IMG/VR virus record: IMGVR_UViG_3300022868_000009
Coordinates: 1-64,000 of that record
Reading direction: 5' to 3' (one strand)
Length of the DNA: 64,000 bases
The translations under genes were made by a program, and so were the position numbers. This document shows, one piece after another, positions 1 through 64,000 of this stretch. Under the pieces are notes generated by a model. That model made no database searches. It was given only the letters and a program-made list of their open reading frames with translations, and was not told where the DNA came from. The first letter of the stretch is position 1; each line of letters starts with the position of its first letter.

Positions 1-236
1 AATTCTTCAGGTAATTTAGGTAATTCAGTTAATTGGTTATAATAACAATATAATCTTTTTAATCCTTTAGGTAATTCAGGTAATTTAGTTAATTGGTTAT
101 TACCACAATATAATCCTTCTAACCCTTTAGGTAATTCAGGTAATTTTTTTAAGAAAAAACCATCTAAATCTAATATTTTACCATCATCATAATCTTTAAT
201 TAATTTATTTTCATTGTATGTCTTTAAATACTTCAT
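1..236 (-). CDS. Leucine-rich repeat protein (bacterial 20-aa LRR, IpaH/SspH/YopM-like), partial; runs off the window start
   Basis: Manual translation from ATG at 236: MKYLKTYNENKLIKDYDDGKILDLDGFFLKKLPELPKGLEGLYCGNNQLTKLPELPKGLKRLYCYYNQLTELPKLPEE; paralog of the LRR gene at 20714-21253. Not in the ORF track. Confidence 0.85.
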   Translation of the reverse strand, partial: MKYLKTYNENKLIKDYDDGKILDLDGFFLKKLPELPKGLEGLYCGNNQLTKLPELPKGLKRLYCYYNQLTELPKLPEE

Positions 237-580
237 TAAATTATATTCATTTTACCAGCTTCTAAAAAAGCATTCATATCTAAATCTTCCAATTCAATAA
301 ACTCTTCAAATGAAAATTCATGAAAAATACCATTAAATCTAACTCTACTTTGATGTGATATTTCATCTTTTGTAGTATTAACAATCATCTTTTTAGGATT
401 AAAATTAACATATTTTGATTTTAAATGCTTGTATCCTATAATATCACTTGGCCAAACATAACCGTTATCAAAAAGTCTTTTTTGAACATATCTAGATTCT
501 TCTTCATTATTAACTCTAACAGCAAAAAAACATAAAATATCTGAACCAATTTCTTCTAAATATGTCTTTAAATATTTCAA
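236..580 (-). CDS. Hypothetical protein, MKYLKTY-family with C-terminal EAGKMNII motif
   Basis: 114-aa ORF (TTG start); its stop overlaps the next ATG (TAATG). Confidence 0.75.
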   Translation of the reverse strand: MKYLKTYLEEIGSDILCFFAVRVNNEEESRYVQKRLFDNGYVWPSDIIGYKHLKSKYVNFNPKKMIVNTTKDEISHQSRVRFNGIFHEFSFEEFIELEDLDMNAFLEAGKMNII

Positions 581-674
581 CTTTGTTTAATATTGTATTT
601 TACTTATATCAACTTATATATTTAATTTTCAAACTTAAATTTTTTAAATTCATATAAAAAGAAAAAGAATTAAT

Positions 675-983
675 ATGTCTACTTCAATTCCACATGGATG
701 GTATACAGATTCAACCGGAATATCTATATCAACTGGAACAACATTTACAAGTACTTACACAGATATTTATGAATCACCACCTACAACACTACAACAATTA
801 ATAGATTATTGTAATGATAGAAAATTAACTGAAAAAGATTTAGAATGGTTAGAATATAACGTACCTTTCACTATTAATATATATGAACAATTACAAAAAA
901 TTGAAAATAAATTAGATAAACCTTTTTCTGCGGTAGTTAAGCAAAAATTAAGAAAAATGAAATTGGATAGAGTTAAAGTTTAA
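675..983 (+). CDS. Hypothetical protein (S/T-rich N-terminus, RKMKLDRV C-terminus)
   Basis: 102-aa ORF with A-rich upstream region, opposite strand to its neighbours. Confidence 0.65.
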   Translation: MSTSIPHGWYTDSTGISISTGTTFTSTYTDIYESPPTTLQQLIDYCNDRKLTEKDLEWLEYNVPFTINIYEQLQKIENKLDKPFSAVVKQKLRKMKLDRVKV

Positions 984-988
984 ATATT

Positions 989-1477
989 TCATAATAACCC
1001 CAATTTTTCTCCTTCTATTTTATGTGCGTATTTTATAATAAATTTATCATAACTTAAATATTTCGCCACGTCATATATTAATTTTATAAAATCTTTTGAG
1101 TATATTTGTCCAGTATAATCTGTATAATCATTATAACTATTTATAATATTATTATAATCTGATTGATTAATTTGATTTTTATGTGTTATTAATTTACTTA
1201 ATGAAAAACCATAACCATGTTCAGCTATTCTAGACATAATTTTAATTTGTTCCAATTTTAATCTATCATCTATACTCCATGTAAATGTTTTAACATCACC
1301 AATACTGGTAATTAATTCATAATAATCTTCGAAAAGTTCTTCTTTTAATTCACGATCATGTATGTACTCTATATCTTGTTTTATGTGTTTAAAATGATGA
1401 TCATTTAAATCGTTTAATAAACCACTCAATTTTACAACTTCAGAATTTCTATCTTCATATGTCTTTAAATATTTCAT
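989..1477 (-). CDS. Hypothetical protein, MKYLKTYE / EGEKLGLL family
   Basis: 162-aa ORF carrying both terminal motifs. Confidence 0.8.
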   Translation of the reverse strand: MKYLKTYEDRNSEVVKLSGLLNDLNDHHFKHIKQDIEYIHDRELKEELFEDYYELITSIGDVKTFTWSIDDRLKLEQIKIMSRIAEHGYGFSLSKLITHKNQINQSDYNNIINSYNDYTDYTGQIYSKDFIKLIYDVAKYLSYDKFIIKYAHKIEGEKLGLL

Positions 1478-1761
1478 TACATTAAACCTAATTTACCACC
1501 CTCAACAATTGATTCAATATCACTAATATGTTCTGGGAATTTATAATTAAAATCATAATCATAATAATCTAAATTAATAAAATGAGATATGTTATAACCT
1601 AAAGATTTAACTGTCTCTTGTGCTGTACTTAGACTAAAATCATCTGAATATTGGTAATGTAATTTTCCGTTTATGTACATTGCTGCTTGATTAAAATCAT
1701 ACATAACAACAAAAATCACATCTTTATTCTCTTTATTTTCATATGTCTTTAAATATTTCAT
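1477..1761 (-). CDS. Hypothetical protein, MKYLKTYE / EGGKLGLM family
   Basis: 94-aa ORF carrying both terminal motifs; TAATG coupling to the next gene. Confidence 0.8.
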   Translation of the reverse strand: MKYLKTYENKENKDVIFVVMYDFNQAAMYINGKLHYQYSDDFSLSTAQETVKSLGYNISHFINLDYYDYDFNYKFPEHISDIESIVEGGKLGLM

Positions 1762-1787
1762 TATAATATTTTTAATATTTCACAATG

Positions 1788-3440
1788 TTATATATTAAAA
1801 TTAAATTTTAAATTACCACTATCATATATTCTATATATTTCTCTTTCTATCATTATTTCATGTTCACTCTTATTTGAATCATATCCTTCACTAACCAAAA
1901 TATCTTTTCTAAAATTAAATCTGTATCTTCTAATACCATCTATTACATAGTGATAGTTTGGTTTAGTTTCATCAACAAAATCAAATCCTAATTTATAATA
2001 TAAATTACCCTTACTCCATGATCTATCAGCATAACTTATTATCTCTTTGAATTTATAATTTTTAATAAAATATTTAAATAATTTACTAGCACCACCAACA
2101 ACACTGACATTTAATTTATTGCAAAATCTCAATAACTCATAAATACCATTTTTACTTTTACCACCCAATGGCTTTCTAGTTTTACCAAAAGTCATTAAAC
2201 TTACCAATTCATTTTCATAATATAAACCAACTTTAACAGAAGAACCAACAAATCCTTGAATATGATTTTCTTTTAAAAATTGTCTAGATTCATTAATATT
2301 AACTTCTTTCAATTCACATTTCCTAGCATATATAATATTAGATTTACTTAGCAAGTTTAATATTCTAGATTTTATTATATCTTGTTTATATTTCCAATCA
2401 TCTTCATAAATATGAATAAGTTGTATATTTTTTTCTAGACATTTAATAGTTTTTTGATAATGATAATCATTTGATTTATTTAATTCATTATGCCAATATA
2501 CACCATTAAATTCAAAAGCTAATTTTAATTCTGGTAAATAAATATCTAATTCATAAGGTTTTAAAATTGTTCTATCGGAAATTATAATTTTATTATCATA
2601 GTTTTCTTTAATAAAATCTTGCAATTGTAATTGCATACCAGAAATATTATAACTATTTACTGGATTGCATTTTGTACATAGAATAGTTTCATATTTTATC
2701 CTATTATAAAGTAATACTGAAGATATCTCAAAATCATGCCCTTTTTCACAATTGAAAATATAAATCCCATTCTTTTTTATTTCTTTAATACCAAATTCTT
2801 TATATTTTTCTAATATATTCTTATTTTTAGTAGTTTTTATTTTTTCTTTAACATTTTCTAATTGAGAAGTATGTTCAACACCATATTTTTCCAAATTATT
2901 TTTAATTGTATTTTCTTTAACTTTATCACTTTTAGAAGAAATATCTGTGCCATATTTTTCAAGACATGTTTCTCTACTCTTTCCTCTTATTTCTTCTGAT
3001 TGCATTAAATATTCAACACCGTATTTTTGTTTATTTGTCTTCTTTTGTATTTCTTGTATTTCTTTATTTTTTAAGTGATGTGTTACACCATATTTTTCAA
3101 GACATGTTTCTTTGATCTTTTCTTTAATTTCCTCTAATTGAAAAACATTGTCAACACCATATTTTTTTTGTAATGTATTTTTTGTTTTATGTTGTTTACA
3201 TTTACTACAGTAATAATTTGTTTCTCCATTCGAAGTTATCTTATTATAATCACTATAAACAATATCTTTTTCAATTTTACAATGAAAACATCTAACTTTA
3301 ATTTTTTGCCTAGATTGTAAAGGTAATTCTGAAATAAATATTTCAATTATATCACCAGATTCACAATCATAGCCTAATTCTTTGTACCTACCCACATTTT
3401 TATTTGATAATTTTATTTTAATTTTCCTGTTGACAATCAT
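1788..3440 (-). CDS. Hef-like putative homing endonuclease (Zn-ribbons, EKYGV repeats, DUF559/Vsr-like nuclease domain)
   Basis: CxxC motifs, repeated KYGV units, ELDIYLPELKLAFEFNGVYWH nuclease motif, C-terminal GGASKLFKYF...ISYADR domain; paralog of 8010-9752. Confidence 0.75.
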   Translation of the reverse strand: MIVNRKIKIKLSNKNVGRYKELGYDCESGDIIEIFISELPLQSRQKIKVRCFHCKIEKDIVYSDYNKITSNGETNYYCSKCKQHKTKNTLQKKYGVDNVFQLEEIKEKIKETCLEKYGVTHHLKNKEIQEIQKKTNKQKYGVEYLMQSEEIRGKSRETCLEKYGTDISSKSDKVKENTIKNNLEKYGVEHTSQLENVKEKIKTTKNKNILEKYKEFGIKEIKKNGIYIFNCEKGHDFEISSVLLYNRIKYETILCTKCNPVNSYNISGMQLQLQDFIKENYDNKIIISDRTILKPYELDIYLPELKLAFEFNGVYWHNELNKSNDYHYQKTIKCLEKNIQLIHIYEDDWKYKQDIIKSRILNLLSKSNIIYARKCELKEVNINESRQFLKENHIQGFVGSSVKVGLYYENELVSLMTFGKTRKPLGGKSKNGIYELLRFCNKLNVSVVGGASKLFKYFIKNYKFKEIISYADRSWSKGNLYYKLGFDFVDETKPNYHYVIDGIRRYRFNFRKDILVSEGYDSNKSEHEIMIEREIYRIYDSGNLKFNFNI

Positions 3441-3515
3441 TTTTTTATTTTTATATATTAAATTTTAATGTTAGAAATTGGATTTTTTACATAAAGATGT
3501 TATTAATATATATAC

Positions 3516-3545
3516 AAAAAAAAGAGGAGATAAACTCCTCTTTTT
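3516..3545. terminator. Intrinsic terminator downstream of the major capsid gene
   Basis: aaaaaaaagaggag-ataaa-ctcctctttttt inverted repeat with A/T tracts on both sides. Confidence 0.75.
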
Positions 3546-3565
3546 CTTTGTGGTTAAAGTATTTA

Positions 3566-5329
3566 TTAAATAAGTACTCCATTTGTGTCTGTAACCTGTA
3601 TTTCCATGAATTGTTTCCAAGGAAAAAAGCCTATGTCAGCTATGGCATATCTTGAACGAATTAACATTCTTGGTGCCCAAGTTGCCTCTGAAATTAAACT
3701 AATAGACTGAGCCATTAGATAAGGAATGAAAATCAAACCTGGTTGATCAACTGAATTCTTTCTTCCTAAAAAGACTCTGTTATCGTCCCATCTCATATAA
3801 GGATCTACATAGATAGCTATGTTACCAATATTACCCATTGGGTATAATTGACCATTTGTATTCAATTTACCTGCGTTAACTGGATTGATAGTATAACCTG
3901 CAATATCTTGAATAACTGATGCAACGTTTCCGTTAGTTACTAAATATTGAGCTGGTCCTACTCTACCATCTGTTGCGATAAAGTTTGAAGCATTATTGAT
4001 TTTAGCAATAAGTTTTCTTTGGATTGAATGAGTAGTTTCTCCTCCTGGTGCAGGACCGAATCCTGTAGCACCAATATAAGTGTCTACGTCAAAATCAAAC
4101 TTAGGAGTACCTGTTGAATCAACTGGAGTTGTTGCTGAAGCTCTGTTTTGAGCAGCTAATTCTCTAATCTTAGCAACAATTTGTTTAGAAATTGTTTGTG
4201 TAAGTTCGTTAATTAATACTGACTCAAGTTTCTGAACAATGTCCATACCTGTTGAAGCTTTAATATCTTCAATTTGAGTTCTCTTAAGAGCTGATGTAAT
4301 CTCGATATCACCTACTTGTACTGACTTAGTAAATACGTCAGGACCGATAACACCTGGATATGTGTTTTCATCTACTTCTCTTAACATTGGGTTTTTATCA
4401 TCCCATCCTGCTACGAAACCAGGAATATGATCTTCCATTAATGAAACTAGTTCAATAGATGTTGTACCAGTAAAATCATAATTTGTAGTTGTTAATAATT
4501 CAGCACCTTGTAACAATGTTGTTACTGAATCAGTACTAGAAACATCAAATGTGTTTCTTTTAGCTACAGTTGGATAAGCACCTGAAACAGGAGCACCAAT
4601 TTGTTTAAATGTACGGAACATTGGTTTACCATCTATTCTTGAAAAACCTAAAAATTCTAACCAACCTTGACGACCTTCAGTAACTGTAGGTTCAATCAAA
4701 CTTGTTGTAGCATCGAAAGTTCTGGTTTTATCTGTATCATCATAATATGTGTCAACAGTTGTTGTACCTGATATTGAGAAGAACATTCTTGATGTTAATC
4801 CACCAATTGTTTCAGTTACACTTGCTGTTGCCATATCAGCTGCAAGATCAGCTCTTAACAATGTATGTTGAGCTGCGATGTTAGTGTCTATTTTAAACAC
4901 CAATGGTCTTTCGTCTCTATCAGTACCATCTGCATTATTGTCATATTTAAAATCGACGAATAATAATTCGATACGTGGAGAAGAAGAAGGTTTAACTGCT
5001 AATAGGTCAAGACCAATTGTTTGAGCAGCAATCTTCATTGATACTGGAAGTAAGTTTTGTGCGATATCACCTGATCCATCAACTGATTGTTTCACGCCAC
5101 TGTCAGCACCATTCCATACAGCACCTGGAGTTCCCCATGGTGTTGGAGGAGCAACTGCGCCCATACCATTTAAGTTACCAAGTGTTGAATAAGAAATATT
5201 CTCATTCATTTGGTGCATTTCGGCATATTCTGCCATCCATGTTCTCTTGTCTTCATCTTCTACTCTTAGAGTATCTAGAACAGGAGCCCATTTTTTTAAC
5301 GCTTTTGATTTGTCTACTATAAAATTCAT
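3566..5329 (-). CDS. gp23: Major capsid protein (T4 gp23-like)
   Basis: KKWAPVL N-terminus, AAQTIGLDLLAVKP, FIPY, PRMLIRSRYA C-terminal motif; directly downstream of the protease/scaffold gene. Confidence 0.9.
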   Translation of the reverse strand: MNFIVDKSKALKKWAPVLDTLRVEDEDKRTWMAEYAEMHQMNENISYSTLGNLNGMGAVAPPTPWGTPGAVWNGADSGVKQSVDGSGDIAQNLLPVSMKIAAQTIGLDLLAVKPSSSPRIELLFVDFKYDNNADGTDRDERPLVFKIDTNIAAQHTLLRADLAADMATASVTETIGGLTSRMFFSISGTTTVDTYYDDTDKTRTFDATTSLIEPTVTEGRQGWLEFLGFSRIDGKPMFRTFKQIGAPVSGAYPTVAKRNTFDVSSTDSVTTLLQGAELLTTTNYDFTGTTSIELVSLMEDHIPGFVAGWDDKNPMLREVDENTYPGVIGPDVFTKSVQVGDIEITSALKRTQIEDIKASTGMDIVQKLESVLINELTQTISKQIVAKIRELAAQNRASATTPVDSTGTPKFDFDVDTYIGATGFGPAPGGETTHSIQRKLIAKINNASNFIATDGRVGPAQYLVTNGNVASVIQDIAGYTINPVNAGKLNTNGQLYPMGNIGNIAIYVDPYMRWDDNRVFLGRKNSVDQPGLIFIPYLMAQSISLISEATWAPRMLIRSRYAIADIGFFPWKQFMEIQVTDTNGVLI

Positions 5330-5351
5330 TTTTATAATTCTTTTTTTTTAT

Positions 5352-5359
5352 TATATATT
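5352..5359 (-). promoter_or_regulatory. Putative late promoter AATATATA upstream of the capsid gene
   Basis: The same octamer recurs within about 70 nt upstream of many structural and CTS-bearing genes. Confidence 0.6.
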
Positions 5360-5466
5360 TCCCTTTAAAAGTCTATTTTTTCCATTTTTGACTGTTTTTC
5401 AAGCCTTTTTTATCTGAAACCTTTGTCTTTATGAGGTTATATAAATATTATTTTTTAACGACCTAA

Positions 5467-7902
5467 TTATATATTTTTAAGTCTGTTATAGAATCTGTCT
5501 AATTGATCTTCTGATAATGTCGTATTATCAACTAGTTGGTTCTTTTGTAGAACTTGTTTAGATTCTTTAATTAATGAATAGTTTTCCATTTTTCTACTAT
5601 TCCAAAAAGCTTCCATTTTTGCAGGAGTATCTAAATTAGGATACAATTTAGCAGTTAATAGTATGCTTTTCTTTTGGTCATTTTCTAGACCTTCATATAT
5701 TGGTTGTAAATCACTAGGGATATTTTCTACCAATACATCTTCAAAAGTTTTCTTAACACTTAGAGCATCAGTCATAGCTTTAAGGACTTGATTTTCTGAA
5801 TAATACGTGCTTTCGTTTAATGCAAGTTTTACTTTTTCTCTATCTTCGTCAGTTAAAGAATGATAAGATTTTTTATTTCTCTCTGTTAAGAATTGTAAAA
5901 AATGAGGCTCGCTATTTGCAGCTACTTTACGTTTTTTAGTTTCAGTAATAAGTTTGCCAATTTGAGATTTCAATGAATCTTCATTTTCTAATATTTTATC
6001 ACCAATAATGATGATTTTACTTTCGTGTATTTGTAATTCTTCTTGATTGTCTGTTAATTTTAAAAGTACCATACCATCGTTAGGCATGTAAGCCATAACT
6101 TCACCTGGTCTATCATTAAATGTTGCAGTCATTCCAGGAACAATTTGATCACTAACTACTTCTTGTCCTTGTACACTCACAGGTGCAACACCTATACTAG
6201 TATCAACTACTGGTGGTTGTGCTTGTACATCAATTTGAGTCTGTGCTTGAACTGGTTGTCCAAATTCATCAACTTCAGCTTGAGCTTGAGCATCTTGTTG
6301 AACAAATTCTTGTCCTTGTTGAGCTTGAGCTTGAACATCTTGTACTTGTGCATCAGCGTCTAATTGTATTGGACTTTGAATTGCATCAGTTGTTTGTGCT
6401 TGAGTTTGATTTTGATTTTGAACAAAATCAGTATCAGTATCATTATCATAAAATCTTTCTACATTTTGAACTTTCATATTAGGCATTTGAGCACCTTGAT
6501 TTTCGTTCAGTTCACCACTATTTAAATGTTCAACAGTTTGGTCTAAAGATTCTGCAAGATAATTTTGATATGCTTGAGTATCAGCAACATTTTCTGCAAT
6601 ATATTCACTATAAGCGATATTGTTATCTACATGTTCTGCAATATATTCACTATAAGCGATATTGTTATCTACATGTTCTGCTACATACTCAGTATAAGCG
6701 ATATTGTTATCTACATGTTCTGCAATATATTCTGCATATTCAATATTGTTATCTACATGTTCTGCAATATATTCTGCATAAGCAATATTTTTATCAAGAT
6801 TTTCTGCTACATATTCTGAATAGTCGATAGATTTTTCAATTGATTCAGCTAAATAATCTGAAAATTGAATATTCTTATCAACGTTCTCAGCGATATACTC
6901 AGAAAAGTCGATATTTTTGTCTAATGTTTCAGCGATGTATTCACTGTAATCAATAGTTTTGTCTAATTCTTCAGCAATGTATTCTGAATAGTTGATAGAC
7001 TTTTCTAATTCTTCTGCTAAATAGTCATTGTGTTTAACAAGACCTTCTGTTTTAGCTTTCAATGTTGAGTTTTCATTAACTACATGTTGAATCTGATCAG
7101 CTAAATAATCTAAATAGCCTGTTACAGAAATTTGTTGTTCGTTTAAATTTTCTAGAAGTTCAGCCATTTTCATCATTCTCTCAGGTTCTACTCCACCTTT
7201 GGCATTTTCTTCAAAGAAACGTTGAACTGATTCAATTTGTTCAGTTAAATAATTTGAATACTCAATCATTTGATTTTTTGTTACAAATTCGTTGTTGTTA
7301 TTCATTTCTAAGAAATCATTAAATTTTGACGAATCTGATAAGTCATAAATACGAAAGTTTGAACTTTCATTAAAACCTAAAGACTCGTTGAGTGATTTTA
7401 ATTCCATTTTTGCAGAACTAAAACCTGGATCTGCAACGGCATCATATGTAAAAAGTTTCTTTATAGCCACCGTACCATTACTTTCAGTAATACCAGCCGC
7501 TCTAGAGCTAACAAAAATAGGGCAATTGTCATCGACTAATGCTTTAGCCTCTTTGCCCCAATGTGTATTAAGTAACCTAATTGTACCTTCTACTCTATTC
7601 GCTTGTGGATTATGAAAAATTGATTCCAATGTATGTGAAACTCTTGCAAGTGATGTATCGAACACGTCAGGATGATCGAATTCACCATATATGACACCTA
7701 AGTTTTTTTTACGTTCATTAAGTTCGCCTAAATGCGGTAAAAACTTATCAGAAGTATAAATTCTTTCATTACGATTAACTACATCAAATTCGGTAAAAAT
7801 ACCTCCTAAAATATATTCTTTCTTTTGAGAACTTTGCTCCTGAATGAGTTTTAAACCATCAGTCGAATTTTCAATGATCAAAACCGGTTTGTTTCCATTC
7901 AT
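5467..7902 (-). CDS. gp21: Prohead core protease (gp21-like) fused to a scaffold/core domain
   Basis: N-terminal GEFDHPD and FVSSRAAG catalytic motifs, YDAVADPGFSSA; followed by acidic 14-aa repeats, a Q-rich linker and a helical C-terminus. Confidence 0.9.
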   Translation of the reverse strand: MNGNKPVLIIENSTDGLKLIQEQSSQKKEYILGGIFTEFDVVNRNERIYTSDKFLPHLGELNERKKNLGVIYGEFDHPDVFDTSLARVSHTLESIFHNPQANRVEGTIRLLNTHWGKEAKALVDDNCPIFVSSRAAGITESNGTVAIKKLFTYDAVADPGFSSAKMELKSLNESLGFNESSNFRIYDLSDSSKFNDFLEMNNNNEFVTKNQMIEYSNYLTEQIESVQRFFEENAKGGVEPERMMKMAELLENLNEQQISVTGYLDYLADQIQHVVNENSTLKAKTEGLVKHNDYLAEELEKSINYSEYIAEELDKTIDYSEYIAETLDKNIDFSEYIAENVDKNIQFSDYLAESIEKSIDYSEYVAENLDKNIAYAEYIAEHVDNNIEYAEYIAEHVDNNIAYTEYVAEHVDNNIAYSEYIAEHVDNNIAYSEYIAENVADTQAYQNYLAESLDQTVEHLNSGELNENQGAQMPNMKVQNVERFYDNDTDTDFVQNQNQTQAQTTDAIQSPIQLDADAQVQDVQAQAQQGQEFVQQDAQAQAEVDEFGQPVQAQTQIDVQAQPPVVDTSIGVAPVSVQGQEVVSDQIVPGMTATFNDRPGEVMAYMPNDGMVLLKLTDNQEELQIHESKIIIIGDKILENEDSLKSQIGKLITETKKRKVAANSEPHFLQFLTERNKKSYHSLTDEDREKVKLALNESTYYSENQVLKAMTDALSVKKTFEDVLVENIPSDLQPIYEGLENDQKKSILLTAKLYPNLDTPAKMEAFWNSRKMENYSLIKESKQVLQKNQLVDNTTLSEDQLDRFYNRLKNI
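6541..7032 (-). repeat. About 12 tandem 42-bp (14-aa) repeats, consensus EYIAEHVDNNIAYS
   Basis: Visible directly in protein and DNA (e.g. gcaatatattcactataagcgatattgttatctacatgttct repeated). Confidence 0.9.
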
Positions 7903-7921
7903 AAGATTTTTCTTTTTTTAC

Positions 7922-7929
7922 TATATATT
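7922..7929 (-). promoter_or_regulatory. Putative late promoter AATATATA upstream of the protease-scaffold gene
   Basis: Recurrent octamer about 20 nt upstream of the start codon. Confidence 0.6.
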
Positions 7930-8009
7930 CAATCAAAATAACCTGTTTTTTCCATTTTTGGTGTCATTTATGGTCACATTTTTAAATATATAAATTAAAA
8001 ATATAATTC

Positions 8010-9752
8010 ATGTTTTTGACAAAAAAATTAGCAGTTACAATAAACCCTTCAAATATCAAACATTTTAAAAAATATTTTGATAATATAGAAGTTAAAGATG
8101 AAATCGTTGTCAACATTGATCAATTAAATAAAGGTAGTCAGTTCATAATTAATGTTCAATGTGATCAATGTGGTCTTAAAAAAGAACTCAAATACAAAAA
8201 TTATTTAGGTTATGGTTACATTAATGGTGATTATTTATGTAGATCATGTAAATTAAAGAAAAATAATCAAGAAAAATATGGGGTTGACAACGTTTTTCAG
8301 CTTGAGGAGACAAAAGAAAAATCTAGAAAAACATGCATGAAAAAATATGGTGTTGAATACATTTCCCAATCAAATAAAACAAAAGATAAAATAAAACAAA
8401 TAAGCATAGAAAAATATGGTGTTAATCATTTTACACAAAATGATAATATTAAAAACAAACAAAAGCAAACAAATTTAGAAAAATATGGTGTAGAAAATCC
8501 ATCACAATCCATTGAAATTAAGAAAAAGAAAGAAAATAATTGGTTAATTAAAAATGATGAAGAGAAGGAATCAATTCTTAAAAAAAGAATTAAAACGAAT
8601 CAAATTAAATATAATTCTGATCATATTTTCACAAATGATTTTTTTAAAGAAAGAATAAAACAAACGAATTTAGAAAAATATGGTGTAGAAAACCCATCAT
8701 TAAACAAGAAAGTATCACAAAAAATAATATCTTCTTTAAAAGAAACACTTTTATCTAAACAATTTGAAAACATTGATAATTTAATAAATGTTCAAGGAGA
8801 TATTTTTTTAATTAAATGTGATGCATGTGGTGATGAATTTAAAATATTAAATAGTCTTTTTTATAAAAGAAGAGAATCAAACACATTAATTTGTACAAAT
8901 TGTAACCCTGTGTCTAAAAATGTATCTGGCAAAGAAATACAATTGTTGAATTTTATTAAAGACAATTACAATGGGACAATTATTGAAAACAGCAAAAAAA
9001 TAATATCACCACTAGAATTAGATATTTATCTTCCAGATTTAAATTTAGCATTTGAATTCAATGGTATCTATTGGCATTGTGAATTATACAAAGATAATAA
9101 CTATCATTCAAACAAGACTAAAATGTGCAATAATAAAAATATAAATCTTTTTCACATCTTTGAAGATGATTGGGTTTATAAACAAGATATAGTAAAATCT
9201 ATGATTATTAACAAAATAAATAGAACAACAAATAGAATATATGCACGAAAAACAACATTAAAAATAATAACAAATAATACATTAATTAAAGAATTTTTAA
9301 ATAGTAATCATATACAAGGTTATGTTGGTTCTTTTATTAAACTGGGATTATTTTATAATGATGATATTGTAAGTTTAATGACATTTAAAAATGTTAAAGA
9401 TGGTTATGAATTAAACAGGTTTTGTAATAAATTAAACACAAATGTAATTGGTGGTGCAAGTAAATTATTTAAATATTTTACAAAAAATTACTCATTTGAT
9501 AAGATAATATCATTCTCGAATAATGATTACTCAGAAGGAAATCTATATAAAACACTAAATTTTAGATTAGATAAAAAAATAAAACCGGATTATTCTTACA
9601 TTAAGAATGATAAAAGGGAACATAAATTTAATTTCAGGAAGAAAAAATTATCTCAAAATTTCAACATTTTAAATAAAACAGAACATGAAATATGTTTTGA
9701 AAATAATATTTATAGAATATATGACAGCGGCAAATTAAAATGGGTTTATTAA
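8010..9752 (+). CDS. Hef-like putative homing endonuclease
   Basis: Same architecture as 1788-3440 (EKYGV repeats, ELDIYLPDLNLAFEFNGIYWH, GGASKLFKYF); lies between the portal and protease genes on the opposite strand. Confidence 0.75.
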   Translation: MFLTKKLAVTINPSNIKHFKKYFDNIEVKDEIVVNIDQLNKGSQFIINVQCDQCGLKKELKYKNYLGYGYINGDYLCRSCKLKKNNQEKYGVDNVFQLEETKEKSRKTCMKKYGVEYISQSNKTKDKIKQISIEKYGVNHFTQNDNIKNKQKQTNLEKYGVENPSQSIEIKKKKENNWLIKNDEEKESILKKRIKTNQIKYNSDHIFTNDFFKERIKQTNLEKYGVENPSLNKKVSQKIISSLKETLLSKQFENIDNLINVQGDIFLIKCDACGDEFKILNSLFYKRRESNTLICTNCNPVSKNVSGKEIQLLNFIKDNYNGTIIENSKKIISPLELDIYLPDLNLAFEFNGIYWHCELYKDNNYHSNKTKMCNNKNINLFHIFEDDWVYKQDIVKSMIINKINRTTNRIYARKTTLKIITNNTLIKEFLNSNHIQGYVGSFIKLGLFYNDDIVSLMTFKNVKDGYELNRFCNKLNTNVIGGASKLFKYFTKNYSFDKIISFSNNDYSEGNLYKTLNFRLDKKIKPDYSYIKNDKREHKFNFRKKKLSQNFNILNKTEHEICFENNIYRIYDSGKLKWVY

Positions 9753-9757
9753 TATAA

Positions 9758-9792
9758 ACAAAAAACTTCGATAAAAATCGAAGTTTTTGTTT
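9758..9792. terminator. Bidirectional terminator between the convergent Hef and portal genes
   Basis: acaaaaaacttcga-taaaaa-tcgaagtttttgt. Confidence 0.7.
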
Positions 9793-9797
9793 CTATA

Positions 9798-11513
9798 TTA
9801 GAATTGAGTCTGTACTCCACCTTCATCACCGCCTTGTACTCCGCCTTCTTGTGAACCACCACCTTCACCAAAGTCACTATCGCCTTCACCACCTTCACCA
9901 AAGTCACTGCCTTCATCACCACCTTCTCCACCTGGAGCACCTCCACTATCTGGAGCACCACCGCCTTGACCTGGAGCCATTCCACCACCAGTCATTTTGT
10001 ATTTGTCGTTTTCAGCTATATCTTCATCTGTTAATTTCATAATATTTCTAACAATCCACTCAATATGTAAATAAGGATCGCCTTTTTCATCTTGTAGGTT
10101 ACCACTTAATGTAGCAGCAATATCAGATCTTTTTGCTAAATTATTTAAATATTTCCATTCTTCAAATAAATGATTTTTATTAAAAATAGATTTCAATGAA
10201 TAATGAAATAAATTATCATCTTTTAATTCAGGAAAATCTAAAATTGTTTGTATTTTTAAAGGTTTAATTATAACTTCTTTAAATAATGTTTGTAGTCTTC
10301 TTATATAATTTCCAAATTTAATTTCTTCTCTTGTCATTTCAGCACTATCACTATAAATATTACCTCCACCACTTTCTTCCTCAAATCTACTAAATGGAAT
10401 ATGAGTAGCTCTTTTAAGGTTTTTATAAAACCAATTTAACATAGAATCTTCATTTAAATCAGTACCTTGTGATTGCATTATTTCAATATCTGGTGTTCCT
10501 TCACCTGACTGTGGAAACCAAAAATCTTTACTATGAGGAATATCTGTAGAACCATTTATACTAACAGTACCCATTCTATCATCCCATTGAACATCTTCAT
10601 GGTATTCAGCCATCAATTGATAAACTTGTTGTTCAGCTTGTTGTCTTGTCAAACCTCCAACTGGAATTACAAATTTCTTATACATAGCAGCTTGATTAAT
10701 ATTATATAGTAATCTTGTTTGTTCAACTAATTTTAATTGATTATAAGGTCTAATTAAATTTTCTACATAAGATGTTTCAGCATACTCATTATTATTTGAA
10801 TAAGAAATATAAATTATTTGTGAATCTAATAAAACTCTTCTTTGTTGTGGGTTATCTGGATATTGAATCCATACAACTGTAGATGTTCCAGGATCAGTAG
10901 CAACTATCAAAGTCATTGGATCTAAGGGAACTAAATCAATTATACTTTTTTGTCTATTATCATACACTAATTCAAATGTAATATATCCATCAATTAATAA
11001 AGATTTAAAATATTGCCATGCAGTAATACCATCATTAAACCCAAAATTTATCATTAATTTTTTATAATTTTCTTGATATTTTTGTTTAATTGTATTATCA
11101 AATTCATCTGGTAAATCTTGCATTTTACAAAATTGATTATCATCATTATAAATAACAGCTTCATTTGCTATATCTTCTAAAAATCCTTTAATTTCATCTT
11201 TAATAGAATATTGTCTAAGAATTTTTCTTTTATCTTCATAAGATCTATCTAAATATGCAATATTCTTCCTATTTAATACCTTAGAGATGACCTTTTTTGT
11301 AAAAATATCATACATATTAGTTCCTGATTCAGCATTAGTTTGATTTGGATCTTCATGTATTCCAACTGCTACAGTATTCTTTAATACCATATCACCATAA
11401 TCCATTCCGAATGTACTAAGATTTCTTAATAATCTATTAAAAAATCCTTTGTTTTCAACTGTTCCACCTAGATCAGATGTAGTATTTTTTTGATAAGGGT
11501 TATATGTTGCCAC
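9798..11513 (-). CDS. gp20: Portal vertex protein (T4 gp20-like)
   Basis: YISY, ENLIRPYNQLKLVEQTRLLY, KKFVIPVGGL, KDFWFP...G..TPDIE, WFYKNLKRATHIPFSRF, ITREEIKF-like motif; G/E-rich tail. Confidence 0.9.
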   Translation of the reverse strand: MATYNPYQKNTTSDLGGTVENKGFFNRLLRNLSTFGMDYGDMVLKNTVAVGIHEDPNQTNAESGTNMYDIFTKKVISKVLNRKNIAYLDRSYEDKRKILRQYSIKDEIKGFLEDIANEAVIYNDDNQFCKMQDLPDEFDNTIKQKYQENYKKLMINFGFNDGITAWQYFKSLLIDGYITFELVYDNRQKSIIDLVPLDPMTLIVATDPGTSTVVWIQYPDNPQQRRVLLDSQIIYISYSNNNEYAETSYVENLIRPYNQLKLVEQTRLLYNINQAAMYKKFVIPVGGLTRQQAEQQVYQLMAEYHEDVQWDDRMGTVSINGSTDIPHSKDFWFPQSGEGTPDIEIMQSQGTDLNEDSMLNWFYKNLKRATHIPFSRFEEESGGGNIYSDSAEMTREEIKFGNYIRRLQTLFKEVIIKPLKIQTILDFPELKDDNLFHYSLKSIFNKNHLFEEWKYLNNLAKRSDIAATLSGNLQDEKGDPYLHIEWIVRNIMKLTDEDIAENDKYKMTGGGMAPGQGGGAPDSGGAPGGEGGDEGSDFGEGGEGDSDFGEGGGSQEGGVQGGDEGGVQTQF

Positions 11514-11534
11514 GAATAAAAAGTTATTTTTGAT

Positions 11535-11542
11535 TATATATT
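11535..11542 (-). promoter_or_regulatory. Putative late promoter AATATATA upstream of the portal gene
   Basis: Recurrent octamer; a second copy at 11601-11608 (+) serves the divergent gene. Confidence 0.55.
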
Positions 11543-11668
11543 AAAATAATAAGTCCTCCTTAAAAACATATTTTTTAGAAAAAAATGACTTTAAAACTTC
11601 AATATATAATTTTGAGTTGTACCATAGAATTTTAAAAGGTGCAACATATAAAAAATAAACTTAAAATT

Positions 11669-12955
11669 ATGAATATTAAGCTTGCACTATTTAACTTTAA
11701 AAATGAGTTAACTATCGACCAATTAGATGAAGCAAAAATTGCTCAATTACATCTAGAAAACTACGAAAATCTTAGTGAAAAAGAAATGTTTGAATCATTA
11801 AGAGGGCAGTTAAACGGTTTCACATATGAATCTAAAGTAGTATCATTCTTAGAATCAGTTAAAGATGAAATAGATTCTAAACCACTTATTTATGAATTAA
11901 AAGACCTTTATAAAAAAGTAGAAAGAAAAAATCTAGGTCTTATTTACAGACAACCTCTTGTAACTCTTCTTGAAATTATTAATAGACAAGATGACGAATC
12001 AAGAATGGATGGTGTTTTAAATGAACTTTCAATTTATGATTGGGTTCCTGAAATTAAAGCTTTTTTATTAAATCAAACTAAAAATCCAATGGAACATCAA
12101 AATCTTCAAAGAAATGGTAACGCTTCTAAGATTTACACATTGGTTGAAAAATGTAATGAAGGTAGTCTAGTATTTATTTCTGATAGATGGTTCTTAATTA
12201 ATGAATCAGAAATCAAACAAGTTTTATTAGATGATTATGTACAAGATATTGAAAAAATGAGAGAAGTTAGATTACTAGAACAAGTACTTGATACTGCAGA
12301 AATTCATGGTGATAGAATTGAATTCAAAATTGATGAACAATTATATATTGGAATTTCAACTAAAGATAAAAACATTATCTATATGAATGGTGAAAAACTT
12401 GATAAAGAAACTACATTAGAAAGCATTTTTAATTCACCAATTGTACCTTACTTAAAAAGAAATCAATACGTTCTTTTAGAAACTACTAGAAATAATTTAG
12501 ACAAATTAATGGATCTTGATATTGCAGTTAGAGTTGAAAACCCACTTAATCCATATTTAGAAGCTTACTGTTTCAATTATAAAGATAAAATGTATTTATA
12601 TTCAAGAGATATGAGAACTGGTTCTGCTTTCTTTCAATATGAAAATGCTTCTGAAATTATCAGAGATATTCAAAAAGAACTTGATTACGATTTAACTAAA
12701 TTTTTCGAAAATAAACTTTCAAAAGAACTTAAACATCTAAGAGCTTTAGAAGATAAAGAAAAATCAATTGAAATGAAACTTAAAGAAATTAGTGAATCTG
12801 TTGAATTACTTAAAGATTCTGATGTTTGGGAAGAAGAAGAAATACAACTAGTTTATAAAAACTTCATGACTCAAAAAAATACACTTCTTAAAAATTTCAA
12901 TTTAATTAAAAACGATAAAATTAAAGCTAGAAAATTAGTTATTAATGGACATTAA
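11669..12955 (+). CDS. Hypothetical protein (about 428 aa, coiled-coil C-terminus), possibly head-associated
   Basis: Long ORF divergent from the portal gene; ATG at 11669 preferred over GTG at 11639. Confidence 0.75.
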   Translation: MNIKLALFNFKNELTIDQLDEAKIAQLHLENYENLSEKEMFESLRGQLNGFTYESKVVSFLESVKDEIDSKPLIYELKDLYKKVERKNLGLIYRQPLVTLLEIINRQDDESRMDGVLNELSIYDWVPEIKAFLLNQTKNPMEHQNLQRNGNASKIYTLVEKCNEGSLVFISDRWFLINESEIKQVLLDDYVQDIEKMREVRLLEQVLDTAEIHGDRIEFKIDEQLYIGISTKDKNIIYMNGEKLDKETTLESIFNSPIVPYLKRNQYVLLETTRNNLDKLMDLDIAVRVENPLNPYLEAYCFNYKDKMYLYSRDMRTGSAFFQYENASEIIRDIQKELDYDLTKFFENKLSKELKHLRALEDKEKSIEMKLKEISESVELLKDSDVWEEEEIQLVYKNFMTQKNTLLKNFNLIKNDKIKARKLVINGH

Positions 12956-12960
12956 TAGAA

Positions 12961-13101
12961 ATGATTAAAGAAATAGGAGAAATGAAAGTTGCTAATATGT
13001 TAGCAAGTAAATTTTTAAAAGATTTTAATCCAGTAATTGATGAATATATAGTTCAATATATCGGAGCGGAAACAGAAGGTGAAAAAATGGGATTAATGTA
13101 A
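12961..13101 (+). CDS. 46-aa protein with C-terminal EGEKMGLM motif
   Basis: Manual translation MIKEIGEMKVANMLASKFLKDFNPVIDEYIVQYIGAETEGEKMGLM*; TAATG overlap with the next gene; below the ORF-track cutoff. Confidence 0.6.
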   Translation: MIKEIGEMKVANMLASKFLKDFNPVIDEYIVQYIGAETEGEKMGLM

Positions 13102-13586
13102 TGAAAAATCTAAAAACTTTTGAATCATATATAATAGACAAATATAAAGAACGGGGAGAAAATAGTGAAAAAGAACGTGAAATTCATGGAGAAATACAAA
13201 AACTTCAAAACAAAATCTACATTTTACAAAAAAAAGAAAGTGAATATGTTAGAAAAAATGATAAATCTAATTTTTTTTTAAATGAAGAATATTTTAAATT
13301 AAAAAATATCTTACCATTCGAAGATAATGGTCGATTTTTAATTTTCACATTCGATAAACTTTGTACAATAGAAAATAAATCATACCAAGATTTAAGAATA
13401 AAGAAAAACAACACAAAACGTCTTTCTAATTTTAGTTTAGGTATTTCTTCAAATAAAAGATCTGATACTCATGACCCAAGTACAGTTGTAACAGATTTCA
13501 AAGTTCAAAAACAATACAAAATATTAGATTGGATACATGTAAATTATCCAGAATATTTTCAAGCAAATAAATTAGGACTGTTATGA
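13101..13586 (+). CDS. Hypothetical protein, MKNLKTFE / QANKLGLL family
   Basis: 161-aa ORF carrying both terminal motifs. Confidence 0.8.
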   Translation: MKNLKTFESYIIDKYKERGENSEKEREIHGEIQKLQNKIYILQKKESEYVRKNDKSNFFLNEEYFKLKNILPFEDNGRFLIFTFDKLCTIENKSYQDLRIKKNNTKRLSNFSLGISSNKRSDTHDPSTVVTDFKVQKQYKILDWIHVNYPEYFQANKLGLL

Positions 13587-14086
13587 AATATTTAATAACA
13601 TATAATGAATTAACAGGTTCAGCTAGTTATCCATACGAATTAGTTAAAACAAAAAATATAATCTTAGATGATGATGAAACAGTAACAATGATAACATATA
13701 AATTTAAATCTAAAGGTGGTAATATATATACAAATATCCTTCAATTTAAAGGAGATGATAATCATATGTTTTCTGTAAATTTTCAAGATGAAGATAGTTA
13801 TTTTAAAGAACTTGATAAAGATGGTATTTATGATATTAATTATTTAAATACAAATAAAGGTGATGCTGTCATGATTATTTCTACTGTTTGTAATATTATT
13901 CAAGATTATTATGAAAAACATAAAGATCATCTATATTTATTTGGGTTTACTGTAACAGAACCTAAAAGATTAAATATATATAAATATTATCTTCAAAACA
14001 TGTTTCCTGAATGGAAATTAGAAGAAGAAGAAATTAAAGATAATATTCATCGTTTAACTTGTACTAAAGATATAATTTTCGATTAA
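13583..14086 (+). CDS. Hypothetical protein with MKYLITYNE N-terminus
   Basis: 167-aa ORF; weak similarity by eye to the C-terminal part of 28712-29359. Confidence 0.75.
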   Translation: MKYLITYNELTGSASYPYELVKTKNIILDDDETVTMITYKFKSKGGNIYTNILQFKGDDNHMFSVNFQDEDSYFKELDKDGIYDINYLNTNKGDAVMIISTVCNIIQDYYEKHKDHLYLFGFTVTEPKRLNIYKYYLQNMFPEWKLEEEEIKDNIHRLTCTKDIIFD

Positions 14087-14228
14087 CCAAAATTAAAATT
14101 ATTCATATTTTTAAACTTTTTAAATACTTAATTATAACTAATGTATAATAATATTTACAGGCTTTAAACTTATCTAATGTAATCTACTGAATCATAGGCT
14201 TTTCAACACCAAAAAATAATAATAAAAT

Positions 14229-14606
14229 ATGGCAAATTATTTAGAAGATGTTGATCTTTTATACGAAATTATTTTAAGTAAAGGAAAAGGAGATCTTACC
14301 AAAAAAGCAGAAATATATTTCATGCTTATAGCAGAACGAACAATACTAAAATTTCATAACAGATATAAAAACGAAGATGAAGAAATGGAATGTCTTCAGA
14401 CAGGATTACTTCAAATGTTTTCAAATTGGAGTAATTTCAATGAGAAAAAATTCTCAGTATCACTACCATATATGACAGAAATCTTCAAAAGAGGTGCAGC
14501 AGATGCATATAATACTATACGTAAAAAGAAATCGTATCATGACAGTGCTCCGAAGATGATTAGTATTGACTCTTCTAACGAAGGAAAAGGTTTACATAAT
14601 ATGTAA
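14229..14606 (+). CDS. gp55: Late-transcription sigma factor (T4 gp55-like)
   Basis: YLEDVDLLYEI...LIAE...EMECLQTGLLQMFSNWSNFNEKK...PYMTEIFKR matches the gp55 pattern (YV.N..L / IAE / EMI..G......NFD.EK...F.Y.T.I). Confidence 0.75.
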   Translation: MANYLEDVDLLYEIILSKGKGDLTKKAEIYFMLIAERTILKFHNRYKNEDEEMECLQTGLLQMFSNWSNFNEKKFSVSLPYMTEIFKRGAADAYNTIRKKKSYHDSAPKMISIDSSNEGKGLHNM

Positions 14607-14607
14607 T

Positions 14608-15156
14608 CTATTTAATATAACCTTTTTTAATCATATCATGTATATATTGTGAATGTTGTATATTTTTATTATTGGCATAACCAATAGTCATATGCATCCC
14701 CCAATAAGGTCTATCTAAATCAACTTCTGATCTAATTTCATCAAAAGTTGTTCTTTGTTCTGGAGTAACTCTTAACCACCAATGTTCACCATCAGTTTTT
14801 AAACCTAAATCTAAATAAACATCAACTTTTTTACCATTCCATTTTTTCTTTACCTCTTGCCATTTAGCCTCTTTTTGAACTTCAGTTCCTTTCCCCATAT
14901 CTTTGTAAGAATCATTTATAAAAGTAACATGAGCATTTCTCATTGGTTTATTTAATTCTAAATTATATCTTTTCTTTACAAACCACGAATAATATTCACA
15001 TAATTCACCCTCTAACATTACCATAGCAACTTTCTTCCAAATAGATTGTTGTTTTTGTTTTTCAGTTTTATCAACTGGATCAAACACAATTGTTCCTTGT
15101 ATTTTAATTTGTTCATTCATGTTTTCATTGATATAATCACTAAATAATGTAATCAT
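14608..15156 (-). CDS. 2H phosphoesterase (gp57B/Acb1-like fold)
   Basis: Two HxT motifs (AHVTF and MHMTI) about 80 aa apart. Confidence 0.7.
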   Translation of the reverse strand: MITLFSDYINENMNEQIKIQGTIVFDPVDKTEKQKQQSIWKKVAMVMLEGELCEYYSWFVKKRYNLELNKPMRNAHVTFINDSYKDMGKGTEVQKEAKWQEVKKKWNGKKVDVYLDLGLKTDGEHWWLRVTPEQRTTFDEIRSEVDLDRPYWGMHMTIGYANNKNIQHSQYIHDMIKKGYIK

Positions 15157-15210
15157 TGTTTATTTAATATTATTTTAATTATATATAAATTTTGTGAGTT
15201 GTAGTTTGTT

Positions 15211-15218
15211 AATATATA
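15211..15218 (+). promoter_or_regulatory. Putative late promoter AATATATA upstream of gp4
   Basis: Recurrent octamer about 20 nt upstream of the ATG. Confidence 0.55.
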
Positions 15219-15239
15219 AAATCACAACAAGAAAAAATT

Positions 15240-15764
15240 ATGGCAAAACCTAAATTCAATAAAACAAAGACAAATTATAGTAAAGGTTTATTCATTCCAG
15301 AAAATCCTTTAAAATATGTTGGAAATCCAGATGAAATTCTATATAGAAGTTCTTGGGAATTAAAATTTATGATCTATTGTGATAAAACTCCAAGAATTAA
15401 AAAATGGGCAAGTGAAAATGTTGGTATTCCTTATTATGATGAATTTGGAAAAATACATAGATATTTTCCTGATTTTTATATAGAAATAACATATAGTGAT
15501 GATTTAGAAAGAGAAGAGAGAGTTTTCATAGAAATAAAACCAGATAAAGAAATAATACCGGATTTTATAGATCCAGTAACTGGTCAACTTAAACCAATTA
15601 AAAGAAAAAAAACATTAAAATCAAATGAAACATACGAATATCAATTAAGAACATATGCTAAAAATAGAATGAAATGGGAATCTGCAAAAGAATGGTGTGA
15701 AAAAAGACATATGAAATTTTTTGTTATCGGTGAAAGTAAATTAAAAGAAAGTAAAATATTATAA
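15240..15764 (+). CDS. gp4: Head completion protein (T4 gp4-like, TnsA-type nuclease fold)
   Basis: YRSSWELKFM..CD....I.KWASE...IPY...G..HRYFPDFY, IEIKP, NRMKWESAKEWC. Confidence 0.85.
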   Translation: MAKPKFNKTKTNYSKGLFIPENPLKYVGNPDEILYRSSWELKFMIYCDKTPRIKKWASENVGIPYYDEFGKIHRYFPDFYIEITYSDDLEREERVFIEIKPDKEIIPDFIDPVTGQLKPIKRKKTLKSNETYEYQLRTYAKNRMKWESAKEWCEKRHMKFFVIGESKLKESKIL

Positions 15765-16474
15765 TGGAATTAAAAACTCATATCGCAAATAGAGTTAATA
15801 TGGATGGTGGTTCAGTAGATACGTACATTAAAAACTCAACCAATATTATTTTTGATTTAGTTAAAAATCCAGATAAAGAACTCGCGCTAATGAGTATTAA
15901 AACATTAAAACTCGGTAAATTTTATCTTATTAAATATAATTATAATGGTAATAAAATATGGTGTCCTATATTTACTCTAGAATATAAAGTAAATAAAAAT
16001 AAAAATTTATTATTCGCAATTAATATAGATTATTTACCATACAAATTTAGGATTTTATTTTTTAATATGTTGTTTAAACAATTCTCATTTTATATAGAAG
16101 AAAATGAAAAAATTCAAGATGTAAAGAATGAAAAACGATTCAAAGAAATTAAATTTGAGTATGTATATAAATTACTTGAAAGAGCAGGCGAACATCAATA
16201 TTGTATAACTGCATATGATATATTAAAAATAGATAATTTATATGCTGTATCTACAAACATTGCTCATAGATTTATAGTAATAAATACAAGTCTTGTAAAT
16301 CTTCAAAATATGTATAAAATGCATGATAAAATGGATAATAACAATTATAAGAAAGAAATTCTTAATATAATGAAAGAATACCAAAAATTACTTGAAGATT
16401 ATCAACAAGATTCTAAAGAATATTATCAGAGATTAAGGTCATTTGAAGATAAATTAAAAATAATTAAAAATTAA
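15764..16474 (+). CDS. gp2: DNA end protector protein (T4 gp2-like)
   Basis: LGKFYLIKY...FAINIDYLPYKFR motif; adjacent to gp4 as in T4. Confidence 0.6.
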   Translation: MELKTHIANRVNMDGGSVDTYIKNSTNIIFDLVKNPDKELALMSIKTLKLGKFYLIKYNYNGNKIWCPIFTLEYKVNKNKNLLFAINIDYLPYKFRILFFNMLFKQFSFYIEENEKIQDVKNEKRFKEIKFEYVYKLLERAGEHQYCITAYDILKIDNLYAVSTNIAHRFIVINTSLVNLQNMYKMHDKMDNNNYKKEILNIMKEYQKLLEDYQQDSKEYYQRLRSFEDKLKIIKN

Positions 16475-17376
16475 AAATTATACTTATTCCAAGTTCTTGG
16501 AGATGGATCTCCTGGTTTATACTTAGCAGCTTGACTATCTTTTTCATCAGTACTTAATTTATAAAAATACGTTTTCCAAAATACTTTCTGAATACCAGCT
16601 GAATCAACTTGTCCATAATTTTTAAGATATTTTTTTAATGTATCAAAATAATCTGTTGTAGGTTTCGGAACACCAAATCTATTCCAATCAAATTCATCAT
16701 CATTATCACAAACCTCTAAATCATCAACATTTATTTTAAATATTGGATAATAAGATTTAACATTAATACTAAACTTCATTACTTTTCTAGTATCACTACC
16801 CATATCTATTTCTCTAGGTATTTCAATACTTTGATCATCTGGTAATAATAATACTGCATCAATTTGCAAACCATAATAATCCATTCTAAAAAACATATAA
16901 TTAAATAATGTATCTAAGGTTCTTTGCCATGCCATATAAGCATCTCTTTCACTTGCAACACTAATTTCTATTTGATAATTAAGTTGTATTGGAACTGCTT
17001 TTACTTTTGAAATAATATTCCTAACTTCATCATTTATTTTTGTTTGTTGAGATAAATATTGATTTGGATTTGCAAATTCATTACTTATAGGTGTAGCAGA
17101 ATTAAAAGTCACCACTGCTCTTGGTATTTGATCAGTATTTAATTCAATTCTTTCACCTCTTATATCATCAACCCATGTATCTAAAACGAACCTTTCGTCA
17201 CCTGGTATTGTAAGATAGAAAGGACAAACCACTCGTCTTTTAAGTCCATTACCTTCAGGACCACCTTCAGCAAATCTGTTAATCCAACGTATATTTCTAG
17301 TTAATGTTCTACATAAAGAAACACCAATACCTCTAATCCAAACATCATCAAAATTATAAACATTATCTAATTCCAT
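16471..17376 (-). CDS. gp15: Tail sheath stabilizer / tail completion protein (T4 gp15-like)
   Basis: CPFY, IPRAVV, AVPIQLNYQIEI...DAYMAWQRTLDTLF pattern; AATATATA at 17399-17406. Confidence 0.6.
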   Translation of the reverse strand: MELDNVYNFDDVWIRGIGVSLCRTLTRNIRWINRFAEGGPEGNGLKRRVVCPFYLTIPGDERFVLDTWVDDIRGERIELNTDQIPRAVVTFNSATPISNEFANPNQYLSQQTKINDEVRNIISKVKAVPIQLNYQIEISVASERDAYMAWQRTLDTLFNYMFFRMDYYGLQIDAVLLLPDDQSIEIPREIDMGSDTRKVMKFSINVKSYYPIFKINVDDLEVCDNDDEFDWNRFGVPKPTTDYFDTLKKYLKNYGQVDSAGIQKVFWKTYFYKLSTDEKDSQAAKYKPGDPSPRTWNKYNF

Positions 17377-17561
17377 AAAAAATATTATTTTTCAATATTA
17401 TATATTAAAATCAACATTACTTAATTCAATTTTTATTTTCAAGATAAATTTTGTATATTTAACAAACTTTAAAACTAAAAATTACTATATATGATAGACA
17501 ATAAAAATTTCTTAATGGAAGACGAACCCGATTCGCATAAACAAATAGGAGGTAACGCATA

Positions 17562-18569
17562 ATGACCTACCTCATAATTACAGTATTAATACTATTTTCT
17601 GGACTTTTTTCCGGACTTACCCTTGGATTACTAAAACTCTCTAAATCAGAATTACAAAGAAAAATAAATATTGGTGATAAAAGAGCCAAAAATGTTTACT
17701 CAATTAGAAAAAATGGTAGCCTTTTACTAACAACATTACTACTTGGTAATGTATTAGTAAATTCTATATTATCTGTATTTTTAAGCTCAGTTGGAACTGG
17801 TATAATGGCTGTTATATTATCAACTGTATTAATTACAATTTTTGGAGAAATATTACCACAAGCCACAATATCTAGATACGCTCTTGGATTCGGTTCAAGG
17901 ACAGTTTGGCTCGTAAAATTTTTTATAGGTTTATTTTATATAGTTGCAAAACCAATTTCACTTGGTATTGATTTATTACTTGGTGAAGAAGGAAAACATA
18001 CCTTAAAAAAGAGAGAATTAGCTGAAATAGTAAAAGAACAAGAAGACAATCTTGAAAGCCCTATTGATGAAGATGAAGAAAGGATCATGTTAGGAGCATT
18101 ATCATTCTCAGATAAATGTGCAAAAAATATCATGACACCTAAATCAGTAGTATTCTCTTTAAAAGATGATAAAATATTAGATAAAAAAACACTTTTAAAA
18201 ATTAAAAATAAAGGATTTTCTAGAGTACCAATTTATTCTAATAATAATGACCACGTAACATCAGTATTATACGCTAAAAATTTAATTGATATTGATAATA
18301 ATTCAAAAAAGAAAATTAATGATTTATCTACTAATTCATTACTTAGAGTTGACGAATCAATAAAATTAGACAAACTTTTTAATGTTTTTATTAAAAGAAA
18401 AAAACATATCGCAATAATATATGATGAATATGGTACGTATAGTGGTATTGTAACATTGGAAGATATTGTAGAAGAAATATTGTGTGTTGAAATTGTTGAT
18501 GAACAAGATACAATAGAAAATATGCAAAAACACGCCAAAGATAAAATTGGTGCAGAACTCATTAAATAA
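17562..18569 (+). CDS. CNNM (DUF21) plus CBS-domain membrane protein (CorC/HlyC-like)
   Basis: SGLFSGLTLGLL, LLTTLLLGNVLVN, IFGEILPQ, IMTP, FSRVPIY, DEYG...GIVTLEDIVEEI. Confidence 0.9.
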   Translation: MTYLIITVLILFSGLFSGLTLGLLKLSKSELQRKINIGDKRAKNVYSIRKNGSLLLTTLLLGNVLVNSILSVFLSSVGTGIMAVILSTVLITIFGEILPQATISRYALGFGSRTVWLVKFFIGLFYIVAKPISLGIDLLLGEEGKHTLKKRELAEIVKEQEDNLESPIDEDEERIMLGALSFSDKCAKNIMTPKSVVFSLKDDKILDKKTLLKIKNKGFSRVPIYSNNNDHVTSVLYAKNLIDIDNNSKKKINDLSTNSLLRVDESIKLDKLFNVFIKRKKHIAIIYDEYGTYSGIVTLEDIVEEILCVEIVDEQDTIENMQKHAKDKIGAELIK

Positions 18570-18587
18570 TAAAATATTTTAAAAATG

Positions 18588-18615
18588 AAAAACCCCGTTT
18601 TAAACGGGGTTTTTT
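18588..18615. terminator. Bidirectional terminator
   Basis: aaaaaccccgttt-t-aaacggggttttt between convergent genes. Confidence 0.8.
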
Positions 18616-18616
18616 G

Positions 18617-19012
18617 TTACTTAATTTCAATTAATTTTGGTTTCTTTTCAGGTAATTGTAATTTAGATAATTCAATTTTAAGAATACCATCTTCACATTT
18701 TGCTATTATTTTTTCTTCATCTATTTCATCTGGTATAGTAAATGATCTAACAAATGATTTTTGTGAAAATTCTTTTCTAGTGAATTTTCTATTTTCTAAA
18801 GAATCTTCTACTTTACCTTTTATTGTTAAAATACCATCTTGAATATCAATTTTAATATCTTCTTTTTTAAATCCTGGTAACATAACTTCTATTAAATAAC
18901 CATCTTCTTTTTCTTCAATATTTGTTGAAGCTAATGGATCTCTTTGATATCCACCAATTCCAAAAAATTCTTTTGCAAATTCGTCAAAAGGACTTCTACA
19001 TTGTATTAACAT
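18617..19012 (-). CDS. Hsp20/alpha-crystallin small heat shock protein
   Basis: TNIEEKEDGYLIEVMLPGFKKEDIKI, FVRSFTIP, AKCEDGILKIEL. Confidence 0.9.
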   Translation of the reverse strand: MLIQCRSPFDEFAKEFFGIGGYQRDPLASTNIEEKEDGYLIEVMLPGFKKEDIKIDIQDGILTIKGKVEDSLENRKFTRKEFSQKSFVRSFTIPDEIDEEKIIAKCEDGILKIELSKLQLPEKKPKLIEIK

Positions 19013-19277
19013 AATTTTATAATTTATTTTTGAATGTCTATGACATTATAAATAATTTATATTCAATATCTATACCAAAAAAATATATCGGACATTTTGT
19101 CAGGTTTTTGTAAGGTTTTTGTAAGGTAAATTCTGATAGAAGATGTTAGATTTATTTTCAAGTTTATAAACAAATATTGTAATAAATTCAATAAACGAAA
19201 AGTCTATCTAAATAAAACTAGAGGCACACAACAACCATTCCTGACTAGTCCAGCAGGTATATACGCTACTACAATGT

Positions 19278-19823
19278 TTATCTGAATGTTTTTTTATAAA
19301 CATTTTTAATTGCAGATATTCCATTCTCATTTATTTTACGAGTTCCAATACCAGCAAAATCAGTTGTCAATACAGGAGTTACAGAATACTCAAAAATACC
19401 CTTATCAAAATTAAAATAAAACCACTTATTCTTATTTTGATCAAATACATAAACAGGTTTATTACAATCTATAGCCATCTGAACAGCCCATCCTGTCCCA
19501 CCATTGACTTCACATTTTGTTTTCAAAATACCAATAGCAAAAATACATTCAGAATTTTTAACTTGTAACCAATTACGAGATAACAAATACATATATCTTT
19601 CTGGTTGTCTTTTAAATGTTTTGTTTGCTAAATATACTTTTTCTTTACCTTCTTCGAATTCATCTTCAGTTAATTCATCTTCAGGTTTAGAAGCAGGATT
19701 AGGTGATTGATACCAGTAATGATGACTAATTACTCCATACTCTTCACCCAAAGAACCCCAATATGTGTCAGCACCAATAGCGCCACCACTATGGTTATTG
19801 TATATTAATTTTTCGTTTTTCAT
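19278..19823 (-). CDS. SLOG-superfamily protein
   Basis: HSGGAIGAD, RN..QV, GGTGWAVQMA, KPVYVF, FAGIGTR. Confidence 0.7.
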   Translation of the reverse strand: MKNEKLIYNNHSGGAIGADTYWGSLGEEYGVISHHYWYQSPNPASKPEDELTEDEFEEGKEKVYLANKTFKRQPERYMYLLSRNWLQVKNSECIFAIGILKTKCEVNGGTGWAVQMAIDCNKPVYVFDQNKNKWFYFNFDKGIFEYSVTPVLTTDFAGIGTRKINENGISAIKNVYKKTFR

Positions 19824-20340
19824 CCGTTTTTATCTTTGATTTAGGCATAGATATACTTAAGATACCATTTTCATGTTTTGCAGTAATTTTACTAATCTTA
19901 ACATCCTTATTGATTTTAAATGTTCTTGAAAAAGAACGAGGTTTCAATTCTGATCTTAACCAATCAATTGCACCAAATTTCTTTGATTGTTTAAATTTAC
20001 CATCTTTAACAAATAAATGTGATACATTAATAATATTACTACCTTGTGCATCTTTATCAATGTCAAGTTTTATTTCGTCTTTTGGTGTATATGGTGCAAT
20101 AACATCCATAACATAACCTGTTTCATCACTATAAAAATTAACTAAAGGATATTTAACAGAAATACAACCAGATGTCATTGGTGCGGTATAATCGGTGATT
20201 TCTTCTTTAACATGTTTATTACAACATTCTTTTTCTTTTTCTCTCTTTGATTCTTTCTCTAAATTGTCTTCTAGTTCATTAAACATATCATTGACCCAAT
20301 CAGATACTTTACCAAAGTTTATTTCAAATTCTTTTTTCAT
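19795..20340 (-). CDS. Second Hsp20-family protein
   Basis: VNFYSDETGYVMDVIAP, FSRTFKI, AKHENGILSISMPK. Confidence 0.8.
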   Translation of the reverse strand: MKKEFEINFGKVSDWVNDMFNELEDNLEKESKREKEKECCNKHVKEEITDYTAPMTSGCISVKYPLVNFYSDETGYVMDVIAPYTPKDEIKLDIDKDAQGSNIINVSHLFVKDGKFKQSKKFGAIDWLRSELKPRSFSRTFKINKDVKISKITAKHENGILSISMPKSKIKTDEKRKINIQ

Positions 20341-20393
20341 ATTTTTAAATTTTTAAGTTTAATATATAGTATTAGTAAAAAAATAAAAAGTTT

Positions 20394-20726
20394 ATGATAG
20401 TTTCATTTAATGAATTTCTTAATGAAAATTTTATTTCTGGAAGATTTCTCACCAATATTAATGGCAGAGAAATTGTACTTAAACTTCAAGTAGAATATAT
20501 AAATTTATTAACAAAAGTTTATCTTATAAAAGATAATAAAGTTTATGATAATTTATCTATTAATTTACCTGATTCACGTAAACTTAGAGAAGGTGAATTC
20601 TTTTTAAATCCTGATATTAATTCTAATATTGTAAAAGAATTAACAAAACAAAACTTTATAACAAAACAAAAAACAGAATCGATTGCAGGTGATAAAAAAA
20701 CAACAGCATACAAATTAAATATTTAA
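20394..20726 (+). CDS. Hypothetical protein with CTS-like N-terminus (MIVSFNEFLNE)
   Basis: 110-aa ORF; AATATATA at 20361-20368. Confidence 0.7.
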   Translation: MIVSFNEFLNENFISGRFLTNINGREIVLKLQVEYINLLTKVYLIKDNKVYDNLSINLPDSRKLREGEFFLNPDINSNIVKELTKQNFITKQKTESIAGDKKTTAYKLNI

Positions 20727-21253
20727 AGACATATAGTGAAAATCAATTAATTAATGACCATTTAAGTGATGATGGTAAAACATTAGATTTAACTGGTTTA
20801 AATCTAACTGAATTACCTGAATTACCTAAAGGGTTAAAAACATTATATTGTTATAATAACTATTTAACTGAATTACCTGAATTACCAAAAGGGTTAAAAG
20901 AATTATTTTGTAATAATAACCAATTAACTAAATTACCTGAATTGCCTAAAGGCTTATTAAAATTAGATTGTGAAGATAACAAATTAACTAAATTACCCGA
21001 ATTACCTAAAAATTTAGAAGAGTTATATTGTGAAAATAACCAATTACCTGAATTACCTGAATTACCTAAAGGATTAAAAAGTTTATATTGTAATCATAAC
21101 CAATTAACTAAATTACCTGAATTACCAAAAGGGTTAGAATATTTATTTTGTAATTATAATGAATTACCTTATGATGATTTAGATGGTTATTGGGAATGGT
21201 TTTGGAAAGAAAACCCAGACCTTCATAATGCAAATAAAATGGGATTATATTAA
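20714..21253 (+). CDS. LRR protein (about 8 x 20-aa LPELPKGL repeats) with IKYLKTYSE start and NANKMGLY end
   Basis: The frame of ORF 20942-21253 is open back to 20696; at 20714 ATT AAA TAT TTA AAG ACA TAT gives IKYLKTY, matching the paralog at 1-236; implies a non-ATG start (ATT/ATA) or a mutated ATG. Confidence 0.8.
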   Translation: MKYLKTYSENQLINDHLSDDGKTLDLTGLNLTELPELPKGLKTLYCYNNYLTELPELPKGLKELFCNNNQLTKLPELPKGLLKLDCEDNKLTKLPELPKNLEELYCENNQLPELPELPKGLKSLYCNHNQLTKLPELPKGLEYLFCNYNELPYDDLDGYWEWFWKENPDLHNANKMGLY

Positions 21254-22795
21254 ATGAAATATTTAAAAACATACAAATTATTTGAAAACCCTAACCATAT
21301 TTATAAAAATATTAAAGGAGAATGGATTGATTTATCATTCGAAGATGATGATGCAATTCCATTTTTTTATGATATTGAATTAAATACTATATTTTTAGGT
21401 CAATCAAAAATTGATGGTATATACTATATACACCCCGAATTAATACAAATTGTCAATAAACATAGATCACAAAAAGGGTACGCACCATTAAGCATTTATG
21501 ATACAAATCTATTATACTCTGGTAGAATTTGGAAAGGTAGAAAAGTAATATCTTTTTGGTCATATCCAGATAAAGAAATGTTTGACATTATAATAAATAA
21601 ATTAGAAGATAAATCTTCTGTAAGAATATGGGGTAATGATTGGTTAATTGAAGTAGTTATAGGTGATGATAATATATCAATTAAAAATTTACCTTACAAT
21701 TGGAAAGATAACAACGCAATGGAAAAAGGTATAATTAAAATGGTACCTGTTGATGAATATGATAAAAGTGAAAACTTTGATAGAGAAGATCATATTAAAT
21801 CACCATTAAATAAATCTAAAAAACCGACATACTATAAAACATCTAAACACAAACCAAAAAATATCACTAATATTGAATATAAAGGAATGATGAAAAATAT
21901 ATATCAAGAAAGTATATTATCATTTGGAGAATATATTAAAGAAACTCCTGATTATATTTATAATAGAAATACTGAGTGGGAAATGGAATGGTCTGATGAT
22001 GATGCAAGACCTTTTCAATATTTAACTAATGATCTTTTTTCCGGTGAAAAAAGTGGTGAATTTCATTTAGGTAATTATGGCGACAATCATCCAGATATGT
22101 TTCCTTCAGGTGGATTATATTCAGGTAGAATATGGGATGACCCATCAAAACAAATAATATCATTTTGGGATTATCCACCAAATAAAGAAGAATTCAAAAA
22201 AATTATAGATCAATTAGAAAGAAAAACTGGGCATAAGATTTGGAATAAAGATTGGAAAATAGAAGTTTTAGTCGATAAAAACATTAATAGATGGGATATT
22301 GAAGCCGGTGATGATATGACTTCAGATTTAGAATCAATAATAATACCTGTTGTAGATTATACTGGTAGTGAAGACACTCCTAAAGAATTATTAAATATGC
22401 ATTTAAAAGATAAATCTAAACTCAAAGTTCCAACTGGTTTTGGTTCTAAACATAAACATAAATATCAAACAAATCTTGAACCGATTCGTTATAAAAATAT
22501 GATGAAAAATGTATTTACTGAAAATGTAGACACAAAACCAAAAAGAAAGAAGAAAAAAGTAATATACGAAGCAATTATCAATGATATTAAAGGAAATATT
22601 ATATCATATATAACTAATTTTAAAATGACTAAATTAGAAGAAAAGTGGATGACTTGTAATGTAAAAGGATACAAGAAAAAGAAAGTTGAAGGATACAAAA
22701 CTAAAGTTTGGGTTTATTTTGAAGATAAACTTAAATTAAATACAAAATGTTTTAAAAATGGTAAAATAGAATTACTAGTAATAGATGATAAATAA
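21254..22795 (+). CDS. Hypothetical protein with an internal tandem duplication and MKYLKTY N-terminus
   Basis: Two copies of YSGRIW...ISFW.YP..E.F..II..LE......IW..DW.IEV. Confidence 0.8.
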   Translation: MKYLKTYKLFENPNHIYKNIKGEWIDLSFEDDDAIPFFYDIELNTIFLGQSKIDGIYYIHPELIQIVNKHRSQKGYAPLSIYDTNLLYSGRIWKGRKVISFWSYPDKEMFDIIINKLEDKSSVRIWGNDWLIEVVIGDDNISIKNLPYNWKDNNAMEKGIIKMVPVDEYDKSENFDREDHIKSPLNKSKKPTYYKTSKHKPKNITNIEYKGMMKNIYQESILSFGEYIKETPDYIYNRNTEWEMEWSDDDARPFQYLTNDLFSGEKSGEFHLGNYGDNHPDMFPSGGLYSGRIWDDPSKQIISFWDYPPNKEEFKKIIDQLERKTGHKIWNKDWKIEVLVDKNINRWDIEAGDDMTSDLESIIIPVVDYTGSEDTPKELLNMHLKDKSKLKVPTGFGSKHKHKYQTNLEPIRYKNMMKNVFTENVDTKPKRKKKKVIYEAIINDIKGNIISYITNFKMTKLEEKWMTCNVKGYKKKKVEGYKTKVWVYFEDKLKLNTKCFKNGKIELLVIDDK

Positions 22796-23156
22796 ATACG
22801 AAAAATTCATATATGAACGTTTAGGACAGAATGAAGGTGATATTAATATCGTTGGTATTCATGTTAATGATAAAAATCTAGATGTAATACTTGAAGAAAT
22901 ATCAAATTATTTTAACTTGAAAAGCTTTTTAAATGCTGATTTTGTAAGAAAAAGTGCATCTAGAGAATTGTTTTATGTTAATATATATCCAGTCAATAGT
23001 AATTATAATTACTTTTGGAATAGTATAAATGAATATGATAATATCTTTAATGATTTGGATGAACCTAATACATATAAACTAGAAGATTGGTTTGAAAAAT
23101 ACTTAAATGTTACATTAGAAGAATTTGTAGAAGCTAAAAAATTAGGACTATTATAA
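22785..23156 (+). CDS. Hypothetical protein, CTS-like start / EAKKLGLL end
   Basis: 123-aa ORF. Confidence 0.75.
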   Translation: MINKYEKFIYERLGQNEGDINIVGIHVNDKNLDVILEEISNYFNLKSFLNADFVRKSASRELFYVNIYPVNSNYNYFWNSINEYDNIFNDLDEPNTYKLEDWFEKYLNVTLEEFVEAKKLGLL

Positions 23157-24824
23157 TTATTTAGTATTTAACAAATAAACATTTTCTCCATCATTACACA
23201 CAATGCCTGCATTAGTTACAAATATTTGGCTGTCTTCACTTACTAAATCACATTTGAAATTTGAAATTTCACTAAAATCATCAGGTCTTAATATTAAAAT
23301 TGCATCATCTTCTGGTTTAACTACATAACTTCCTTCTTTATATCCAATATGACTCATATTATTAATTTTATCAGCGTCATATAACATATTCATACCTTTT
23401 ATTTTAAACATATTATATTTAATTTTTTCATCATCTAAATATTGTACAACTCCAATATCACCAATTTGATAAATATCTTTCACTATTTGTGGCATTTTAA
23501 TATGATTTAAAGTATCATTATTATTATAATAGATATAAGAAAAACCACCAATATTTTGAATTAAACCTTCATATTTTCTAAAACTTCTACCATAAACATT
23601 TCTGTTCTCAACTTTAACATTAACTCCATCTTTATTACTTATAACATTATCTAAATATATTCTATACATTAATTCTTTTTCAACTACCACTAAAATATTA
23701 TTATATCTATGAATTGATAATGGTTTATTAAAAGATACATTAAGTACTTTTTTCATTGTAAAATCTTTATTTACATAGAAAAGTTCATTGTTTTTAGAAA
23801 CATAAAAATGCTTATCTGTTGGATAAGTTTCATAAGATGAATCTAATTCACCTAAAGTTTTATGATATCCTTTAGTTGCAACATCAAATATAACAGTTTT
23901 ATCTTTTAAATGTATACACAACTTATTATTACTAGTATTTATATACTTTACAATTCCATTTTCAATTAATTCACTCACAGCTAGTTGATTTGTTTTTTGA
24001 ATTGTTTTAACCTTCTTCTTGATAATTGTCTTTGCGGATGGCTTTAAATCTATGATAAATCTTTCGCCTTCACGAAAAATTCTTTCAAATTGTGATTGTA
24101 AACCTGGATTTTGTATTGGTTCATAACATTTTGGAATTTTCAAATTATTATCATTTAAAAATACAGGTATTTTATAAATCATTCTATCAGCCATTGAAGG
24201 ATAATTTTTATGTATACCTTTAAATGGATGTAAATTAGTTAACATATTAAAAATTAATACAGCTAAAGAAAAATAATCACTTTCTTTATTTATTCTACCA
24301 TGATATAAATAATCTCTAATATCATCTAATAATCTACCAGAATGTGGGTTTCCTGGTGTTTGATATGAATCTACATCAATAAAAGACATAGAACCTTTAT
24401 CATTTATTAATATATTAAATGGATTTAAGTCACCAATTATAATATCTTGTTTATGTATATACTGTACTGCTTCAATTAATTTTTGTGCGATTTTAAATTT
24501 CAAATTATCATCAATATTATTACGCTTACAAAAATTAGAATTATATACAGAAAATAAAGGGAAATGATCATCTGAAACCATACTCATAACATATCCTACA
24601 ATTTTCTTTTTATCATATAATATATTTTCTGGTTTTACGAATAAATTAGATTTGATATCTGATAAACTTCTAAATTTACTTTCTGACATAGGTTCTATAC
24701 CAGGTAAATATAATTTTGCAACTTTATTTCCACTCAATTCGATAATTCTGCCTTCACCACCTCTGGTTATTTCTTTATTATCATCAACATTAAATACATT
24801 TCCTCTGCTATCATATAATTTCAT
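23157..24824 (-). CDS. Ser/Thr protein kinase (YegI/TerY-P-associated type)
   Basis: TRGGEGRI Gly-loop, VAKLY, IGDLNPFNILI catalytic loop, IDVDSY, SDYFSLAVLIF. Confidence 0.85.
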   Translation of the reverse strand: MKLYDSRGNVFNVDDNKEITRGGEGRIIELSGNKVAKLYLPGIEPMSESKFRSLSDIKSNLFVKPENILYDKKKIVGYVMSMVSDDHFPLFSVYNSNFCKRNNIDDNLKFKIAQKLIEAVQYIHKQDIIIGDLNPFNILINDKGSMSFIDVDSYQTPGNPHSGRLLDDIRDYLYHGRINKESDYFSLAVLIFNMLTNLHPFKGIHKNYPSMADRMIYKIPVFLNDNNLKIPKCYEPIQNPGLQSQFERIFREGERFIIDLKPSAKTIIKKKVKTIQKTNQLAVSELIENGIVKYINTSNNKLCIHLKDKTVIFDVATKGYHKTLGELDSSYETYPTDKHFYVSKNNELFYVNKDFTMKKVLNVSFNKPLSIHRYNNILVVVEKELMYRIYLDNVISNKDGVNVKVENRNVYGRSFRKYEGLIQNIGGFSYIYYNNNDTLNHIKMPQIVKDIYQIGDIGVVQYLDDEKIKYNMFKIKGMNMLYDADKINNMSHIGYKEGSYVVKPEDDAILILRPDDFSEISNFKCDLVSEDSQIFVTNAGIVCNDGENVYLLNTK

Positions 24825-24835
24825 ATCAGTAATAT

Positions 24836-25576
24836 TTAAGTTTTGTCAATTATTATTGCCTTTGGTTCTATATTATCTTCAATAAAAATTAATCTTACAA
24901 TAGATAAATCATCATAATGATAATATCCTTTTTTATCAAGTATGTTACAAAGTCTTGGTAACATAGCTTTACTCTTTAATATTTTTTGTTCTCTCAATAA
25001 AGAGTTCATTGGTTCTTCTAATGATATTAATCCTTCATTTTTAAATGTAAATATACCATCACTCATCACTGAAATATCTTCAACATTTTCATGGTTCATT
25101 ATATAAAAAGTATTCCAAACTTTTTCAAATGTTTCATTTAAATGATAGGCTATATAATCAGGTTGGTTATTTTGATCAACTTCATATAATTCATCATTTA
25201 CCATATAAGCACCATCACCTGATATTACTACGAATGACATTCTAGTTGAAAAATCGGTAATTGAAAAAACAATTGTAGATAGAATTTCATCCAAATTTAG
25301 AGTTAAAATATTCTTAATTGCGATTAGAGAGATAAAAAATTTATTTAAGACAATCTTACATATCTCCTCTGGCGACCCCTTAAAAACTAAAGATTCTTCT
25401 ATGACTTTCCTTAATATTTTCTTAAATAAACTTGAAGCAAAATGAGAATCTACTCCTCCAGAACAACCATCAAAAATAGCCATAAATACATAATCATCTA
25501 AAACCATTCGAAAAGTAGAGTCTTCACACTGTTTGTGATCAGACCCTATTCTCAATATTTCTCTTATATAATACAT
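24836..25576 (-). CDS. PP2C-family protein phosphatase (YegK-like)
   Basis: QCEDS, AIFDGCSGG, SGDG, VMSDGI, YDDLSIV motifs; ATG at 25576 preferred to GTG at 25696. Confidence 0.85.
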   Translation of the reverse strand: MYYIREILRIGSDHKQCEDSTFRMVLDDYVFMAIFDGCSGGVDSHFASSLFKKILRKVIEESLVFKGSPEEICKIVLNKFFISLIAIKNILTLNLDEILSTIVFSITDFSTRMSFVVISGDGAYMVNDELYEVDQNNQPDYIAYHLNETFEKVWNTFYIMNHENVEDISVMSDGIFTFKNEGLISLEEPMNSLLREQKILKSKAMLPRLCNILDKKGYYHYDDLSIVRLIFIEDNIEPKAIIIDKT

Positions 25577-25577
25577 T

Positions 25578-25863
25578 TTAATTATTAAATTTTGGTTTAT
25601 ATTTGACAGGTTCAATCTTATATGTGTATTCTTTTTTACCACATATTTTACATTTTCTACTCCATCTATCTTTTTGTTTATCAATATAGTAACCATCGGG
25701 ATGGGGGGTCACTACCATGTCCCTCATAGTGAGTGAACACCCATTTCTGGTAAGTTTCTGAATCATATTTAGTATCTTCGAACTTGTGACTACAATTACT
25801 AATCAATCGTTCTTGTGTTTCAATTTGTTTCTTTAACTCTTTTATTTTGTCTATTGATTTCAT
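25578..25863 (-). pseudogene. Small Zn-ribbon-like gene split by a frameshift in a C6 run
   Basis: ORFs 25681-25863 and 25578-25766 join into one roughly 94-aa protein (CSH...RKCKICGK) if one C is removed from GAC CCC CCA T (G6 at 25703-25708 on +). Confidence 0.55.
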
Positions 25864-25864
25864 A

Positions 25865-26077
25865 TTAATTAATTATTTCATTTTCATCGTTAGGTGTTTC
25901 TAAATATGCGTCTAATACTTTAAAATTAAGCAAACTACTATGAATTTTATTAAACTCTTTCTTTGCATCATCAATGTTTAATGCCCAGAGGTATTTATGA
26001 TTATTTAAAGGTTCCTCTGGTTGATGTGGAGAATATGATTCATACTCAACTTTAAAAACTTTTTGTGTTCTTTTCAT
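25865..26077 (-). CDS. Hypothetical protein
   Basis: 70-aa ORF tightly packed in the operon. Confidence 0.6.
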   Translation of the reverse strand: MKRTQKVFKVEYESYSPHQPEEPLNNHKYLWALNIDDAKKEFNKIHSSLLNFKVLDAYLETPNDENEIIN

Positions 26078-26078
26078 A

Positions 26079-26783
26079 TTAAAAACTTACATTTGTAATA
26101 GCTTTACCACTTGATGTTGTAGAAATTGAAGATGAAATAAAATCAATCATTTTTCTGATTTCTTTTGATGATAGTCCAACATAAGCTAAATGTTGTACTC
26201 CCATGTCTTCTTTTGCTTCTTCATAGTACTGTTTGTTAGTGTCTCCAATACCAAACATAATTGATGTGAAACTAAAGGTATTTTTTTCATTATTTGTGAA
26301 ATCTTGGATTTTCTTTTTAACATCATCACTAGCTCCATATCTTGATGAATTATCCATTCCATCTGTTAAAATGAAAACTAATGTTTTTGTATTAATACCA
26401 CTATCTTCAAGATTTTTTCTATAATCTAAGGCATTATCTAAGGCTTTGTCTACTGCATCATAAAGTGCAGTTCCACCACCTTTAGGAGTGAAATCCATTT
26501 GAGGTACGTTAACAACTGGTTGAAAACCTGTTTTAACTTCTACTCTCTCACAGAATTCTATAGTAGATACAAACAATCTATCTGCAATATGAGATTTTTG
26601 CATTTCTTGTGTGAACTCATTGAATGCAACATTCAATTCATTATTATACCTACTAATTGAGGGTGATACATCAACAACAAACACCGCGTTTATTGTTTCT
26701 TCGACTTGGATTTCTTCAGGGTCAAAATTATTGAATGATACTCCAAAGTCCATTCCGTTTCCTATTGTGCTAATATTTTTCAT
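26079..26783 (-). CDS. vWA domain protein (TerY/YegL-like)
   Basis: MIDAS DVSPS, GGGTALYDAV, VFILTDGMDNSS. Confidence 0.85.
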   Translation of the reverse strand: MKNISTIGNGMDFGVSFNNFDPEEIQVEETINAVFVVDVSPSISRYNNELNVAFNEFTQEMQKSHIADRLFVSTIEFCERVEVKTGFQPVVNVPQMDFTPKGGGTALYDAVDKALDNALDYRKNLEDSGINTKTLVFILTDGMDNSSRYGASDDVKKKIQDFTNNEKNTFSFTSIMFGIGDTNKQYYEEAKEDMGVQHLAYVGLSSKEIRKMIDFISSSISTTSSGKAITNVSF

Positions 26784-26794
26784 AACTTTATTTT

Positions 26795-27586
26795 TTATTT
26801 TTTATTAATGATTTTTATTGTGGAGACTCCAAATCTCATACCGAGTTTTTTAGCGTCTTCAAAAATATTAATTGAATTATCTTCAAATCCTGGTACATCT
26901 GATGTTGTATCTTCCAATAAAATAACTTTCTTCAAAAGATCGGGTGAAATTTCTATCATTTGATTTATTGTACTACATAAACAATGTGATTTTGCTTCAC
27001 CAGAAATATATATATTATCATATTTTTCAAGTGTCTCGATTAAACTTTGGTTAATTTGTGTTTCTGGTCTATTCATTACTGGAATATTTGCTCTAAAAGC
27101 TCCAAAATGTTCAGTCATTGGATAAGTACCTTTAGTAAATACTCCATAAAAGTTACCTTCTTTTGTCCAATCTATTACAGCATCCATAACTGAATTAATA
27201 ATAGCGGCTCCTGATGTACCAATAACACAATGTTCTGGCCATATACAATGTGGAAATTCACCTTGAGATTCTAATTCATGAATGTACTTGATTGCTTCAT
27301 TTGGATAAAATCTTGGTGTCCAAACTCCATCATCTACATCTTTCGATGTAATTAATGTAAAAGGATTAGGGAAGTTACCATCTTTGTCTTGCCAAAATGA
27401 TGGATGACTAATATCAATTGGATGATGACTGTCTTGTGTCATACCAATATAGTCAATTTTTTCTTTATTAGCTTTGATAAACTCAGCTAATCTTTCTGTG
27501 TCTTTGTCTGCACCTGGCACAGATAACGATCCTGTTGGCAAACAGAAATCGTTTTGAGCGTCGATAATTAATAATGCGTTTTTCAT
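26795..27586 (-). CDS. pncA: Nicotinamidase / isochorismatase-family cysteine hydrolase
   Basis: ALLIIDAQNDFC, TQDSHH, WPEHCVIGTSGA, KG, GEAKSHC. Confidence 0.85.
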   Translation of the reverse strand: MKNALLIIDAQNDFCLPTGSLSVPGADKDTERLAEFIKANKEKIDYIGMTQDSHHPIDISHPSFWQDKDGNFPNPFTLITSKDVDDGVWTPRFYPNEAIKYIHELESQGEFPHCIWPEHCVIGTSGAAIINSVMDAVIDWTKEGNFYGVFTKGTYPMTEHFGAFRANIPVMNRPETQINQSLIETLEKYDNIYISGEAKSHCLCSTINQMIEISPDLLKKVILLEDTTSDVPGFEDNSINIFEDAKKLGMRFGVSTIKIINKK

Positions 27587-27730
27587 AATTTTAAAATTTA
27601 TTTTTTTTTGTAATTAATCTTTATTTTATATATTTATAAAAATGTATAAAAGGTACAATTAACAATATGTTGTAAAACATAATTAAAATTTTCATAATTT
27701 TAAAAATAAAATGAAACCACTATAAATAAA

Positions 27731-27760
27731 GAAAACCAATCAAAATTTGATTGGTTTTTT
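27731..27760. terminator. Intrinsic terminator after dam
   Basis: aaaaccaatcaaa-a-tttgattggtttttt. Confidence 0.65.
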
Positions 27761-27787
27761 AATTTTATGTTTTTTAACATATTAAAA

Positions 27788-28702
27788 TTAAAAGTTCATT
27801 ATTAAAACCTCATGTCCACCTTTATCCTTATCTTTCTTTTGGATAGATGTAGAAGCTTTATTAAAAGTTCTTTCTTCCCATCTATATTCATATTTAGGGA
27901 AAAACTTTTGCAAAGGTTCAAAATCATAATAAGATAATATGAATTTACCTTTAATCTTATGTAAGATTTTTGCTAATCGAGCATGACCTGCTTCACCAAA
28001 ATGTTCTAATCCTCTATAATAGTTCTTTTCAGTTGAAAAATATGGGGGATCGAGATAAAATAATGATTCTTCATCATCGTATTTTTCTATAAGATCTTGG
28101 AAATCTAAACATTCAAACTTATTTATTTTATCAAGTTTTTCTAAATTTTCTTCTTTTTGTAATTTACGAAGTAATATTTGCATTTTAGGTTCTGGACATG
28201 GTTTTTCTGGTTTGTAAGAACTAGCTGAATAAGAAAATCCAATTTTTTCATGAGATATACTTGAAAATGCATGTCTTAAAAGAAAAGCATATTTAAATCC
28301 TAATTCAAAATCTGGCATCTGAATTATTATTTCTTTACCAACATTATCAGTGTAAAGTTCTTTTTTAAATGATTGAAATATAGATTTGAATCTATTATAT
28401 TGTTCTTCATAGACATAACTCTCATCATTTTTAATAAAATGTATTAAACCATTAGGTTCATTCATTTCTAATAAATATTCTCTAAATTCTGGAATGGAAC
28501 AACAATGATAGAAATTTGTTAAAAAAGGATTTAAATCATTGTAGATTATTTTATCACAGAAAGAAAAATCGTTTTTGAAGTAAGGCCACATAGCACCTGC
28601 AAAAACTTCAACGTAAGTTTTTGTTTTATCTTTTAATTCTTTGGTAATTTGATCAAATAACCAAAAACTTTGTCTCGATTTTCCCCCGTAGAAGCTTATC
28701 AC
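27788..28702 (-). CDS. dam: DNA adenine methyltransferase (Dam/D12 class)
   Basis: YGGKS, YVEVFAGA, IIYNDLN, FYLDPPY, KFILSY, EVLIMNF. Confidence 0.9.
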   Translation of the reverse strand: MISFYGGKSRQSFWLFDQITKELKDKTKTYVEVFAGAMWPYFKNDFSFCDKIIYNDLNPFLTNFYHCCSIPEFREYLLEMNEPNGLIHFIKNDESYVYEEQYNRFKSIFQSFKKELYTDNVGKEIIIQMPDFELGFKYAFLLRHAFSSISHEKIGFSYSASSYKPEKPCPEPKMQILLRKLQKEENLEKLDKINKFECLDFQDLIEKYDDEESLFYLDPPYFSTEKNYYRGLEHFGEAGHARLAKILHKIKGKFILSYYDFEPLQKFFPKYEYRWEERTFNKASTSIQKKDKDKGGHEVLIMNF

Positions 28703-28711
28703 GTTGTAGTA

Positions 28712-29359
28712 TTATTTTTTCACTTTTTTAAAGTAATAAGATTTCAAACCATTTGTAAATGAGGAAACATCTTCTATTTCTTCATATTCTGGTAATGAAT
28801 CTTTAATTATGTTTCTGTAAAATTTTATTTTTGTTGGATGTTCTGTTTCACCAATTAATAATACAATTTTATTATAATTTAAACTAATGAAACCAATAGA
28901 TTTTTCTATTACATAAATCAATCTTTTAGTTAATTCTATAATTTCATTTTTATCAGTTTCAGTTTCATATTTTTTATGATTAATTAAATCTCTATTTTCT
29001 TTTGTAGTAAAAGACAAATTAAACACATTATCATTTTTAAATTGGTTTTCTTCTTTTACATATATAAAATCAATGATATATTCTTGTCCAGAATCAGTTT
29101 TAAATGGACTATAATAATTTATTTCATTTGTATAATATTTCGATTTTTCTTGTTTAATAGAAAATATTGTTTCTTTAGGTCTTGCAAAAATCTCATTTAA
29201 TATGAATTCATTAAATTTACCAACATATTTCTTTTTTGGATTCATTCTTAATTTTTCATACCCGATAATTTCGATAATTTCTGTACTTGATCGACCTTCT
29301 TTAATCAAAGATCTTAAATAGTCATTGTCTTTTTTAGTCCAATTTTCCGTAAATTCCAT
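28712..29359 (-). CDS. Hypothetical protein
   Basis: 215-aa ORF; internal KFNEFILNE CTS-like segment. Confidence 0.7.
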   Translation of the reverse strand: MEFTENWTKKDNDYLRSLIKEGRSSTEIIEIIGYEKLRMNPKKKYVGKFNEFILNEIFARPKETIFSIKQEKSKYYTNEINYYSPFKTDSGQEYIIDFIYVKEENQFKNDNVFNLSFTTKENRDLINHKKYETETDKNEIIELTKRLIYVIEKSIGFISLNYNKIVLLIGETEHPTKIKFYRNIIKDSLPEYEEIEDVSSFTNGLKSYYFKKVKK

Positions 29360-29426
29360 AATTTAATTATTTTTATATAGTACAAAATTAAAAAATTGTT
29401 GATTTTTTATTGGCAAGAAAAAAGAG

Positions 29427-29789
29427 TTAAACACTCTCTATTTTTTTGAGTTTTAATGTTTCTATTAGATGCTCAATTTTCGGTTTTGGTAAAAAACCAT
29501 TATAAATTTTAACTTCCCCCTTCATATTAATCATAATCAATGTTGGTAAACTTTTAACACCAAACATTTCAACAAGTTCATATTCATTTTCAGCATCTAC
29601 TTTAAAAAAATCAATTTCAGAGTATTTTATTTCCAATTGTTGTAAAACAACTTGAGTAATTTTACAGGGAGCACACCATTCAGCGTAAAAATCAATAATA
29701 CATGGTTTTGAACCTATAAATTTATAATCTTCATTTTTGCTAATTTCCAAAATTTTTTCTTTTAATTCTATTGCCGTTAAGTTTTTCAT
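29427..29789 (-). CDS. trxA: Thioredoxin
   Basis: IIDFYAEWCAPCK, FFKVD, FGVKSLPTLI. Confidence 0.9.
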   Translation of the reverse strand: MKNLTAIELKEKILEISKNEDYKFIGSKPCIIDFYAEWCAPCKITQVVLQQLEIKYSEIDFFKVDAENEYELVEMFGVKSLPTLIMINMKGEVKIYNGFLPKPKIEHLIETLKLKKIESV

Positions 29790-29863
29790 ATACCCTTACA
29801 TTTGTTTTTAGTTATATATCCCTTAAATTATACGAAATAGATAAAGATTGAAGTAAACTTACT

Positions 29864-29906
29864 AAATTCAAAGAACACGTAGAAATTTTACGTGTTCTTT
29901 GAATTT
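29864..29906. terminator. 18-bp perfect inverted repeat closing the secreted-protein block
   Basis: aaattcaaagaacacgta-gaaattt-tacgtgttctttgaattt. Confidence 0.7.
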
Positions 29907-29937
29907 GTTATATTTGGTAACTTTTTCTAAATTATTT

Positions 29938-30327
29938 TTATTTTTTTATTATTCTCATAACACCTGGTAACCTTATATCAGTATTCAAATACCCTCTTTG
30001 ATTTTTATTTTGTGTAAAAAATATTGTAGCATGTGATTTATATGTTATTAATTCACCATCCATGTTTTTAACTGTTAATTCGTCTTTGCCTTTAGCTATA
30101 TAAATTGGAAAATTAGAAAATCCCCATTTTTTAAATTTCCACATACAATCCCAAGCCTTATATTCTTCTTTATTTTTTGTTTTATAAACTATTATTGAAG
30201 CATCAAATGGATCATCAACTTCTAATAATATAATTGTAGCATCACCTGGATCCATCATATTAATTACAGTTTGACTACAACAAACTAAACTTGTTAATAT
30301 TAATATTAATGTTAATATTTTTTTCAT
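29938..30327 (-). CDS. Signal-peptide protein, DUF6150-like (Bacteroidota type)
   Basis: MKKILTLILILTSLVCCSQ signal; DASIIVYK...W.F..WG repeats; family call is from memory. Confidence 0.55.
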   Translation of the reverse strand: MKKILTLILILTSLVCCSQTVINMMDPGDATIILLEVDDPFDASIIVYKTKNKEEYKAWDCMWKFKKWGFSNFPIYIAKGKDELTVKNMDGELITYKSHATIFFTQNKNQRGYLNTDIRLPGVMRIIKK

Positions 30328-30794
30328 CTTATAATAAGTTTCTTTTTATATATTTCGTTCATTGAAGTAGCAATAATAATATATGTACCAGAATTTAATC
30401 TATTCATACAATCACAATCAATTGGTTCTTTTGATTGGAATATTGAATTTAATTCAAAACTACCAGTTATAAATATATTATCATTGTGTATAACTAAACA
30501 CTTCGGATCATCAATATTTGCATCTCCAATTTGATTACACCATATAAACTCTCCATTTTCAGATAACTTTATTAAGGCAATATCCTTATTTCCAAATGAT
30601 GTAAAATTGTTTCCTAATATATTTATTGTGCCATAAAATTCAACAAGAACATATATCGAATTTTCAGAATCAGTGTAAATCGATTCCGATTCAATATTAT
30701 TTGTTCCATTTATTGGTATAGACCATACCCATCTTTGTTGAGAAAAAGATGATATGGATAAGAAAAGTAATAATATGATTAATAAATTTCTCAT
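30324..30794 (-). CDS. Truncated SBBP/beta-propeller secreted protein ending in a T9SS-CTD-like tail
   Basis: Signal peptide; DSENSIYV...FYGT...G.KDI.LIKL...G..IW; ends LNSGTYII...KKKLIIR. Confidence 0.6.
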   Translation of the reverse strand: MRNLLIILLLFLSISSFSQQRWVWSIPINGTNNIESESIYTDSENSIYVLVEFYGTINILGNNFTSFGNKDIALIKLSENGEFIWCNQIGDANIDDPKCLVIHNDNIFITGSFELNSIFQSKEPIDCDCMNRLNSGTYIIIATSMNEIYKKKLIIR

Positions 30795-32122
30795 TCAACT
30801 ATTAATTTAGTTTTATAATAACCATCAATAATAACAATATAAACACCACAAGGTAGTCCATATATTTGATTATCAACAATATTTGCTTTTATGTCTCTAC
30901 CTAATATATCAGTAATTTGAATATTTTGATAAGTACCAGATATATTAATTGATTCATTAGACGAAGCAGGATTAGGATAAAGGTTTAATGAATTATTTTC
31001 ACAATTAACATAAATTGTATTATATGTATTTGTTTTTCCATCATAATCAATTTGTTTTAACCTATAATATCCACCATTAGAATAATCTATATATTTATAG
31101 TTTATAGTTTGGTTACTATTACCATTTCCAGAAACAGTTCCTATTGATGTAAATGATATACCATCAAAACTTTTTTCAATAACAAAATAATCATTGTTAA
31201 TTTCTGATAGTGTTTCCCATTCGATTAAAACGTTATTATTTTTTGTATTACAAATTCCATTAAAAGTTATTAATTCTACAGGTAAAGGCATTATTTCACT
31301 ACCCAAAGTAACTTTTGTCCATGTTAAAGTTGAACCAAATAAATTTTTAGTGATTGGAACATTTGATCCTGTATAATCAATTACTGGTGTCCAATAATCA
31401 GGTCCTCCACCATTCACCCATTGAAACATAATTAATTCAACAGGATTATGTACATTTAATTCTTGAGGATAACAATCATGAAAAGTAACATTTGTTCCTG
31501 CGAATATTGCAGGTGCGTCTATCTGAAAATAACGAAAAACACTGTTATTTCCTGCAAAAGTACCTGTACCAGGTTGAACTAAATGTCCCCGAATAATATT
31601 TACACCTATTCCTGTCAAATTAACTGTTAAACCCAAATTGGAAATATTTCCAACAGGATTATCTCTAATTGCACGAATAGTTCCGGTTCCTAATCCATCA
31701 CTTCCTCCTGCATCTGTTGCTTTAACTCTTCTTGTAGATGCCTCATTGTTAAGTATTCCTGAATAGTTTAAATCAACCAAAGCATCTTTTAAATCAAAAT
31801 CTCCCTGTGTCATTTGTAATATATTGGAAATACTAATATCTCTACCAACATTAACACTAACACCACCTCCTATATTATTTACAGTAACATTATAAAATGC
31901 TGTTGTGTTAGCTCCTAAAATTGATTGATTAACATTACCAATAAAGTGTACTGTGCTGTTTCCAGCTATTACTATACCATTATTAGTCCAATTGCCATTA
32001 CCATCAATTAAAACTTGTACAGTGCTATTCATTACAATTTGCGCACTATTGTTTAATAATCCTTGCGAAAAAAAATTATATGATAATATCAATAATAAGA
32101 CTATAATTTGTATTTTTTTCAT
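30791..32122 (-). CDS. T9SS type A sorting-domain secreted protein
   Basis: Signal peptide; PLPVELITF, WETLSEINNDYFVIEKS.DG, YYRLKQIDYDG, LYPNPAS, ITDILGR, GVYIVII. Confidence 0.85.
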   Translation of the reverse strand: MKKIQIIVLLLILSYNFFSQGLLNNSAQIVMNSTVQVLIDGNGNWTNNGIVIAGNSTVHFIGNVNQSILGANTTAFYNVTVNNIGGGVSVNVGRDISISNILQMTQGDFDLKDALVDLNYSGILNNEASTRRVKATDAGGSDGLGTGTIRAIRDNPVGNISNLGLTVNLTGIGVNIIRGHLVQPGTGTFAGNNSVFRYFQIDAPAIFAGTNVTFHDCYPQELNVHNPVELIMFQWVNGGGPDYWTPVIDYTGSNVPITKNLFGSTLTWTKVTLGSEIMPLPVELITFNGICNTKNNNVLIEWETLSEINNDYFVIEKSFDGISFTSIGTVSGNGNSNQTINYKYIDYSNGGYYRLKQIDYDGKTNTYNTIYVNCENNSLNLYPNPASSNESINISGTYQNIQITDILGRDIKANIVDNQIYGLPCGVYIVIIDGYYKTKLIVE

Positions 32123-33768
32123 TTTCGTATTGGTTTTTTAGTCCCATATTTCCCATTTACAAGTTTATATTTTCCATGATTTGGACCTGCTGGTATTATT
32201 TCTCCAACTCTCACATGGTCTTCTATATTATAATTATATACATCCCAATCTTTTGCCCACCTAAAAATGTCTCTGCGACTAGGTTGATTTTTAGCATTAG
32301 CAGCATCAATATTATATTTTAACCAAGCTGGTCCAGGAGCTTGAACAAATCTTCCTTCACCATAGTTTGTTTTTGGTTTAGCAATAATCTGATAATCAAT
32401 TTCACCACTATTTATGCCTCCATTACGTTCAACAAGATCAAAACCTGTGGCTGATTTGTTAATAACTGCAACACCATTACATTCAAGAATATTAACTTGT
32501 AAAATTACTTTTAATGGATTGTCTGCATCTACAAAAATAATATCTACAAGTATTGGATCAAGTTCTACATGTGATTTGCCATTTACAAGTTGTACTGTTC
32601 CATAATCAACATACCAGTATTCAGGAGATTCAGGACAAGTAAGTGTTATTCTTCCATGATCTTTTGTCGAGATAATTTCACTTACAGCACCAATTCCATA
32701 TATTTTTCTGTTAGTTACTCCGTCATATGCTGTATATGCCCAATATCCGTTTCCTTGTGAATAAGCTCCCGCAGAGTATCCATAACCAGTAGCATAACCG
32801 GCATTTGGATCACTTCCTGCACCAGGACCTGAAGCAGATGTATAAACCCCAATTGCATCTTCATCGCTAGTTGCATATAGCTTAGCTCCTGTAGCACTTG
32901 TATACCATGCAGGTGTAACTCCGCCTGAATATGTGCAATTCCCATGAATTGCTGTATGTATAAATCCACCTTCATTAAGATTTACATTCATTTGCGAGTA
33001 TATTCCAGGCACATCACCATCTAAAACATCATTATCATCGCCATAAAAATATCCAGGAATCCAACAATCAGAATAACCAACAATAGCTGCTATGTTAGCA
33101 TTAAGAGTAGTTTTTCCATATACTGCAATTCTGTTAGGGTCGTTAACTAACCCATGAACAGCGGCACCCCCTACAGTTGAACCTCCAACAGTAATTGACC
33201 CGTTAAATCCTAGATAACCATAAGTTTGATTTCCTGATACATTTGAAAATCCCTGTACTGCACAAGCACCATTAACAGCACTTGTTGTTTCAAAATATCC
33301 TGCAACAGTATTAGTTGAACCAATATATTCAATACCATGTACTTCTCCATCGTCATGAACTTTAATTGCAGTATTATATTCAGGGCGGATATAGTTCATA
33401 CCAGTAGGTCTAATCCAATATTCAACATTTCCTGGAATGTTAGGTAAATTTCCTGAAAACAGCCATTTCCATTTTCCTGAAGCAGTATTCCAATAATAGT
33501 ATCCAGGGATAACATTATTTGGAGCAACTCCAGCCGTAGCAGTATTATAAATAAGTAAAGCATCTGCAGGTGCAGTTATTGGTGATATTGAATTATTTGC
33601 AGTAAGTGTTACACGAGGGATTAAGATCCCTTTGTCTGTTGAACTAATATCTAACATTGCAGATGCATTTGGAGCAACTCCTGTTGAATTTATTGCTACA
33701 TTTTGTGTAAATAACCAAACTGGTAATAAACATAATAATACTATTAAAAAATTTTTTATTTTTTTCAT
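32119..33768 (-). CDS. Bacteroidota-type secreted fibre/adhesin-like protein
   Basis: Signal peptide; NVAIN...PNASAMLDISSTDKGILIPRV.L, LLIYNT, PGYYYWN; C-terminal CPESPE...DYG...L.NG...VELD domain seen in fibre proteins. Confidence 0.75.
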   Translation of the reverse strand: MKKIKNFLIVLLCLLPVWLFTQNVAINSTGVAPNASAMLDISSTDKGILIPRVTLTANNSISPITAPADALLIYNTATAGVAPNNVIPGYYYWNTASGKWKWLFSGNLPNIPGNVEYWIRPTGMNYIRPEYNTAIKVHDDGEVHGIEYIGSTNTVAGYFETTSAVNGACAVQGFSNVSGNQTYGYLGFNGSITVGGSTVGGAAVHGLVNDPNRIAVYGKTTLNANIAAIVGYSDCWIPGYFYGDDNDVLDGDVPGIYSQMNVNLNEGGFIHTAIHGNCTYSGGVTPAWYTSATGAKLYATSDEDAIGVYTSASGPGAGSDPNAGYATGYGYSAGAYSQGNGYWAYTAYDGVTNRKIYGIGAVSEIISTKDHGRITLTCPESPEYWYVDYGTVQLVNGKSHVELDPILVDIIFVDADNPLKVILQVNILECNGVAVINKSATGFDLVERNGGINSGEIDYQIIAKPKTNYGEGRFVQAPGPAWLKYNIDAANAKNQPSRRDIFRWAKDWDVYNYNIEDHVRVGEIIPAGPNHGKYKLVNGKYGTKKPIRK

Positions 33769-33772
33769 ATTT

Positions 33773-33859
33773 TTATTTTACAATTAATTTTATTTTATAA
33801 TATCCATCAATAATAACAATATAAATTCCACTATTTAAACCTTCTATTTGATTATCCAT
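33773..33859 (-). pseudogene. Orphan T9SS-CTD tail remnant (28 aa)
   Basis: MDNQIEGLNSGIYIVIIDGYYKIKLIVK* is near-identical to the end of 30791-32122 (VDNQIYGLPCGVYIVIIDGYYKTKLIVE). Confidence 0.65.
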
Positions 33860-33879
33860 ATTTTGTTTTATAAATTTTT

Positions 33880-34224
33880 TCATTCTTTTTTGTTTTTCAT
33901 TTTTTCTTTAATATACATATCTTTACAATTTTTATAATTTATTATATTATCTATATTAGATTTATAATAACATTTACCATAAAAACGCATTTCAATTTTT
34001 TTAAATAATACATTGTAATCTTTGTGATTTTTTGTTAATTTTACAAAAATTAAATATTCTGCTTCACAGGTTGATATTACTTTACAACCCAAAGATTTTA
34101 CATATATTATAACTTCTTGGAAATCATTATCATCGGATACATATCCAAATAGGCAATGATTTTCTTTTTGACTAAATGCCAAAGTTGAAATCATCATAAA
34201 TAAGTAAATTAGGAATTTTTTCAT
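33880..34224 (-). CDS. Signal-peptide hypothetical protein
   Basis: MKKFLIYLFMMISTLAFSQ. Confidence 0.7.
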   Translation of the reverse strand: MKKFLIYLFMMISTLAFSQKENHCLFGYVSDDNDFQEVIIYVKSLGCKVISTCEAEYLIFVKLTKNHKDYNVLFKKIEMRFYGKCYYKSNIDNIINYKNCKDMYIKEKMKNKKE

Positions 34225-34332
34225 TTTTTATATCATTCTTTTTATTTATAGACGTAAAATTTGATTTAAGGTTGCCTTAAATTTGATCTTTTACCTCATT
34301 ATTTATATATTAAAATTTTAAAAAAAATTATA

Positions 34333-34361
34333 AAAAAAAGTGATGTTTAAATCACTTTTTT
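34333..34361. terminator. Intrinsic terminator downstream of the release factor region
   Basis: aaaaaaaagtgat-gtttaa-atcactttttt. Confidence 0.55.
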
Positions 34362-34553
34362 TATTTTTTCTTTTTGGGAAAGAATTTTTTGATAGGATGA
34401 TTTTTCTTTTTCTGCTCATCATCATACTCCTTTTTAAGTTTCTCTACTATTCTATCAAAATTTTTATCATCCATAATATTTATCCTCTACTTTAGTATAC
34501 TTATAATATATGTTTTTGTTTTAAATTTTTGACTAATCGACCAAAATCTTACA

Positions 34554-35232
34554 TTAATGTAAAAGTTCAATCTTACCCTTAATTATATTTTTATAACTCG
34601 ATTTACTATTAGTAATATGATCAACAATTATACCAGTTTTTAAATTATAAGTCCTTCTTCTATTTGACCTAGATCTTAAACCTATTTGTTCATTTCTACC
34701 ATTAGAATAAGACTCATTATATTCTTTATTAAATTTATCTTGTAATCTTTTCTTTAATTCTTTCCACGCACCAGATTCATTTTTATGTTGATTTCTACCA
34801 TCAACTCTTACTTGAATATTAGTAGGGATATGTTTTAAAATAACACAACTCATAGTTCTATTTCTATGTTGACCGCCCGGTCCAGAACCCATAGTATATA
34901 TTACTTCTACATCATTTTTATCAATATTAACTGAAATATCTTGTTTTTCATCTAAAACTGCAACAGAAACTGTTGATGTGTGCATTCTACCTTTTGATTC
35001 TGTTGGTGGTACACGTTGCCATTTATGATTACCTATTTCATTTGAGAAGAATTCTTTTACACCATCACCGCTAAAGACATAAATCAACTAAACCTTCTCT
35101 TTCATTAAGAGAAATTAGTTTAAATCCCTTTAACTTTAATGTTTTTAAGTAAATGTTTTTCATATCTTGTACTAGAAGTTTAGCATCCTCGCCACCTTCT
35201 TGATCTCTGATTTCTATAATAATTTTTTCCAT
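34554..35232 (-). CDS. prfA: Class I peptide chain release factor, RF1-type (PxT), lacking domain 1; two frames joined by a +1 frameshift at CTT TAG C (35076-35070); about 225 aa
   Basis: Frame 0 from ATG 35232: MEKIIIEIRDQEGGEDAKLLVQDMKNIY...LVDLCL*; +1 frame: SGDG...QRVPPTESKGRMHTS...GSGPGGQHRN...RRRTYN...DH. Together they match RF1 domains 2-4 continuously. Confidence 0.85.
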
Positions 35233-35247
35233 AACTTTGTTTTATTT

Positions 35248-35637
35248 TTATAATTCTGCTTTTTCAAAAAATTTCTGCATAGTTAAATATGCAAAAGAAT
35301 GTGCGTCTAATAAAGTATATTGTTTCCAACAAAAAAGTACAGATAATATAAATAATGCACCACTTATTATTGTAAATAATACAGGTAATTTAATTAGACA
35401 GATTAATGTAAGAATTAACAAAGCTATAGAAATATGCTTGCTATGTTTGAATCGGTAAAAATATTTAATAATGTTTTTAACATTGTGTTTAATTTGTATT
35501 TGTTTTAGTACTTTTAATGGAACTGATTTTTTATCATCCATTGTCATTTTTTGATAACCATCATAAGTTATATGTTCATATTCATTATCTACATGACAAT
35601 CTTTGTTTAATAAATCTTCAATTATAATTTTTTCCAT
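35248..35637 (-). CDS. Hypothetical membrane protein
   Basis: 129-aa ORF with two hydrophobic segments. Confidence 0.65.
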   Translation of the reverse strand: MEKIIIEDLLNKDCHVDNEYEHITYDGYQKMTMDDKKSVPLKVLKQIQIKHNVKNIIKYFYRFKHSKHISIALLILTLICLIKLPVLFTIISGALFILSVLFCWKQYTLLDAHSFAYLTMQKFFEKAEL

Positions 35638-35672
35638 AATATTAATATACGAAAATTCTTCTAAGAAAAAAA

Positions 35673-35921
35673 CTATAAAACTTTATATTTTAAGATATTA
35701 TTTAAACTATTCTTAGGATCTTTTTCTACTACGAATCCGCCTTTCCAATTAGATTTTTCAGCTTGTTTGAATAACTCATCATAAGTACCTTTATCAAGTT
35801 GTAGATGCATTTCTTCTTTTCGTTTAATATGGTCATCTAATTGCTTGAGTAAAATATTCTTTCTTTGTTGAACACCTTCGTTCATTTCGTTAAATTCGTT
35901 AAATTCATCATAACTTTTCAT
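35673..35921 (-). CDS. Hypothetical protein with CTS-like N-terminus (MKSYDEFNE)
   Basis: 82-aa ORF; AATATATA at 35943-35950. Confidence 0.7.
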   Translation of the reverse strand: MKSYDEFNEFNEMNEGVQQRKNILLKQLDDHIKRKEEMHLQLDKGTYDELFKQAEKSNWKGGFVVEKDPKNSLNNILKYKVL

Positions 35922-35981
35922 TATAATAATTATATTTTCTTCTATATATTAAAATACATATTGATAAATTTTATAATTATG

Positions 35982-36054
35982 TAACGCAGATCAGAATCGA
36001 ACTGACAGCCTTTGGGATATGATTCCAATGCTCTACCTATTGAGCTACTGCGTT
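35982..36054 (-). tRNA. tRNA-Met/Ile2 (CAT)
   Basis: Cloverleaf AACGCAG / GCTC-GAGC D stem / TTGGA-ATCATAT-CCCAA / GTCAG TTCGATT CTGAT. Confidence 0.75.
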
Positions 36055-36385
36055 ATTTATTTTTAATTCTATCTAATTTAATCTTTCGATCAATTCTTAT
36101 AATTTTCTTTTTAACTTCTTCATCTTTAAAATTTGGATGTAAATATAAATTACACATAACATGGAAAACATCTGGATTTATATCACCATTTTCATCTAAA
36201 CATGGTTTTAATATATCCATCATTATATATGTTCTAATAGATGTATAATTATTTTGAAATTCATAACGTTTACAAATAAAATCTATATAACTATCAACAT
36301 CAACAGGTATTATTTTATTCTCAAATTCGTCAATTAAAACATCAATTATATATTCATCATTAAAACCATTACTATCATCCGTCAT
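36053..36385 (-). CDS. Hypothetical protein (RKIKLDRI C-terminus)
   Basis: 110-aa ORF. Confidence 0.6.
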   Translation of the reverse strand: MTDDSNGFNDEYIIDVLIDEFENKIIPVDVDSYIDFICKRYEFQNNYTSIRTYIMMDILKPCLDENGDINPDVFHVMCNLYLHPNFKDEEVKKKIIRIDRKIKLDRIKNK

Positions 36386-36567
36386 CCTTTACTCTACTAA
36401 TTTAACTTTTCTTTGATACTGGTATTAAAATTCTACTATTTTCCATATAACTTATATTTCAAATAATATAATATGTTTAAAAATTTTGTATTTAAAAAGA
36501 ACCGTATCAATAATAAATTAATACGGTTTCAGTAGAGGGTAACTAATATAATTGGTAAGATAAAAAA

Positions 36568-36759
36568 CTATTCTTGTTCCTTTTTAGCTTTAAGGTTACC
36601 CTTAGTTTTTCCTTTTACTTCTTTTTCTTTCTTGTCTGGTCTAACTAATTCTTTCCAGATGTTTTTAGGACAATAATTATATCCGTTTGCTAACTTTTCA
36701 TAAACTTCCTTTTCTTTTACTCTAATTGGAAGGTCGTCTCCGAGTCTCATTGTTTTCAT
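36568..36759 (-). CDS. Small basic hypothetical protein
   Basis: 63-aa ORF. Confidence 0.55.
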   Translation of the reverse strand: MKTMRLGDDLPIRVKEKEVYEKLANGYNYCPKNIWKELVRPDKKEKEVKGKTKGNLKAKKEQE

Positions 36760-36767
36760 AAGCTAAT

Positions 36768-37277
36768 TTAATTAATTTTTATAATATTTGATTTTTCTAT
36801 TTTTATTGATTTTTCTATTTTTAATTTTTCTATTGGTTTTTCTTTTTTAATATTATTAAAATCTATAACCTTCAATGTTATAGTATCTGTTTTTTGTTTA
36901 AATGTAAATTCATGCTCACCTTTACCATAATGGTTTATTTTTACAAATAAATTAAAAACTGTATTTTCATTAATTTGTCTAGATTCATTTACTTTAAAAA
37001 TATATTTAATTTGTTTACCATCAAACTCATATTCAGCATAAAAATCTTTGTTTTTAGAATCAAGATAAACTACAGGTTTAATTTCACCATCATATGCAAC
37101 AAATTCATTTATATCTGCAAATGGACCAACAATTGCAAAACCAACAATAAATATAACTATTGATGCAAATACACACCATGCTTTCGTTAAAGATTTTTTA
37201 GAAAATATTGATAATAAAATAAATATCATTAATAATCCAGGACTAATTATCCATGCAAGTGTTAATAGTAAACTCAT
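36768..37277 (-). CDS. Hypothetical membrane protein
   Basis: 169-aa ORF with two N-terminal TM-like helices. Confidence 0.65.
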   Translation of the reverse strand: MSLLLTLAWIISPGLLMIFILLSIFSKKSLTKAWCVFASIVIFIVGFAIVGPFADINEFVAYDGEIKPVVYLDSKNKDFYAEYEFDGKQIKYIFKVNESRQINENTVFNLFVKINHYGKGEHEFTFKQKTDTITLKVIDFNNIKKEKPIEKLKIEKSIKIEKSNIIKIN

Positions 37278-37354
37278 TTTTTATATTTTTTTAATTTGTA
37301 TAAATATACAAAAATTTCAACTTAAAAAAAATTTTCGATTCTAAATTTTAATTG

Positions 37355-37427
37355 TAGGTATAGATGGATTTGAACCACCGACTTCTACTGTATAAGAGTA
37401 GCACTCTGACCCCTGAGTTATATACCC
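37355..37427 (-). tRNA. tRNA-Ile (TAT)
   Basis: GGGTATA / ACTC-GAGT / CTACT-CTTATAC-AGTAG / GGTGG TTCAAAT CCATC; close paralog of tRNA-Ile(GAT) at 39044. Confidence 0.85.
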
Positions 37428-37804
37428 ATGTCTAATCGTTTAAAAATTTTCCTTTCAATTGTTTCTATCATATAATTAGAATAAAAAAACAAATCGTACA
37501 TATTCTTTACCTCTTTTACATTATAATAATCACTATATTCATATATTTGATAAGTGATGCCTGTACCTGTTTTATAGGATGATGTATAACATATATATTC
37601 TTTATTTTTGTATTTTTTATATCTTACACTATGCAACGTGTTTATTATATAACCATTTTTAATATTTTTATAAACACTTTTAACATTTTTAATATTTTTA
37701 AAATCAAACTCATTAAATATACGTTGAAAAGCATGCTTAGGACTTAAAACCTTATTTTTTTCAAAATAATGTTCAAAACCAATTTGATATTTGTTTTTTC
37801 TCAT
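37418..37804 (-). CDS. Hypothetical protein
   Basis: 128-aa ORF; its 3' end overlaps the tRNA 5' end by 10 nt. Confidence 0.5.
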   Translation of the reverse strand: MRKNKYQIGFEHYFEKNKVLSPKHAFQRIFNEFDFKNIKNVKSVYKNIKNGYIINTLHSVRYKKYKNKEYICYTSSYKTGTGITYQIYEYSDYYNVKEVKNMYDLFFYSNYMIETIERKIFKRLDMGI

Positions 37805-37842
37805 ATTATTTTTGTATGTTTACGACAAAGTTTTCAATACTT

Positions 37843-37924
37843 AATATCTGATTCGAACCTACGTTGGGGCGTTTACCTCATCAGATTAACAGTCTGACAC
37901 CTTCGACCACTCGGACACAGATCA
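37843..37924 (-). tRNA. Degenerate tRNA (GTT anticodon, long variable arm, 3' T-stem strand missing)
   Basis: CCGAGTGGTCGAAGG D arm, TCAGA-CTGTTAA-TCTGA, GTAGG TTCGAAT then directly CAGAT with no CCTAC. Confidence 0.55.
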
Positions 37925-37932
37925 ATTTATTA

Positions 37933-38646
37933 TTACACAATTTCCGATTTTATTGCATTTGGTGGAATATTATCATAAGTATAATATGCTTCAGAATCTT
38001 CGTTAAACTTTGGATCTTTATGTAATTTAATATTATTAATCATCACTTTCATATCTATTTCTAGAATAATATATTCTTCCTTAGAATGAAATTCTTTTTC
38101 TTCTAAGTAATTTTTAGATATTTTTTCATTTCCAAATAAATAAATTCTTTCTGGATGTTGTTCAATAACGTTTTTAGTTTTAGGAACTATACCTTGTTTT
38201 TTAATTTTATCTAAATTTTTTTTATTTGTAACATGATATAATTTTTCTGGTACACCAACTTCAGAATCAAATCTTTTATTTAAATAAACTATGAAATCTT
38301 CATCTTTTTTCCAAACATGTGTTGAAATACTTGTTTTTTTACCATCCATATACTGGTTTGAAATATTATAACCTAAATTATTTACCAAAATCAATAAATC
38401 AGAATAAAATTCTTTTAATCTTTCTCCATAAAAATTAAGTTCAATTCTATCTTTAAGAATATATAATTTGACACTACCTTTTACTTTATGTTTTTTAAGC
38501 AAATCGTCGATTTTTTGAACTGATATATCATAATCAATACTTTTAATAAGACCCTCTTTAATTAAATTATAATTGAAAGACTCTAACATTTTATTATTAA
38601 AGTCATGATGATATCCACAAAATTCAAAATATTTTTTCATATTCAT
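37933..38646 (-). CDS. ADP-ribosyltransferase-fold protein (Tpt1/KptA-like H-motif) with CTS-like start
   Basis: KLYHVT...I.KQGI.PK...RIYLF...ILEI....YTYDNIPPNAI; paralog of 54608-55393. Confidence 0.6.
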   Translation of the reverse strand: MNMKKYFEFCGYHHDFNNKMLESFNYNLIKEGLIKSIDYDISVQKIDDLLKKHKVKGSVKLYILKDRIELNFYGERLKEFYSDLLILVNNLGYNISNQYMDGKKTSISTHVWKKDEDFIVYLNKRFDSEVGVPEKLYHVTNKKNLDKIKKQGIVPKTKNVIEQHPERIYLFGNEKISKNYLEEKEFHSKEEYIILEIDMKVMINNIKLHKDPKFNEDSEAYYTYDNIPPNAIKSEIV

Positions 38647-38677
38647 TATATATTAAATTCATTTTTTTGTTTATTTG

Positions 38678-38750
38678 AGGGGAAACTAGGACTCGAACCT
38701 AGGACACCTTGATTAACAATCAAGTACTCTACCAACTGAGTTATATCCCC
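38678..38750 (-). tRNA. tRNA-Asn (GTT)
   Basis: GGGGATA / ACTC-GAGT / CTTGA-TTGTTAA-TCAAG / CTAGG TTCGAGT CCTAG. Confidence 0.85.
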
Positions 38751-38831
38751 TGGTATAGGGCTAAAACCACTACCCTATCTTTGAAAGTTTACAAATCTAC
38801 CTGTGGTTAGGTCATAGAACTGCTCCTACAG

Positions 38832-38903
38832 TAGTCCGTAGGGGAATCGAACCCCTCTCTCTGGGCTGAAAACCCAACGTCCTGCGCAATAGACGAACGG
38901 ACC
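38832..38903 (-). tRNA. tRNA-Glu (TTC)
   Basis: GGTCCGT / TTGGG-TTTTCAG-CCCAG / AGGGG TTCGATT CCCCT. Confidence 0.85.
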
Positions 38904-38915
38904 ATAAATTACATG

Positions 38916-38997
38916 TAGCGGGTCTAGGAGTCGAACCTAGTATCTCGTGGGTTATGAGCCCAGAATGATTTATAATTATCCATTTCACTCCCCCGCA
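38916..38997 (-). tRNA. tRNA-fMet (CAT), initiator-like, enlarged D loop
   Basis: 1:72 T-T mismatch, GGG/CCC at the base of the anticodon stem, CTCATAA loop, CTAGG TTCGACT CCTAG. Confidence 0.75.
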
Positions 38998-39043
38998 ATA
39001 TAATTTCAATCTTTAAAAATTTATCAATATGTCAAAGAACTTG

Positions 39044-39117
39044 TGGGTATAGATGGATTCGAACCATCGACCTCTACCGTATCAGAGTAGCACTCTAACC
39101 AACTGAGCTATACACCC
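39044..39117 (-). tRNA. tRNA-Ile (GAT)
   Basis: GGGTGTA / GCTC-GAGT / CTACT-CTGATAC-GGTAG / GATGG TTCGAAT CCATC. Confidence 0.9.
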
Positions 39118-39118
39118 G

Positions 39119-39836
39119 TTATAATTTCAACCATTTTCTTATTGAATTATCACTAACACCATATTTTTTACCTACCTGTACATAATTACTTTCTTGAATT
39201 TCTTTCAATAAAATTTCTTTATTAGGTCTTTCTACTTTTCTGCTTTTTTCATGATAACATTCTACACATTGTTTTGATTGTCTTCATTTCATTACCACAT
39301 TCACAATAGTATTTTTTCTTTTCTTTTTTTTGATATTTTTGATATTTCTCTTTTTTTAAATCAGATTTATTAGATTTTGTTTTACTTTTACCACAATATG
39401 TGCTTGTCTGGCTATGACAATTTGGACATAATAATCTAAGATTTTCTAATCTATTATCTAAGTTATCACCATTTATATGGTCCAAATGTAAAGATATAGA
39501 TTTTCTTTTCCATTCATTTATTCCACATTCATCACATTTATATTCTAAAATATCTTCTTCAATAAGACGTTTTTTCAAAGAACCATTATTAGTATAAGTT
39601 GAATTTTCAACTAATATTTCATCCAACGAATAAGTTTTTGAAAAATTCTTAAAATTTTCACCTGTATTCCAACCTTGTCCTGTAAAATGTGATTTATCAA
39701 TATTATATAATTTAACATATTTTTTAATTGTTTTATAATTTCCACCTACTGGTCTTATGTCTAATTTTCTACAAACATCAGCAATTGAAAATGATTCTTT
39801 TACTATTTTCTCTAAATTATCTTTTTCATATTTCAT
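39119..39836 (-). pseudogene. HNH homing endonuclease, frameshifted before its C-terminal Zn/HTH domain
   Basis: LHLDHINGDNLDNRLENLRLLCPNCH in ORF 39249-39836; a shifted frame continues SKQCVECYHEKSRKVERP...KYGVSDNSIRKWLKL* to 39119, matching the C-termini of the other two HNH genes. Confidence 0.75.
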
Positions 39837-39931
39837 ATTAATATTTATTTTATATTATATATTAAAACTTAAAAGCTATATTTTTTAATGTAAATATACG
39901 TTTGATATATTTATATTAACTAAAAATAGTG

Positions 39932-40016
39932 TACCTGGAATGGGACTCGAACCCATACGACCATAAAGATCAATAGATTTTAAGTCTATCTCGGCTACCA
40001 ATTACGACACCCAGGC
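39932..40016 (-). tRNA. tRNA-Leu (TAA)
   Basis: GCCTGGG / ATAGA-CTTAAAA-TCTAT / long variable arm / ATGGG TTCGAGT CCCAT. Confidence 0.9.
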
Positions 40017-40235
40017 ATTTGTGTCTTATTTTATCATTATTAACGAATCCTTTTATAATTCATTCTTTCTTTTTTACCTTTTCTTTCTCTAATCAAATCG
40101 TGTTCAATTTCAATAGCGAATTTTAAGTATAACCACATATCTGAATTAGGTCTTTGTTTACTCATACCTAATCTATATTTAATTATTTTATTTCTAGTTT
40201 TTTTATTCATTTCTTTCCTTTCTTATATTTATTTG

Positions 40236-40315
40236 TACCTCTGGAGAGACTCGAACTCTCACACCTTTCGGCACTGGTGCCTAAAACCAGCGTGTCTACA
40301 TTCCACCACAGAGGC
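40236..40315 (-). tRNA. tRNA-Leu (TAG)
   Basis: GCCTCTG / CTGGT-TTTAGGC-ACCAG / GCCGAAAGGT variable arm / GAGAG TTCGAGT CTCTC. Confidence 0.9.
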
Positions 40316-40324
40316 ATATTTAAT

Positions 40325-40354
40325 AAAAAAGCCAGTTCTTTATTTTGAACTGGC
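40325..40354 (-). terminator. Intrinsic terminator of putative attenuator 1
   Basis: GCCAGTTC-AAAATAAA-GAACTGGC-TTTTTT, ending 10 nt upstream of tRNA-Leu(TAG). Confidence 0.75.
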
Positions 40355-40376
40355 TCTATAATTTAACAATAGTATA

Positions 40377-40442
40377 TTAGAGCCAGTCCCAGATTTCCTC
40401 TAGTAATAAATTAATAATCATATTTATATTTATATTCAACAT
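40377..40442 (-). CDS. Putative leader peptide 1 (MLNININMIINLLLEEIWDWL)
   Basis: 21-aa ORF with an A-rich upstream region; its last codons form the 5' strand of a 10-bp antiterminator. Confidence 0.6.
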   Translation of the reverse strand: MLNININMIINLLLEEIWDWL

Positions 40443-40474
40443 TTTTGTACTTTTTATTTTATTTTATTTTTTAG

Positions 40475-40546
40475 AGGCTCCGACTGAATTCGAATCAGTG
40501 TATCTAGTTTTGCAGACTAGTGCCTTAACCACTCGGCCACGGAGCC
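40475..40546 (-). tRNA. tRNA-Cys (GCA)
   Basis: GGCTCCG / CTAGT-CTGCAAA-ACTAG / U73 discriminator. Confidence 0.9.
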
Positions 40547-40557
40547 ATTATTTTTTG

Positions 40558-40652
40558 TGGGAGCCGAGGGACTCGAACCCCCCTACCGCAAAGTCCATTA
40601 CGACAATTTGTTGACGCGGATCGGTTTTACAGACCGATGCCGTTAGACTCCC
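40558..40652 (-). tRNA. Atypical tRNA-Tyr (GTA): no D arm, about 38-nt variable region
   Basis: Acceptor GGGAGTC/GGCTCCC plus A73; 8-nt linker TAACGGCA; TCGGT-CTGTAAA-ACCGA; GGGGG TTCGAGT CCCTC. Confidence 0.65.
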
Positions 40653-40658
40653 AAACTT

Positions 40659-41354
40659 TTACGACTTATTTTTTATTGTATTTTCATAAGTTTTTAACCA
40701 TTTTCTTATAGCATTATCACTAACACCATATTTTCTTCCAGTAGCAGAATAACCTACTCTTTTTATTTCTATTTTTAATTTTTCATAAGAAGGTCTTTCA
40801 ACTTTCCTGTTGTTTTTTGCTGAACATTTCACACACATTTTTGAATTTTTATGTATTTCATTACCACATTCACAATAATTTTTTTCTTTTTTCTTTTTTC
40901 TATTTTTACCAGCATGTGTATCTAATGTTGCATTACAATTAGGACATACAATCCTCAAATTTTCTATTTTATTATCATCATAAACACCATTCTTGTGATC
41001 CAAAATTAAACTCATTTTTTTACCATTCCATATTTCATCTTGTCCACATATTTCACATTTTCTTTCTTTTAAACCTTCATCATATAATCTTTCTTTTAAA
41101 TGTGTTCTACTAAATGTAGAATTTTCAACTAATATTTTTTCTAATGGTGTCTTATTTTTAGTTGATAAATATTTAATTTTATCATAACATTTAGTAAAAT
41201 GTGTTATATCCAAATCATACAACTCAATATATTTTTTCAATGTTTTAGGGTTACCACCAGCATTTCTTATTCCTAATTTTTCTAAACACTCTTTTTGTGT
41301 TTTAGATGTCTTAACTATTTCTTCAAGATTTTCTTTTGTCCATTTTAATTTCAT
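40659..41354 (-). CDS. HNH homing endonuclease with C-terminal Zn-ribbon/HTH
   Basis: LILDHKNGVYDDNKIENLRIVCPNCN, YCECG, KYGVSDNAIRKW. Confidence 0.85.
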   Translation of the reverse strand: MKLKWTKENLEEIVKTSKTQKECLEKLGIRNAGGNPKTLKKYIELYDLDITHFTKCYDKIKYLSTKNKTPLEKILVENSTFSRTHLKERLYDEGLKERKCEICGQDEIWNGKKMSLILDHKNGVYDDNKIENLRIVCPNCNATLDTHAGKNRKKKKEKNYCECGNEIHKNSKMCVKCSAKNNRKVERPSYEKLKIEIKRVGYSATGRKYGVSDNAIRKWLKTYENTIKNKS

Positions 41355-41414
41355 AAAAAAAAGTTTTCTTTTATATATTAAATCTCGAACCTCGTTTTTT
41401 CATTTTTTCATTTG

Positions 41415-41485
41415 TTGTCCCCAAAGGATTTAAACCCTTACCACAACCTTCAAAAGGTTATGTGCTATCATTACACCAGAGGACA
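41415..41485 (-). tRNA. tRNA-Gln (TTG)
   Basis: TGTCCTC / GTGT-GCAC / TAACC-TTTTGAA-GGTTG / AAGGG TTTAAAT CCTTT. Confidence 0.8.
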
Positions 41486-41512
41486 AAATATAATCTAAAA
41501 CTTATTTTCTAG

Positions 41513-41584
41513 CAGTCCATGGGAGATTCGAACTCCAACCTTTGCCGTGAAAAGCTGTAGTGCTACCATTACACCATGGGGCTA
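41513..41584 (-). tRNA. Degenerate tRNA (TTC loop, unpaired anticodon stem)
   Basis: GGTGTAATGGTAGCAC D arm and GGAG TTCGAAT CTCC T arm are present, but the anticodon and acceptor stems are mismatched. Confidence 0.5.
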
Positions 41585-41590
41585 ATTATT

Positions 41591-42286
41591 CTAAATCTTT
41601 TCGTATTGTTTTTTCCATTTCCTAATAGCATTATCACTAACACCATACTTTCTTCCTACACCACAATAACCTAATTCAACTATTTCTTTTATCAATTCTT
41701 TATATGTTGGTCTTTCTATTTTTCTCTGACTCTTAGATACACATTCTCTACATTTAATAGCAGATTTAGTAATCTCATTTCCACATTCACAATAATATTT
41801 CTTTTTCTCCGTAACGTAATTATATTTACTATTTCCAATATTCTTACCACCGTGTGTTTCTAAACCAGCATTACAATTTGGACAAACAATTCTAAGATTT
41901 TCTATTCTATTATCATTATTTACACCGTTTTTATGATCTAATATTAAACTGATTTTTACATCATTCCATTCTTCACCTTGATTACACAACTCACATTTTC
42001 TTTCTTTTAACCCTTCTTTGTATAATCTATCTTTTAAATTAGTTGTATAAGTATACGTCGAATTTTCTACTAATATTTCTTTTGTTTTTATTTTAGTAAA
42101 ATTACCACCATTACTATGAAACTTAAAATGTGTTATATCTAAATTATAAGTTTTAATATATTTTTTAATAGTTTGCCTATTTCCATAATATGGTTTTAAT
42201 CCTAAATTTCTAGCAACATCTGATAAATTACCAGATTCAGAAACTATTTTACTAAAATACTCTTTTTCATATCTATTTGTTTTCAT
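41591..42286 (-). CDS. HNH homing endonuclease with C-terminal Zn-ribbon/HTH
   Basis: LILDHKNGVNNDNRIENLRIVCPNCN, YYCECG, KYGVSDNAIRKW. Confidence 0.85.
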   Translation of the reverse strand: MKTNRYEKEYFSKIVSESGNLSDVARNLGLKPYYGNRQTIKKYIKTYNLDITHFKFHSNGGNFTKIKTKEILVENSTYTYTTNLKDRLYKEGLKERKCELCNQGEEWNDVKISLILDHKNGVNNDNRIENLRIVCPNCNAGLETHGGKNIGNSKYNYVTEKKKYYCECGNEITKSAIKCRECVSKSQRKIERPTYKELIKEIVELGYCGVGRKYGVSDNAIRKWKKQYEKI

Positions 42287-42365
42287 AAGATTTTATTTTT
42301 ATATATTAAAATCTTCGAACCCAAATTCAAATTAACCAACATTTCAATGAACCTTTATTTTCTTG

Positions 42366-42442
42366 CGGTCCCTACGGGATTCGAACCCGTCTGTTTTTCC
42401 TGAGTGACAGTCAGGTGGCCACGCCAAGCAACCCCAGAGACC
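42366..42442 (-). tRNA. tRNA-Asp (GTC)
   Basis: GGTCTCT / CCTGA-CTGTCAC-TCAGG / ACGGG TTCGAAT CCCGT / G73. Confidence 0.9.
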
Positions 42443-42590
42443 TTTCTATTATTTCTCAATTCTCTTTAATTTACTCGCTATTCTACGATTATCTCTTTTT
42501 AAATCTCTTAATTCTCTTGAAAGAAGAGCTTTTAATATTCTTATTTTTATATTTCTTGTTCTCATTTTATTTTCATTTTTTATATTAATC

Positions 42591-42618
42591 AAAAAAACCA
42601 GTCATAATTGACTGGTTT
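42591..42618 (-). terminator. Intrinsic terminator of putative attenuator 2
   Basis: AAACCAGTC-AATTAT-GACTGG-TTTTTTT. Confidence 0.7.
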
Positions 42619-42640
42619 AGCATATCATACGGATATAACC

Positions 42641-42730
42641 TTACCAGTCGAAGATTTGATCCTCCTGTAAATAATTATCAAGACATATAATGTCAAGATT
42701 TTCTATTTGATATGTTAAATTGTTTATCAT
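42641..42730 (-). CDS. Putative leader peptide 2 (MINNLTYQIENLDIICLDNYLQEDQIFDW)
   Basis: 29-aa ORF downstream of AATATATA (42797-42804); its terminal GACTGGT is complementary to the terminator 5' arm. Confidence 0.55.
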   Translation of the reverse strand: MINNLTYQIENLDIICLDNYLQEDQIFDW

Positions 42731-42900
42731 CGAATTTATTTATTTAATTCTTTTATTAATTTAATACTCAAAAGTTTTAAATTTTTATATCATTTTTATA
42801 TATTTAACTCAATAAGTCAAATTTTACCATTTTTGAACTTTTGTTATACAAATATAAGGAAATTTCCGAATAAATTAAAATTTTAGAACAAATTTTAAAA

Positions 42901-43164
42901 TTAAACTAGCCCTCTAATTAATATTTCTATTTCTTCATTATTTGTACAATCATTAATAAAATCTTGAATTAATGGTATATTAGTTATCATTTTTTTATTT
43001 TCAGAATTGTATACATCCCATAAATCATCACTTGTTACTTTTGCCCATTTAAAGAAAAATTTGAGAATTACTTTTAATTCACCAAATGAAACCTTCTCAT
43101 CTATATAATCCATATTGTTAGAATGTGCAAATTCATCAATATAAATCTCAAGTAAATTATTCAT
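42901..43164 (-). CDS. Hypothetical protein
   Basis: 87-aa ORF. Confidence 0.6.
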   Translation of the reverse strand: MNNLLEIYIDEFAHSNNMDYIDEKVSFGELKVILKFFFKWAKVTSDDLWDVYNSENKKMITNIPLIQDFINDCTNNEEIEILIRGLV

Positions 43165-43167
43165 AAT

Positions 43168-43743
43168 TTATTCTTCTTCCTCTTTTACTTCAATTTCAGT
43201 TTGTGTAGATCTCCAAGATTTAAGATAATCTATAGTTTCATCAATAATATTATCCATTTCTTGTTCAGATTCTTCTATAATTTTATTCTTTATTTCAATC
43301 ATTACCAAAAACTGTTTATTTTTCTCATTAATTAAAGAAACTTCTCTTTCTAAATCTTCAATTTTTTTCTCTTTTTGAATATTTATATTTTTTGCATATT
43401 CTTTTTGATGTTCAAGTTCTTCAGTTAATAAATCAATATCAGTACTTAATGAATCAGTTTGAACAATCAACGTTTTATTCTGCACATTTAAAACAGTGTT
43501 CTCAATTTCTGATTTTATTTTAAGATTATTATCAATAAAAACCTTTTTAACCCCTAATTGAGCAGTCAATCTCATTTTAGTATTTTTTATTTCATCTTCC
43601 TGATTTCTAAACAATCCTTTTTTAACATAATCAAATAATTCTCGACCATTTTCTGTTAACATCTTAACAATTAACCTATTCTCGCTTGTTTTGTATACTG
43701 TAAATTTTACTTTCATATTTTTATTTTTTAAGTTTAATATCAT
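43168..43743 (-). CDS. Hypothetical coiled-coil protein
   Basis: 191-aa ORF (start possibly the second Met). Confidence 0.65.
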   Translation of the reverse strand: MILNLKNKNMKVKFTVYKTSENRLIVKMLTENGRELFDYVKKGLFRNQEDEIKNTKMRLTAQLGVKKVFIDNNLKIKSEIENTVLNVQNKTLIVQTDSLSTDIDLLTEELEHQKEYAKNINIQKEKKIEDLEREVSLINEKNKQFLVMIEIKNKIIEESEQEMDNIIDETIDYLKSWRSTQTEIEVKEEEE

Positions 43744-43942
43744 ATTTATTCATTAATTCGCTGGCATATTCTGAAATATCTAATGTATCAGAATTAAGAA
43801 ATTCATCTACAATTTCTGTAACTATATCAATATATGGTTTCTTTTTTTGTATATCATCTTTCTTTGCAGCTTTTTCCATAATTTCTTTTTCAATTACTCT
43901 ATATTCTTTACTAACTCGGTGTTCTTTATCTTTAAATGGCAT
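43721..43942 (-). CDS. Hypothetical protein
   Basis: 73-aa ORF. Confidence 0.55.
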   Translation of the reverse strand: MPFKDKEHRVSKEYRVIEKEIMEKAAKKDDIQKKKPYIDIVTEIVDEFLNSDTLDISEYASELMNKYDIKLKK

Positions 43943-43961
43943 AATTTTATATTTTATAAGT

Positions 43962-44588
43962 TTATAATTCTTTAATTCTTTTTACATAATCAAACCAGAA
44001 TAAATAGTTTTTAACAAACTCTAAACTAGATTCATCATAATTGTTTTTAAATATTTTATATTTTATTTTATCTAAAAATAAGATTTCCTTAATTTTACTA
44101 ATAGACATTTGATTAGAAACTCTATTATCAAAATCTTCCTCGATCATATTTCTATTCTTGATTACAAGTTCTTTTCTCTTTTTATAATTTGCATCAATAA
44201 TTATAATTTCATCGAACATCTTATGAAGACCACCTTTCATCATGGTTGCGCTTTCAGATATAAATAAATCTTTTTTCAATGTGTATTCTGCGGTGTATCT
44301 TCTGTAATAAAACTTACGTATTAAAAAAGGTTTTAATAAACTTTCAAGTTGATTCAATTTTTGTTTATCATTGAATATAATACTTGATAACTTTTGTTTG
44401 TTTATTTCATCATCATTGTAAATATCTTTACCAAATATTTCAATAACGTGTTTTTTTACAGATTTATCATAATATAAAGCCTTTGCTTCATCATCAAAAT
44501 AGAAAACTTCTACATTTTCTATTTCAAATAACTCACAAATATGAGATTTACCGGAACCTATACCACCGGTTATACCAACTGTTTTCAT
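43962..44588 (-). CDS. coaE: Dephospho-CoA kinase
   Basis: MKTVGITGGIGSGKS, YFDDEAK, INKQKLSSIIFND, R...QM; ATG at 44588. Confidence 0.85.
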   Translation of the reverse strand: MKTVGITGGIGSGKSHICELFEIENVEVFYFDDEAKALYYDKSVKKHVIEIFGKDIYNDDEINKQKLSSIIFNDKQKLNQLESLLKPFLIRKFYYRRYTAEYTLKKDLFISESATMMKGGLHKMFDEIIIIDANYKKRKELVIKNRNMIEEDFDNRVSNQMSISKIKEILFLDKIKYKIFKNNYDESSLEFVKNYLFWFDYVKRIKEL

Positions 44589-44589
44589 A

Positions 44590-45627
44590 TTAAGGTAAAA
44601 ATTGATCTGAAAAATCACCATACTTCTTAATGGCTCTTATATCTGTTGAACTTATATATTCATACTCCTTGTCACAAGGAATATAAATTACTTTTAATTG
44701 TGGATACATCTTAGTCATATAAAACATCAATTTATTTTCTGCTTCTAAATCATATCCGTTTCTTAATCCTCTAATTAATGTTATATCACCTGTTTGTGAT
44801 TTTAAGAAATCAGTTAATAATCCATCATAATTTGTTACTTCTCTATACTTTAAAGTATATTTAAGATTATTTAATTCTTTATCAAACTGTTCTAAATTAA
44901 CATTTTTAGAATCATTTTTTCCTTTAGCCACAATAACTTTATCAAAGATTTTTTCTCCTTTTTCTAATATATTTAAATGACCTTTATGAAAAGGATTAAA
45001 TGAACCTCCATATACAGCAATTTTAGGTACTCTATTTTTGATAACTTCTATCAAAGAAGGTATATTATTAGATATAGCTAGACCACCAAGTTCTATATTA
45101 TTAGAAAGAAACTCTATTCTTTTCTCTTTATAAATTGAATAATTTGCAAATTGATATTCTTTCATTATCAATTTTTCTATTCTAATCATCTCTGCCAAAT
45201 TAGTTCTTAATGAAGATGTATCAATATTTGAAAATAATTCTTCTAATTTTGTTTCTGGTTTCATTGTTTCTGTAGCTCTAATTAAAGCAAAAACTTTATC
45301 TTTAAATATAGACATTTCTAATATTGATTTATTCCATATAGAATCTAAATAATTTAAAGATGATTCTTCCATTGAGAGACCATTATCTTTATTTTTACCA
45401 TCAACTAAATTCCAAGGTCTATAATCCCAGTCATGGAATATAGCCGCAATAGTCAAAATATCAAAATCTTTTTCATCTAATTCAAGTTCTTCAATTTTTA
45501 ATAACATTGGTTCCAGGTGATTTTCTAAATTATGGTAAAATCTCCATGGTTGAGTCCAAACTTCAATGACAGTTTTAGTATTTATTTCAATACCATATTT
45601 TTTAAATAATTTATCTACTGATATCAT
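44590..45627 (-). CDS. coaD: HD-domain protein fused to phosphopantetheine adenylyltransferase
   Basis: N-terminal RFYHNLENH...AAIFHD; C-terminal AVYGGSFNPFHKGH, LIRGLRNGYD..E, YISSTDIR. Confidence 0.85.
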   Translation of the reverse strand: MISVDKLFKKYGIEINTKTVIEVWTQPWRFYHNLENHLEPMLLKIEELELDEKDFDILTIAAIFHDWDYRPWNLVDGKNKDNGLSMEESSLNYLDSIWNKSILEMSIFKDKVFALIRATETMKPETKLEELFSNIDTSSLRTNLAEMIRIEKLIMKEYQFANYSIYKEKRIEFLSNNIELGGLAISNNIPSLIEVIKNRVPKIAVYGGSFNPFHKGHLNILEKGEKIFDKVIVAKGKNDSKNVNLEQFDKELNNLKYTLKYREVTNYDGLLTDFLKSQTGDITLIRGLRNGYDLEAENKLMFYMTKMYPQLKVIYIPCDKEYEYISSTDIRAIKKYGDFSDQFLP

Positions 45628-45965
45628 TTTTCTATGTAATTAAGTTTTTTTTCTTTGGGTTCTAATATATCTTCTGTAAATTGAAGTTCCTTTTCTGAAA
45701 AATATTCAGATTCTGTACTATTTGTAATAGTATCACCAGTATATAAATAATTATATACCTGTTTATCAACCATAAATATTCTAATAGTAGTTGGTGTTTT
45801 AATTGTTACTTGATATACTAATGAATCTTTTGAAATATCATGATAATTATATTCATAATCTATAATAACACCAGCTGGTAATTCATCTATACAAACTTTT
45901 CTAATATCTCTTACACATGACATTAATAAAAAGACTGATAATATTAATATTATATATTTTTTCAT
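45624..45965 (-). CDS. Putative lipoprotein
   Basis: MKKYIILILSVFLLMSC lipobox-type signal. Confidence 0.65.
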   Translation of the reverse strand: MKKYIILILSVFLLMSCVRDIRKVCIDELPAGVIIDYEYNYHDISKDSLVYQVTIKTPTTIRIFMVDKQVYNYLYTGDTITNSTESEYFSEKELQFTEDILEPKEKKLNYIEK

Positions 45966-46195
45966 AATTCTAATTTTTGTTTACGTGTTAATTGTTTAAT
46001 CCTGTATTCTTCTTTAGCCGCTTCTGATTTTGTTTCAAACTCCCAAAACTTATAGATTTTTACTGGTAATTTAGAACCTCTTAATAATTTTGATCCCTTA
46101 CCATTATTATGTGTTTCAATTCTTTTCTCTAAATTATTGGTAATTCCACAATATAAACTATCATCTGAGCAAGTAAGTAAATAAGTAAACCACAT
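45962..46195 (-). CDS. Small GIY-YIG nuclease (UPF0213/YhbQ-like)
   Basis: FTYLLTCSDDSLYCGITNNLEKRIETHNNGKG, EAAKEEYRIKQL. Confidence 0.85.
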   Translation of the reverse strand: MWFTYLLTCSDDSLYCGITNNLEKRIETHNNGKGSKLLRGSKLPVKIYKFWEFETKSEAAKEEYRIKQLTRKQKLEL

Positions 46196-46386
46196 TAATT
46201 TACTTCTATTTCATCACCAGTTATTGTAATTGTACAAGGAATTCCTAATCCTCTTACACCTTTTTCAACTTCTGCTTCATATTTTTCACCATTATATTCA
46301 AATTCTACAATATAACCAGACCAAATTCCAGAATACGTTCCATCAGGAACTTCTGTTTCTACTTTTACCATTTTTTTAATTTTCAT
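46195..46386 (-). CDS. Hypothetical protein
   Basis: 63-aa ORF coupled to its neighbour. Confidence 0.55.
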   Translation of the reverse strand: MKIKKMVKVETEVPDGTYSGIWSGYIVEFEYNGEKYEAEVEKGVRGLGIPCTITITGDEIEVN

Positions 46387-46520
46387 ATTTAAGTTCTTTT
46401 ATATATTCTTCTGTATTTTTAACTAATCTCTGATAAAATGTACTTTCAGGATTCTTTTCTAATTCTAATTTATATCTTTTTAAAGATTTTTCATAAATCT
46501 TAATCATCATACTATTGTTT

Positions 46521-47771
46521 CTATTTTTCATTTAAAAAATCTTCATATTGTTTAAGATATTCATCTGCATTTGGTGAAACCTCTAAGATATCAACTATCT
46601 GCGGGATAATTTCCCCTTTTTTCGCAATTGATACTCTAGCACCAGGAAATACTTTATTTTTAATTATATATCCAAGATTATGTAGACTAGCTCTTGAAAC
46701 AATAGTACCATCTAACTCAACTGGTTTTAACATTGCAACACCTGTAAATTCTCCGTCTTTTCCTAAAGTCCAATCAATATCTAATATAACTGTTTCGGTA
46801 TTGTTTGGTGGAAATTTAATTGCTACCATACTTTTAGGATGGTGTGATGTAACACCCATTTTATTTCTTAAAGATTCGGGATATTTTAAAACTATGCCAT
46901 CTAACCAAAATGGACATCTTTTTCTATATTTTTTAAACTCTTTATAGATTTTATCAAAATCATCAATTGATTTAAGCGTCATTATAAATGGTTTATATTT
47001 ATTATTAAATCCATTTTCTTCTAAAATATTCATAGTTTCAATAACTGGATAATTTCCATCATCTGTCACAGCTACCATATCATAAGCTACAAATGTTAAA
47101 TCTTGTATTTGCTTTAAACTATATTCTTCACCACTAATCAAACCACCAATATAATTTCTTGGATTTGATATACAACCTTCTTCTGATTCATCATATTTTT
47201 CAACCCATAAATCTTCTTCAATAACTAACTCACCCCTAATCTGATATTTATGTTCTTTTAAAGATATTTCAGCAGGTACGATATGTCTTACTTTTTCGGT
47301 TCTATCTTTACCATTCTTAGTATCATTGCCTCTAGTTAATGCTTGAACAAACTTACCATTTTCATAAATCAATTCAAAACCATTACCATCATATTTTCCA
47401 CTACATTCTATATATTCTGCCTTTCTTCTAGACAAGAATAAATTTAAAGTATGTAAAGGATAATTATTTTCATCTTCTACTTGTATTTTCTCTAATGATA
47501 ACATTGATGTTGGGTGTGGATATTTAGCTTCATCTTTTTCGTCAATATCAATAATATTAGCAGGTTCTAATCCTAATTTTTTAATTTGTTTAATACTAGG
47601 AAAATCAACTAATTTAGTTACTTCCAAAATTAAACTATGTTTTGTATCTTTAAGTTTTTGTTCAAATTTATCAAATTGTGCATCATTAATGGTAGGTTTA
47701 AATAAAATATAATATTCATACTTATATCTTAAATATTGTTCACACATTTGTTTAATTGTCTTTAAATCCAT
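46521..47771 (-). CDS. ligA: NAD+-dependent DNA ligase (adenylation plus OB domains only)
   Basis: YY...P.I.DAQFD (Ia), MLSLEK, KYDG, TRG, RGE, NPRN, DGIV, AIKF, RASLHN, GEIIPQI; ends at 416 aa without Zn/HhH/BRCT. Confidence 0.85.
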   Translation of the reverse strand: MDLKTIKQMCEQYLRYKYEYYILFKPTINDAQFDKFEQKLKDTKHSLILEVTKLVDFPSIKQIKKLGLEPANIIDIDEKDEAKYPHPTSMLSLEKIQVEDENNYPLHTLNLFLSRRKAEYIECSGKYDGNGFELIYENGKFVQALTRGNDTKNGKDRTEKVRHIVPAEISLKEHKYQIRGELVIEEDLWVEKYDESEEGCISNPRNYIGGLISGEEYSLKQIQDLTFVAYDMVAVTDDGNYPVIETMNILEENGFNNKYKPFIMTLKSIDDFDKIYKEFKKYRKRCPFWLDGIVLKYPESLRNKMGVTSHHPKSMVAIKFPPNNTETVILDIDWTLGKDGEFTGVAMLKPVELDGTIVSRASLHNLGYIIKNKVFPGARVSIAKKGEIIPQIVDILEVSPNADEYLKQYEDFLNEK

Positions 47772-47938
47772 CTAATATTTCTTTTAGTACTTTAATATTT
47801 TTAATTTCTTTATCATAAAGGTCAACACTAAGTCTTCTCATTAATGGTAACAATTCTTCTTTTTCCTTTATAATTCTTGATATTTTTTCTTTATAATCCA
47901 TAATATAATCATTTTATTCAAAAATAAAAAATTACAAG

Positions 47939-48565
47939 TTAATTTAATTCTTGAATATTTGTTTTTTGTTCATTGAACAATTCATCACCTTTTTTTATCT
48001 TTACATCTTTTATAAAAGAATTTTTTCTTATTTTTGCCGCATTAACTCTATAATCCATAAGTACTTTTGTTATTTTTTCATCTACTTCTTTTGATGTTTG
48101 TTTTTCAGTATTATAATTATAAACTGGCCCATCAGCCCATAATCTATAATATTTCTCTGTTTCACTTATTTCTATAATATGTCCCTTGTTAATATTAGTA
48201 ATCTCAATAAAACTAATTTTTGGATAATCTAATAATTTTTTAGAAACTAATTTAGTTTTAGTATTTTCAATAATTTCAACAATGCCATCATCAATATTTA
48301 TTGATTCATGTGACATTTCATGCCTATAAATCAAGCTATTTAATCTATCAATAGAACGTTCAGAATCCATAAATAATGACTCACCGCCTGGATACTCACA
48401 CCATTTATTAACTGTGCCATAATATTGATCTCCATTTTCTAATATTACTAAATAATAATTTTCACATTCTGTTTGTTTAATCAATTCTATTCTTGAATTA
48501 TCTGTATTCATACAACTTACAAATAGAAATAAAAGTGATGTTAAAATTAATAGTATTCTTTTCAT
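47939..48565 (-). CDS. Putative lipoprotein, paralog family A
   Basis: FVSC lipobox; YLVILENGDQY...WCEYPGG. Confidence 0.7.
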   Translation of the reverse strand: MKRILLILTSLLFLFVSCMNTDNSRIELIKQTECENYYLVILENGDQYYGTVNKWCEYPGGESLFMDSERSIDRLNSLIYRHEMSHESINIDDGIVEIIENTKTKLVSKKLLDYPKISFIEITNINKGHIIEISETEKYYRLWADGPVYNYNTEKQTSKEVDEKITKVLMDYRVNAAKIRKNSFIKDVKIKKGDELFNEQKTNIQELN

Positions 48566-48570
48566 ATTTA

Positions 48571-48816
48571 TTATTTTTTTAAATTTTCTATTTCTGTATT
48601 TTTTATTAAATCGTTTAAATTATTAGTAAGACTTGGACTAACATAATCACCATCAGGATAAGTACACCAAATACATGTATCATCACTAAAATATTGATCT
48701 CCATTTTCTAGAGTAACAAAATATTTACCATCATATATTTTAATATCTGCATTATTTGTTGTTCCACAACTTATCATTAAAAACAAAAATGATAAAATTA
48801 ATAATATTCTTTTCAT
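48571..48816 (-). CDS. Putative lipoprotein, paralog family A
   Basis: MISC lipobox; YFVTLENGDQY...WCTYPDG. Confidence 0.7.
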   Translation of the reverse strand: MKRILLILSFLFLMISCGTTNNADIKIYDGKYFVTLENGDQYFSDDTCIWCTYPDGDYVSPSLTNNLNDLIKNTEIENLKK

Positions 48817-48820
48817 GTTT

Positions 48821-49198
48821 TTAATTTAATGGGTTGATATTACTTTTAATTTCTCTTTCTTCTAAATCCTTTTCTCTTTTATTGAGTTCCTTCTCTTTAT
48901 TTTCTAGATTTTTTAATTTTTCTAATTGAGGCTCAATTTCATTTTTCATTTCATAACCCCTAATCAAAGTATTAATCTCTCCTCTGTTTATAGAACCACA
49001 ATTACAAACAGAAACCATATCACCACTTGGGTAATAATACCAATCATCAACATTACCAGTAATTTCAATTTCTTCTGAAGGTAGTGTAATAAAATATTTA
49101 TCGTTTTCTAATTTTTGTATTTCTGCATCATCTAAATTAGATGAGCAACCGGTAAGCATTAATACTAATAGTATTAAGGGGTAAAATAATTTTTTCAT
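48821..49198 (-). CDS. Putative lipoprotein, paralog family A (diverged)
   Basis: LTGC lipobox; YFITLP...WYYYPSG. Confidence 0.65.
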   Translation of the reverse strand: MKKLFYPLILLVLMLTGCSSNLDDAEIQKLENDKYFITLPSEEIEITGNVDDWYYYPSGDMVSVCNCGSINRGEINTLIRGYEMKNEIEPQLEKLKNLENKEKELNKREKDLEEREIKSNINPLN

Positions 49199-49262
49199 AC
49201 ATTTCTTTTTAAATTAATATTGTAGATAATATATGAAAATTTATTTAAATAAAAAATAATTT

Positions 49263-49475
49263 TTAGAGTTTGTTTAATCGTTCAATAACACGATTTTCAA
49301 TATCAGGTATCACCAATCTTTCTAAGGTTTTTAATATCTCTTTATCAATTTCTTCAGTAACAGATTCAGAGAATTGTGTTTCCCATTCATTAACAGCATC
49401 ACTACCATAAATTTCTGATAAATCTTGTGCGGTTTCTCTTCCCCAAATAGCTCTTGCGCCTCTCTTTTTTCTCAT
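49263..49475 (-). CDS. 70-aa protein resembling an isolated segment of gp23-type capsid proteins
   Basis: ARAIWGRETAQDLSEIYGSDAVNEWETQFSESVTEEIDKEIL resembles gp23 LKA.W..ELAQDL.A.H..DAE.EL...LS..I..EIDREI. Confidence 0.55.
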   Translation of the reverse strand: MRKKRGARAIWGRETAQDLSEIYGSDAVNEWETQFSESVTEEIDKEILKTLERLVIPDIENRVIERLNKL

Positions 49476-50173
49476 CTTAATAAATTTGATAACATATAAA
49501 ATTGTGGTGCTAACATTTCTTCGGCTTTTTCTTTACCAACAAAACCTGCCCAATCAACTTCTTCTGCTTGTAGATTTTCTTTTGGTATAGTCAAAACACT
49601 AAAATAATTCTTAAATTCTTGTGAATCTAAATATATAACAGTATAATAATAAGTTTTAAATTTACTATTTTTAAATACACCACAAGTTTTAAATTCTTTT
49701 TCTTTTACTTTTTCTAGTGGATAACCAACACCTATTTCTTCTGCAACTTCTCGAATTGCAGCTTGTGGTTTTGTTTCACCTTCTTCTAAATGACCTTTTG
49801 GATAAGAACATGTTTTTTCCCAATTCAAATTAACATCATGTACTAATAACATTTTATTATTATAAATAAACACAATTCCTGCTGAAAATGATTCATTTAA
49901 TTTCTTAAATTGATATTGAAATTCACTTTTAGTAATCTTAAATAAACCATCTGTTTCATCAAAACCACCAAACTCATCCATTTTCTGGACCATCATGTTA
50001 TCAACACCAGGTATCATAGGATCCGTATTCATCATTTCACGAACCTTAAAATTACCTAATTCTTTACCATCTCTCCAAATTCTGATATAATTATCAACAT
50101 TAAGTTGTTCAAATGATATAAATTCATTAATTTCTTCAACATTTTCTTTTAAAAATTTATAGTAATTTTTCAT
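49472..50173 (-). CDS. NUDIX hydrolase with CTS-like N-terminus
   Basis: Nudix box PKGHLEEGETKPQAAIREVAEEIG. Confidence 0.85.
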   Translation of the reverse strand: MKNYYKFLKENVEEINEFISFEQLNVDNYIRIWRDGKELGNFKVREMMNTDPMIPGVDNMMVQKMDEFGGFDETDGLFKITKSEFQYQFKKLNESFSAGIVFIYNNKMLLVHDVNLNWEKTCSYPKGHLEEGETKPQAAIREVAEEIGVGYPLEKVKEKEFKTCGVFKNSKFKTYYYTVIYLDSQEFKNYFSVLTIPKENLQAEEVDWAGFVGKEKAEEMLAPQFYMLSNLLR

Positions 50174-50520
50174 ATTCCTAAATCAATATCGTGTTTTTCT
50201 GGGTTATATGGTTCTACATAATAGTCAAGCCAATTTTCCATTTCTTCATACCTTATTTCTTCAGCTTCTCCTGCGTCTACTTCATCTTCCTCCATTATAT
50301 TATCCACATCTCTCAATCCATACATACCTTCATAATTTTCATATTCTTCTATTGCTAATTGATATGATAATTTTTCAGCATCATCTTTACTTATATCTTT
50401 TTCTAATCTTAATGGTATAGCACCACCAAAACCGCCACTTAAACCAGCAAAAAGTACCCAATCACCATTTCCTGACAAATGAATATTATTTCCTTCAAAC
50501 ATTTTAAATTTTGTTTTCAT
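50170..50520 (-). CDS. Acidic hypothetical protein with CTS-like start (MKTKFKMFE)
   Basis: 116-aa ORF. Confidence 0.65.
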   Translation of the reverse strand: MKTKFKMFEGNNIHLSGNGDWVLFAGLSGGFGGAIPLRLEKDISKDDAEKLSYQLAIEEYENYEGMYGLRDVDNIMEEDEVDAGEAEEIRYEEMENWLDYYVEPYNPEKHDIDLGI

Positions 50521-51086
50521 TTTTTTACAACTGCTATTTTTAGTATTTTTTCATTTCTCACATATTCATAATGATCAAAATGACCATCTTCATAAATATC
50601 TACTGGTGCTGCTTTATTCCAATCACTAAATAAACCTAAAAAATAATTATAAATAAATGCTACCCATTCACCACAGATAAATTTCTTACCTGATTTACTT
50701 TTACTTCTACCAATCCATATTTCTTTACCAAATAATTTTTTCCAAATATATCTTACTGGTTGATAAAATAATAAATTAATAAATTCGTAAGGCGTGTGGC
50801 CTGTATATTCTAAAACAAAATTAATGATATCACTTTTCATTTTATCATCAATATTTTTCTTAGGTTTCAAAATCATTAACCCTTTATCTGATTCTATATA
50901 ATCTTCAAATTTTGTTAATGCTATTCCATGTTTATCTGCTTCAATGACATATAATATACCATTTAACCATAAAAAAAATGCTGAATGGTTAAATTCACAA
51001 TCTTCGAACCATTGTATCGCCTCTGGTAAAATACCTTTAGAACTAACTAATAAATTATCACCTGTTTCAATTTGAATATTTCCCAT
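50517..51086 (-). CDS. Permuted papain-like amidase (YiiX/YaeF, C92-like)
   Basis: GDNLL, FNHSA (His) before ICGEWV (Cys), PY. Confidence 0.7.
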   Translation of the reverse strand: MGNIQIETGDNLLVSSKGILPEAIQWFEDCEFNHSAFFLWLNGILYVIEADKHGIALTKFEDYIESDKGLMILKPKKNIDDKMKSDIINFVLEYTGHTPYEFINLLFYQPVRYIWKKLFGKEIWIGRSKSKSGKKFICGEWVAFIYNYFLGLFSDWNKAAPVDIYEDGHFDHYEYVRNEKILKIAVVKK

Positions 51087-51115
51087 ATTTAATTTTTTAT
51101 TTTATATATTAATTT

Positions 51116-52291
51116 TCAATTTTGACTTTGAAATCCAATTCTTTTCTTTTCTTGTATACTAATAATCTGATTATGACCTTCATAAATCTCTGATAAAGTT
51201 GTTGGATTATCAAAAGTTTTTCCATTATCTAAATGTTTACATAACTTATTAGCTTGTTTAGGTTTCAAAGCTTTAAATTCATAATTAACTTTTAATCTAC
51301 CAGCTCTTAATAAAGCAGGATCTATCTCTTTATTAGATGTATTAAATGTTGAAATTATTTGAACCTCCAAATGATCATTTAATAAACCATCTGTCATATT
51401 TAATATATTTGCAATAGCTTGTGTTCTTTGCATAAATGTATTAGATATAATATTCTCCGAATCTTCTAATATTAAAATAGATTTCTTAAATTTAGAAATA
51501 AAAGACATGAAACCTGGTTCTGCTATACTTTCCATCATATAAGGTGGAACATAAATTACAGTTTTTTCTTCTGAAAGGTCTGCAATTAGTTTACGAACAT
51601 ATGAAGTTTTACCAACCCCAGGCTGGCCGTGTAATAAAAACAATCCAAATTTATCATTTTTTAATGAATCAACAATTTTCTTATCTATTTCGATGAAATC
51701 CTTACCATAATTTAATTCAAGATTAAAATCCATTTCTTTGATATATGAACCTAGTAATTGATACCCATTATCACCAACTCCAATCGTAAAAAATTGATTC
51801 TTTTTACGTGGAATATACATACATTTTTCAATATCTTTCAACATTTCATCTTCAATCCATTTTGAAGTTATAATATCTGGATCATAATATATCATTAAAT
51901 GTTGAACTTTATCAGTTTTATCTTCACTGGTTGCAAAATCATGATAATCATCATCATCTAAATTCCTAAACTCATCAAAAAATGTAAAGTAAAACATCAA
52001 ATCACCTCTATTATTTAAAATTTTAACATAATACTTATAATCTTTAAAAGATCTATTCTTTTCATCAATAGATACTTCTGTGTTTCTCATAATAACATCA
52101 CCTTCCATGTTTTTAGTAATTTGCCATTTTTCTTCAAGATATTGCCACCAAAGATCAGAATGTATTTCTTGATTAACATAATATTTACCGACATATTTGT
52201 TAAATTGTAGACACATAAGATTAAAGTCAACTTCAATTTGTGCCATTGAGTATAAGGTATTTTCACCAAATTTAATGTCAAATGTATTCAT
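51116..52291 (-). CDS. AAA-family ATPase
   Basis: LLHGQPGVGKT, ILILEDSE, ILNMTDGLL, DPALLRAGRL. Confidence 0.85.
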   Translation of the reverse strand: MNTFDIKFGENTLYSMAQIEVDFNLMCLQFNKYVGKYYVNQEIHSDLWWQYLEEKWQITKNMEGDVIMRNTEVSIDEKNRSFKDYKYYVKILNNRGDLMFYFTFFDEFRNLDDDDYHDFATSEDKTDKVQHLMIYYDPDIITSKWIEDEMLKDIEKCMYIPRKKNQFFTIGVGDNGYQLLGSYIKEMDFNLELNYGKDFIEIDKKIVDSLKNDKFGLFLLHGQPGVGKTSYVRKLIADLSEEKTVIYVPPYMMESIAEPGFMSFISKFKKSILILEDSENIISNTFMQRTQAIANILNMTDGLLNDHLEVQIISTFNTSNKEIDPALLRAGRLKVNYEFKALKPKQANKLCKHLDNGKTFDNPTTLSEIYEGHNQIISIQEKKRIGFQSQN

Positions 52292-52376
52292 TTCTTAATA
52301 TTTAATTTTGTAATTTGATTTTAAATTATACATTATTTTAATGGAAAAGTTATATTTTTATTTAAGGTTGGGAAGA

Positions 52377-53423
52377 TTACATTATTCCTAATTTCTGTGC
52401 GTTATATATTGATTGTATATTATTAATTATGTTGTTTAATTCTTTATCATCTAAATTTTTAATTTTATTAGAAAAATCTCTAGAAGCAAACCATTTATAA
52501 CATTTGCTTTTTGGTTTTGCAAATTCCACTAAATATTTAAGTCTAGAATAACTTTTCATTTTATATTGCCATAAAATATCATCAAAATGTTCTTTTAGTA
52601 TATCAACATTATCTTTATAAACAACATTAACCCAAAAGAAATCTTCTGGTAATTTAGATTCATTATCCCAATATCTATCAATTTCAAATTCTAAATCATT
52701 CTGGAGTTGTTGGTAATCTTTTTTAGATTCATATTCTTGCGATTGATATTCAATATCATATGTATAAGGTAAATTATTACCAACTAATCTAAAAAAATCA
52801 CCTATACTATTAATATCTTTATCTTTTATATATTTTAAAAGTGCATCATATTCTACTGTGACACTTACACCATTTTGATATTTACCTGTATAAATAAAAT
52901 CATAATAAAATGGTTGTTCATTTGAGATTTCTTTCTCAATTAATATGGATAATGCTTTTTCTTTCACAATAGATAGTGAATATTTAAACGAATCTTTAAT
53001 TTCTTCAAGGTCAAAATTTTCAAAGAAAACTGCAAATTCTCCCTCATCAACATTATTATTTACATAATCAATCTTATTATCAAGATATTTTGCGAAATTT
53101 AAAACTTTTTGTATTTGTTGTGTAGTCATATAATGATGAATATAATTTACCTCATCATCATCAATATAAAATTCATAACCATATGAATTTGCAAATCTTA
53201 ACCATTCAATAACACCTCTTTCAATTTCCAATAAATCTTCAAAATCATCTATTTTAATATCAAATGATAATTCATCTTTTTCAACTTCTAAATAACCGTG
53301 ATTTTCTTGAATATCTAAATAATTTGAGATTTCTTCTGGTTTCTCTTCACCAGACATAATTTTCTCAACTACTTCTTTTAGGATAGAATTTTTAATATCT
53401 TCAAAATATTTAATATATTTCAT
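52377..53423 (-). CDS. Hypothetical acidic protein, MKYIKYFE / NAQKLGIM family
   Basis: 348-aa ORF with both terminal motifs; AATATATA at 53429-53436. Confidence 0.8.
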   Translation of the reverse strand: MKYIKYFEDIKNSILKEVVEKIMSGEEKPEEISNYLDIQENHGYLEVEKDELSFDIKIDDFEDLLEIERGVIEWLRFANSYGYEFYIDDDEVNYIHHYMTTQQIQKVLNFAKYLDNKIDYVNNNVDEGEFAVFFENFDLEEIKDSFKYSLSIVKEKALSILIEKEISNEQPFYYDFIYTGKYQNGVSVTVEYDALLKYIKDKDINSIGDFFRLVGNNLPYTYDIEYQSQEYESKKDYQQLQNDLEFEIDRYWDNESKLPEDFFWVNVVYKDNVDILKEHFDDILWQYKMKSYSRLKYLVEFAKPKSKCYKWFASRDFSNKIKNLDDKELNNIINNIQSIYNAQKLGIM

Positions 53424-53434
53424 CTAATTATATA

Positions 53435-53680
53435 TTAATATTTAATTTTAAAATATAAAATTGTAGATTGTATTAAGATTGCAAATGAATTTGCTATTAT
53501 AAGTGGTAAATCTACGATACATATACCATAAATCAACCATAATAAAATACCAATAACAAACATCAAAACCATTGTTAATGATAAATCATCACTCTTTTTT
53601 GTTTTTATAAGTTTAATTAATTGAGGCAACCCTGCTAAGGTTGTTAAAATTGCTGCTAAAATACCAATTATCATAACCAT
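53435..53680 (-). CDS. SemiSWEET (PQ-loop) sugar transporter
   Basis: GILAAILTTLAGLPQLIK...DLSLTM...G..LWLIYG...LPLIIAN; three TM helices. Confidence 0.85.
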   Translation of the reverse strand: MVMIIGILAAILTTLAGLPQLIKLIKTKKSDDLSLTMVLMFVIGILLWLIYGICIVDLPLIIANSFAILIQSTILYFKIKY

Positions 53681-53681
53681 A

Positions 53682-54611
53682 TTAAATACCTAGATTTTTA
53701 TATATCTCATATGTTGTTTTAATTCCTTCGTCTAATTCTATTTTATATTTCCAACCAATTTCATTTATTTTAGAAACATCTAATATTTTTCTCATTGTTC
53801 CGTTTGGTTTTGTAATATCCCATGTTATATTACCTTTGAATCCAATAACTTTTGATATTTTCTCAGCTAGTTCTTTAATTGTAATATCAGAGCCTGTGCC
53901 AATATTAAGTATTTCATTTTTTTCATAATTATTCATTAAAAATACTAATGATTCTGCTAAGTCTTGTACATGTAAAAATTCTCTTTTAGGTGTTCCATCA
54001 CCCCACAAATTAACATCAGTATTATTTACCTTAGCTTCATGTATTTTTCTTATCATAGCTGCAAAAACATGACTCTTTTCTAAATCATAATTATCAGCAT
54101 CACTACCATATAAATTTGTTGGCATCACTGCAATATATTTTGTTCCATATTGATTATTATAATTCTCTATCATTTTCAGACCGGAAATCTTTGCAACTGC
54201 ATATGGCTCATTTGTTTGTTCTAATTTAGATGTCAATAAATATTCTTCTTTAATAGGTTGTGGACAATTCTTAGGGTATACGCAACTTGAAGCTAAAAAC
54301 AACACCTTTTTAACATCATTTAAATATGAATTATGTATGATATTATTTTGAATCATCATATTTTCATATAAAAATTCTGCTCTTCTTACATTATTATCAT
54401 ATATACCTCCTACTTTTGCAGCACACATAAATACATATTCTGGTTTTTGTTCTTCAAAAAAGATTTTAGTATCATTTTGATTAATTAAATTTAACTCTTT
54501 ACTTGTTCTAGTTATTAAATTAGTATAACCTTGATCTTGTAATGTTTTTAAAACTGAAGAGCCAACTAATCCTGTGTGACCAGCTACATATATTTTATCA
54601 TTTTTATTCAT
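53682..54611 (-). CDS. fcl: GDP-L-fucose synthase
   Basis: AGHTGLVGS, CAAKVGGI, SSCVYPK, EPYAVAK, PTNLYG, WGDGTPKREFLHV. Confidence 0.95.
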   Translation of the reverse strand: MNKNDKIYVAGHTGLVGSSVLKTLQDQGYTNLITRTSKELNLINQNDTKIFFEEQKPEYVFMCAAKVGGIYDNNVRRAEFLYENMMIQNNIIHNSYLNDVKKVLFLASSCVYPKNCPQPIKEEYLLTSKLEQTNEPYAVAKISGLKMIENYNNQYGTKYIAVMPTNLYGSDADNYDLEKSHVFAAMIRKIHEAKVNNTDVNLWGDGTPKREFLHVQDLAESLVFLMNNYEKNEILNIGTGSDITIKELAEKISKVIGFKGNITWDITKPNGTMRKILDVSKINEIGWKYKIELDEGIKTTYEIYKNLGI

Positions 54612-55393
54612 AAATCTTCTTTTACAATTTTTATCTTTTTAGGTGATAGAGAATCATATGTAAAAAAACCAGATAATTCCATTGAATCTACATCAGTGTG
54701 TAATATATTTTTGTTTTTATCTAATTCTATCTCATATAAATCATATTTAAGTTCAATATTTTTATCTAAAAGATCATTTAATTTTAATGATTTTAAAATA
54801 TTTACATAATTGTCTATTTCTGTAAAAACATATATTCTTTCTCGATGATTTATTTTTCTTGAAAATGATTTAGGATATAAACCATTTCTTTTTATTGAGT
54901 TTCTATTTTTTACTGGTGATAAATGATAAACAATATCTGGAATATCAACATCATTTTTATATAAAGAATCATCATATTTAGCATCAAACAAAATAACAAT
55001 TTCTTTATTATTTTTCTTTATTTCAACATCAAAATTATTTATTATTACTTGTTTAACTTTTTGTTTCTTTTTATTGTCGGTTTCTTCTACTAACTTTGTA
55101 GTGAAAAAATTCAACGTATTTTGTTTATTATTTTCTCTTAATATTTTAAAATTAATTGGATAATAACCTAGATTTTCATTATATTTAAAAAACAACTCAT
55201 ACATATCTTCATCCAAAAATGATAAAGGATTATTAATAGTAATCTCATATCTAAATTTATCAAGTATATTTAATTCAATATCAAAACCAATTCCTCTTAA
55301 ATTGATTTCTAGTGATGAATATATATTGTATATGTTATGTGTCGTTATTAAACCTTCTTTTATCAAAGATAAAAATTGTTCATATGTTTTCAT
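54608..55393 (-). CDS. ADP-ribosyltransferase-fold protein with MKTYEQF CTS-like start
   Basis: VYHLSP..N..SI..NGLYPK...RIYVF...YEI...YDSLSPKKI; paralog of 37933-38646. Confidence 0.6.
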   Translation of the reverse strand: MKTYEQFLSLIKEGLITTHNIYNIYSSLEINLRGIGFDIELNILDKFRYEITINNPLSFLDEDMYELFFKYNENLGYYPINFKILRENNKQNTLNFFTTKLVEETDNKKKQKVKQVIINNFDVEIKKNNKEIVILFDAKYDDSLYKNDVDIPDIVYHLSPVKNRNSIKRNGLYPKSFSRKINHRERIYVFTEIDNYVNILKSLKLNDLLDKNIELKYDLYEIELDKNKNILHTDVDSMELSGFFTYDSLSPKKIKIVKEDL

Positions 55394-55396
55394 CTA

Positions 55397-56419
55397 TTAA
55401 TATTTTTTTAAATCATGTTCCATCATTATTTTAACCAATTCTTTAAATTTAACGGTTGGTTCCCAATCTAATTCTTCTATAGCTTTTGAATAATCACCTC
55501 TTAACAATTCTACTTCAGCAGGTCTGTAATATTTTGGATCTATACCAATTACTTTTCTATTTGTGTTTTTATCAATAGCATATTCATTTTCATTTTCTCC
55601 AAACCATTCTAATTCAATATCTGTATATTTTATTGATTCATCTATAAATTCTCTAATAGAATGTGTTTCATTGGTTGCTAAAACAAAATCGTCTGCTTTA
55701 GTATGTTCAAACATTTTTATTATTCCATCTGCGTAATCTGGACAATATCCCCAATCTCTTTTAGCATTAAGATTTCCTAATGTTAATACTTCAAATTCCT
55801 CGCCATTTTTTAGCGCACTATCAATTTTAGATAAAGCTATTGTTATTTTTTTTGTAACAAATGTTTCACCCCTTCTTGGTGATTCCATATTAAAACATAT
55901 CACATTACAAGCAAACATGTCATATGCATTTCTATATAATTTAGTCATATGATATCCATATAATTTAGCAACTGAATATGGTGACTGGCAATTCATAGGT
56001 GTTTCTTCATTTTGGGGTTGTTCTACAACTTTTCCAAATAATTCAGATGTTGACATTTGTATTATTTTACAATTTGGTACATGTTTTCTAGCTGCTTCTA
56101 AAACAGATAAAGTTCCAAGTGCATCAACTTGACTTGTATACATTGGTATCTCAAATGATACATGAACATGTGATTGCGCCGCCGCATTTAAAATATAATC
56201 TGGTTTGACTTTATGAACTATACTATCTATTGAAAGATGATCAGTTAAATCTCCATAATAGAGATTTAATTCATTAAAAATATGATCTATTCTTTTGGTA
56301 TTAAAACTTGAACTTTTTCTTATTATACCATGAACTTCATAGTCTAATTTTAGAAATTTTTCTGCTAAGTATGAACCCAATTGACCAGTCACACCGGTTA
56401 AGAGTATTTTCTTTTTCAT
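55397..56419 (-). CDS. gmd: GDP-mannose 4,6-dehydratase
   Basis: LLTGVTGQLGSYL, AAQSHV.VSF, STSELFG, SPYSVAK, FNMESPRRGETFVTKKI, LGNL.AKRDWG. Confidence 0.95.
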   Translation of the reverse strand: MKKKILLTGVTGQLGSYLAEKFLKLDYEVHGIIRKSSSFNTKRIDHIFNELNLYYGDLTDHLSIDSIVHKVKPDYILNAAAQSHVHVSFEIPMYTSQVDALGTLSVLEAARKHVPNCKIIQMSTSELFGKVVEQPQNEETPMNCQSPYSVAKLYGYHMTKLYRNAYDMFACNVICFNMESPRRGETFVTKKITIALSKIDSALKNGEEFEVLTLGNLNAKRDWGYCPDYADGIIKMFEHTKADDFVLATNETHSIREFIDESIKYTDIELEWFGENENEYAIDKNTNRKVIGIDPKYYRPAEVELLRGDYSKAIEELDWEPTVKFKELVKIMMEHDLKKY

Positions 56420-56438
56420 TTTTTCTTTTCTTTTCTTT

Positions 56439-57308
56439 TTATATCTCAATTTGAGATTTTTTCCATTTATATAAATATTCTTGTTGTATTTTTACATCTT
56501 GCGAAATCCATTTCAAAAATTTTATACTATCAGCTTTATAGAATCTAATTCTATTTCTTGTTGTTACATTTGTTCTAAACCCGAGTTTTTTGAATTTTTC
56601 AACCATTATAATTAAATCATCTTTTGTAAAACTATCTGTACATAAATAAACCACATCCCTACTAATATAACCATCACAAACATACCACCAATAGGATGAT
56701 ATCGATGTTAGTATATAATCTTTTGGTATTATTTTTTCACCATTTGGATACCATCGTTCATATTCAAAATATAAATTTCTATATGAATTACTTTTTGTGA
56801 AAAAATGTAAAGAATCACAATTCGTTTTTTTATTCTTTGTTAAATATTTCCAAGGTTCTAAAAAAGACATAGATGGTAAATCTTCAATAATTCTTTCTAA
56901 TGTCTGTAAATATTTAAATCCTAATGTAAATCTTGCTGATATAGTTGATTGTGATAATGAACCATCAGAAATCATAATACCATCAAATATTTCTTTTTCT
57001 TTGTCTGTAAAAGAAACATATTTATATCTACTTTCATCCCACTTAGAAGATTCTGACATCTGTTTTTTTGATTCATTTGTATGTGATTTACCATAAAAAG
57101 GATTATTTTCTCCGGAATTTTTAATAGACATTTTATTTTTCCACTCTTCTGTGTGTTTTTTGCCTTTATTATTCAGACCGTTTTGTGTCTTAGCACATTT
57201 ACCACCACAAAAACGTTTTTTTGATTCTCTTTTAAGATTTAAATTGACTTTAAATTCCTTTTCACAATATTCACATTTTTTTATTACAATGTTTTTTATT
57301 TTTGACAT
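56439..57308 (-). CDS. LAGLIDADG homing endonuclease with NUMOD3 repeats
   Basis: KGKKHTEEWK and FYGKSHTNESK NUMOD3; IFDGIMISDGSL and WWYVCDG LAGLIDADG-like helices. Confidence 0.8.
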   Translation of the reverse strand: MSKIKNIVIKKCEYCEKEFKVNLNLKRESKKRFCGGKCAKTQNGLNNKGKKHTEEWKNKMSIKNSGENNPFYGKSHTNESKKQMSESSKWDESRYKYVSFTDKEKEIFDGIMISDGSLSQSTISARFTLGFKYLQTLERIIEDLPSMSFLEPWKYLTKNKKTNCDSLHFFTKSNSYRNLYFEYERWYPNGEKIIPKDYILTSISSYWWYVCDGYISRDVVYLCTDSFTKDDLIIMVEKFKKLGFRTNVTTRNRIRFYKADSIKFLKWISQDVKIQQEYLYKWKKSQIEI

Positions 57309-57371
57309 ATTATTATATATAAAATTATCAACCCAATGATGCCAATTATTAATGATTTTTTAAATATTTTT

Positions 57372-58214
57372 TTAAATGTTTTCATTTATTATTTCTATTA
57401 TCTGTTGGGCTCTATTAAAATATGTATGATTTTCTTTTACATATTTATATCCTTCTTCAGATATTTTCTTTCTTATTTCTTCATTTTCGATATAGTAAGT
57501 AATTTTATCAAATAAATCTTCCTTGGAAGTATAAATGTCGAGATGTTTACCTATATCAAAAAGGTTTTCAAGATTTTCAGTTTTATTTGTCAATAAGAAA
57601 GTATTGCAACCTAGTGTTTCAAATGTTCTATAATTTAAATCATCTGACATATTACGGTTGAAATGTATTTTATAAGAGTTTATAGCATTGACCATATCAT
57701 CACCAATAACAAAGATATCATTTTTGATATTTGGTATAGAATCAATCCAATCTTTTCTGTTGACATAATTACCACAGAAACCAACATTGTGTATTTTTTC
57801 AATTTCTGGTTTATAATCTATAAGATCAGAAGGATATGCATTTGGTAGATAATAACATTTTTGTTTTTTGAAAAATCTTGAATGTGATTCAATTGCGTTT
57901 AAAACCACCTCAAAATTATTATTAGAACAAATTAAAGCATGTTGTTGAGGTACGACATGTGAATCAATAGACCAAAATAATTTTAGACCTTTGAAATCTT
58001 TCATGTTTGGTAACCAACCACTATTATAATTTTCTATACATAATAATGCATCACAATCTTCTGATATTTCTTCAAAAGGTATATTTGAATAATTTAAACC
58101 CCAAACAACTGAATCTATATTTAGTTTATCGAAAGCTCTTTTAAAGTTTAGAGATTCTCTAAATTTCCTGTTTTTTTCGTGTCGTCCTTGTTCTTGTATT
58201 ATTAATATTTTCAT
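57372..58214 (-). CDS. Glycosyltransferase (GT-B, CgeB/Glyco_trans_1_2-like)
   Basis: VGFCGN, KIHFN, NYRTFETLGCNTFLLT, GYKYVKENHTY.NR. Confidence 0.8.
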   Translation of the reverse strand: MKILIIQEQGRHEKNRKFRESLNFKRAFDKLNIDSVVWGLNYSNIPFEEISEDCDALLCIENYNSGWLPNMKDFKGLKLFWSIDSHVVPQQHALICSNNNFEVVLNAIESHSRFFKKQKCYYLPNAYPSDLIDYKPEIEKIHNVGFCGNYVNRKDWIDSIPNIKNDIFVIGDDMVNAINSYKIHFNRNMSDDLNYRTFETLGCNTFLLTNKTENLENLFDIGKHLDIYTSKEDLFDKITYYIENEEIRKKISEEGYKYVKENHTYFNRAQQIIEIINENI

Positions 58215-58225
58215 ATTACTTCAGT

Positions 58226-59014
58226 TTATTTTAATATCCAATTATGTTTAGATTTTGATACATTTTTCGTTCTTATTGTATAAAGGTACAATTTATTATC
58301 TAAATTTAATGAATCTGCTAAAGATTTAAAAGATGAATCCATACAATGTACTTCTTTAGCATTTTCAATTATATAACAATAATCAAGTATATTATCTGTT
58401 AAACCTAATTCAGGTTTTATTATTTTTAAATCTGTATCTATATTTATTTTTAAACCTCTACTTACATCATCATGTAAAAAACAATAATTATTTTCTTCAA
58501 TATTGAAGTGTTTGAATAATTCTTTTTCTTTTGAAATATCTCTATTTATTTTAAATTTTGACCATCTATAATCAAATGGAATATTTAAAGAATCATAGAA
58601 ATTCACGTCAAAATCCATACTTGAATCGTTAATATTTGTTACTCTAATTACTTCTTTGTTTGTTGGACCAATAAATGGACAATATGCATTAATAAAACCT
58701 TTTTTGTGTATATATTTATCAGCGTTAGGTGTTTCATTATACCATTTATAAAAATTGGAATTTTCTTCAGTAAAATAACCTTCAAATTTTATTGGTTCAT
58801 CAACAGATACTTGTTTTATTGATGTTTTTGCATCTTTACCCCAACACCAAATAATTAAATTGAGATTTTTAATATCTTTAAACATACTTTTCACTGATAT
58901 TTCATTATTTTTAGCTACTATCAAATTTATATAATTGTATTCTTCACATAAATTTCTTATTAGACCATTACATATTATCATGTCTCCTAATCCTTGATGT
59001 ACCATTAAATCCAT
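58226..59014 (-). CDS. Putative glycosyltransferase-like protein
   Basis: HQGLGDMIICNG start, IIENAKEVHCMDSSF; context. Confidence 0.5.
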   Translation of the reverse strand: MDLMVHQGLGDMIICNGLIRNLCEEYNYINLIVAKNNEISVKSMFKDIKNLNLIIWCWGKDAKTSIKQVSVDEPIKFEGYFTEENSNFYKWYNETPNADKYIHKKGFINAYCPFIGPTNKEVIRVTNINDSSMDFDVNFYDSLNIPFDYRWSKFKINRDISKEKELFKHFNIEENNYCFLHDDVSRGLKINIDTDLKIIKPELGLTDNILDYCYIIENAKEVHCMDSSFKSLADSLNLDNKLYLYTIRTKNVSKSKHNWILK

Positions 59015-59028
59015 TTGTTTCCTTATTT

Positions 59029-59448
59029 TTAATATTCTATTATTGAATCGCTACACACACCTAGAATATTTCCTAGGTTTTGTTTTTCTGGCATTACACA
59101 AATCGAACTTGTTGTCAATTCTTTACCAGGAAATGTCCATAATATATTTTTACTTGTTAATGTAATATCATCTTCTTGATGAAAAAAACAATGTATATTT
59201 TCTTCAAGTAACATTTGATATAAAGTTTGTATATCCTTAGCATGACACCAAAATTTTTCATTTTTAAGAAATTCAACATTAATAATATATTGTGGTTCAT
59301 CATGACCTAAATAATAAACATCATCAATAAACCATACATCTATTTCAACATCATATCCTAATTCTAATGCTTCTTTTATATAATCTGGTGAATTTTCTCT
59401 TTCTGGTATTCTACCATTTAAATTACCTCTATGTGATATTAATTTCAT
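59029..59448 (-). CDS. GDPD/PLC-like phosphodiesterase
   Basis: ISHRGN, EN, DVEIDVW, LGHD, WCHAK. Confidence 0.75.
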   Translation of the reverse strand: MKLISHRGNLNGRIPERENSPDYIKEALELGYDVEIDVWFIDDVYYLGHDEPQYIINVEFLKNEKFWCHAKDIQTLYQMLLEENIHCFFHQEDDITLTSKNILWTFPGKELTTSSICVMPEKQNLGNILGVCSDSIIEY

Positions 59449-59765
59449 TTTAAATATTTATCGTTTTTAGAACTTGGTGTTTTCACACAACAAGTTACAA
59501 CATCTGTAAGACACTCAAAATCGGTGTATTCACCTGGTTCTATTACTATTATATCATCATCAGTGTATTTTTTACCATTCATTATAACAGTACCAGTAAT
59601 TATTATTGTATATTCTGTTGATATTTTGTGTACATGTGATTCTTCATAATCAGCTTTTTTATACCGCTTTATAGCAACTTCAAAATCATCAGTATTATCT
59701 AAAGTTGGTTCAAAGTTTCCAATAAACCAACCTTTGAAGAAATTATTTAAATTAGATTTTATCAT
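59445..59765 (-). CDS. Cupin-fold protein
   Basis: GWFIGNF, HVHK..TEY, IEPGE. Confidence 0.7.
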   Translation of the reverse strand: MIKSNLNNFFKGWFIGNFEPTLDNTDDFEVAIKRYKKADYEESHVHKISTEYTIIITGTVIMNGKKYTDDDIIVIEPGEYTDFECLTDVVTCCVKTPSSKNDKYLK

Positions 59766-60669
59766 ATAACTCTTCTATTATTTTTTGTTTATCTTGTCCT
59801 ATTGTATTATAAGCCATATGAATACAAAAACCATTTTTAATAAATACCATATTTAAGTTGTATCTATCTTTATAGATATTTAATGGCACTTCATCAAAAG
59901 GATCTCTAAACAATGATGCATCTTCAATAATCTTTTTCCACACATTAGTTTTAATAAAATAAAAACTATTACAAAAATATGGTCTTTTAACTATTTCCAA
60001 ATCATATTCTTGTTTACTGAAAAATTTATCTTTATTATTAATTATTATTTCTGCAAGTTTAATCTGTCCTTCATAAGATATTCTTATAGGATGAACACCT
60101 TTATAATAGTGTTTTAATTTAGAAACCATATCATAATATGTGTCTGGTGACCATTCATCCTCATATCTTAATGAATTTAATTCTGTATAATTTGCTCCCC
60201 ACATGTTTGGAATATGTGTATTTTTAAATAAATCATAGAAATAATTTTTTTCTTCACTCGAGCAAAAATCTCTAATAAACATTTCAACACTTGGTATACC
60301 ATTTGATATTAATGGTGCAACAAATAAATTATTTTCGTCTTGCAAAATATCTATATTTTCTATAATATAATCCCACAAATATTCATTTATCATAATATCA
60401 TCATCCATAGAACATGAGTATTCACAATCAGATGTTATGAATTTTTTTATTTTACTCATATAATCACCAGATTTCGTATATACTATTTCTGTGTTTATTC
60501 CATCAGATATAAAGTCTGATTTTAATTGTTGCCAAATATCTACATCATTAGAATAGTTAATTAGTAATTTTATTTTATCTTTATTTTTTATCTTTTTTAA
60601 GAAAGATAAAGATTTTTTAGAAAATTCTAATCTACTACTACTATGTGCTAAATAATTAATTTGTATCAT
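59752..60669 (-). CDS. Putative GT-A glycosyltransferase
   Basis: MDDDI DxD-like motif; context. Confidence 0.55.
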   Translation of the reverse strand: MIQINYLAHSSSRLEFSKKSLSFLKKIKNKDKIKLLINYSNDVDIWQQLKSDFISDGINTEIVYTKSGDYMSKIKKFITSDCEYSCSMDDDIMINEYLWDYIIENIDILQDENNLFVAPLISNGIPSVEMFIRDFCSSEEKNYFYDLFKNTHIPNMWGANYTELNSLRYEDEWSPDTYYDMVSKLKHYYKGVHPIRISYEGQIKLAEIIINNKDKFFSKQEYDLEIVKRPYFCNSFYFIKTNVWKKIIEDASLFRDPFDEVPLNIYKDRYNLNMVFIKNGFCIHMAYNTIGQDKQKIIEELYDKI

Positions 60670-61348
60670 TTTTTTTTGTTTTTTTTGATAAATTTATTAT
60701 TTGGTATGGTTCTATAAAAATATTTTCTATCACATCATAACCACAATATTCGAACATTTTCTTCACTGTATGTTCTGTGAATGTGTGATGGTGCATAACT
60801 CGGGTATCAATATTATTTAAACATAATTCTTTCCAATTTGGATTATTTCTCCAAGGATGGTTTTTATTATTTAAATTATCATAAAAATGGTTATCATCTT
60901 TTTCATCCACAGAATTCATGAAATCCTCTATCAAATGATCAATGGTTGTTTCTTCCCTATCCTTATCAAAACAATACCTATAATCTGGAATAATACAAAA
61001 AATATAACCATCATCGTTCAATAGATTACTCCATTTTTTAATGACCTTTATAGGATTTGCAATGTGTTCTATTACATGAGAAGTTAATATAAAATCATAT
61101 TTTTTTTCTATTTTATCAACATTAACACAGTCGATATTGTATTGCGTACCCACTTTATTATTATAAATAAATTTATTGTTTAAATTTTTTTGAAATACAT
61201 TATTATCAAAAATATTACCACCATCCAAAGTAACATAATCGTAAAAACTTTTACCATTAACTTTGAGTAATCTATCATTAAATAAATCACTCGGACCACC
61301 AAATTCTATGCCAAATTTTCCATCCAATTCTTCAACAACTACTTTCAT
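60656..61348 (-). CDS. Class I SAM-dependent methyltransferase
   Basis: GIEFGG, YDFILTSHVIEHIANP, IIPD. Confidence 0.8.
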   Translation of the reverse strand: MKVVVEELDGKFGIEFGGPSDLFNDRLLKVNGKSFYDYVTLDGGNIFDNNVFQKNLNNKFIYNNKVGTQYNIDCVNVDKIEKKYDFILTSHVIEHIANPIKVIKKWSNLLNDDGYIFCIIPDYRYCFDKDREETTIDHLIEDFMNSVDEKDDNHFYDNLNNKNHPWRNNPNWKELCLNNIDTRVMHHHTFTEHTVKKMFEYCGYDVIENIFIEPYQIINLSKKTKKNDTN

Positions 61349-62183
61349 ATATAAATATTTTATTTTTTAATTCAATCACATTTGAATTTTTCTTTGCGAT
61401 AGATAGACTAGGGTAGTATATTAAATTATTAAATGATTCAATATCTATACAAACATTTTGTTCATTTATGTGTTTATATGGCGACACAATAACATCATTA
61501 AAACCAGAATCATATAATGATCTGAAAAAATCATATTCATCTGAAACATATTTACCATTTGGCGATAATTTAGGAAAATATTTTTTTTCTAAAAGTTGAG
61601 TAATATGGTTCTTTTCAGATGCATCAAAACCTAAACTTAATTTGTTTCCAATTTGAATACCGAAATAACCCGTTTCTGTTAGTTGATCACCAATCTTCAT
61701 TTCACCATCATGGTCATTTTTAAATATCCAATCATTTTTTCTTAAGCACTCCGACTTCGCCCACCAAAAAGGTGCCCTCAGGTGAGATTCATGTGGATAT
61801 CCTTTACCACCATTAAATATCTGACTTGCACCAAATCCCAATTTATCATTAGAATACATCACACTTATTATATTATCTAACCAATTATCTCGCTTTAAAT
61901 ATACATCATCCGACAAAAAAATAAAAAAATCATATAATCTTTCATATTTAGAATAAAAATATCTATATGCTCCAAAAGCTCTATATTCTACATCTTTACC
62001 ATTTATAATCTTATTTTCTAAAATAACTTTACCATTTTTGTTTATGATATCAGGTATCAAGCCTCTACCATCTCTATGTACAATTATTAAATCATGTGAA
62101 ATATCCACATCCAATTCACTATACGTTTTATATAAAACCGTTTCGAATGAATCACCTACTAACATTATTATTGCTATTTTCAT
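61332..62183 (-). CDS. Putative GT-A glycosyltransferase
   Basis: FIFLSDDV motif; ATG at 62183 overlaps the upstream stop (ATGA). Confidence 0.55.
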   Translation of the reverse strand: MKIAIIMLVGDSFETVLYKTYSELDVDISHDLIIVHRDGRGLIPDIINKNGKVILENKIINGKDVEYRAFGAYRYFYSKYERLYDFFIFLSDDVYLKRDNWLDNIISVMYSNDKLGFGASQIFNGGKGYPHESHLRAPFWWAKSECLRKNDWIFKNDHDGEMKIGDQLTETGYFGIQIGNKLSLGFDASEKNHITQLLEKKYFPKLSPNGKYVSDEYDFFRSLYDSGFNDVIVSPYKHINEQNVCIDIESFNNLIYYPSLSIAKKNSNVIELKNKIFIYESSC

Positions 62184-63532
62184 CTTTTTAAAAAAACATT
62201 TAAATCTTCTGGTGTGCCTAATCCCCACATTTTTTCAATATTAAATATTTTTATTTTTTTATTTTCTTTTATATATTCATTATAGACGGGTGCAACATAA
62301 AACTCTCCATTTACTCTTATATCTTTTTGTATCATTTGTTCAGCATATTTCACATAATCTGAACCTTTAGACCAATAATATATTCCAACTGTTGCAATAT
62401 CTGATATTGGTTTCTTTTCGGCAACCTCTATAACATTCTCATTTTCGTCCAATTTAGCAAAACTCCACTTTGGATGAGTTGATTTAAACGTCAACATACC
62501 ACCATCAGCCTTAGTTTCTACCATCTTATAATAAAAATCGATTGGATTCCATTCTACAAATTGATCAGAATTAGCAATCAATAATGGTTTATCATTATTA
62601 ATAAATTCTTTTGCCAATAATGTTGTGCAAGCAGCACCTTCAGTAAGACTATCAACTTGAACTATATTACATTTTGGTGTAATCAAATTCAATAAATATG
62701 TTAAATTATATTTTTCATAATGTTCTTTCTGAACTACATAAGTATAATTAGCATCAAAACCTAGATTATCTACAACTACCTGAATCATTGGTTTTCCATT
62801 AACTTCTATTAATGGTTTTGGAAATGTGTAACCTGCCTGTTGGAATCTACTTCCTGCACCAGCCATTGGTATTAAGACATTCAAATCTTTCATTTCAATT
62901 TTTTCTTCTTCTTTATTCATATTTATTTTATTATTCAATTTTTCTAATGTTAAATCTTGTGGATTTTTAACAATTAGTAAATTTGCACCACTATTTCTAG
63001 CTGATTCAATGCCTCTTGGACTATCTTCCACAATAAGTGTCTCTCTAGGATTAATTCCTGCATGAGCCATACACCTCAAATATATTTCAGCATTTGGCTT
63101 TGGAATATTAACATCTTCGTTAGATAAATAATAATCAACATATTCTATTAAACCAGTTTTATATAACAACAATTTAACTGTTTCTCTTATTGCATTCGAT
63201 GCACAATATATTTTATAATCTTTTTCTTTTAAAGTTTTTAATAAATTTACTAATCTTTCATCTCTTTTAATATTACTACGAATTAATTCAAAAGTTAATT
63301 TTTGTTTTTCATCATAGATTTCTTTATGTAATTCTGATGGTAAACCTTTTTCATCTGTAAGCATTTTCAATTTTCTACCAGTCGGCAAACCATCATATCT
63401 ATTATAATGTTCATCTAATGTGATAATATATTTTTCTTGACTTATTTTTTTAATTGCATCGTTTAATGAGTCATAATGTAAATCTTTAGTTTCAACTAAT
63501 ACACCATCTAAATCAAATATTATCAATTTCAT
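62180..63532 (-). CDS. HAD phosphatase fused to an NTP-sugar nucleotidyltransferase-like domain
   Basis: IIFDLDGVL, CASN, KP..EIY, IVEDS; then LIPMAGAGSRF...PKPLI, GAACT, LLIANSDQ, GLGTPEDL. Confidence 0.85.
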   Translation of the reverse strand: MKLIIFDLDGVLVETKDLHYDSLNDAIKKISQEKYIITLDEHYNRYDGLPTGRKLKMLTDEKGLPSELHKEIYDEKQKLTFELIRSNIKRDERLVNLLKTLKEKDYKIYCASNAIRETVKLLLYKTGLIEYVDYYLSNEDVNIPKPNAEIYLRCMAHAGINPRETLIVEDSPRGIESARNSGANLLIVKNPQDLTLEKLNNKINMNKEEEKIEMKDLNVLIPMAGAGSRFQQAGYTFPKPLIEVNGKPMIQVVVDNLGFDANYTYVVQKEHYEKYNLTYLLNLITPKCNIVQVDSLTEGAACTTLLAKEFINNDKPLLIANSDQFVEWNPIDFYYKMVETKADGGMLTFKSTHPKWSFAKLDENENVIEVAEKKPISDIATVGIYYWSKGSDYVKYAEQMIQKDIRVNGEFYVAPVYNEYIKENKKIKIFNIEKMWGLGTPEDLNVFLKR

Positions 63533-64000
63533 TCCATTTTATATTATTTTTTTTAAAAAAATCAAATAATTTTTCTTCACCATTTAAATTTTCTATTTGA
63601 TCCAATGATATAGTATTTAATATTAAATTTTCTTTTTCACTCGAAAAAGTAAAAATCTTATCCTTTTGTTTTAATAATTTAACTGTCGAAAATTTATTCA
63701 TACTAAATTCATTATTTTTTTTAACTCTATAAGACCATTCTACATCTTCACCTTCACCCCAACAAAGATTATCGTTTAATAGATATTTAAACATCATTTC
63801 TTTTTTAGCAACCCAATAAGATCCAGAAAAATACATCAATTTACTTAAATGTTCCATCTCATATGGTATTAACAAACCACTAACTAAATTTTCACAATCA
63901 TAAGACCATAATGTCCAATCCCTGTATCTAGAACCATCTAAATTTTGTATCTTATTCATACAAAATGAAAAATAATCACCGTATTCTAAAAAACCTTCAT
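63513..64000 (-). CDS. Putative glycosyltransferase, partial (likely starts beyond the window end)
   Basis: RYRDW, SGSYWVAKK, WGEGEDVEWS; context. Confidence 0.5.
   Translation of the reverse strand, partial: EGFLEYGDYFSFCMNKIQNLDGSRYRDWTLWSYDCENLVSGLLIPYEMEHLSKLMYFSGSYWVAKKEMMFKYLLNDNLCWGEGEDVEWSYRVKKNNEFSMNKFSTVKLLKQKDKIFTFSSEKENLILNTISLDQIENLNGEEKLFDFFKKNNIKWNEIDNI

Follow-up and report, generated by a model that had tools for sequence, protein, structure and literature searches.

Internal head proteins of phage T4 are directed into the head by an N-terminal capsid targeting sequence (CTS), which is sufficient alone (PMC5694885). The CTS of IPI–III and Alt is a short terminal peptide on unrelated, fast-evolving small proteins, and so is the tag described here, a C-terminal octapeptide of the consensus [E/N/Q]-[A/G/S]-x-K-[L/M]-G-L-[L/I/Y/M]-COOH. 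The phage that carries it has T4-type head genes as well, and its CTS-like N-termini MKTYIEFLNE and MKKYGEFINE mimic the scaffold repeat YSEYIAE. In contrast to the CTS, the tag is C-terminal, lacks an [LI]xE cleavage site next to it, is not enriched on CTS-class proteins (odds ratio 0.9), and occurs on 16% of the ORFs as compared with a handful in T4.

ClpX and ClpA recognise free C-terminal degrons, such as ssrA (..LAA-COOH) and MuA (..RRKKAI-COOH), and ClpA devoid of its N-domain still degrades ssrA-tagged substrates. Clp degrons (ssrA ..YALAA, MuA ..RRKKAI) and the SspB XB tether resemble the tag in requiring a free C-terminus; Clp degrons also share the hydrophobic end, the basic residue upstream and the modular, transferable character, and the tagged phage itself encodes ClpP and an IGF-loop Clp ATPase. 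However, the tag sequence fits no described Clp degron. It is genome-encoded on more than 150 proteins, unlike ssrA, which is added by tmRNA, and its proposed reader would be phage-encoded and lineage-specific.

Encapsulin cargo-loading peptides and the C-terminal tails by which the scaffolding proteins of herpesviruses and P22 bind the major capsid protein are likewise short peptides or helices in which small and hydrophobic residues occur, and they bring diverse cargo inside an HK97-fold shell. The tag differs from the encapsulin peptides in lacking a GSLxIGSL-type consensus, and many of its carriers appear to be early genes. The bacterial beta-clamp motif QL[S/D]LF (Pol II ..QLGLF-COOH, MutS QMSLL) is commonly C-terminal and shares the pentapeptide x-[L/M]-small-L-[L/F] with the tag. 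This candidate was rejected: at the position of its defining Gln, 76% of the tags have Lys (Q 5%; K 93 and Q 6 of 123), the versions KFNL, RKxIIEELL and NADDFGLI of related phages do not match, and more than 150 clamp ligands are implausible. The eukaryotic signals PTS1 (-SKL) and KDEL are very short C-end peptides that bring many unrelated proteins to one receptor, and ~10–17% of a proteome is a typical share for a sorting signal; the tag has no sequence relation to them, and these phages have no known compartment or receptor. No comparable tag was found in the literature, and the octapeptide looks like an undescribed protein address label.

Results

The window, i.e., the whole 64,000-nucleotide stretch analysed, opens a contig of 344.6 kb from a phage of the "Mahaphage" type with a T4-like head. 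Together with two more contigs from the same samples, it belongs to a huge salt-lake phage of at least 600 kb. Contig G003 has a gene content complementary to that of G000/G002, and it was found together with the window, in matching shares, in at least 15 sequencing runs. The ORF sets comprised 976 ORFs for the phage and 96 for the window. The relatives compared were G005, G006 (a contig only ~46% complete), G009, LR756500, LR756501 (complete, 735 kb) and LR756504. The head genes of the window are listed in Table 1. The protease–scaffold ORF contains ~12 tandem 14-aa repeats with Y[S/A]EY[I/V]AE at roughly 6493–7005, which its LR756501 orthologue also has, and the portal protein is 62% identical to that of LR756501.

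Table 1. Tag carriers, ORFs with related termini, and head genes in the window
ORF or protein	Coordinates	Strand	N-terminus	C-terminal tail	Tail position	PSSM (bits)	Remarks
114 aa	236..580	-	(M)KYLKTYLEE	EAGKMNII	239-262 (stop 236-238)	18.8	TTG start
162 aa	989..1477	-	MKYLKTYED	EGEKLGLL	992-1015	20.1	
94 aa	1477..1761	-	MKYLKTYEN	EGGKLGLM	1480-1503	21.1	
46 aa, mini-ORF	12961..13101	+	N motif absent	EGEKMGLM	13075-13098	18.8	
161 aa	13101..13586	+	MKNLKTFES	QANKLGLL	13560-13583	29.6	
LRR protein	20714..21253	+	(I)KYLKTYSEN	NANKMGLY	21227-21250		LPELPKGL repeats
123 aa	22785..23156	+	MINKYEKFIYE	EAKKLGLL	23130-23153	25.4	T4-CTS-like N-terminal class
348 aa	52377..53423	-	MKYIKYFED	NAQKLGIM	52380-52403		
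167 aa	13583..14086	+	MKYLITYNE	absent			N motif only
513 aa	21254..22795	+	MKYLKTYKLFEN				N motif only
110 aa	20394..20726	+	MIVSFNEFLNEN				Canonical T4-CTS-like N-terminus; phage-type promoter-like motif upstream
gp23-like major capsid protein	3566..5329	-					Pfam Gp23, E = 6e-27; phrog_138
T4 gp21-like prohead protease (S77)	5467..7902	-					Fused scaffold-like extension
gp20-like portal protein	9798..11513	-					Pfam Portal_T4, E = 5e-67

Eight window proteins had been singled out in the first-pass annotation for a common C-terminal motif. All eight ORFs translate as described there, with the octapeptides in place. The tails hold throughout, while two of the starts need a remark: the 114-aa ORF begins with TTG, and the LRR ORF shows ATT where its paralogues show ATG, the ORF finder's sole start being the TTG at 20942. 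The stop of the 94-aa ORF shares one base with the start of the next tagged gene; in the ESM Atlas, this ORF has a low-confidence model and no named relatives. The 162-aa ORF matched nothing in Pfam above the curated cut-off. The mini-ORF is the smallest carrier of the window, and in the 161-aa protein, NYPEYF directly precedes the tail. Among the ORFs with related termini, the 110-aa protein ends in AYKLNI, a weak tag-like end, and the LR756501 homologue of the 167-aa protein starts with MIKKFKLFE.

The LRR family has at least 14 copies in the phage. The AF2 model of the window member (mean pLDDT 93.8; residues 1–4 disordered) shows the tail as a helix at residues 168–175 (DLHNANKM) that stops short of G177, with no helix in the four residues at the very end (GLY and the residue before).

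The motif is far commoner than the eight cases first noted, closing about one phage protein in six. The original pattern matched 8/96 window ORFs and 60/976 phage ORFs, whereas 1000 rounds of shuffling the last 30 residues gave a mean of 0.001 matches (maximum 1), so chance is excluded. The broader pattern [E/N/Q][A/G/S]xK[L/M]G[L][L]-stop closes 155 of the 976 ORFs (16%). With a 12-residue PSSM and a cut-off of at least 8 bits, 125/717 C-termini scored as compared with 8/125,317 internal windows; the scores were bimodally distributed, and the eight window tails reached 18.8–29.6 bits. The tag is thus nearly absent from internal positions, and it is C-terminal in the relatives too (84 terminal vs. 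2 internal in G006; 35 vs. 1 in G005).

The bodies are indeed dissimilar at the sequence level, as had been noted. Mean pairwise identity is 47% over the last 8 residues and 7.5% over residues 21–28, and once 10 residues had been trimmed from both ends, phmmer grouped the 188 proteins with an N or C motif into 147 clusters. The only Pfam matches among the carriers are those of the LRR proteins. Carriers are small (median 123 aa) and stand in tandem arrays of up to 11 genes in a row. A homologue in LR756501 was found for 4/155 tagged ORFs vs. 216/821 untagged ones. At the sequence level, the carriers are unrelated to one another, and they are non-core. The octapeptide is a portable recognition tag, and in this one phage it is borne by more than 150 small accessory proteins that are unrelated to each other.

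Related huge phages have their own tags (KFN[LI], RKxIIEELL, NADDFGLI), which are mutually exclusive with zero cross-occurrence. LR756504 has its own tag on ~50 proteins, and LR756500 has ~14 tagged paralogues with the tail NADDFGLI, in which Lys is replaced by Asp. At aligned positions, the tails of orthologues swap by genome: NANKMGLY becomes QAKKFNL, NAQKLGIM of the 348-aa ORF becomes NADKFNI in G006, and NANKLGLI becomes NSEKYNI. All of the tagged proteins with a G006 homologue (17/17) match one bearing the G006-type tail. The exclusive tags and the tail swaps imply that each phage lineage has a single receptor, or reader, that co-evolves with its tag. In the complete genome of LR756501, a C-terminal tag was not found. 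This sister phage has another abundant short motif, DPYGEExW (106 copies), which can be internal and repeated.

The first-pass annotation had described a CTS-like N-terminus as the usual partner of the tail. This is true of 6/8 proteins in the window. Genome-wide, 58/155 tagged proteins (37%) have the MKYLKTY motif, and the two remain very strongly associated (odds ratio 14, p = 2e-28). In G006, the tag and the motif are coupled in 56/63. T4-type CTS N-termini are found on 44 phage proteins (e.g., MKTYIEFLNE vs. MKTYQEFIAE of T4 ipII and ipIII), where the tag is not enriched. The MKYLKTY class has a [LIV]xE cleavage site in just 24/91. The promoter-like motif of the major capsid protein (MCP), protease and portal genes is also present upstream of 39% of the genes with both motifs. 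In place of the head-gene motif, several tag-only arrays are preceded by TTTA-N17-TAnnTTTG boxes of the Bacteroidota -33/-7 promoter-like type; these boxes fit the Bacteroidota -7 consensus (PMC7641319).

Discussion

Two explanations would dispense with a peptide signal. Conservation could stem from a nucleic-acid or translation feature (ribosome binding site or coupling, promoter, terminator, recombination handle) that mimics a peptide motif. Many tagged genes do overlap the next start (TTATGA, TAATG), and the tag Gly is encoded by GGA in 78% of cases if a downstream start lies within 15 nt, in 61% otherwise, and in 29% genome-wide. However, the tag Leu positions use TTA, TTG, CTA, CTT, CTG and CTC, Gly uses all four codons, and Met and Leu interchange at position -4; this synonymous variation indicates selection at the protein level. 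The tag is just as present where no gene follows, a reversed-pattern control gave 2 matches vs. 44, and 24 nt of such variability are too short for homologous recombination. We regard a DNA-level origin as extremely improbable. It is also very unlikely that the carriers are paralogues of one ancient family that diverged explosively and kept its last helix as the most conserved structural element. Many of them have 90–130 aa and lie in the tandem arrays, small BLAST-related subfamilies are present, and in LR756500 the tail is limited to a single paralogous family of ~260 aa. Against common descent, the tail also ends LRR solenoids, the 46-aa mini-protein, and proteins of 348 aa and 210–243 aa, and 147 clusters remain once the ends are trimmed. 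A structural helix would not shift proteome-wide in concert or take the other genome's version on orthologues, and it need not form the very last residues; the LRR model already provides one case of a clearly different fold, with the tail not commonly packed. With its protein-level selection, strict terminal position, more than 100 unrelated bodies and genome-specific tails that swap on orthologues, the tag is well supported as an undescribed C-terminal signal common to unrelated proteins, which upholds this part of the original interpretation.

The functions offered there were a packaging tag, a degron and a partner-binding peptide, and all three are candidates here. The capsid link fared less well. 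A role in capsid packaging, retention or ejection, acting together with the N-terminal MKYLKTY, seems unlikely; the tail could anchor cargo to an inner part of the prohead (MCP floor, scaffold or portal) or set the order of exit through the phage tail. This would suit the T4-like head genes (gp23, gp20 and the gp21 protease–scaffold fusion, with YSEYIAE repeats resembling the T4 CTS), the tagged genes flanking the head module in the window, the promoter-like motif shared with it, and carriers as small as the T4 internal head proteins, each of which relies on a short terminal peptide for targeting (PMC5694885). The coupling of tag and MKYLKTY here and in G006 points the same way, and the orthologues' N motif aligns with the clearly CTS-like MI[KT]K[FY]xxF of LR756501. 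However, the LR756501 orthologues retain this N motif without a C tag, so the tag is dispensable for packaging in that clade, and the T4 CTS needs no partner (PMC5694885). By the motif patterns used, MKYLKTY is absent from 97/155 tagged proteins; in LR756504, the tagged and N-motif sets overlap in 1/39. Several arrays lie behind host-type promoter-like boxes, and no conserved [LIV]xE site accompanies the tail across lineages. The link is weaker than had been implied because CTS proteins are unenriched, [LIV]xE is mostly missing, most tagged proteins lack MKYLKTY, and LR756501 has the N motif without the tag. We are similarly doubtful that the tail docks its carriers on another common hub of host or phage. 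It could be an adaptor-type tether, as the XB peptide at the C-terminus of SspB is, or bind a chaperone, RNA polymerase, a clamp or the membrane; the variable bodies would then be specificity modules and the constant tail a handle. One reader per lineage, the confinement to the extreme C-terminus and the conserved small-xxx-G/N helix face are consistent with docking, and the DPYGEExW motif of LR756501 behaves like binding motifs rather than degrons. On the other hand, no candidate hub was found, a PDZ domain is not encoded either, a single site would have to serve more than 150 competing ligands, and the Asp in NADDFGLI speaks against a basic amphipathic helix that simply binds the membrane.

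We tentatively prefer, at a probability of about 0.3, that the tail is a degradation tag by which the phage's ClpC-like/ClpP protease would recognise and clear effectors made early or injected; Clp as the reader is our best guess. The tag is a short terminal helix that stops at Gly (at Asn in the relatives' versions); one or two hydrophobic residues and the free carboxylate come after it. In this proposal, the ClpC-like unfoldase of the phage, which has the IGF loop for docking on ClpP, would read the tail together with the phage ClpP, making it a degradation tag private to the phage. The proteins that bear it would be effectors required at infection onset only. With early and late assigned by promoter-like motifs only, the arrays behind host-type promoter-like boxes may supply some of them early, and others would be made late with the MKYLKTY signal, possibly packaged into the capsid, and reach the next cell. 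Expression of the phage Clp machine would then clear every free tagged copy; this would limit the action time of the effectors, and copies made late could not act in the cell that produces them.

Several points count against Clp. The tail is unlike known Clp degrons, and destroying the products of 16% of all genes seems costly. The coupling of MKYLKTY and tag, here and in G006, is more directly explained by a common packaging pathway. ClpP also occurs in jumbo phages for which such tags are unreported (PMC7824862). LR756500 has two weak ClpP matches, yet only ~14 tagged paralogues, and no ClpP was found in the ~46% complete G006 contig. The degradation-tag reading draws on the gene content of the phages. 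G003 encodes ClpP (215 bits) together with a Clp ATPase that has two rings, a GIGF loop and no N-domain; the ClpC-like gene has a phage-type promoter-like motif upstream. Among the tagged relatives, G005 encodes ClpP and an IGF ATPase, G009 encodes ClpP, and LR756504 has three ClpP plus one ClpX-like and one ClpC-like ATPase, both with VGF. The untagged LR756501 lacks ClpP and has only a loop-less ClpB-like ATPase. The presence or absence of the Clp machine agrees with that of the tag across these ~5 related, non-independent genomes.

The tag and its carriers

The first-pass annotation had reported one C-terminal octapeptide on eight otherwise dissimilar proteins of the window, and on translation all eight ORFs ended as quoted. 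We found the same tag on 68 of the 549 proteins of contig G000 (greedy ORF set), the left end of which is the window. The count rose to 123 of 717 in the merged 434 kb sequence of G000 and G002, and to 155 of 976 (16%) when contig G003 was included. The consensus of the last 12 residues is [D/E/K/P]-x-[Y/L/I/F]-[L/I/F/Y]-[E/N/Q]-[A/G/S]-x-K-[L/M]-G-L-[L/I/Y/M]. The conserved Gly is replaced by Asn in 11 of the 123 merged-set carriers and retained in the other 112, and the last two residues are L, I, M, Y or F. The annotation had allowed that the motif might be no commoner than in shuffled C-termini. Its own regular expression matched 60 proteins, compared with a mean of 0.001 after shuffling the last 30 residues of each protein, which disposes of that objection, and the reversed pattern gave 2 matches versus 44. 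A position-specific score of at least 8 bits was reached by 125 of 717 C-termini versus 8 of 125,317 internal windows, so that the score divides the proteins into two groups.

With a median length of 123 aa, the carriers are small; they are slightly acidic, often arranged in tandem (as many as 11 genes in a row), and concentrated in the first 23 kb and in an accessory arm from about 296 kb on. Descent from a single diverged family is a highly doubtful explanation, largely contradicted by the sequences outside the shared ends, where no homology common to the carriers was detectable. The 188 proteins with either terminal motif formed 147 phmmer clusters after trimming 10 residues per end, and the 68 carriers of G000 formed 52 BLAST clusters. 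Pfam, PHROGs and PADLOC gave these 68 nothing in common, only the leucine-rich repeat (LRR) of Pfam and a few function-less PHROGs. An artefact of nucleic acid or translation is scarcely credible and also largely contradicted. Every Leu and Gly codon turns up at the conserved positions, and position -4 can be either Met or Leu; selection therefore acts on the peptide and not on the DNA. On this synonymous variation we rejected a DNA-level or ribosome-binding-site origin, apart from one unexplained bias that speaks for it: the tag Gly (codon -3) is GGA in 61-78% of cases versus 29% genome-wide, most strongly where the next gene starts within 15 nt. The bias may come from translational coupling, superimposed on selection for the peptide.

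A homologue in the complete genome LR756501 was found for only 4 of the 155 carriers versus 216 of the 821 other proteins. The ESM Atlas returned a low-confidence model and no informative neighbours for the 94-aa carrier at 1477-1761. When the 68-sequence alignment was run as a profile against 5.8 billion proteins, only LRR proteins and the query's own cluster came back; in a database of this size, E-values are too strict for a motif-only match. The C-terminus of the scaffold protease (..FYNRLKNI) and the 438-aa neighbour of the portal are without the tag. One 239-aa ORF outside the window (merged 418,089-418,808) has a perfect tag, DWIFDANKMGLL, in mid-protein and is tag-like again at its end, as if a lost stop codon had joined two tagged modules.

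The shape of the tag was assessed on an AlphaFold2 model of the LRR carrier (20714-21253), computed from a 12-sequence alignment (mean pLDDT 93.8, first four residues disordered). After a Pro-Asp start, the modeled tail forms a short helix, DLHNANKM, which stops short of the Gly; the residues at the very end, GLY among them, are non-helical. Gly and Asn are the residues best at adopting the left-handed conformation at helix C-caps. As both suit a C-cap, their interchange fits a helix that ends at the tag's Gly. A small residue is conserved four positions before the Gly/Asn. The two ends of an LRR solenoid lie far apart, from which we infer that the N- and C-terminal motifs need not touch. The LRR gene itself has ATT where the MKYLKTY of all its paralogues has ATG, either a rare start codon or a lost start; the ORF upstream overlaps it and ends in AYKLNI.

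The phage genome and its relatives

G000, an IMG/VR virus contig, has 344,634 bp, 25% GC and a CheckV completeness of about 48%. The window contains a T4-type head module with the major capsid protein (MCP), the protease with its scaffold-like extension, and the portal. By portal sequence, the closest relatives are the uncultured "Mahaphage"-type LR756501 (735 kb, 62% identity) and LR756504, the Lak phages being more distant. The predicted hosts of the Mahaphage-clade genomes above 634 kb are Bacteroidetes (PMC7162821). Across the genomes used for the tag comparison, the large shared proteins are about 40% identical to those of the studied phage.

G002 overlaps G000 exactly and adds 89,063 bp, which gives a merged length of 433,697 bp. 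G003 (166.6 kb, with a GC content equal to that of G000) is almost certainly part of the same genome; this assignment makes the phage at least 600 kb. Only 28 of the 259 G003 ORFs had a BLAST match in the merged sequence, and the large G003 proteins matched other LR756501 genes than the G000/G002 proteins did. The last gene of G003 and the one at which G000 breaks off are 100% identical, and both contigs were found in the same salt-lake sequencing runs with closely matching shares. Given the few shared homologues, complementary gene content, identical end gene and run co-occurrence, we rejected the view that G003 is an independent lineage. The break-point gene (388 aa; merged 344,636-345,802, G003 165,429-166,595) has more distant copies in G003, 47% and 29% identical, and is a repeated, probably mobile gene that splits the assembly.

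Positions of features (window coordinates unless stated otherwise)
Feature	Position	Strand	Further copies or details
gp23-like major capsid protein	3566-5329		
gp21-like S77 prohead protease fused to long scaffold-like extension	5467-7902	-	
Tandem scaffold repeats	6493-7005	-	about 12 repeats of 14 aa
gp20-like portal	9798-11513		
CTS-like N-termini	14608-15156, 20394-20726, 49472-50173		G000 107441-108358; about 40 others
Promoter-like motif regions	5330-5466, 7903-8009, 11514-11638		about 90 further upstream regions in genome
HNH homing-endonuclease paralogue (phrog_3339)	1788-3440	-	G000 95,580, 100,168, 130,817
HNH homing-endonuclease paralogue (phrog_3339)	8010-9752	+	
Ten tRNA genes	35,981-42,442	-	about 25 more elsewhere

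Lineage-specific versions of the tag

The comparison of related huge phages told us most: all but LR756501 carry a version of the terminal tag that differs from that of the studied phage, G005 and G006 sharing one. The tags are mutually exclusive: that of the studied phage occurs on 0 ORFs of G005, G006 and LR756504, and theirs on 0 of its ORFs. The LR756500 tag is the positional equivalent of NAxK[L/M]GL[L/I] in the studied phage.

Terminal tags of the studied phage and related huge phages
Genome	Size	Tag	Carriers
Studied phage (G000/G002/G003)	at least 600 kb	[E/N/Q][A/G/S]xK[L/M]GL[L]	155 of 976 ORFs
G006	330 kb contig	[T/A/S][N/K]K[F/Y]N[L/I]	104 of 615 ORFs; 56 of 63 N-motif proteins
G005	235 kb contig	as in G006	49 of 412 ORFs
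LR756504	636 kb	..RKxII[E/N/D][E/N/D]L[L/I]	about 50 small array proteins; almost no overlap with its 39 N-motif proteins
LR756500	462 kb	NADDFG[L/F][I/F](DN)	about 14 paralogues of about 260 aa
LR756501	735 kb, complete	no C-terminal tag	106 copies of DPYGEExW instead

Within homologous families, the tail is exchanged at the aligned position, depending on the genome. The LRR family ends in ..NPDLHNANKMGLY versus ..NPERKQAKKFNL, and its LR756501 member has no tail. The 348-aa carrier at 52377-53423 ends in ..IYNAQKLGIM versus ..IVNADKFNI; a further family shows ..TNANKLGLI versus ..INSEKYNI, and the KYPDKY family swaps its tail too. Such concerted exchange of a terminal peptide throughout a proteome is the behaviour expected of many ligands tracking one receptor; a helix with a structural role alone would hardly account for it. 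Both the N-terminal motif and terminal tags specific to a lineage are seen in several Mahaphage-clade genomes, in complete records of 462-735 kb and in contigs about 33-50% complete (CheckV), and the two may be a general organizing principle of these viruses.

The LR756504 tag, in the longer form ..[E]YRKxII[E/N/D][E/N/D]L[L/I], is carried in terminal arrays at 0-45 kb and 600-636 kb; one carrier (291,481-291,825) lies directly downstream of ClpP (291,825-292,514). The [L/I]DPYGEExW copies of LR756501 are spread over about 90 proteins. Roughly 40 of them stand 2-6 residues from the C-terminus; the rest are internal, with as many as four in one protein, or come directly after a MIKKF-type N motif. 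None occurs in the other four genomes. For T4 biologists, DPYGEExW is an alternative abundant motif in a 735 kb phage.

N-terminal motifs and the scaffold repeats

The N-terminal motif MK[Y/H]LKT[Y/F](N/S/E)E begins 91 proteins, 58 of which are also tagged (odds ratio 14, p = 2e-28). At the DNA level, the MKYLKTY pattern occurs in more than 115 IMG/VR stretches, mostly AT-rich contigs, many of them large. Judged as a T4-type capsid-targeting sequence (CTS), the motif comes with a protease and a scaffold, and its LR756501 orthologues start with a CTS-like MI[K/T]K[F/Y]xxF. Only 24 of the 91 proteins, however, have [LIV]xE in residues 3-22, no more than the background (300 of 885). A second N-terminal class (n = 44) is a near-copy of the T4 CTS, [F/Y]x[polar][F/Y][I/L/V]xE, for example MKTYIEFLNE, MKKYGEFINE and MKTKFNQFINE; T4 ipII and ipIII, as given in the T4 record, start with MKTYQEFIAE. 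This canonical class is not enriched for the tag (odds ratio 0.9). The interpretation in the first-pass annotation is partly supported: its undescribed C-terminal signal is genuine, but the link to capsid targeting is weaker than was implied, given this result and the tag-less LR756501.

The scaffold extension of the protease contains tandem repeats with Y[S/A]EY[I/V]AE, which are conserved in LR756501 and closely resemble both the T4 CTS and the T4 [I/L]xE cleavage site. From the sequences, the T4-type CTS seems to copy a single scaffold repeat together with its [I/V]-A-E cleavage site. For T4 biologists, the CTS would then be an apparent mimic of the scaffold repeat.

Expression signals

A promoter-like motif, T[T/A]AATATATA, was found 16-25 nt upstream of the MCP, protease, portal and about 90 other genes, HNH genes included. 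It is reminiscent of the T4 late TATAAATA. Many genes with both terminal motifs have it only 5-8 nt upstream, a spacing that may reflect leaderless transcripts. Its frequency was 39% for genes with both motifs, 30% for those with the N motif only, 15% for untagged genes and 8.5% for tag-only genes.

About 14 intergenic elements of a second kind, TTTA-N17-CCGTAT[A/C]TTTG, lie on the + strand of G000 at 303,800-323,300, partly before tag-only arrays. They match the Bacteroidota -33/-7 promoter consensus, and TAnnTTTG is the -7 box of Flavobacterium and Bacteroides promoters (PMC7641319). On this basis the region is probably an early one, and we infer that at least some tag-only arrays are early and host-transcribed. 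A tRNA array lies within this cluster of elements.

Candidate functions of the tag

We compared the tag with known terminal signals. It is no member of the T4 CTS type: it occupies the last 8-12 residues, unlike the CTS in the first 10-20, it is not bounded by the prohead-protease site [L/I]-x-E (cleaved after Glu), and it has no preference for CTS proteins. Glu is present at position -8 in only 60 of the 123 carriers, with the hydrophobic residue at P2 and not P3, and no equivalent Glu was found in the G006 and LR756504 tags. The beta-clamp motif (QL[SD]LF or QLxLxL) is ruled out by the lack of its defining Gln at position 1, where the tag has K in 93, N in 10, R in 7 and Q in 6 of 123. PDZ ligands need S/T, a hydrophobic or an acidic residue at P-2, where the tag has Gly or Asn, and a PDZ_2 search of the five phage contigs gave no match; recognition as a PDZ ligand among the phage proteins was therefore rejected. 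The tag also differs from encapsulin cargo peptides in sequence, the level at which they were compared. Like the ssrA/ClpX C-motif degrons, it sits at the extreme C-terminus with a free carboxylate and non-polar last residues, but xK[LM]GLL is not of the sequence class of the ssrA/MuA degrons (..LAA or ..RRKKAI). No tmRNA with a tail-like tag was found in the studied phage, G005, G006, LR756501 or LR756504; within the clade, a tmRNA turned up in LR756500 only, and its tag is GNNAEMRMAA. Literature searches with motif strings, related concepts and phage ClpP with degrons yielded no description of the tag. Our verdict is that it acts like a terminal address peptide, on a proteome-wide scale unprecedented in phages.

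What the address leads to was weighed among three readings. A packaging or ejection signal would agree with a head of the T4 type, with an N motif to which the tag is strongly coupled in two lineages, and with the placement of tagged genes on both sides of the head module. We consider it unlikely, as the canonical CTS class is untagged, tag-only arrays exist, the two motifs are decoupled in LR756504, and LR756501 lacks the tag; early tag-only arrays in particular would be a poor fit with a pure packaging signal. Binding to the inner face of the HK97-fold shell, as by encapsulin-type cargo-loading peptides or the C-terminal tails of scaffold proteins, was probed with a complex prediction for the MCP and the 94-aa carrier at 1477-1761; it scored 0.00 without controls, and speaks neither for nor against binding. 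Docking to another hub, an adaptor role included, is likewise an improbable reading of the tail. The preferred reading, with a probability of about 0.3, is that the tail is a phage-private degradation tag, which would limit the lifetime of early-made or injected effectors. It is favored by the expression signals, by the co-occurrence of the tag with Clp machinery, and by the classic role of Clp unfoldases in reading peptides at a free C-terminus. The value stays this low because the genomes compared are few and not phylogenetically independent, and because the tail is unlike known degrons.

The Clp machinery was located as follows. On G003 are the genes of a bona fide ClpP (128107-128766) and of a two-ring, ClpC-like Clp ATPase (113199-115205) that lacks the N domain and has a GIGF loop for docking on ClpP; a ClpB-like paralogue without such a loop is on G000. 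The phage-type promoter-like motif lies upstream of the ClpC-like gene. ClpP and an IGF/VGF-loop ATPase co-occur with an abundant, strictly C-terminal tag in the studied phage, G005, the related G009 fragment, and LR756504, while the complete LR756501 has neither the pair nor the tag. No ClpP was seen on the G006 contig (about 46% complete), and LR756500 has weak ClpP matches and few tags.

As an extension of the degradation-tag reading, the tagged proteins might form a targeted-degradation library. Their fast-evolving bodies would bind host defence or housekeeping proteins, the tail would hand the complex to the phage ClpC-like/ClpP pair, and tail and protease would co-evolve in each lineage. 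This we regard as a long shot; if true, it would be a bacterial-virus analogue of Vif and E6, the animal-virus adaptors that use the host degradation machinery.

In huge phages, small genes without a known function number in the hundreds. For the studied phage, one simple rule on sequence places about a sixth of the proteome in a single functional class and predicts a single reader. Reporter fusions of a 12-residue peptide make this class experimentally tractable. Should the tail prove to be a private degron or a packaging signal, synthetic biology in Bacteroidota would gain an orthogonal tag that is ready for use.

Other features of the genome

The large HNH homing-endonuclease paralogues stand between the head genes, and there are at least five copies in the genome. 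Two tRNAs (G000 112,614-112,688 and 140,629-140,701) have the anticodon CTA, of the amber-suppressor type (labelled 'Pyl' by ARAGORN). General recoding was not evident, with code 11 ORFs spanning 93% of the sequence. TAG is the stop codon of 64 of the 717 ORFs, but of only 4 of the 123 tagged ones. A 555-aa ORF (window 23157-24824, - strand) adjoins the tagged ORF at 22785-23156 and has a weak serine/threonine-kinase-like PHROG match (phrog_2361, E = 2e-9).

Follow-up and report, generated by a model that had tools for sequence, protein, structure and literature searches.

What keeps the DNA at the meeting points of neighbouring small genes so alike in this phage, when the genes on either side are mostly unrelated? 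The window, meaning the whole 64,000-nucleotide stretch that was analysed, covers the opening 64 kb of a huge T4-like phage that comes from salt-lake metagenomes and measures at least 434 kb, with a GC content of 25%. The initial annotation had noticed junctions at which a gene ending in KLGL[LM] runs directly into one beginning MKYLKT, and had read the roughly 40-nt junction as recombination homology for the gain and loss of cargo genes, as proposed for T-even internal-protein loci.

Stop/start junctions and the first gene array

The junctions are real and non-random. At 1477, GGKLGLM is followed through a TAATG overlap by MKYLKTYE; at 13101, GEKMGLM is followed through the same overlap by MKNLKTFE; at 13583, NKLGLL leads by an ATGA overlap into MKYLITYNE; and at 21254, NKMGLY ends in a TAA that abuts the ATG of MKYLKTYK. 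The remaining junction, at 236, has the TAATG overlap and the downstream MKYLKTYNE, but its upstream gene ends in KMNII, a degenerate tail rather than KLGL[LM]. The N-terminal motif as DNA (17-mer, up to 2 mismatches) is present in the window in 9 copies against 0.24 expected, a number reached in 0 of 100 shuffles, and the degenerate DNA pattern of the C-terminal motif gave 44 matches against 2 for a reversed control. The arrays are also hyperplastic, with small genes tightly packed and unrelated cores between conserved ends. The array at positions 1-1,800 contains the following features, in which the leader (N-tag) and the tail (C-tag) are the N- and C-terminal motifs.

3..236, minus strand: 5' part of an LRR gene, starts MKYLKTYNEN (leader), cut by the contig start; Pfam LRR_4, E=6e-12
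236..580, minus strand: 114-aa array gene with a TTG start (LKYLKTYLEE), leader and degenerate tail EAGKMNII
675..983, plus strand: single-copy ORFan of 102 aa within the array; its stop codon falls in an orphan N-motif of the other strand
979..992, minus strand: orphan N-motif start ATGAAATATTTAAA, MKYLNFNS then stop, overlapping the TGA of gene 989-1477
989..1477, minus strand: 162-aa array gene, leader MKYLKTYED, tail IEGEKLGLL
1477..1761, minus strand: 94-aa gene, first of the array, leader MKYLKTYEN, tail VEGGKLGLM, TAATG overlap with the next gene

The LRR gene at 3-236 belongs to an LRR family of 13-14 copies with both tags. Residues 21-78 of the protein encoded at 236-580 align to profile positions 6-63 of phrog_17589 (E=2.8e-8), and because the alignment begins only at residue 21, a leader of about 15 residues is extra to the family core. 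Gene 989-1477 has no Pfam or PHROG family above threshold, and a word search of 5.8 billion proteins recovered the 94-aa and 114-aa array proteins alone. The ORFan at 675-983 has no Pfam or PHROG match and no paralogue in 600 kb of the phage, and is unchanged in contigs of 4 other runs.

The orphan ATGAAATATTTAAA that had been reported after gene 989-1477 does exist and includes positions 981-983, where the plus-strand ORF has its stop codon. It marks where a downstream array gene was lost or displaced, and such scars lie at or just after the N-motif; the phage has three further truncated N-motif starts elsewhere. The 13-mer TTTAAATATTTCA, described initially as a direct repeat flanking the opposite-strand insert, is found at 567-579 and 979-991 as claimed, but it is not peculiar to these flanks: 3 further copies, at 1464-1476, 1748-1760 and 21255-21267, bring the total to 5 where 0.14 would be expected. 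The 13-mer is the core of the coding N-motif found at gene starts, not an insert-flanking repeat, and since this core stands at every array start, the idea of a target-site duplication was rejected.

Two terminal motifs with separate distributions

Across about 600 kb attributable to this phage, with 962 ORFs, the leader MK[YH]LKT[YF](x)E opens 76 ORFs, and the tail, hydrophobic-hydrophobic-[E/N/Q]-[A/G/S]-x-K-[L/M]-G-L-[L/I/Y/M/F], closes 130; the fuller consensus of the tail adds [D/E]-[L/I]-x-x in front of this string, which ends at the COOH terminus. Both tags are carried by 46 ORFs, the tail only by 84 and the leader only by 30. About 160 of the 962 ORFs are therefore tagged, the two halves being separate in 114 of the 160, and a leader gene directly follows a tailed gene in only 29 of 130 cases. 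The first Glu of the leader falls at position 8 or 9 in 66/76 cases, compared with 88/701 (13%) in controls, both positions together. About half of the leaders end in Y/F-x-E and the remainder in T-[Y/F]-E, the commonest end being YNEN. Tail position -5 is Lys in 95/130 (73%) and Gln in 7/130 (5%), and position -8 is Glu in 48%, Asn in 19% and Gln in 11%. Tagged proteins are acidic (median pI 5.2-5.5 vs 6.1, p=1e-6), and many tail-only proteins are alike in size (median 111 aa) and lie in tandem. An accessory region of 70 kb, lying at 298-371 kb of the contig and well away from the head module, contains most of the tagged genes. Tagged genes in the rest of the window are listed here.

12961..13101, plus strand: 46-aa ORF, tail alone (TEGEKMGLM)
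13101..13586, plus strand: 161-aa gene, leader MKNLKTFES and tail FQANKLGLL
13583..14086, plus strand: 167-aa gene, leader alone (MKYLITYNE)
20714..21253, plus strand: LRR gene with both tags (IKYLKTYSEN ... NANKMGLY), ATT where others have ATG
21254..22795, plus strand: 513-aa gene, leader alone (MKYLKTYKLFEN), abuts the TAA of the LRR gene; no Pfam family
22785..23156, plus strand: 123-aa gene, tail alone (VEAKKLGLL), followed by a convergent gene and no leader gene
52377..53423, minus strand: 348-aa gene, variant leader MKYIKYFED and tail NAQKLGIM

The LRR gene at 20714-21253 is possibly a pseudogene, or possibly uses a rare start codon. In the AlphaFold2 model of its product (mean pLDDT 92), the sole low-confidence part, residues 1-5 at <50, is the leader, and the tail is modelled as a short terminal helix and a 4-residue coil with pLDDT ~80.

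The two motifs also differ in phylogenetic range. The leader was found in 640-kb and 676-kb huge-phage relatives (5 and 9 matches, control 0), on proteins of 70-313 aa that have no tail; the tail was not found in these distant relatives, and in IMG/VR tail arrays occur only in this phage's own records. The leader is common to distant huge-phage relatives and the tail is confined to this phage. With halves that occur independently and differ in range, the roughly 40-nt junction does not hold up as one element.

The junction as a proposed by-product of two protein signals

At the junctions there is no intergenic DNA: stop/start offsets are -3, 0 or +1, and the repeat lies inside coding sequence. 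ATGA and TAATG overlaps between co-directional genes are a genome-wide packing habit, with 35 and 30 cases respectively in pairs involving a tagged gene and 57 and 32 in untagged neighbours, and 64/130 tail genes overlap or abut the next start. When a tail gene is followed by a leader gene, the same ~40 nt appear.

Codon usage at K-5, L-4, K2, Y3/H3, L4 and Y7/F7 is that of the genome (p 0.25 to 1.0); in the tags Gly is encoded by any of its four codons and Leu by five of its six. Since synonymous codons at most motif positions follow genome usage, selection acts on the protein, and both motifs are under selection as protein sequence. Selection on the protein leaves some further bias at the nucleotide level unexplained at two positions, namely the tail Gly codon (GGA in 70% vs 29% in the genome) and leader Thr6 (ACA in 91% vs 53%). 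The exact runs that junction copies have in common have a median of 11 nt, and over 45 nt the copies are 66% identical. With runs this short and synonymous sites free at most positions, the proposal that the junction is conserved as DNA for recombination is not borne out.

We give about an even chance to the reading in which the junction would be a by-product of leader, tail and overlap habit, and both tags would be modular address or processing peptides. More generally, a conserved DNA "junction" can be the shadow of two independent protein signals combined with gene overlap.

Recombination and cassette turnover

A different view, and to our minds an unlikely one, is that the ~40-nt junction is conserved as DNA because cargo cassettes are shuffled by recombination through its homology, as with PeSL (promoter-early stem-loop) cassettes or the conserved T-even ip flanks. 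Repeat-mediated modular shuffling has precedent in T4-type phages (PMC2839356, PMC4122927). Orphan or truncated N-motif starts at array ends (979-992 and three others), the opposite-strand ORFan between two N-motif copies, and LRR paralogues spread over many arrays with differing neighbours would all fit such a process, which nearby homing-endonuclease and TnpB genes could start. Arguing the other way are the separation of the halves in most tagged ORFs and their different phylogenetic ranges, synonymous sites that are not homogenised, and the shortness and modest identity of the shared sequence. Nor did a second assembly or contigs of four other runs contain a structural variant. The second assembly, of the same strain, is 100% identical over 259 kb, and the contigs searched for presence/absence variants tile 117-1767, insert included, with no differences.

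The joints 212>1741, 152>1741 and 184>3441 were rejected as deletions, their sides being 18-23 nt and the joints being paralogue cross-matches; the translation of 212>1741, MKYLKTYSENK, is that of an LRR paralogue. The further contigs that have the junction belong to the same phage or are non-overlapping parts of it. No relative at a useful distance has the locus, and in distant relatives no arrays lie beside the capsid gene, 69 such loci having been inspected. Given the orphan starts and the opposite-strand insert, cassette turnover is plausible, with no polymorphism seen and short homology. The cassette-shuffling reading is partly supported, by the hyperplastic arrays and the scars of loss or replacement; a junction that is a single unit conserved as DNA is not supported.

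PeSL cassettes, which occur in hyperplastic regions of T4-type phages, likewise place short repeats between small accessory ORFans, and their indels are expected to end in the repeats. PeSLs are, however, intergenic promoter and terminator DNA elements, whereas here stop and start overlap, leaving no room between genes, the repeat belongs to the coding sequence and is conserved at the protein level, and no intergenic promoter with a stem-loop terminator is repeated. In contrast to PeSLs, neither indel polymorphism nor a mini-circle was seen here.

The head module and a possible address function

Two head genes of the window bear on the reading of the tags as address or processing peptides.

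3566..5329, minus strand: major capsid protein, gp23-like; Pfam Gp23, E=6e-27, and a T4 gp23* match in PDB
5467..7902, minus strand: prohead protease (S77, gp21-like) fused to a scaffold-like region; Peptidase_S77, E=1.3e-4, below the Pfam curated cutoff

Together with a gp20 portal (Pfam Portal_T4, E=5e-67), the gp23 capsid and the S77 protease, whose match is below cutoff, make up T4-like head machinery in the order portal, protease-scaffold, capsid. The scaffold-like region contains about 12 tandem 14-aa repeats centred on EY[IV]AE; 42-bp tandem repeats lie at 6587-7014. In the N-terminal region of the capsid protein, ahead of the core, a segment EYAEMH.MNEN is invariant in an alignment of 28 relatives. 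It is a candidate maturation site, and it resembles the commonest leader end, YNEN. The fused protease is a candidate processing enzyme for the tags. A complex prediction of its domain (residues 1-215) with the 94-aa tagged protein scored 0.00, which weighs neither way.

The analogy drawn initially with T-even internal-protein loci is an apt one, as such proteins share an N-terminal leader alone (PMC12373910, PMC3012670). In T4 internal proteins a single cut is made, beside the 10-aa leader MKTYQEFIAE (PMC8442874), and beyond this leader the proteins have nothing in common (PMC12373910). As with the capsid-targeting sequence (CTS) of T-even Ip1-3 and Alt, a short leader of 8-10 residues ending in Glu is found here on small, otherwise unrelated proteins (76 ORFs), and, as in T-even ip loci, the loci are variable, the products look non-essential, and T4-type portal, capsid and prohead protease are present. 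K-T-Y-x-E occurs in both leaders, offset by three residues, a 5-residue match too short for statistics, and the EY[IV]AE scaffold repeats resemble the EFIAE end of the T4 leader. The conserved T-even leader likewise offers homology for gene exchange. The differences are equally plain: the leader sequences are not the same (MKYLKTYxE here, MKTYQEFIAE in T4), T-even phages have about 3-10 leader proteins and this phage 76, the C-terminal tag on 130 proteins has no T4 counterpart, and T4 CTS proteins are packaged, cleaved and ejected into the host, whereas packaging and cleavage are predictions for the tagged proteins of this phage.

If both tags are address peptides, the leader would work like the T4 capsid-targeting sequence, bringing small accessory or effector proteins into the prohead core, and a gp21-type prohead protease would remove it by cutting behind the conserved Glu at position 8 or 9. 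The protease in question is encoded 4 kb away and has its own repeat-bearing scaffold part. The tail may be a second short linear motif, a short helix followed by G-L-L, that docks on a common partner. The same protease could also cut at the hydrophobic-hydrophobic-E|[A/G/S] site that precedes the tail in about half of the proteins, although cleavage there would not be general, since Glu occupies position -8 in fewer than half of tails. The arrays would grow by tandem duplication and core replacement, and the conserved ends may now and then provide short homology for recombination, which would follow from their conservation rather than explain it.

In its boldest form, which we regard as unlikely, this reading would have the phage load well over 100 different small effectors (LRR, ankyrin, ORFans) into the capsid for co-injection by means of two removable tags, a clade-inherited N-terminal leader and a lineage-specific C-terminal tail. 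A prohead-protease site has the form hydrophobic-x-Glu and is cut after the Glu. Against capsid targeting, the T-[Y/F]-E half of the leaders has Thr at P3, not the Leu/Ile of the T4 rule, and the bulk of the tagged genes lie at a distance from the head module. The ejection-protein paralogue families of giant phages offer a partial parallel. In SPN3US and phiKZ many head-internal proteins are processed after Glu (AXE motif) by the prohead protease, and a prohead-targeting role has been proposed for their N-terminal propeptides (PMC7411985, PMC10052503). At tens to >100 residues these propeptides are long, and they are specific to a family, whereas the tag here is universal and of 8-9 residues, and no common C-terminal tag has been described for them. 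Nothing relevant on the motif strings, or on capsid tags at the C-terminus of jumbo-phage proteins, turned up in a literature search.

Encapsulin cargo-loading peptides and the coat-binding ends of phage scaffolding proteins are short C-terminal peptides with small and hydrophobic residues. The tail, like these, could dock cargo on an HK97-fold shell or core, but its consensus differs.

Should the tags be address labels, they would provide a simple sequence rule for recognising which accessory proteins of uncultivated huge phages are injected or co-regulated, a class that makes up about 17% of the ORFs of this phage and is otherwise invisible to homology searches. They would also provide two portable peptides for the loading of foreign proteins, a use to which the T4 CTS has already been put in engineering. 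Capsid co-injection, if true, would represent by far the largest known ejected-protein repertoire, and a C-terminal tag for capsid targeting would be new to tailed phages.

The labels might instead address a non-capsid hub of host or phage (a clamp, chaperone, protease, or secretion or degradation machinery) by which small effectors are recruited, timed or destroyed together, which we think quite unlikely. The tail sits at the very C-terminus, has an invariant Gly and ends in two hydrophobic residues, all of them traits typical of short docking motifs. The acidity of the tagged proteins would suit mimics or inhibitors, and the accessory region, not the vicinity of the head genes, holds most of the tagged genes. 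The bacterial sliding-clamp C-terminal pentapeptide has Gln first and hydrophobic residues at positions 2, 4 and 5, and K/Q-[L/M]-G-L-[L/F] is superficially like such clamp-binding ends of the Q-L-x-L-F type. As a clamp-binding motif the tail was rejected: positions -4, -2 and -1 fit, but the first position misfits, being mostly Lys and rarely Gln. In addition, no reader gene (e.g. a PDZ or S41 protease) was recognised among ten larger genes of the accessory region, and the Glu boundary of the leader and the T4-type head machinery fit capsid targeting better.

Mostly unrelated cores behind the tags

With their termini trimmed, 157 tagged proteins fall into 118 clusters, and the cores that bear the tags (LRR, ankyrin, many ORFans) are mostly unrelated. 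By hhalign, 26/28 family pairs have <2% probability and 2/28 have ~72-74%. That the tagged proteins are one very divergent paralogous superfamily, whose ends are the best-kept elements of a common fold, is improbable. Small tandem families do exist, the tail-only proteins are often of one size and in tandem, two of the family pairs score higher, and the tail is modelled as a terminal helix at pLDDT ~80. The same ends are found, however, on LRR solenoids, an ankyrin-repeat protein, a 46-aa peptide and proteins of 348-513 aa, and the leader occurs without the tail and the tail without the leader; with 26 of the 28 profile comparisons negative, the idea was dropped.

It is more improbable still, to the point of being very hard to credit, that the junction is an RNA-level translational coupling signal, with a Shine-Dalgarno-like GGA in the Gly codon and an unstructured A/T-rich start: the GGA bias is real and slightly stronger with a gene directly after (77% vs 59%), and about half of the tail genes meet the next start, yet the bias remains without a downstream gene. 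The Shine-Dalgarno-like triplets GGA, GAG and AGG are uncommon ahead of genes, none of the upstream positions having them in more than 4% of 559 ORFs; at K, L/M, L and L it is the residue that is conserved, with synonymous sites free; and no Rfam family matches at the junctions.

A promoter-like box common to array and capsid genes

The array genes and the capsid gene have a promoter-like box, AATATATAA, in common, which speaks for the analogy with capsid targeting. The copy upstream of the first array is as follows.

1788..1797, minus strand: promoter-like box TAATATATAA, upstream of the array; the same box lies ahead of the major capsid gene

The 8-mers ATATATAA and AATATATA are 10-11-fold enriched upstream of ORFs, and ATATATAA lies <=60 nt upstream of 129 ORFs, mostly at -30 to -15, including those at 3566-5329 and 1477-1761.

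The two terminal tags and the phage that carries them

Two portable terminal tags, singly or together, are present on about 17% of the ORFs of this phage, which we judge a more interesting finding than the gene junctions described in the initial annotation. A census of 962 non-overlapping ORFs in 600 kb found a C-terminal tail, [K/R/Q/E/N/D]-[L/M/I]-G-[L/I/M/V]-[L/M/Y/I/F/V] at the protein end, in 130 and an N-terminal leader, M-[K/R]-[Y/H..]-[L/I]-K-T-[Y/F] at the start, in 76; 46 ORFs have both, 84 the tail alone and 30 the leader alone. The tail logo spans ~14 residues, [D/E]-[L/I]-x-x-hydrophobic-hydrophobic-[E 48%, N 19%, Q 11%] followed by [A/G/S 93%]-x-K(73%)-[M/L]-G-L-[L/I/Y/M/F], and in 66 of the 76 leader proteins the first Glu is residue 8 or 9. 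Our survey of ORF ends covered contig ORFs of at least 60 aa: GLL terminates 38 of these, and the opening pentapeptides met most often are MKYLK (12 ORFs) and MKHLK (7). At the DNA level, a degenerate tail-plus-stop pattern matched the contig 44 times (2 for the reversed control). No description of a two-terminal-tag arrangement was found in the literature searched. Tagged ORFs of 70-250 aa have a median pI of 5.2-5.5, against 6.1 for untagged ORFs of equal size (Mann-Whitney p=1e-6).

The source contig, of which the window is the initial 64 kb, measures 344,634 bp (GC 25%). The window encodes a portal of T4 type (Pfam Portal_T4, E=5e-67), a major capsid protein of gp23 type (Pfam, E=6e-27) and a protein of 811 aa with a weak N-terminal match to S77, the gp21 prohead protease family. 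Closest among deposited phages are huge uncultured ones of 630-735 kb (capsid protein identity 49-64%), with Lak phages next, and the public runs containing the sequence are metagenomes from salt lakes and marine sites. A 348-kb IMG/VR record, which is a second assembly, shares 259,159 bp at 100% identity and lengthens the contig by 89 kb. A 166.6-kb record has 28 of its 255 ORFs in common with the contig, uses the same motifs and ends in a TnpB gene identical to the contig's; it probably represents another stretch of this genome or of one very close to it. These two records thus open ~600 kb of the phage to analysis. The TnpB/IS605 OrfB (Cas12f-like) gene lies at the exact contig break (contig position 344,636 onward, outside the window) and probably caused it; the copy in the 166.6-kb record (165429-166595) is 100% identical, and two more diverged copies occur there.

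Features of the window
1788-1797: AATATATAA box, array of small tagged genes
1788-3440, minus strand: large DUF7487 (Hef-like homing endonuclease) gene, separating the array from the capsid gene
5330-5375: AATATATAA box, capsid gene
5467-7902, minus strand: prohead protease fused to a scaffold-like region, with ~12 tandem 14-residue (42-bp) repeats at 6587-7014
8010-9752, plus strand: large DUF7487 (Hef-like homing endonuclease) gene, opposite strand, separating portal from protease
35981-42442, minus strand: cluster of 10 tRNA genes (Met, Ile x2, Asn, Glu, Leu x2, Cys, Gln, Asp)

Five related huge-phage records lacked the tail (0-2 matches, the control level), and neither IMG/VR nor the JGI metagenome collection yielded tail arrays outside this phage's own records. 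The leader also occurs in relatives of 640 kb (5 matches) and 676 kb (9 matches; control 0), in the form MK[Y/H]LKTFE; the proteins bearing it there are 70-313 aa long and lack the tail. The junction's two halves thus differ in their histories. In an unrelated metagenome contig, Ga0214164_1003935 (6.8 kb, GC 34%), RNIK[L/N]GLI or RNKKNGLL closes three small ORFs, and two of them start MKHLKLYES; this could be a comparable pairing of tags in another lineage.

A possible role in capsid targeting

By analogy with T4, we think that the leader is a capsid-targeting tag removed by protease. The T4 capsid-targeting sequence of internal proteins, MKTYQEFIAE, is cut once by gp21 (PMC8442874) and binds the prohead core (PMC7411985). 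The phage leader has 8-9 residues with Glu at the end, and contains K-T-Y-x-E, as does the T4 sequence. In the model of the leucine-rich repeat (LRR) protein 20714-21253 (mean pLDDT 92), leader residues 1-5 are the sole low-confidence segment (<50). The repeats of the scaffold-like region are centred on EY[IV]AE, closely resembling the EFIAE end of the T4 sequence, and are followed by a Gln/Ala/Val-rich stretch; the repeats look like a string of cleavage sites, and the whole product like a gp21-gp22 fusion. Across the clade the capsid protein has an invariant EYAEMH.MNEN segment with no later Glu ahead of the conserved core, and the commonest leader ending is YNEN (compare MNEN). Finally, a promoter-like AATATATAA box, reminiscent of the T4 late TATAAATA and a candidate phage promoter, stands ahead of the capsid gene as well as the first gene of the array. 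It is 10-11-fold enriched upstream of ORFs and found before 129 of them, mostly 15-30 nt ahead of the start codon. In the model the tail forms a short helix and then G-L-Y (pLDDT ~80); a hydrophobic-hydrophobic-Glu|small site ahead of it, present in about half of the proteins, may be another cut site.

Conservation of the tags and turnover of the array

The junctions had been proposed to act as recombination homology for gain and loss of cargo genes. Those at 1477, 13101, 13583 and 21254 are exactly as described; that at 236 has the stop/start overlap and MKYLKTYNE downstream, but its upstream protein ends KMNII, a degenerate tail. A leader gene follows a tail gene at 29 places only, and these pairs are the junctions. 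Their stop/start overlap is nothing special, since ATGA (57) and TAATG (32) overlaps are common among untagged neighbours. Junction copies are 66% identical over 45 nt; the longest exact run that they share is 11 nt at the median, 20 at the 90th percentile and 35 at most. Codon choice at K-5, L-4, K2, Y3/H3, L4 and Y7/F7 shows no difference from the genome's (p from 0.25 to 1.0), and the tail uses all four kinds of Gly codon and five of six Leu codons. A protein-level explanation does not account for the preferences for GGA at Gly-3, the invariant Gly of the tail (70% vs 29% in the genome), and ACA at Thr6 of the leader (91% vs 53%). We do not interpret the tail GGA as a ribosome-binding site: a following gene adds little to the bias (77% with, 59% without), and in this genome few genes have SD-like triplets upstream. 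The proposal is partly supported, with recombination at the junctions as a secondary consequence and not as the reason for their conservation.

Turnover at the conserved ends is credible given three kinds of evidence. First, truncated leader starts (the orphan ATGAAATATTTAAA at 979-992, minus strand, and three others of 9, 24 and 27 codons) and non-ATG starts (TTG at 580, ATT at 20714) are scars. Second, ORF 675-983 (plus strand), whose stop codon lies inside the orphan, is single-copy in the phage and occupies the place expected of an array gene, the consecutive leader copies around it being spaced 412, 485 and 284 nt. Third, the array is flanked, and the head module interrupted, by Hef/DUF7487-type homing-endonuclease genes, of which at least four more copies lie elsewhere in the phage (~70-75% DNA identity to the window's copy). 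Such turnover would resemble that of T-even internal-protein loci and promoter-early stem-loop (PeSL) regions (PMC2839356). The 13-bp repeat at 567-579 and 979-991, taken earlier to flank the insert, exists but is no insert signature, with further copies at 1464, 1748 and 21255: it is the leader's coding core, one per gene start (the 17-mer of this motif has 9 copies in the window vs 0.24 expected). The array did not vary in the second assembly (identical) or in contigs of four other runs, which tile 117-1767, insert included, with 0 differences. Reported joints were rejected as deletions, their 18-23-nt sides deriving from paralogues.

Diversity of the tagged proteins

With 11 residues trimmed from each end, 157 tagged proteins fell into 118 clusters (phmmer at 1e-3), the biggest being the LRR family with 14 members; in profile-profile comparison of eight multi-member families, also trimmed, 26 of 28 pairs scored <2% probability. 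Cargo includes LRR solenoids of variable repeat number, an ankyrin-repeat protein, a peptide of 46 aa and larger proteins (348-513 aa); most tagged proteins have no Pfam or PHROG family. Because phrog_17589 aligns with gene 236-580 from residue 21 only, the leader there seems to have been added to a domain that already existed. The LRR family (20714-21253 and 12 paralogues) is built on a 20-residue unit, LPELPKGLxxLxCxxNxLT; the paralogues have 2 to 9 units in proteins otherwise 70-77% identical, which suggests that units are gained and lost often.

Follow-up and report, generated by a model that had tools for sequence, protein, structure and literature searches.

What is the function of the short, recurrent peptide with which so many proteins encoded by this huge-phage fragment begin? 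The window analysed here is the first 64 kb of a record of 344,634 bp with a G+C content of 25%, and a first-pass annotation of it had proposed that at least 15 accessory proteins start with a peptide resembling the capsid-targeting sequence (CTS) of T4 and form a large arsenal injected with the DNA. Every N-terminal peptide named there is present where it had been placed, and most of the 17 that were listed hold as tags, the exceptions being four weak ones (35921, 50520, 38646, and 55393). Extension of the search to the whole record confirmed that the N-terminal tags are a larger phenomenon than had been reported.

When every ATG-started frame of the record was scored with a PSSM, 45 ORFs proved to open with M-[KR]-[YH]-L-K-[TK]-[YF]-x-E (class 1), set apart by a clear score gap; the matches begin at the first ATG after a stop or a few codons from there. 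An earlier scan with a seven-residue motif had returned 33 matches, nearly all of them a few codons after an in-frame stop. About 25 further ORFs record-wide begin with the T4-like pattern [YF]xx[FY][ILV]xE (class 2), which lies within the first 18 residues of 21 ORFs where 3.6 are expected. With position 4 hydrophobic, position 7 aromatic and Glu at positions 8-10 as the rule, 51 of 482 non-overlapping ORFs conform (5.2 predicted from internal Met positions), and six ORFs have the strict T4 register (0.26 expected). Altogether, the tagged share of all ORFs is 9 to 16%, by estimate several times that in T4 or phiKZ-like phages.

Conservation within the tag tracks amino-acid classes (Y/F, L/I, K/R): synonymous codons vary, third positions are free and the pairwise identity of the tag DNA is only 67%. 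The information content of the DNA rises at the ATG and falls past codon 9, and the upstream DNA is unconserved. Class 1 is characterized by Leu at position 4 and Tyr or Phe at position 7, with Glu as residue 8 or 9 and [YF]-x-E at positions 7-9, and the residue following the tag Glu is N or S in 57% (14% background). The bodies that bear the tag are unrelated to one another according to BLAST and iterated HMM searches, and their Pfam domains (LRR, NUDIX, DUF6934, PolyA_pol/CCA-adding, RNase H, and DeoC) begin 20-100 residues downstream of it. In the AF2 model of a tagged LRR protein, pLDDT is 92.6 overall and below 50 at residues 1-6, which makes the tag a free extension. What these unrelated proteins share is a modular N-terminal signal at the level of the peptide, and the genes that carry it are arranged in tandem arrays (Table 1).

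Table 1. Tagged and related genes of the window, with its T4-type head genes. Strong class 1 denotes M-K-[YHN]-[LI]-[KI]-[TY]-[YF]-x-E with an ATG start.
Position	Strand	Product	N-tag class	Details
3..236	-	LRR protein, LPX-type 20-aa repeats	strong class 1	MKYLKTYNEN; LRR_4 6e-12; ORF exits window start
236..580	-	114-aa ORF	class 1, first codon TTG	tag-like start KYLKTYLEE; degenerate C-tag EAGKMNII
989..1477	-	162-aa orphan	strong class 1	MKYLKTYED; C-tag EGEKLGLL; self-match only among 5.8 billion proteins
1477..1761	-	94-aa protein	strong class 1	MKYLKTYEN; C-tag EGGKLGLM
3566..5329	-	major capsid protein, T4 gp23 family	none	Pfam Gp23 6e-27; hydrophobic-N-E-N at residues 41-44
5467..7902	-	prohead protease (T4 gp21 family, residues 1 to ~175) fused to scaffold	none	motifs, tblastn
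9798..11513	-	portal protein, T4 gp20 family	none	Portal_T4 5e-67
12961..13101	+	46-aa ORF	none	C-tag only, EGEKMGLM
13101..13586	+	161-aa protein	strong class 1	MKNLKTFES; C-tag QANKLGLL
13583..14086	+	167-aa DUF6934 protein	strong class 1	MKYLITYNE; DUF6934 4e-7
14608..15156	-	182-aa protein	class 2	…FSDYINEN; two H-x-T motifs, as in 2H phosphoesterases; phrog_12204
20394..20726	+	110-aa protein	class 2	…FNEFLNEN
20714..21253	+	LRR protein, family of 3..236	class 1, first codon ATT	C-tag NANKMGLY
21254..22795	+	513-aa protein	strong class 1	MKYLKTYKLFEN; body is an internal duplication, no family match for body
22785..23156	+	123-aa protein	class 2	…YEKFIYE; C-tag EAKKLGLL
35673..35921	-	82-aa ORF	weak/doubtful	MKSYDEFNEFNE
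37933..38646	-	237-aa protein	weak/doubtful	weak Tpt1/KptA-like match, 7e-4, below cut-off; N-terminus loosely tag-like
49472..50173	-	NUDIX protein	class 2	NUDIX 6e-12, domain from residue 97; strict T4 register Y4, F7, L8, E10
50170..50520	-	116-aa ORF	weak/doubtful	starts MKTKFKMFE; F-K-x-F-E variant, common in sister lineage
52377..53423	-	348-aa protein	strong class 1	tag variant MKYIKYFED; C-tag NAQKLGIM
54608..55393	-	261-aa paralogue of 37933..38646	weak/doubtful	starts MKTYEQF; Glu processing site absent

The membership of the last gene of Table 1 is doubtful because it has no Glu at the processing position. It is one of the two putative "ARTs" of the first-pass annotation, of which a single member has a weak Tpt1/KptA match, the pair being linked by motifs seen by eye. 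As for the arsenal itself, the tagged set also includes an RNase H, a DeoC aldolase, and a CCA-adding enzyme, ordinary enzymes of nucleic acids and nucleotides that fit it less well.

The T4-type head genes of the window offer a point of reference for the Glu with which the tags end. Of 62 relatives, 61 have [LMIV]-N-E-N in the N-terminal region of the capsid protein, and one has L-T-E-N. For the fused protease-scaffold, the Pfam S77 match is below cut-off, and tblastn hits lie in 704 phage records whose annotation is prohead core scaffold or protease, with Tenacibaculum phage PTm1 at 1e-17; in PTm1, the fused gene adjoins the capsid gene. The segments G-E-F-D-H-P and V-S-S-R-A-A-G align, in conserved order, with G-E-L-N-H-P and V-S-S-R-G-L-G of T4 gp21, whose G-E-x-x-H-P and V-S-S-R motifs presumably hold its catalytic His and Ser. 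The protease N-terminus has L-I-I-E-N at residues 8-12, which aligns with L-L-I-E of T4 gp21. The scaffold of the window contains about 13 tandem 13-aa repeats, Y-[SA]-E-Y-[ILV]-A-E; such repeats number 7-15, the next residue is N in 47%, and an L-N-E-N site lies ~30 residues before the scaffold C-terminus. Read from these head proteins, the site of the phage's own protease would be hydrophobic-N-E|N, a site that the tags match, and the motif derived in this way is found with Glu at residue 9 in 11 ORFs vs 0.7 expected. The tags end in the motif that the T4-type head protease of the phage probably cuts.

The resemblance to T4 is extensive. T4 head proteins are cleaved by an L/I-x-E rule and the CTS is borne by diverse defence proteins (PMC9026906, PMC3012670); mutagenesis attributed targeting to residues 4 and 7 (in IPIII) and processing to residues 8 and 10 (PMC9026906). 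Like the CTS of IPI, IPII, and IPIII, the tags are N-terminal peptides of ~10 residues on otherwise unrelated, fast-evolving proteins, with hydrophobic or aromatic positions 4 and 7 followed by hydrophobic-x-Glu, in a phage equipped with a scaffold core and a protease of the gp21 family. The class-2 tags match the T4 CTS at all four positions mapped by mutagenesis (4, 7, 8, and 10), and one of them, M-K-K-Y-G-E-F-I-N-E, is identical to MKTYQEFIAE of T4 at 7 of 10 residues. In addition, the NC_000866 sequences of the T4 head-core proteins gp21, gp22, gp24, gp67, and gp68 each show, at the N-terminus, a short segment that finishes with L/I-x-Glu, and the protease described here likewise begins …V-L-I-I-E|N. 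The differences are also clear: the dominant form here, MK[YH]LKT[YF]NE, is 9 residues in length and places Tyr or Phe three before, and Asn after, the putative cut; half a genome already yields 45-76 carriers vs a handful in T4; the carriers include enzymes of 200-500 residues; many carriers have a second, C-terminal tag; and packaging and cleavage are here predictions. Of the proposed likeness to the T4 CTS, the modular N-terminal leader, the residues at positions 4 and 7, the presence of T4-type head genes and the Glu motif are borne out. The picture is mixed for the L/I-x-E register, which six ORFs have in strict form; in class 1 the position three before the putative cut is Tyr, Phe or Thr, and in T4 it is Leu or Ile.

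The explanation that we favour, namely that the N-terminal peptides are T4-type capsid-targeting propeptides, is in our estimation about as likely as not. The propeptide reading is internally consistent, because a T4-type head module is present and the Glu motif is common to the capsid protein, the scaffold and the tags. The tagged proteins may accordingly be proteins packed into the capsid. A short unstructured leader (hydrophobic residue 4, aromatic residue 7, hydrophobic-x-Glu) on many unrelated proteins would bring its cargo into the prohead core made by the protease-scaffold protein; the gp21-family protease would then cut the leader off after Glu while also removing the capsid propeptide and the scaffold repeats; and the mature proteins would remain in the head, from where they could pass into the host along with the DNA. 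Across the clade, the ancestral form would be [YF]xx[FY][ILV]-N-E, which resembles both one scaffold repeat and MKTYQEFIAE of T4, and the MK[YH]LKT[YF]NE form of the window is proposed to be a derivative that expanded in the AT-rich lineage of the record. The classical T4 CTS is linked in this way to the scaffold repeat, which suggests that a CTS works by scaffold mimicry.

Several observations count against the capsid-targeting reading. The class-1 Glu stands at residue 8 or 9, with Tyr, Phe or Thr three before the cut. RNase H, a DeoC aldolase and a CCA-adding enzyme are among the tagged proteins, in which internal protease-like sites are not depleted. The tagged share of ORFs is itself high, tagged genes in relatives are not adjacent to the head module, a co-occurring C-terminal tag is foreign to the classical CTS model, and PTm1, the only cultured phage examined and for class 1 only, has no match to the 21-nt class-1 pattern.

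To our knowledge, no cultured member of the clade exists, and the distribution of the tag was followed in uncultured phages and in prokaryotes. A 27-nt degenerate tag pattern occurs in 75 stretches in IMG/VR, AT-rich apart from a single 43% G+C contig that proved to have no tag. Prokaryote genomes (596 Gb) yielded only 10 such stretches, of which three lie on AT-rich phage-like MAG contigs. In a 200-kb sample of the 735-kb relative LR756501, about 15-20 N-termini among 241 ORFs are of the F-[IV]-N-E type, and class-1 tags were not found.

A second tag, absent from the first-pass annotation, is located at the opposite end of the proteins. The C-tag E-[AGS]-x-K-[LM]-G-L-L terminates about 60 ORFs, and 17 ORFs bear both N-tag and C-tag when about 5 are expected (p = 5e-7). 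The C-tag mismatches the site motif inferred from the head proteins; its Glu, preceded by a hydrophobic residue, is present in 34/61 copies. In the sister lineage the C-tag is K-[YF]-N-[IL], without a conserved Glu. Thirteen N-tag genes lie directly downstream of a gene ending in a C-tag, and several C-tag-only clusters align as a single diverged family. The C-tag was also considered as a sliding-clamp-binding motif, with which the phage's own DNA polymerase would be expected to end; the last Pol B piece (128636, -), which we infer to be the polymerase's C-terminal piece, ends in …F-E-N-F-D-D-W-G-F, not in K-[LM]-G-L-L.

The suggested correlation of the tags with the ATATATA promoter-like element (AATATATA) was recovered: among genes with their own upstream region, it precedes 20/28 tagged vs 76/219 other genes (p = 3e-4). 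The element is also found upstream of the capsid protein, protease, and portal genes and of a gene for a ClpB without N-domain. In a sample of large ORFs, its carriers are mostly without family match, and non-carriers are mostly DNA-metabolism enzymes. No RNA runs containing the phage of the record were found.

Other readings of the tags have to be weighed. They might be docking peptides for another phage-specific assembly or hub, such as a different virion compartment, a factory for replication or translation, or a chaperone like the phage ClpB, with no cut by the head protease, the N- and C-tags acting as two address labels read by phage proteins. The excess of doubly tagged ORFs, the number of nucleic-acid or nucleotide enzymes among tagged proteins and the presence of ClpB behind the same promoter-like element speak for docking, as does the lineage-specific C-tag (K[LM]GLL vs K[YF]N[IL]), which is what a co-evolving phage receptor would produce. 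We nevertheless regard docking as unlikely: no candidate receptor was identified, and it leaves unexplained both why the tag ends in the Glu motif of capsid and scaffold and why class 2 matches all four mapped T4 CTS positions. That head-protease motif is equally unaccounted for if the tags are degrons, recognized at the N- and C-termini, by which an AAA+ protease of host or phage would shorten the life of accessory proteins. Both signals are indeed short and terminal, the N-tag is disordered in the AF2 model, and the basic residue and hydrophobic tail of the C-tag are loosely like known C-terminal ClpX signals. However, ClpP was not found in the record, the Clp-family gene of the phage encodes a ClpB, a type that passes no substrates to a protease, and a C-tag differing between sister lineages would be odd if it were read by the host, so that degrons appear highly unlikely.

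Even lower is the probability that the tags are inherited ends and not signals, i.e., remnants of one much-duplicated family or products of cassette shuffling by recombination between gene ends. Tandem arrays of tagged genes, the succession of C-tag-ending and N-tag genes and the single diverged family formed by several C-tag-only clusters are features that such a history would leave, but the tags are on clearly distinct folds (LRR, RNase H, NUDIX, DeoC, and PolyA_pol), and the low DNA identity, with free synonymous change, is below what recombination handles would need and indicates that selection acts on the peptide. There is very little chance that the tags serve expression, as an A/T-rich start region or nascent peptide aiding translation in a host without Shine-Dalgarno pairing. 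The tag is rich in A/T codons, and well-expressed genes often have Lys as their second codon. Relatives in the clade also encode a bS21 ribosomal protein, linked to late translation (PMC9723584). A role in expression is nevertheless difficult to reconcile with untagged capsid protein, protease-scaffold, and portal genes, with amino-acid classes conserved while third codon positions vary, and with a pattern nearly missing from prokaryote genomes, AT-rich ones included.

Short terminal peptides suffice to load diverse cargo into phage-related shells or tubes in encapsulins (cargo-loading peptides) and PVC/eCIS (N-terminal packaging signals), and may serve as a functional analogy for both tags, without sequence similarity. 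In herpesviruses, the maturation site is located ~30 residues from the scaffold C-terminus. The protease-scaffold fusion described here, with a protease-like site at a similar distance, recalls the assemblin-scaffold of UL26 type; apart from the common protease fold reported for gp21, the two have no sequence relation, and herpesviruses are not known to have cargo leaders. Propeptides of the head and inner-body proteins of the giant phages phiKZ, 201phi2-1, and SPN3US are long, share little similarity and have the motif S/A/G-x-E. In these phages, many head proteins are processed after Glu by a diverged protease of gp21 type, and many proteins are ejected (PMC9026906, PMC5694885). Here, in contrast, a single short leader is reused, in another clade with a T4-like capsid protein and portal.

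Were the tags to act in packaging, these uncultured huge phages would bring into the host, besides their DNA, dozens of finished proteins, among them many orphans, LRR proteins, RNA-repair enzymes and nucleotide enzymes, and the large gene content of such phages would be read differently. Virion cargo would become predictable from sequence alone, clade-wide, and a short tag would be available for loading foreign proteins into large capsids. A bolder version of the capsid-targeting reading, which we consider unlikely, is a two-ended code in a huge-phage clade with probably Bacteroidota hosts, in which a cleavable N-label mimicking a scaffold repeat and a lineage-specific C-label (K[LM]GLL or K[YF]N[IL]) would mark >80 hypervariable proteins (~17% of the genes of the record) as cargo of the capsid, a protein payload far larger than any known from a phage. 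The packaged enzyme Alt of T4 is trimmed at both ends (PMC9026906), and its propeptides at both termini are the sole precedent for a C-tag, which has no place in the classical CTS model; the C-tag departs from this precedent by lying off the head-protein site motif and by its incompletely conserved Glu. The C-tag and its lineage-specific switch constitute a problem separate from that of the N-tag.

Many proteins encoded in this record, which is linear, 344,634 bp long and of 25% G+C, begin with one of two kinds of short peptide: a nine-residue start of the MK[YH]LKT[YF]NE type (class 1) or a T4-like [YF]-x-x-[FY]-[ILV]-x-E start (class 2). All 17 capsid-targeting-like N-termini quoted in the first-pass annotation were found at their positions; four (ORFs starting at 35921, 38646, 50520 and 55393) are weak. 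Its claim that such peptides stand on many proteins was borne out and can be extended to the whole record, since a position matrix built from exact matches and run over every ATG-started frame returned 45 ORFs starting M-[KR]-[YH]-L-K-[TK]-[YF]-x-E, separated from the remainder by a clear score gap. A scan with a seven-residue motif gave 33 matches, nearly all of them a few codons from an upstream in-frame stop. Looser, T4-like definitions also exceeded chance: [YF]-x-x-[FY]-[ILV]-x-E occurred within the first 18 residues of 21 ORFs (3.6 expected), a hydrophobic residue 4 with an aromatic residue 7 and Glu at 8-10 in 51 of 482 non-overlapping ORFs (expectation from internal Met residues, 5.2), and the T4 pattern in its strict register (aromatic residues at 4 and 7, L/I/V/M at 8 and Glu at 10) in six ORFs (0.26 expected). 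Judged from sequence, the chances are about even that these N-tags are cleavable capsid-targeting leaders of the T4 type whose use has expanded massively within a clade of huge phages.

Across the 45 class-1 genes, nucleotide information content is about zero upstream, jumps at the ATG and drops after codon 9, and mean pairwise DNA identity reaches 67% in codons 2-9 vs. 34-40% on both flanks. Within the tag, synonymous codons alternate for Leu (TTA/CTT/TTG/CTA), Lys (AAA/AAG) and Thr (ACA/ACT/ACG), and Tyr/Phe and Leu/Ile interchange. By this pattern, the conservation of the N-tag is exerted on the peptide. Given the flat upstream information, the synonymous variation and the level of identity within it, the tag is no recombination handle and no cassette of the promoter or leader type, and the unconserved upstream DNA likewise ruled out a piece of a mobile regulatory cassette.

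The proteins behind the tags have little else in common. Trimmed of their termini, most are singletons or members of tiny families in all-against-all BLAST and iterated HMM searches; a word search with a 162-aa tagged orphan found no relative but itself among 5.8 billion proteins, and an Atlas search with it returned unnamed viral clusters only. The Pfam domains that are present differ from each other and begin well past the tag (see table). One tagged LRR protein was modelled with AF2: pLDDT is 92.6 overall but under 50 for residues 1-6, and no helix begins before residue 9, so that the N-tag is predicted to project freely in front of the folded part. Among the cargo proposed in the first-pass annotation, the two LRR proteins and the NUDIX protein were recovered by Pfam, and the putative 2H phosphoesterase (14608-15156) has the two H-x-T motifs expected of such an enzyme. 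The two presumed ARTs (37933-38646 and 54608-55393) fared less well, their paralogy being read by eye from shared motifs and a weak Tpt1/KptA match being found in one only. The LRR proteins, two further copies of which lie on other stretches of the record (L147:13221-13817 and L159:12855-13331), have 20-residue L-T-E-L-P-E-L-P-K-G-L repeats, whose number (~3 to 9) differs between copies and relatives; one copy starts with ATT in place of ATG.

Features of the window and of tagged proteins
Feature	Coordinates	Details
Class-1 ORFs, ATG start (seven)	236, 1477, 1761, 13101, 13583, 21254, 53423	ORF starts
Class-1 ORF, TTG start	580	ORF start
Class-1 ORF, ATT start	20714	ORF start
Class-2 ORFs	15156, 20394, 22785, 50173	ORF starts
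C-tag carriers	989-1477, 1477-1761, 12961-13101, 13101-13586, 20714-21253, 22785-23156, 52377-53423	
LRR proteins, tagged	3-236, 20714-21253	Pfam
DUF6934 protein, tagged	13583-14086	Pfam
NUDIX protein, tagged	49472-50173	Pfam, domain from residue 97
CCA-adding enzyme, tagged		Pfam, domain from residue 46
RNase H, tagged		Pfam, domain from residue 22
DeoC aldolase, tagged		Pfam, domain from residue 31
Major capsid protein, gp23-type	3566-5329	Pfam Gp23, 6e-27
Protease-scaffold, 811 residues	5467-7902	First ~175 residues gp21-type prohead protease
Portal, gp20-type	9798-11513	Portal_T4, 5e-67
ATATATA element, examples	3441-3465, 5330-5360, 7903-7935	
CNNM/CBS membrane protein	17562-18569(+)	
Ser/Thr protein kinase	23157-24824(-)	
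Dam-type adenine methyltransferase	27788-28702(-)	
NAD-dependent DNA ligase	46521-47771(-)	

The window also carries head genes of the T4 type. The Pfam S77 match of the protease-scaffold is below cut-off, and tblastn with the protease matched 704 phage records whose annotation is prohead core scaffold or protease (best, Tenacibaculum phage PTm1, 1e-17). In an alignment with T4 gp21 (NC_000866), the motifs V-V-N-R-N, G-E-x-x-H-P and V-S-S-R correspond, and the N-terminal V-L-I-I-E aligns with L-L-I-E of the T4 protein. The scaffold part contains a 13-residue unit, based on Y-[SA]-E-Y-[ILV]-A-E, that is repeated ~13 times in tandem. In PTm1, as in this phage, protease and scaffold are fused in one gene that adjoins the capsid gene, and the PTm1 capsid protein has I-N-E-N at the same place as those of this clade. 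Genes of large homing endonucleases (DUF7487/phrog_3339, 1e-125) at 1788-3440(-) and 8010-9752(+) flank those for capsid protein, protease and portal, with others of this type at genome 95.6 kb and 183.7 kb.

The T4 protease cleaves after L/I-x-Glu, residues 4 and 7 of the T4 capsid targeting sequence (CTS) serve targeting and residues 8 and 10 processing, and the CTS is the sole feature common to diverse packaged T4 defence proteins (PMC9026906, PMC3012670). T4 core proteins, as read from NC_000866, start M-L-K-E-Q-L-I-A-E, M-N-E-P-Q-L-L-I-E and M-A-K-I-N-E-L-L-R-E. Comparable sites recur in the head proteins of this clade. The protease-scaffold fusion is conserved in 69 related loci, with 7-15 repeats each, and Asn follows the Glu of the repeat in 47% of cases; L-N-E-N or I-T-E-N stands ~30 residues ahead of the scaffold C-terminus, and the capsid protein N-terminal region has [LMIV]-N-E-N in 61 of 62 relatives (L-T-E-N in the other) at residues 41-44, ~60 residues ahead of the point where blocks alignable to mature T4 gp23 begin. 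From these head proteins the motif [ILVMFY]-[NTA]-E-[NSHT] was derived and then located in all ORFs; 11 ORFs have its Glu as residue 9 (0.7 expected), and the distribution tails off over residues 10-13. Asn or Ser directly follows the [YF]-x-E of the tag in 57% of cases vs. 14% in the background. The N-tags match this cleavage-like motif, which was obtained independently of them. Class-2 tags, moreover, resemble both one scaffold repeat and the CTS of T4, a double likeness that suggests targeting by scaffold mimicry.

Several observations count against the CTS reading. The Glu register of the tags is variable, and a very large share of genes is tagged, ordinary enzymes among them. Tagged proteins showed no depletion of internal protease-like sites, which have not been purged. 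The tagged genes have no synteny with the head module, beside which they are absent in relatives, homing endonucleases standing there instead, those of the DUF7487/phrog_3339 family downstream of the capsid gene. The C-terminal tag described below also stands outside the explanation. A complex prediction in which the protease domain was paired with a tagged protein of 100 aa, run without controls, scored 0.00 and counts neither for nor against binding.

This C-tag, of the form E-[AGS]-x-K-[LM]-G-L-L, is a second tag that the first-pass annotation had missed. Altogether 61 ORFs of the record end [DE]-[LI]-x-x-hydrophobic-hydrophobic-E-[AGS]-x-K-[LM]-G-L-[LIMF], the final tetrapeptide lies at the extreme C-terminus in 61 of its 98 proteome-wide occurrences, and 17 ORFs bear both tags (p = 5e-7). 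At genome 300-344 kb (L157-L159) there are 44 carriers, mostly genes of ~100 residues in tandem arrays, several clusters of which align as one diverged family. A model of this C-only family (pLDDT 84) had no PDB match in Foldseek or VIA, and in BFVD weak matches to uncharacterized phage proteins only. Proteins of a sister lineage within this clade end K-[YF]-N-[IL] instead, and the two endings never occur at one locus.

A reading of the C-tag as a DNA signal for translational coupling or ribosome binding was rejected: only about one third of its stop codons abut a following start, the gap to that start can be anything from -4 to more than 1000 nt, and the Gly, Leu and small-residue codons vary freely. 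Codon use here, too, shows selection at the peptide level. Mimicry of the scaffold's C-terminal tail, to which the tag is alike by eye, was refuted by a PSSM of 45 such tails, above 6 bits of which fell 2 of 57 Y-type and 0 of 105 G-type tags. A clamp-binding motif was rejected as well, as the tail of the phage polymerase differs, and the Glu context of the C-tag does not fit the head-protease motif. The only precedent would be T4 Alt, a protein trimmed at either terminus (PMC9026906).

A 27-nt degenerate pattern of the N-tag occurred in 75 IMG/VR stretches, all AT-rich but one contig of 43% G+C (L007) in which the tag was not found; in almost all, the tag stands at or near an ORF start. Completeness estimates of the tag-bearing contigs imply genomes of ~300-700 kb. 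Five tag-bearing contigs also have this clade's capsid gene; Pfam Gp23, searched in five tag-bearing contigs that are all fragments, gave no match. In 596 Gb of prokaryote genomes the pattern was found in 10 stretches, three of them AT-rich phage-like MAG contigs and the others single hits. By this distribution, the N-tag belongs to phages and, among these, to a single clade. Distant DNA relatives of the record are LR756501-4, published 630-735-kb genomes of "uncultured phage." A 21-nt class-1 pattern had 25 matches in this record and 11 in LR756504 (none with reversed-pattern controls), and none in the 735-kb LR756501, the protease of which is 76% identical. A 200-kb sample of LR756501 nevertheless has ~15-20 class-2-type N-termini among 241 ORFs (e.g., …D-E-F-I-N-E-S and …N-N-F-V-N-E-A), and the T4-like form therefore extends across the clade, the MKYLKTYNE form being a derivative confined to a lineage. 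When the tag DNA was compared with cultured phages by short-query BLAST, the matches did not rise above chance level, and a literature string search for the tag peptides found nothing relevant and no description of them. PTm1 was considered as a cultured bridge to proteomics and set aside, having no match to the 21-nt pattern and different scaffold repeats.

Many genes, including those of the capsid protein, protease-scaffold and portal, are preceded by an (A)ATATATA(A) element, with a peak 10-30 nt before start codons. The first-pass annotation had proposed to check the tags for correlation with a promoter, and such a correlation was found: where the spacer upstream of a gene is 40 nt or longer, the element stands at 20 of 28 N-tagged genes vs. 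76 of 219 others (p = 3e-4), and at 3 of 17 C-only genes. Twenty large ORFs were sampled, half of them bearing the element. The bearers mostly had no family match, alongside homing endonucleases and a ClpB; the other ten included ligase, RecA-like, NAPRTase and sugar-nucleotide enzymes, yet the large terminase too. The element fits a candidate late-type promoter, by analogy with the TATAAATA of T4. The ClpB disaggregase behind an ATATATA element at genome 151411-153567(+) (L150:7411-9564) is without N-domain and very close to bacterial ClpB (E = 8e-246); ClpP was not found in the record.

The 64-kb window lies at the start of the record, whose completeness is ~48% by CheckV, and the ORFs are readable with the standard genetic code. 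The window's DNA is present in DNA sequencing runs of salt-lake and marine metagenomes, and none of the RNA sequencing runs searched contains it. At 53682-56449, GDP-mannose 4,6-dehydratase and epimerase genes (GDP-sugar pathway) have a Tpt1/KptA-like ORF inserted between them, and further sugar-nucleotide genes extend up to 63.5 kb. Runs of ORFs at 29938-33768(-) and 47939-49198(-) have signal-peptide or lipoprotein-like N-termini, as judged by reading these N-termini only; two ORFs tested had no family match. The first 45 residues of a 178-aa ORF at genome 147.6-148.1 kb (L162:1090-1626, -) resemble the N-terminal region of the capsid protein (K-W-K-P-V-L … W-M-S-I-Y-A-E), and it adjoins two genes named by reading the sequence, one for an RFC-like clamp loader and the other an IF3-like ORF. 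Finally, the family-B DNA polymerase gene lies in pieces at genome 128.6-132.4 kb (L175 and L149) with endonuclease genes in between, and has an intein-like insert after its Y-G-D-T-D-S motif.
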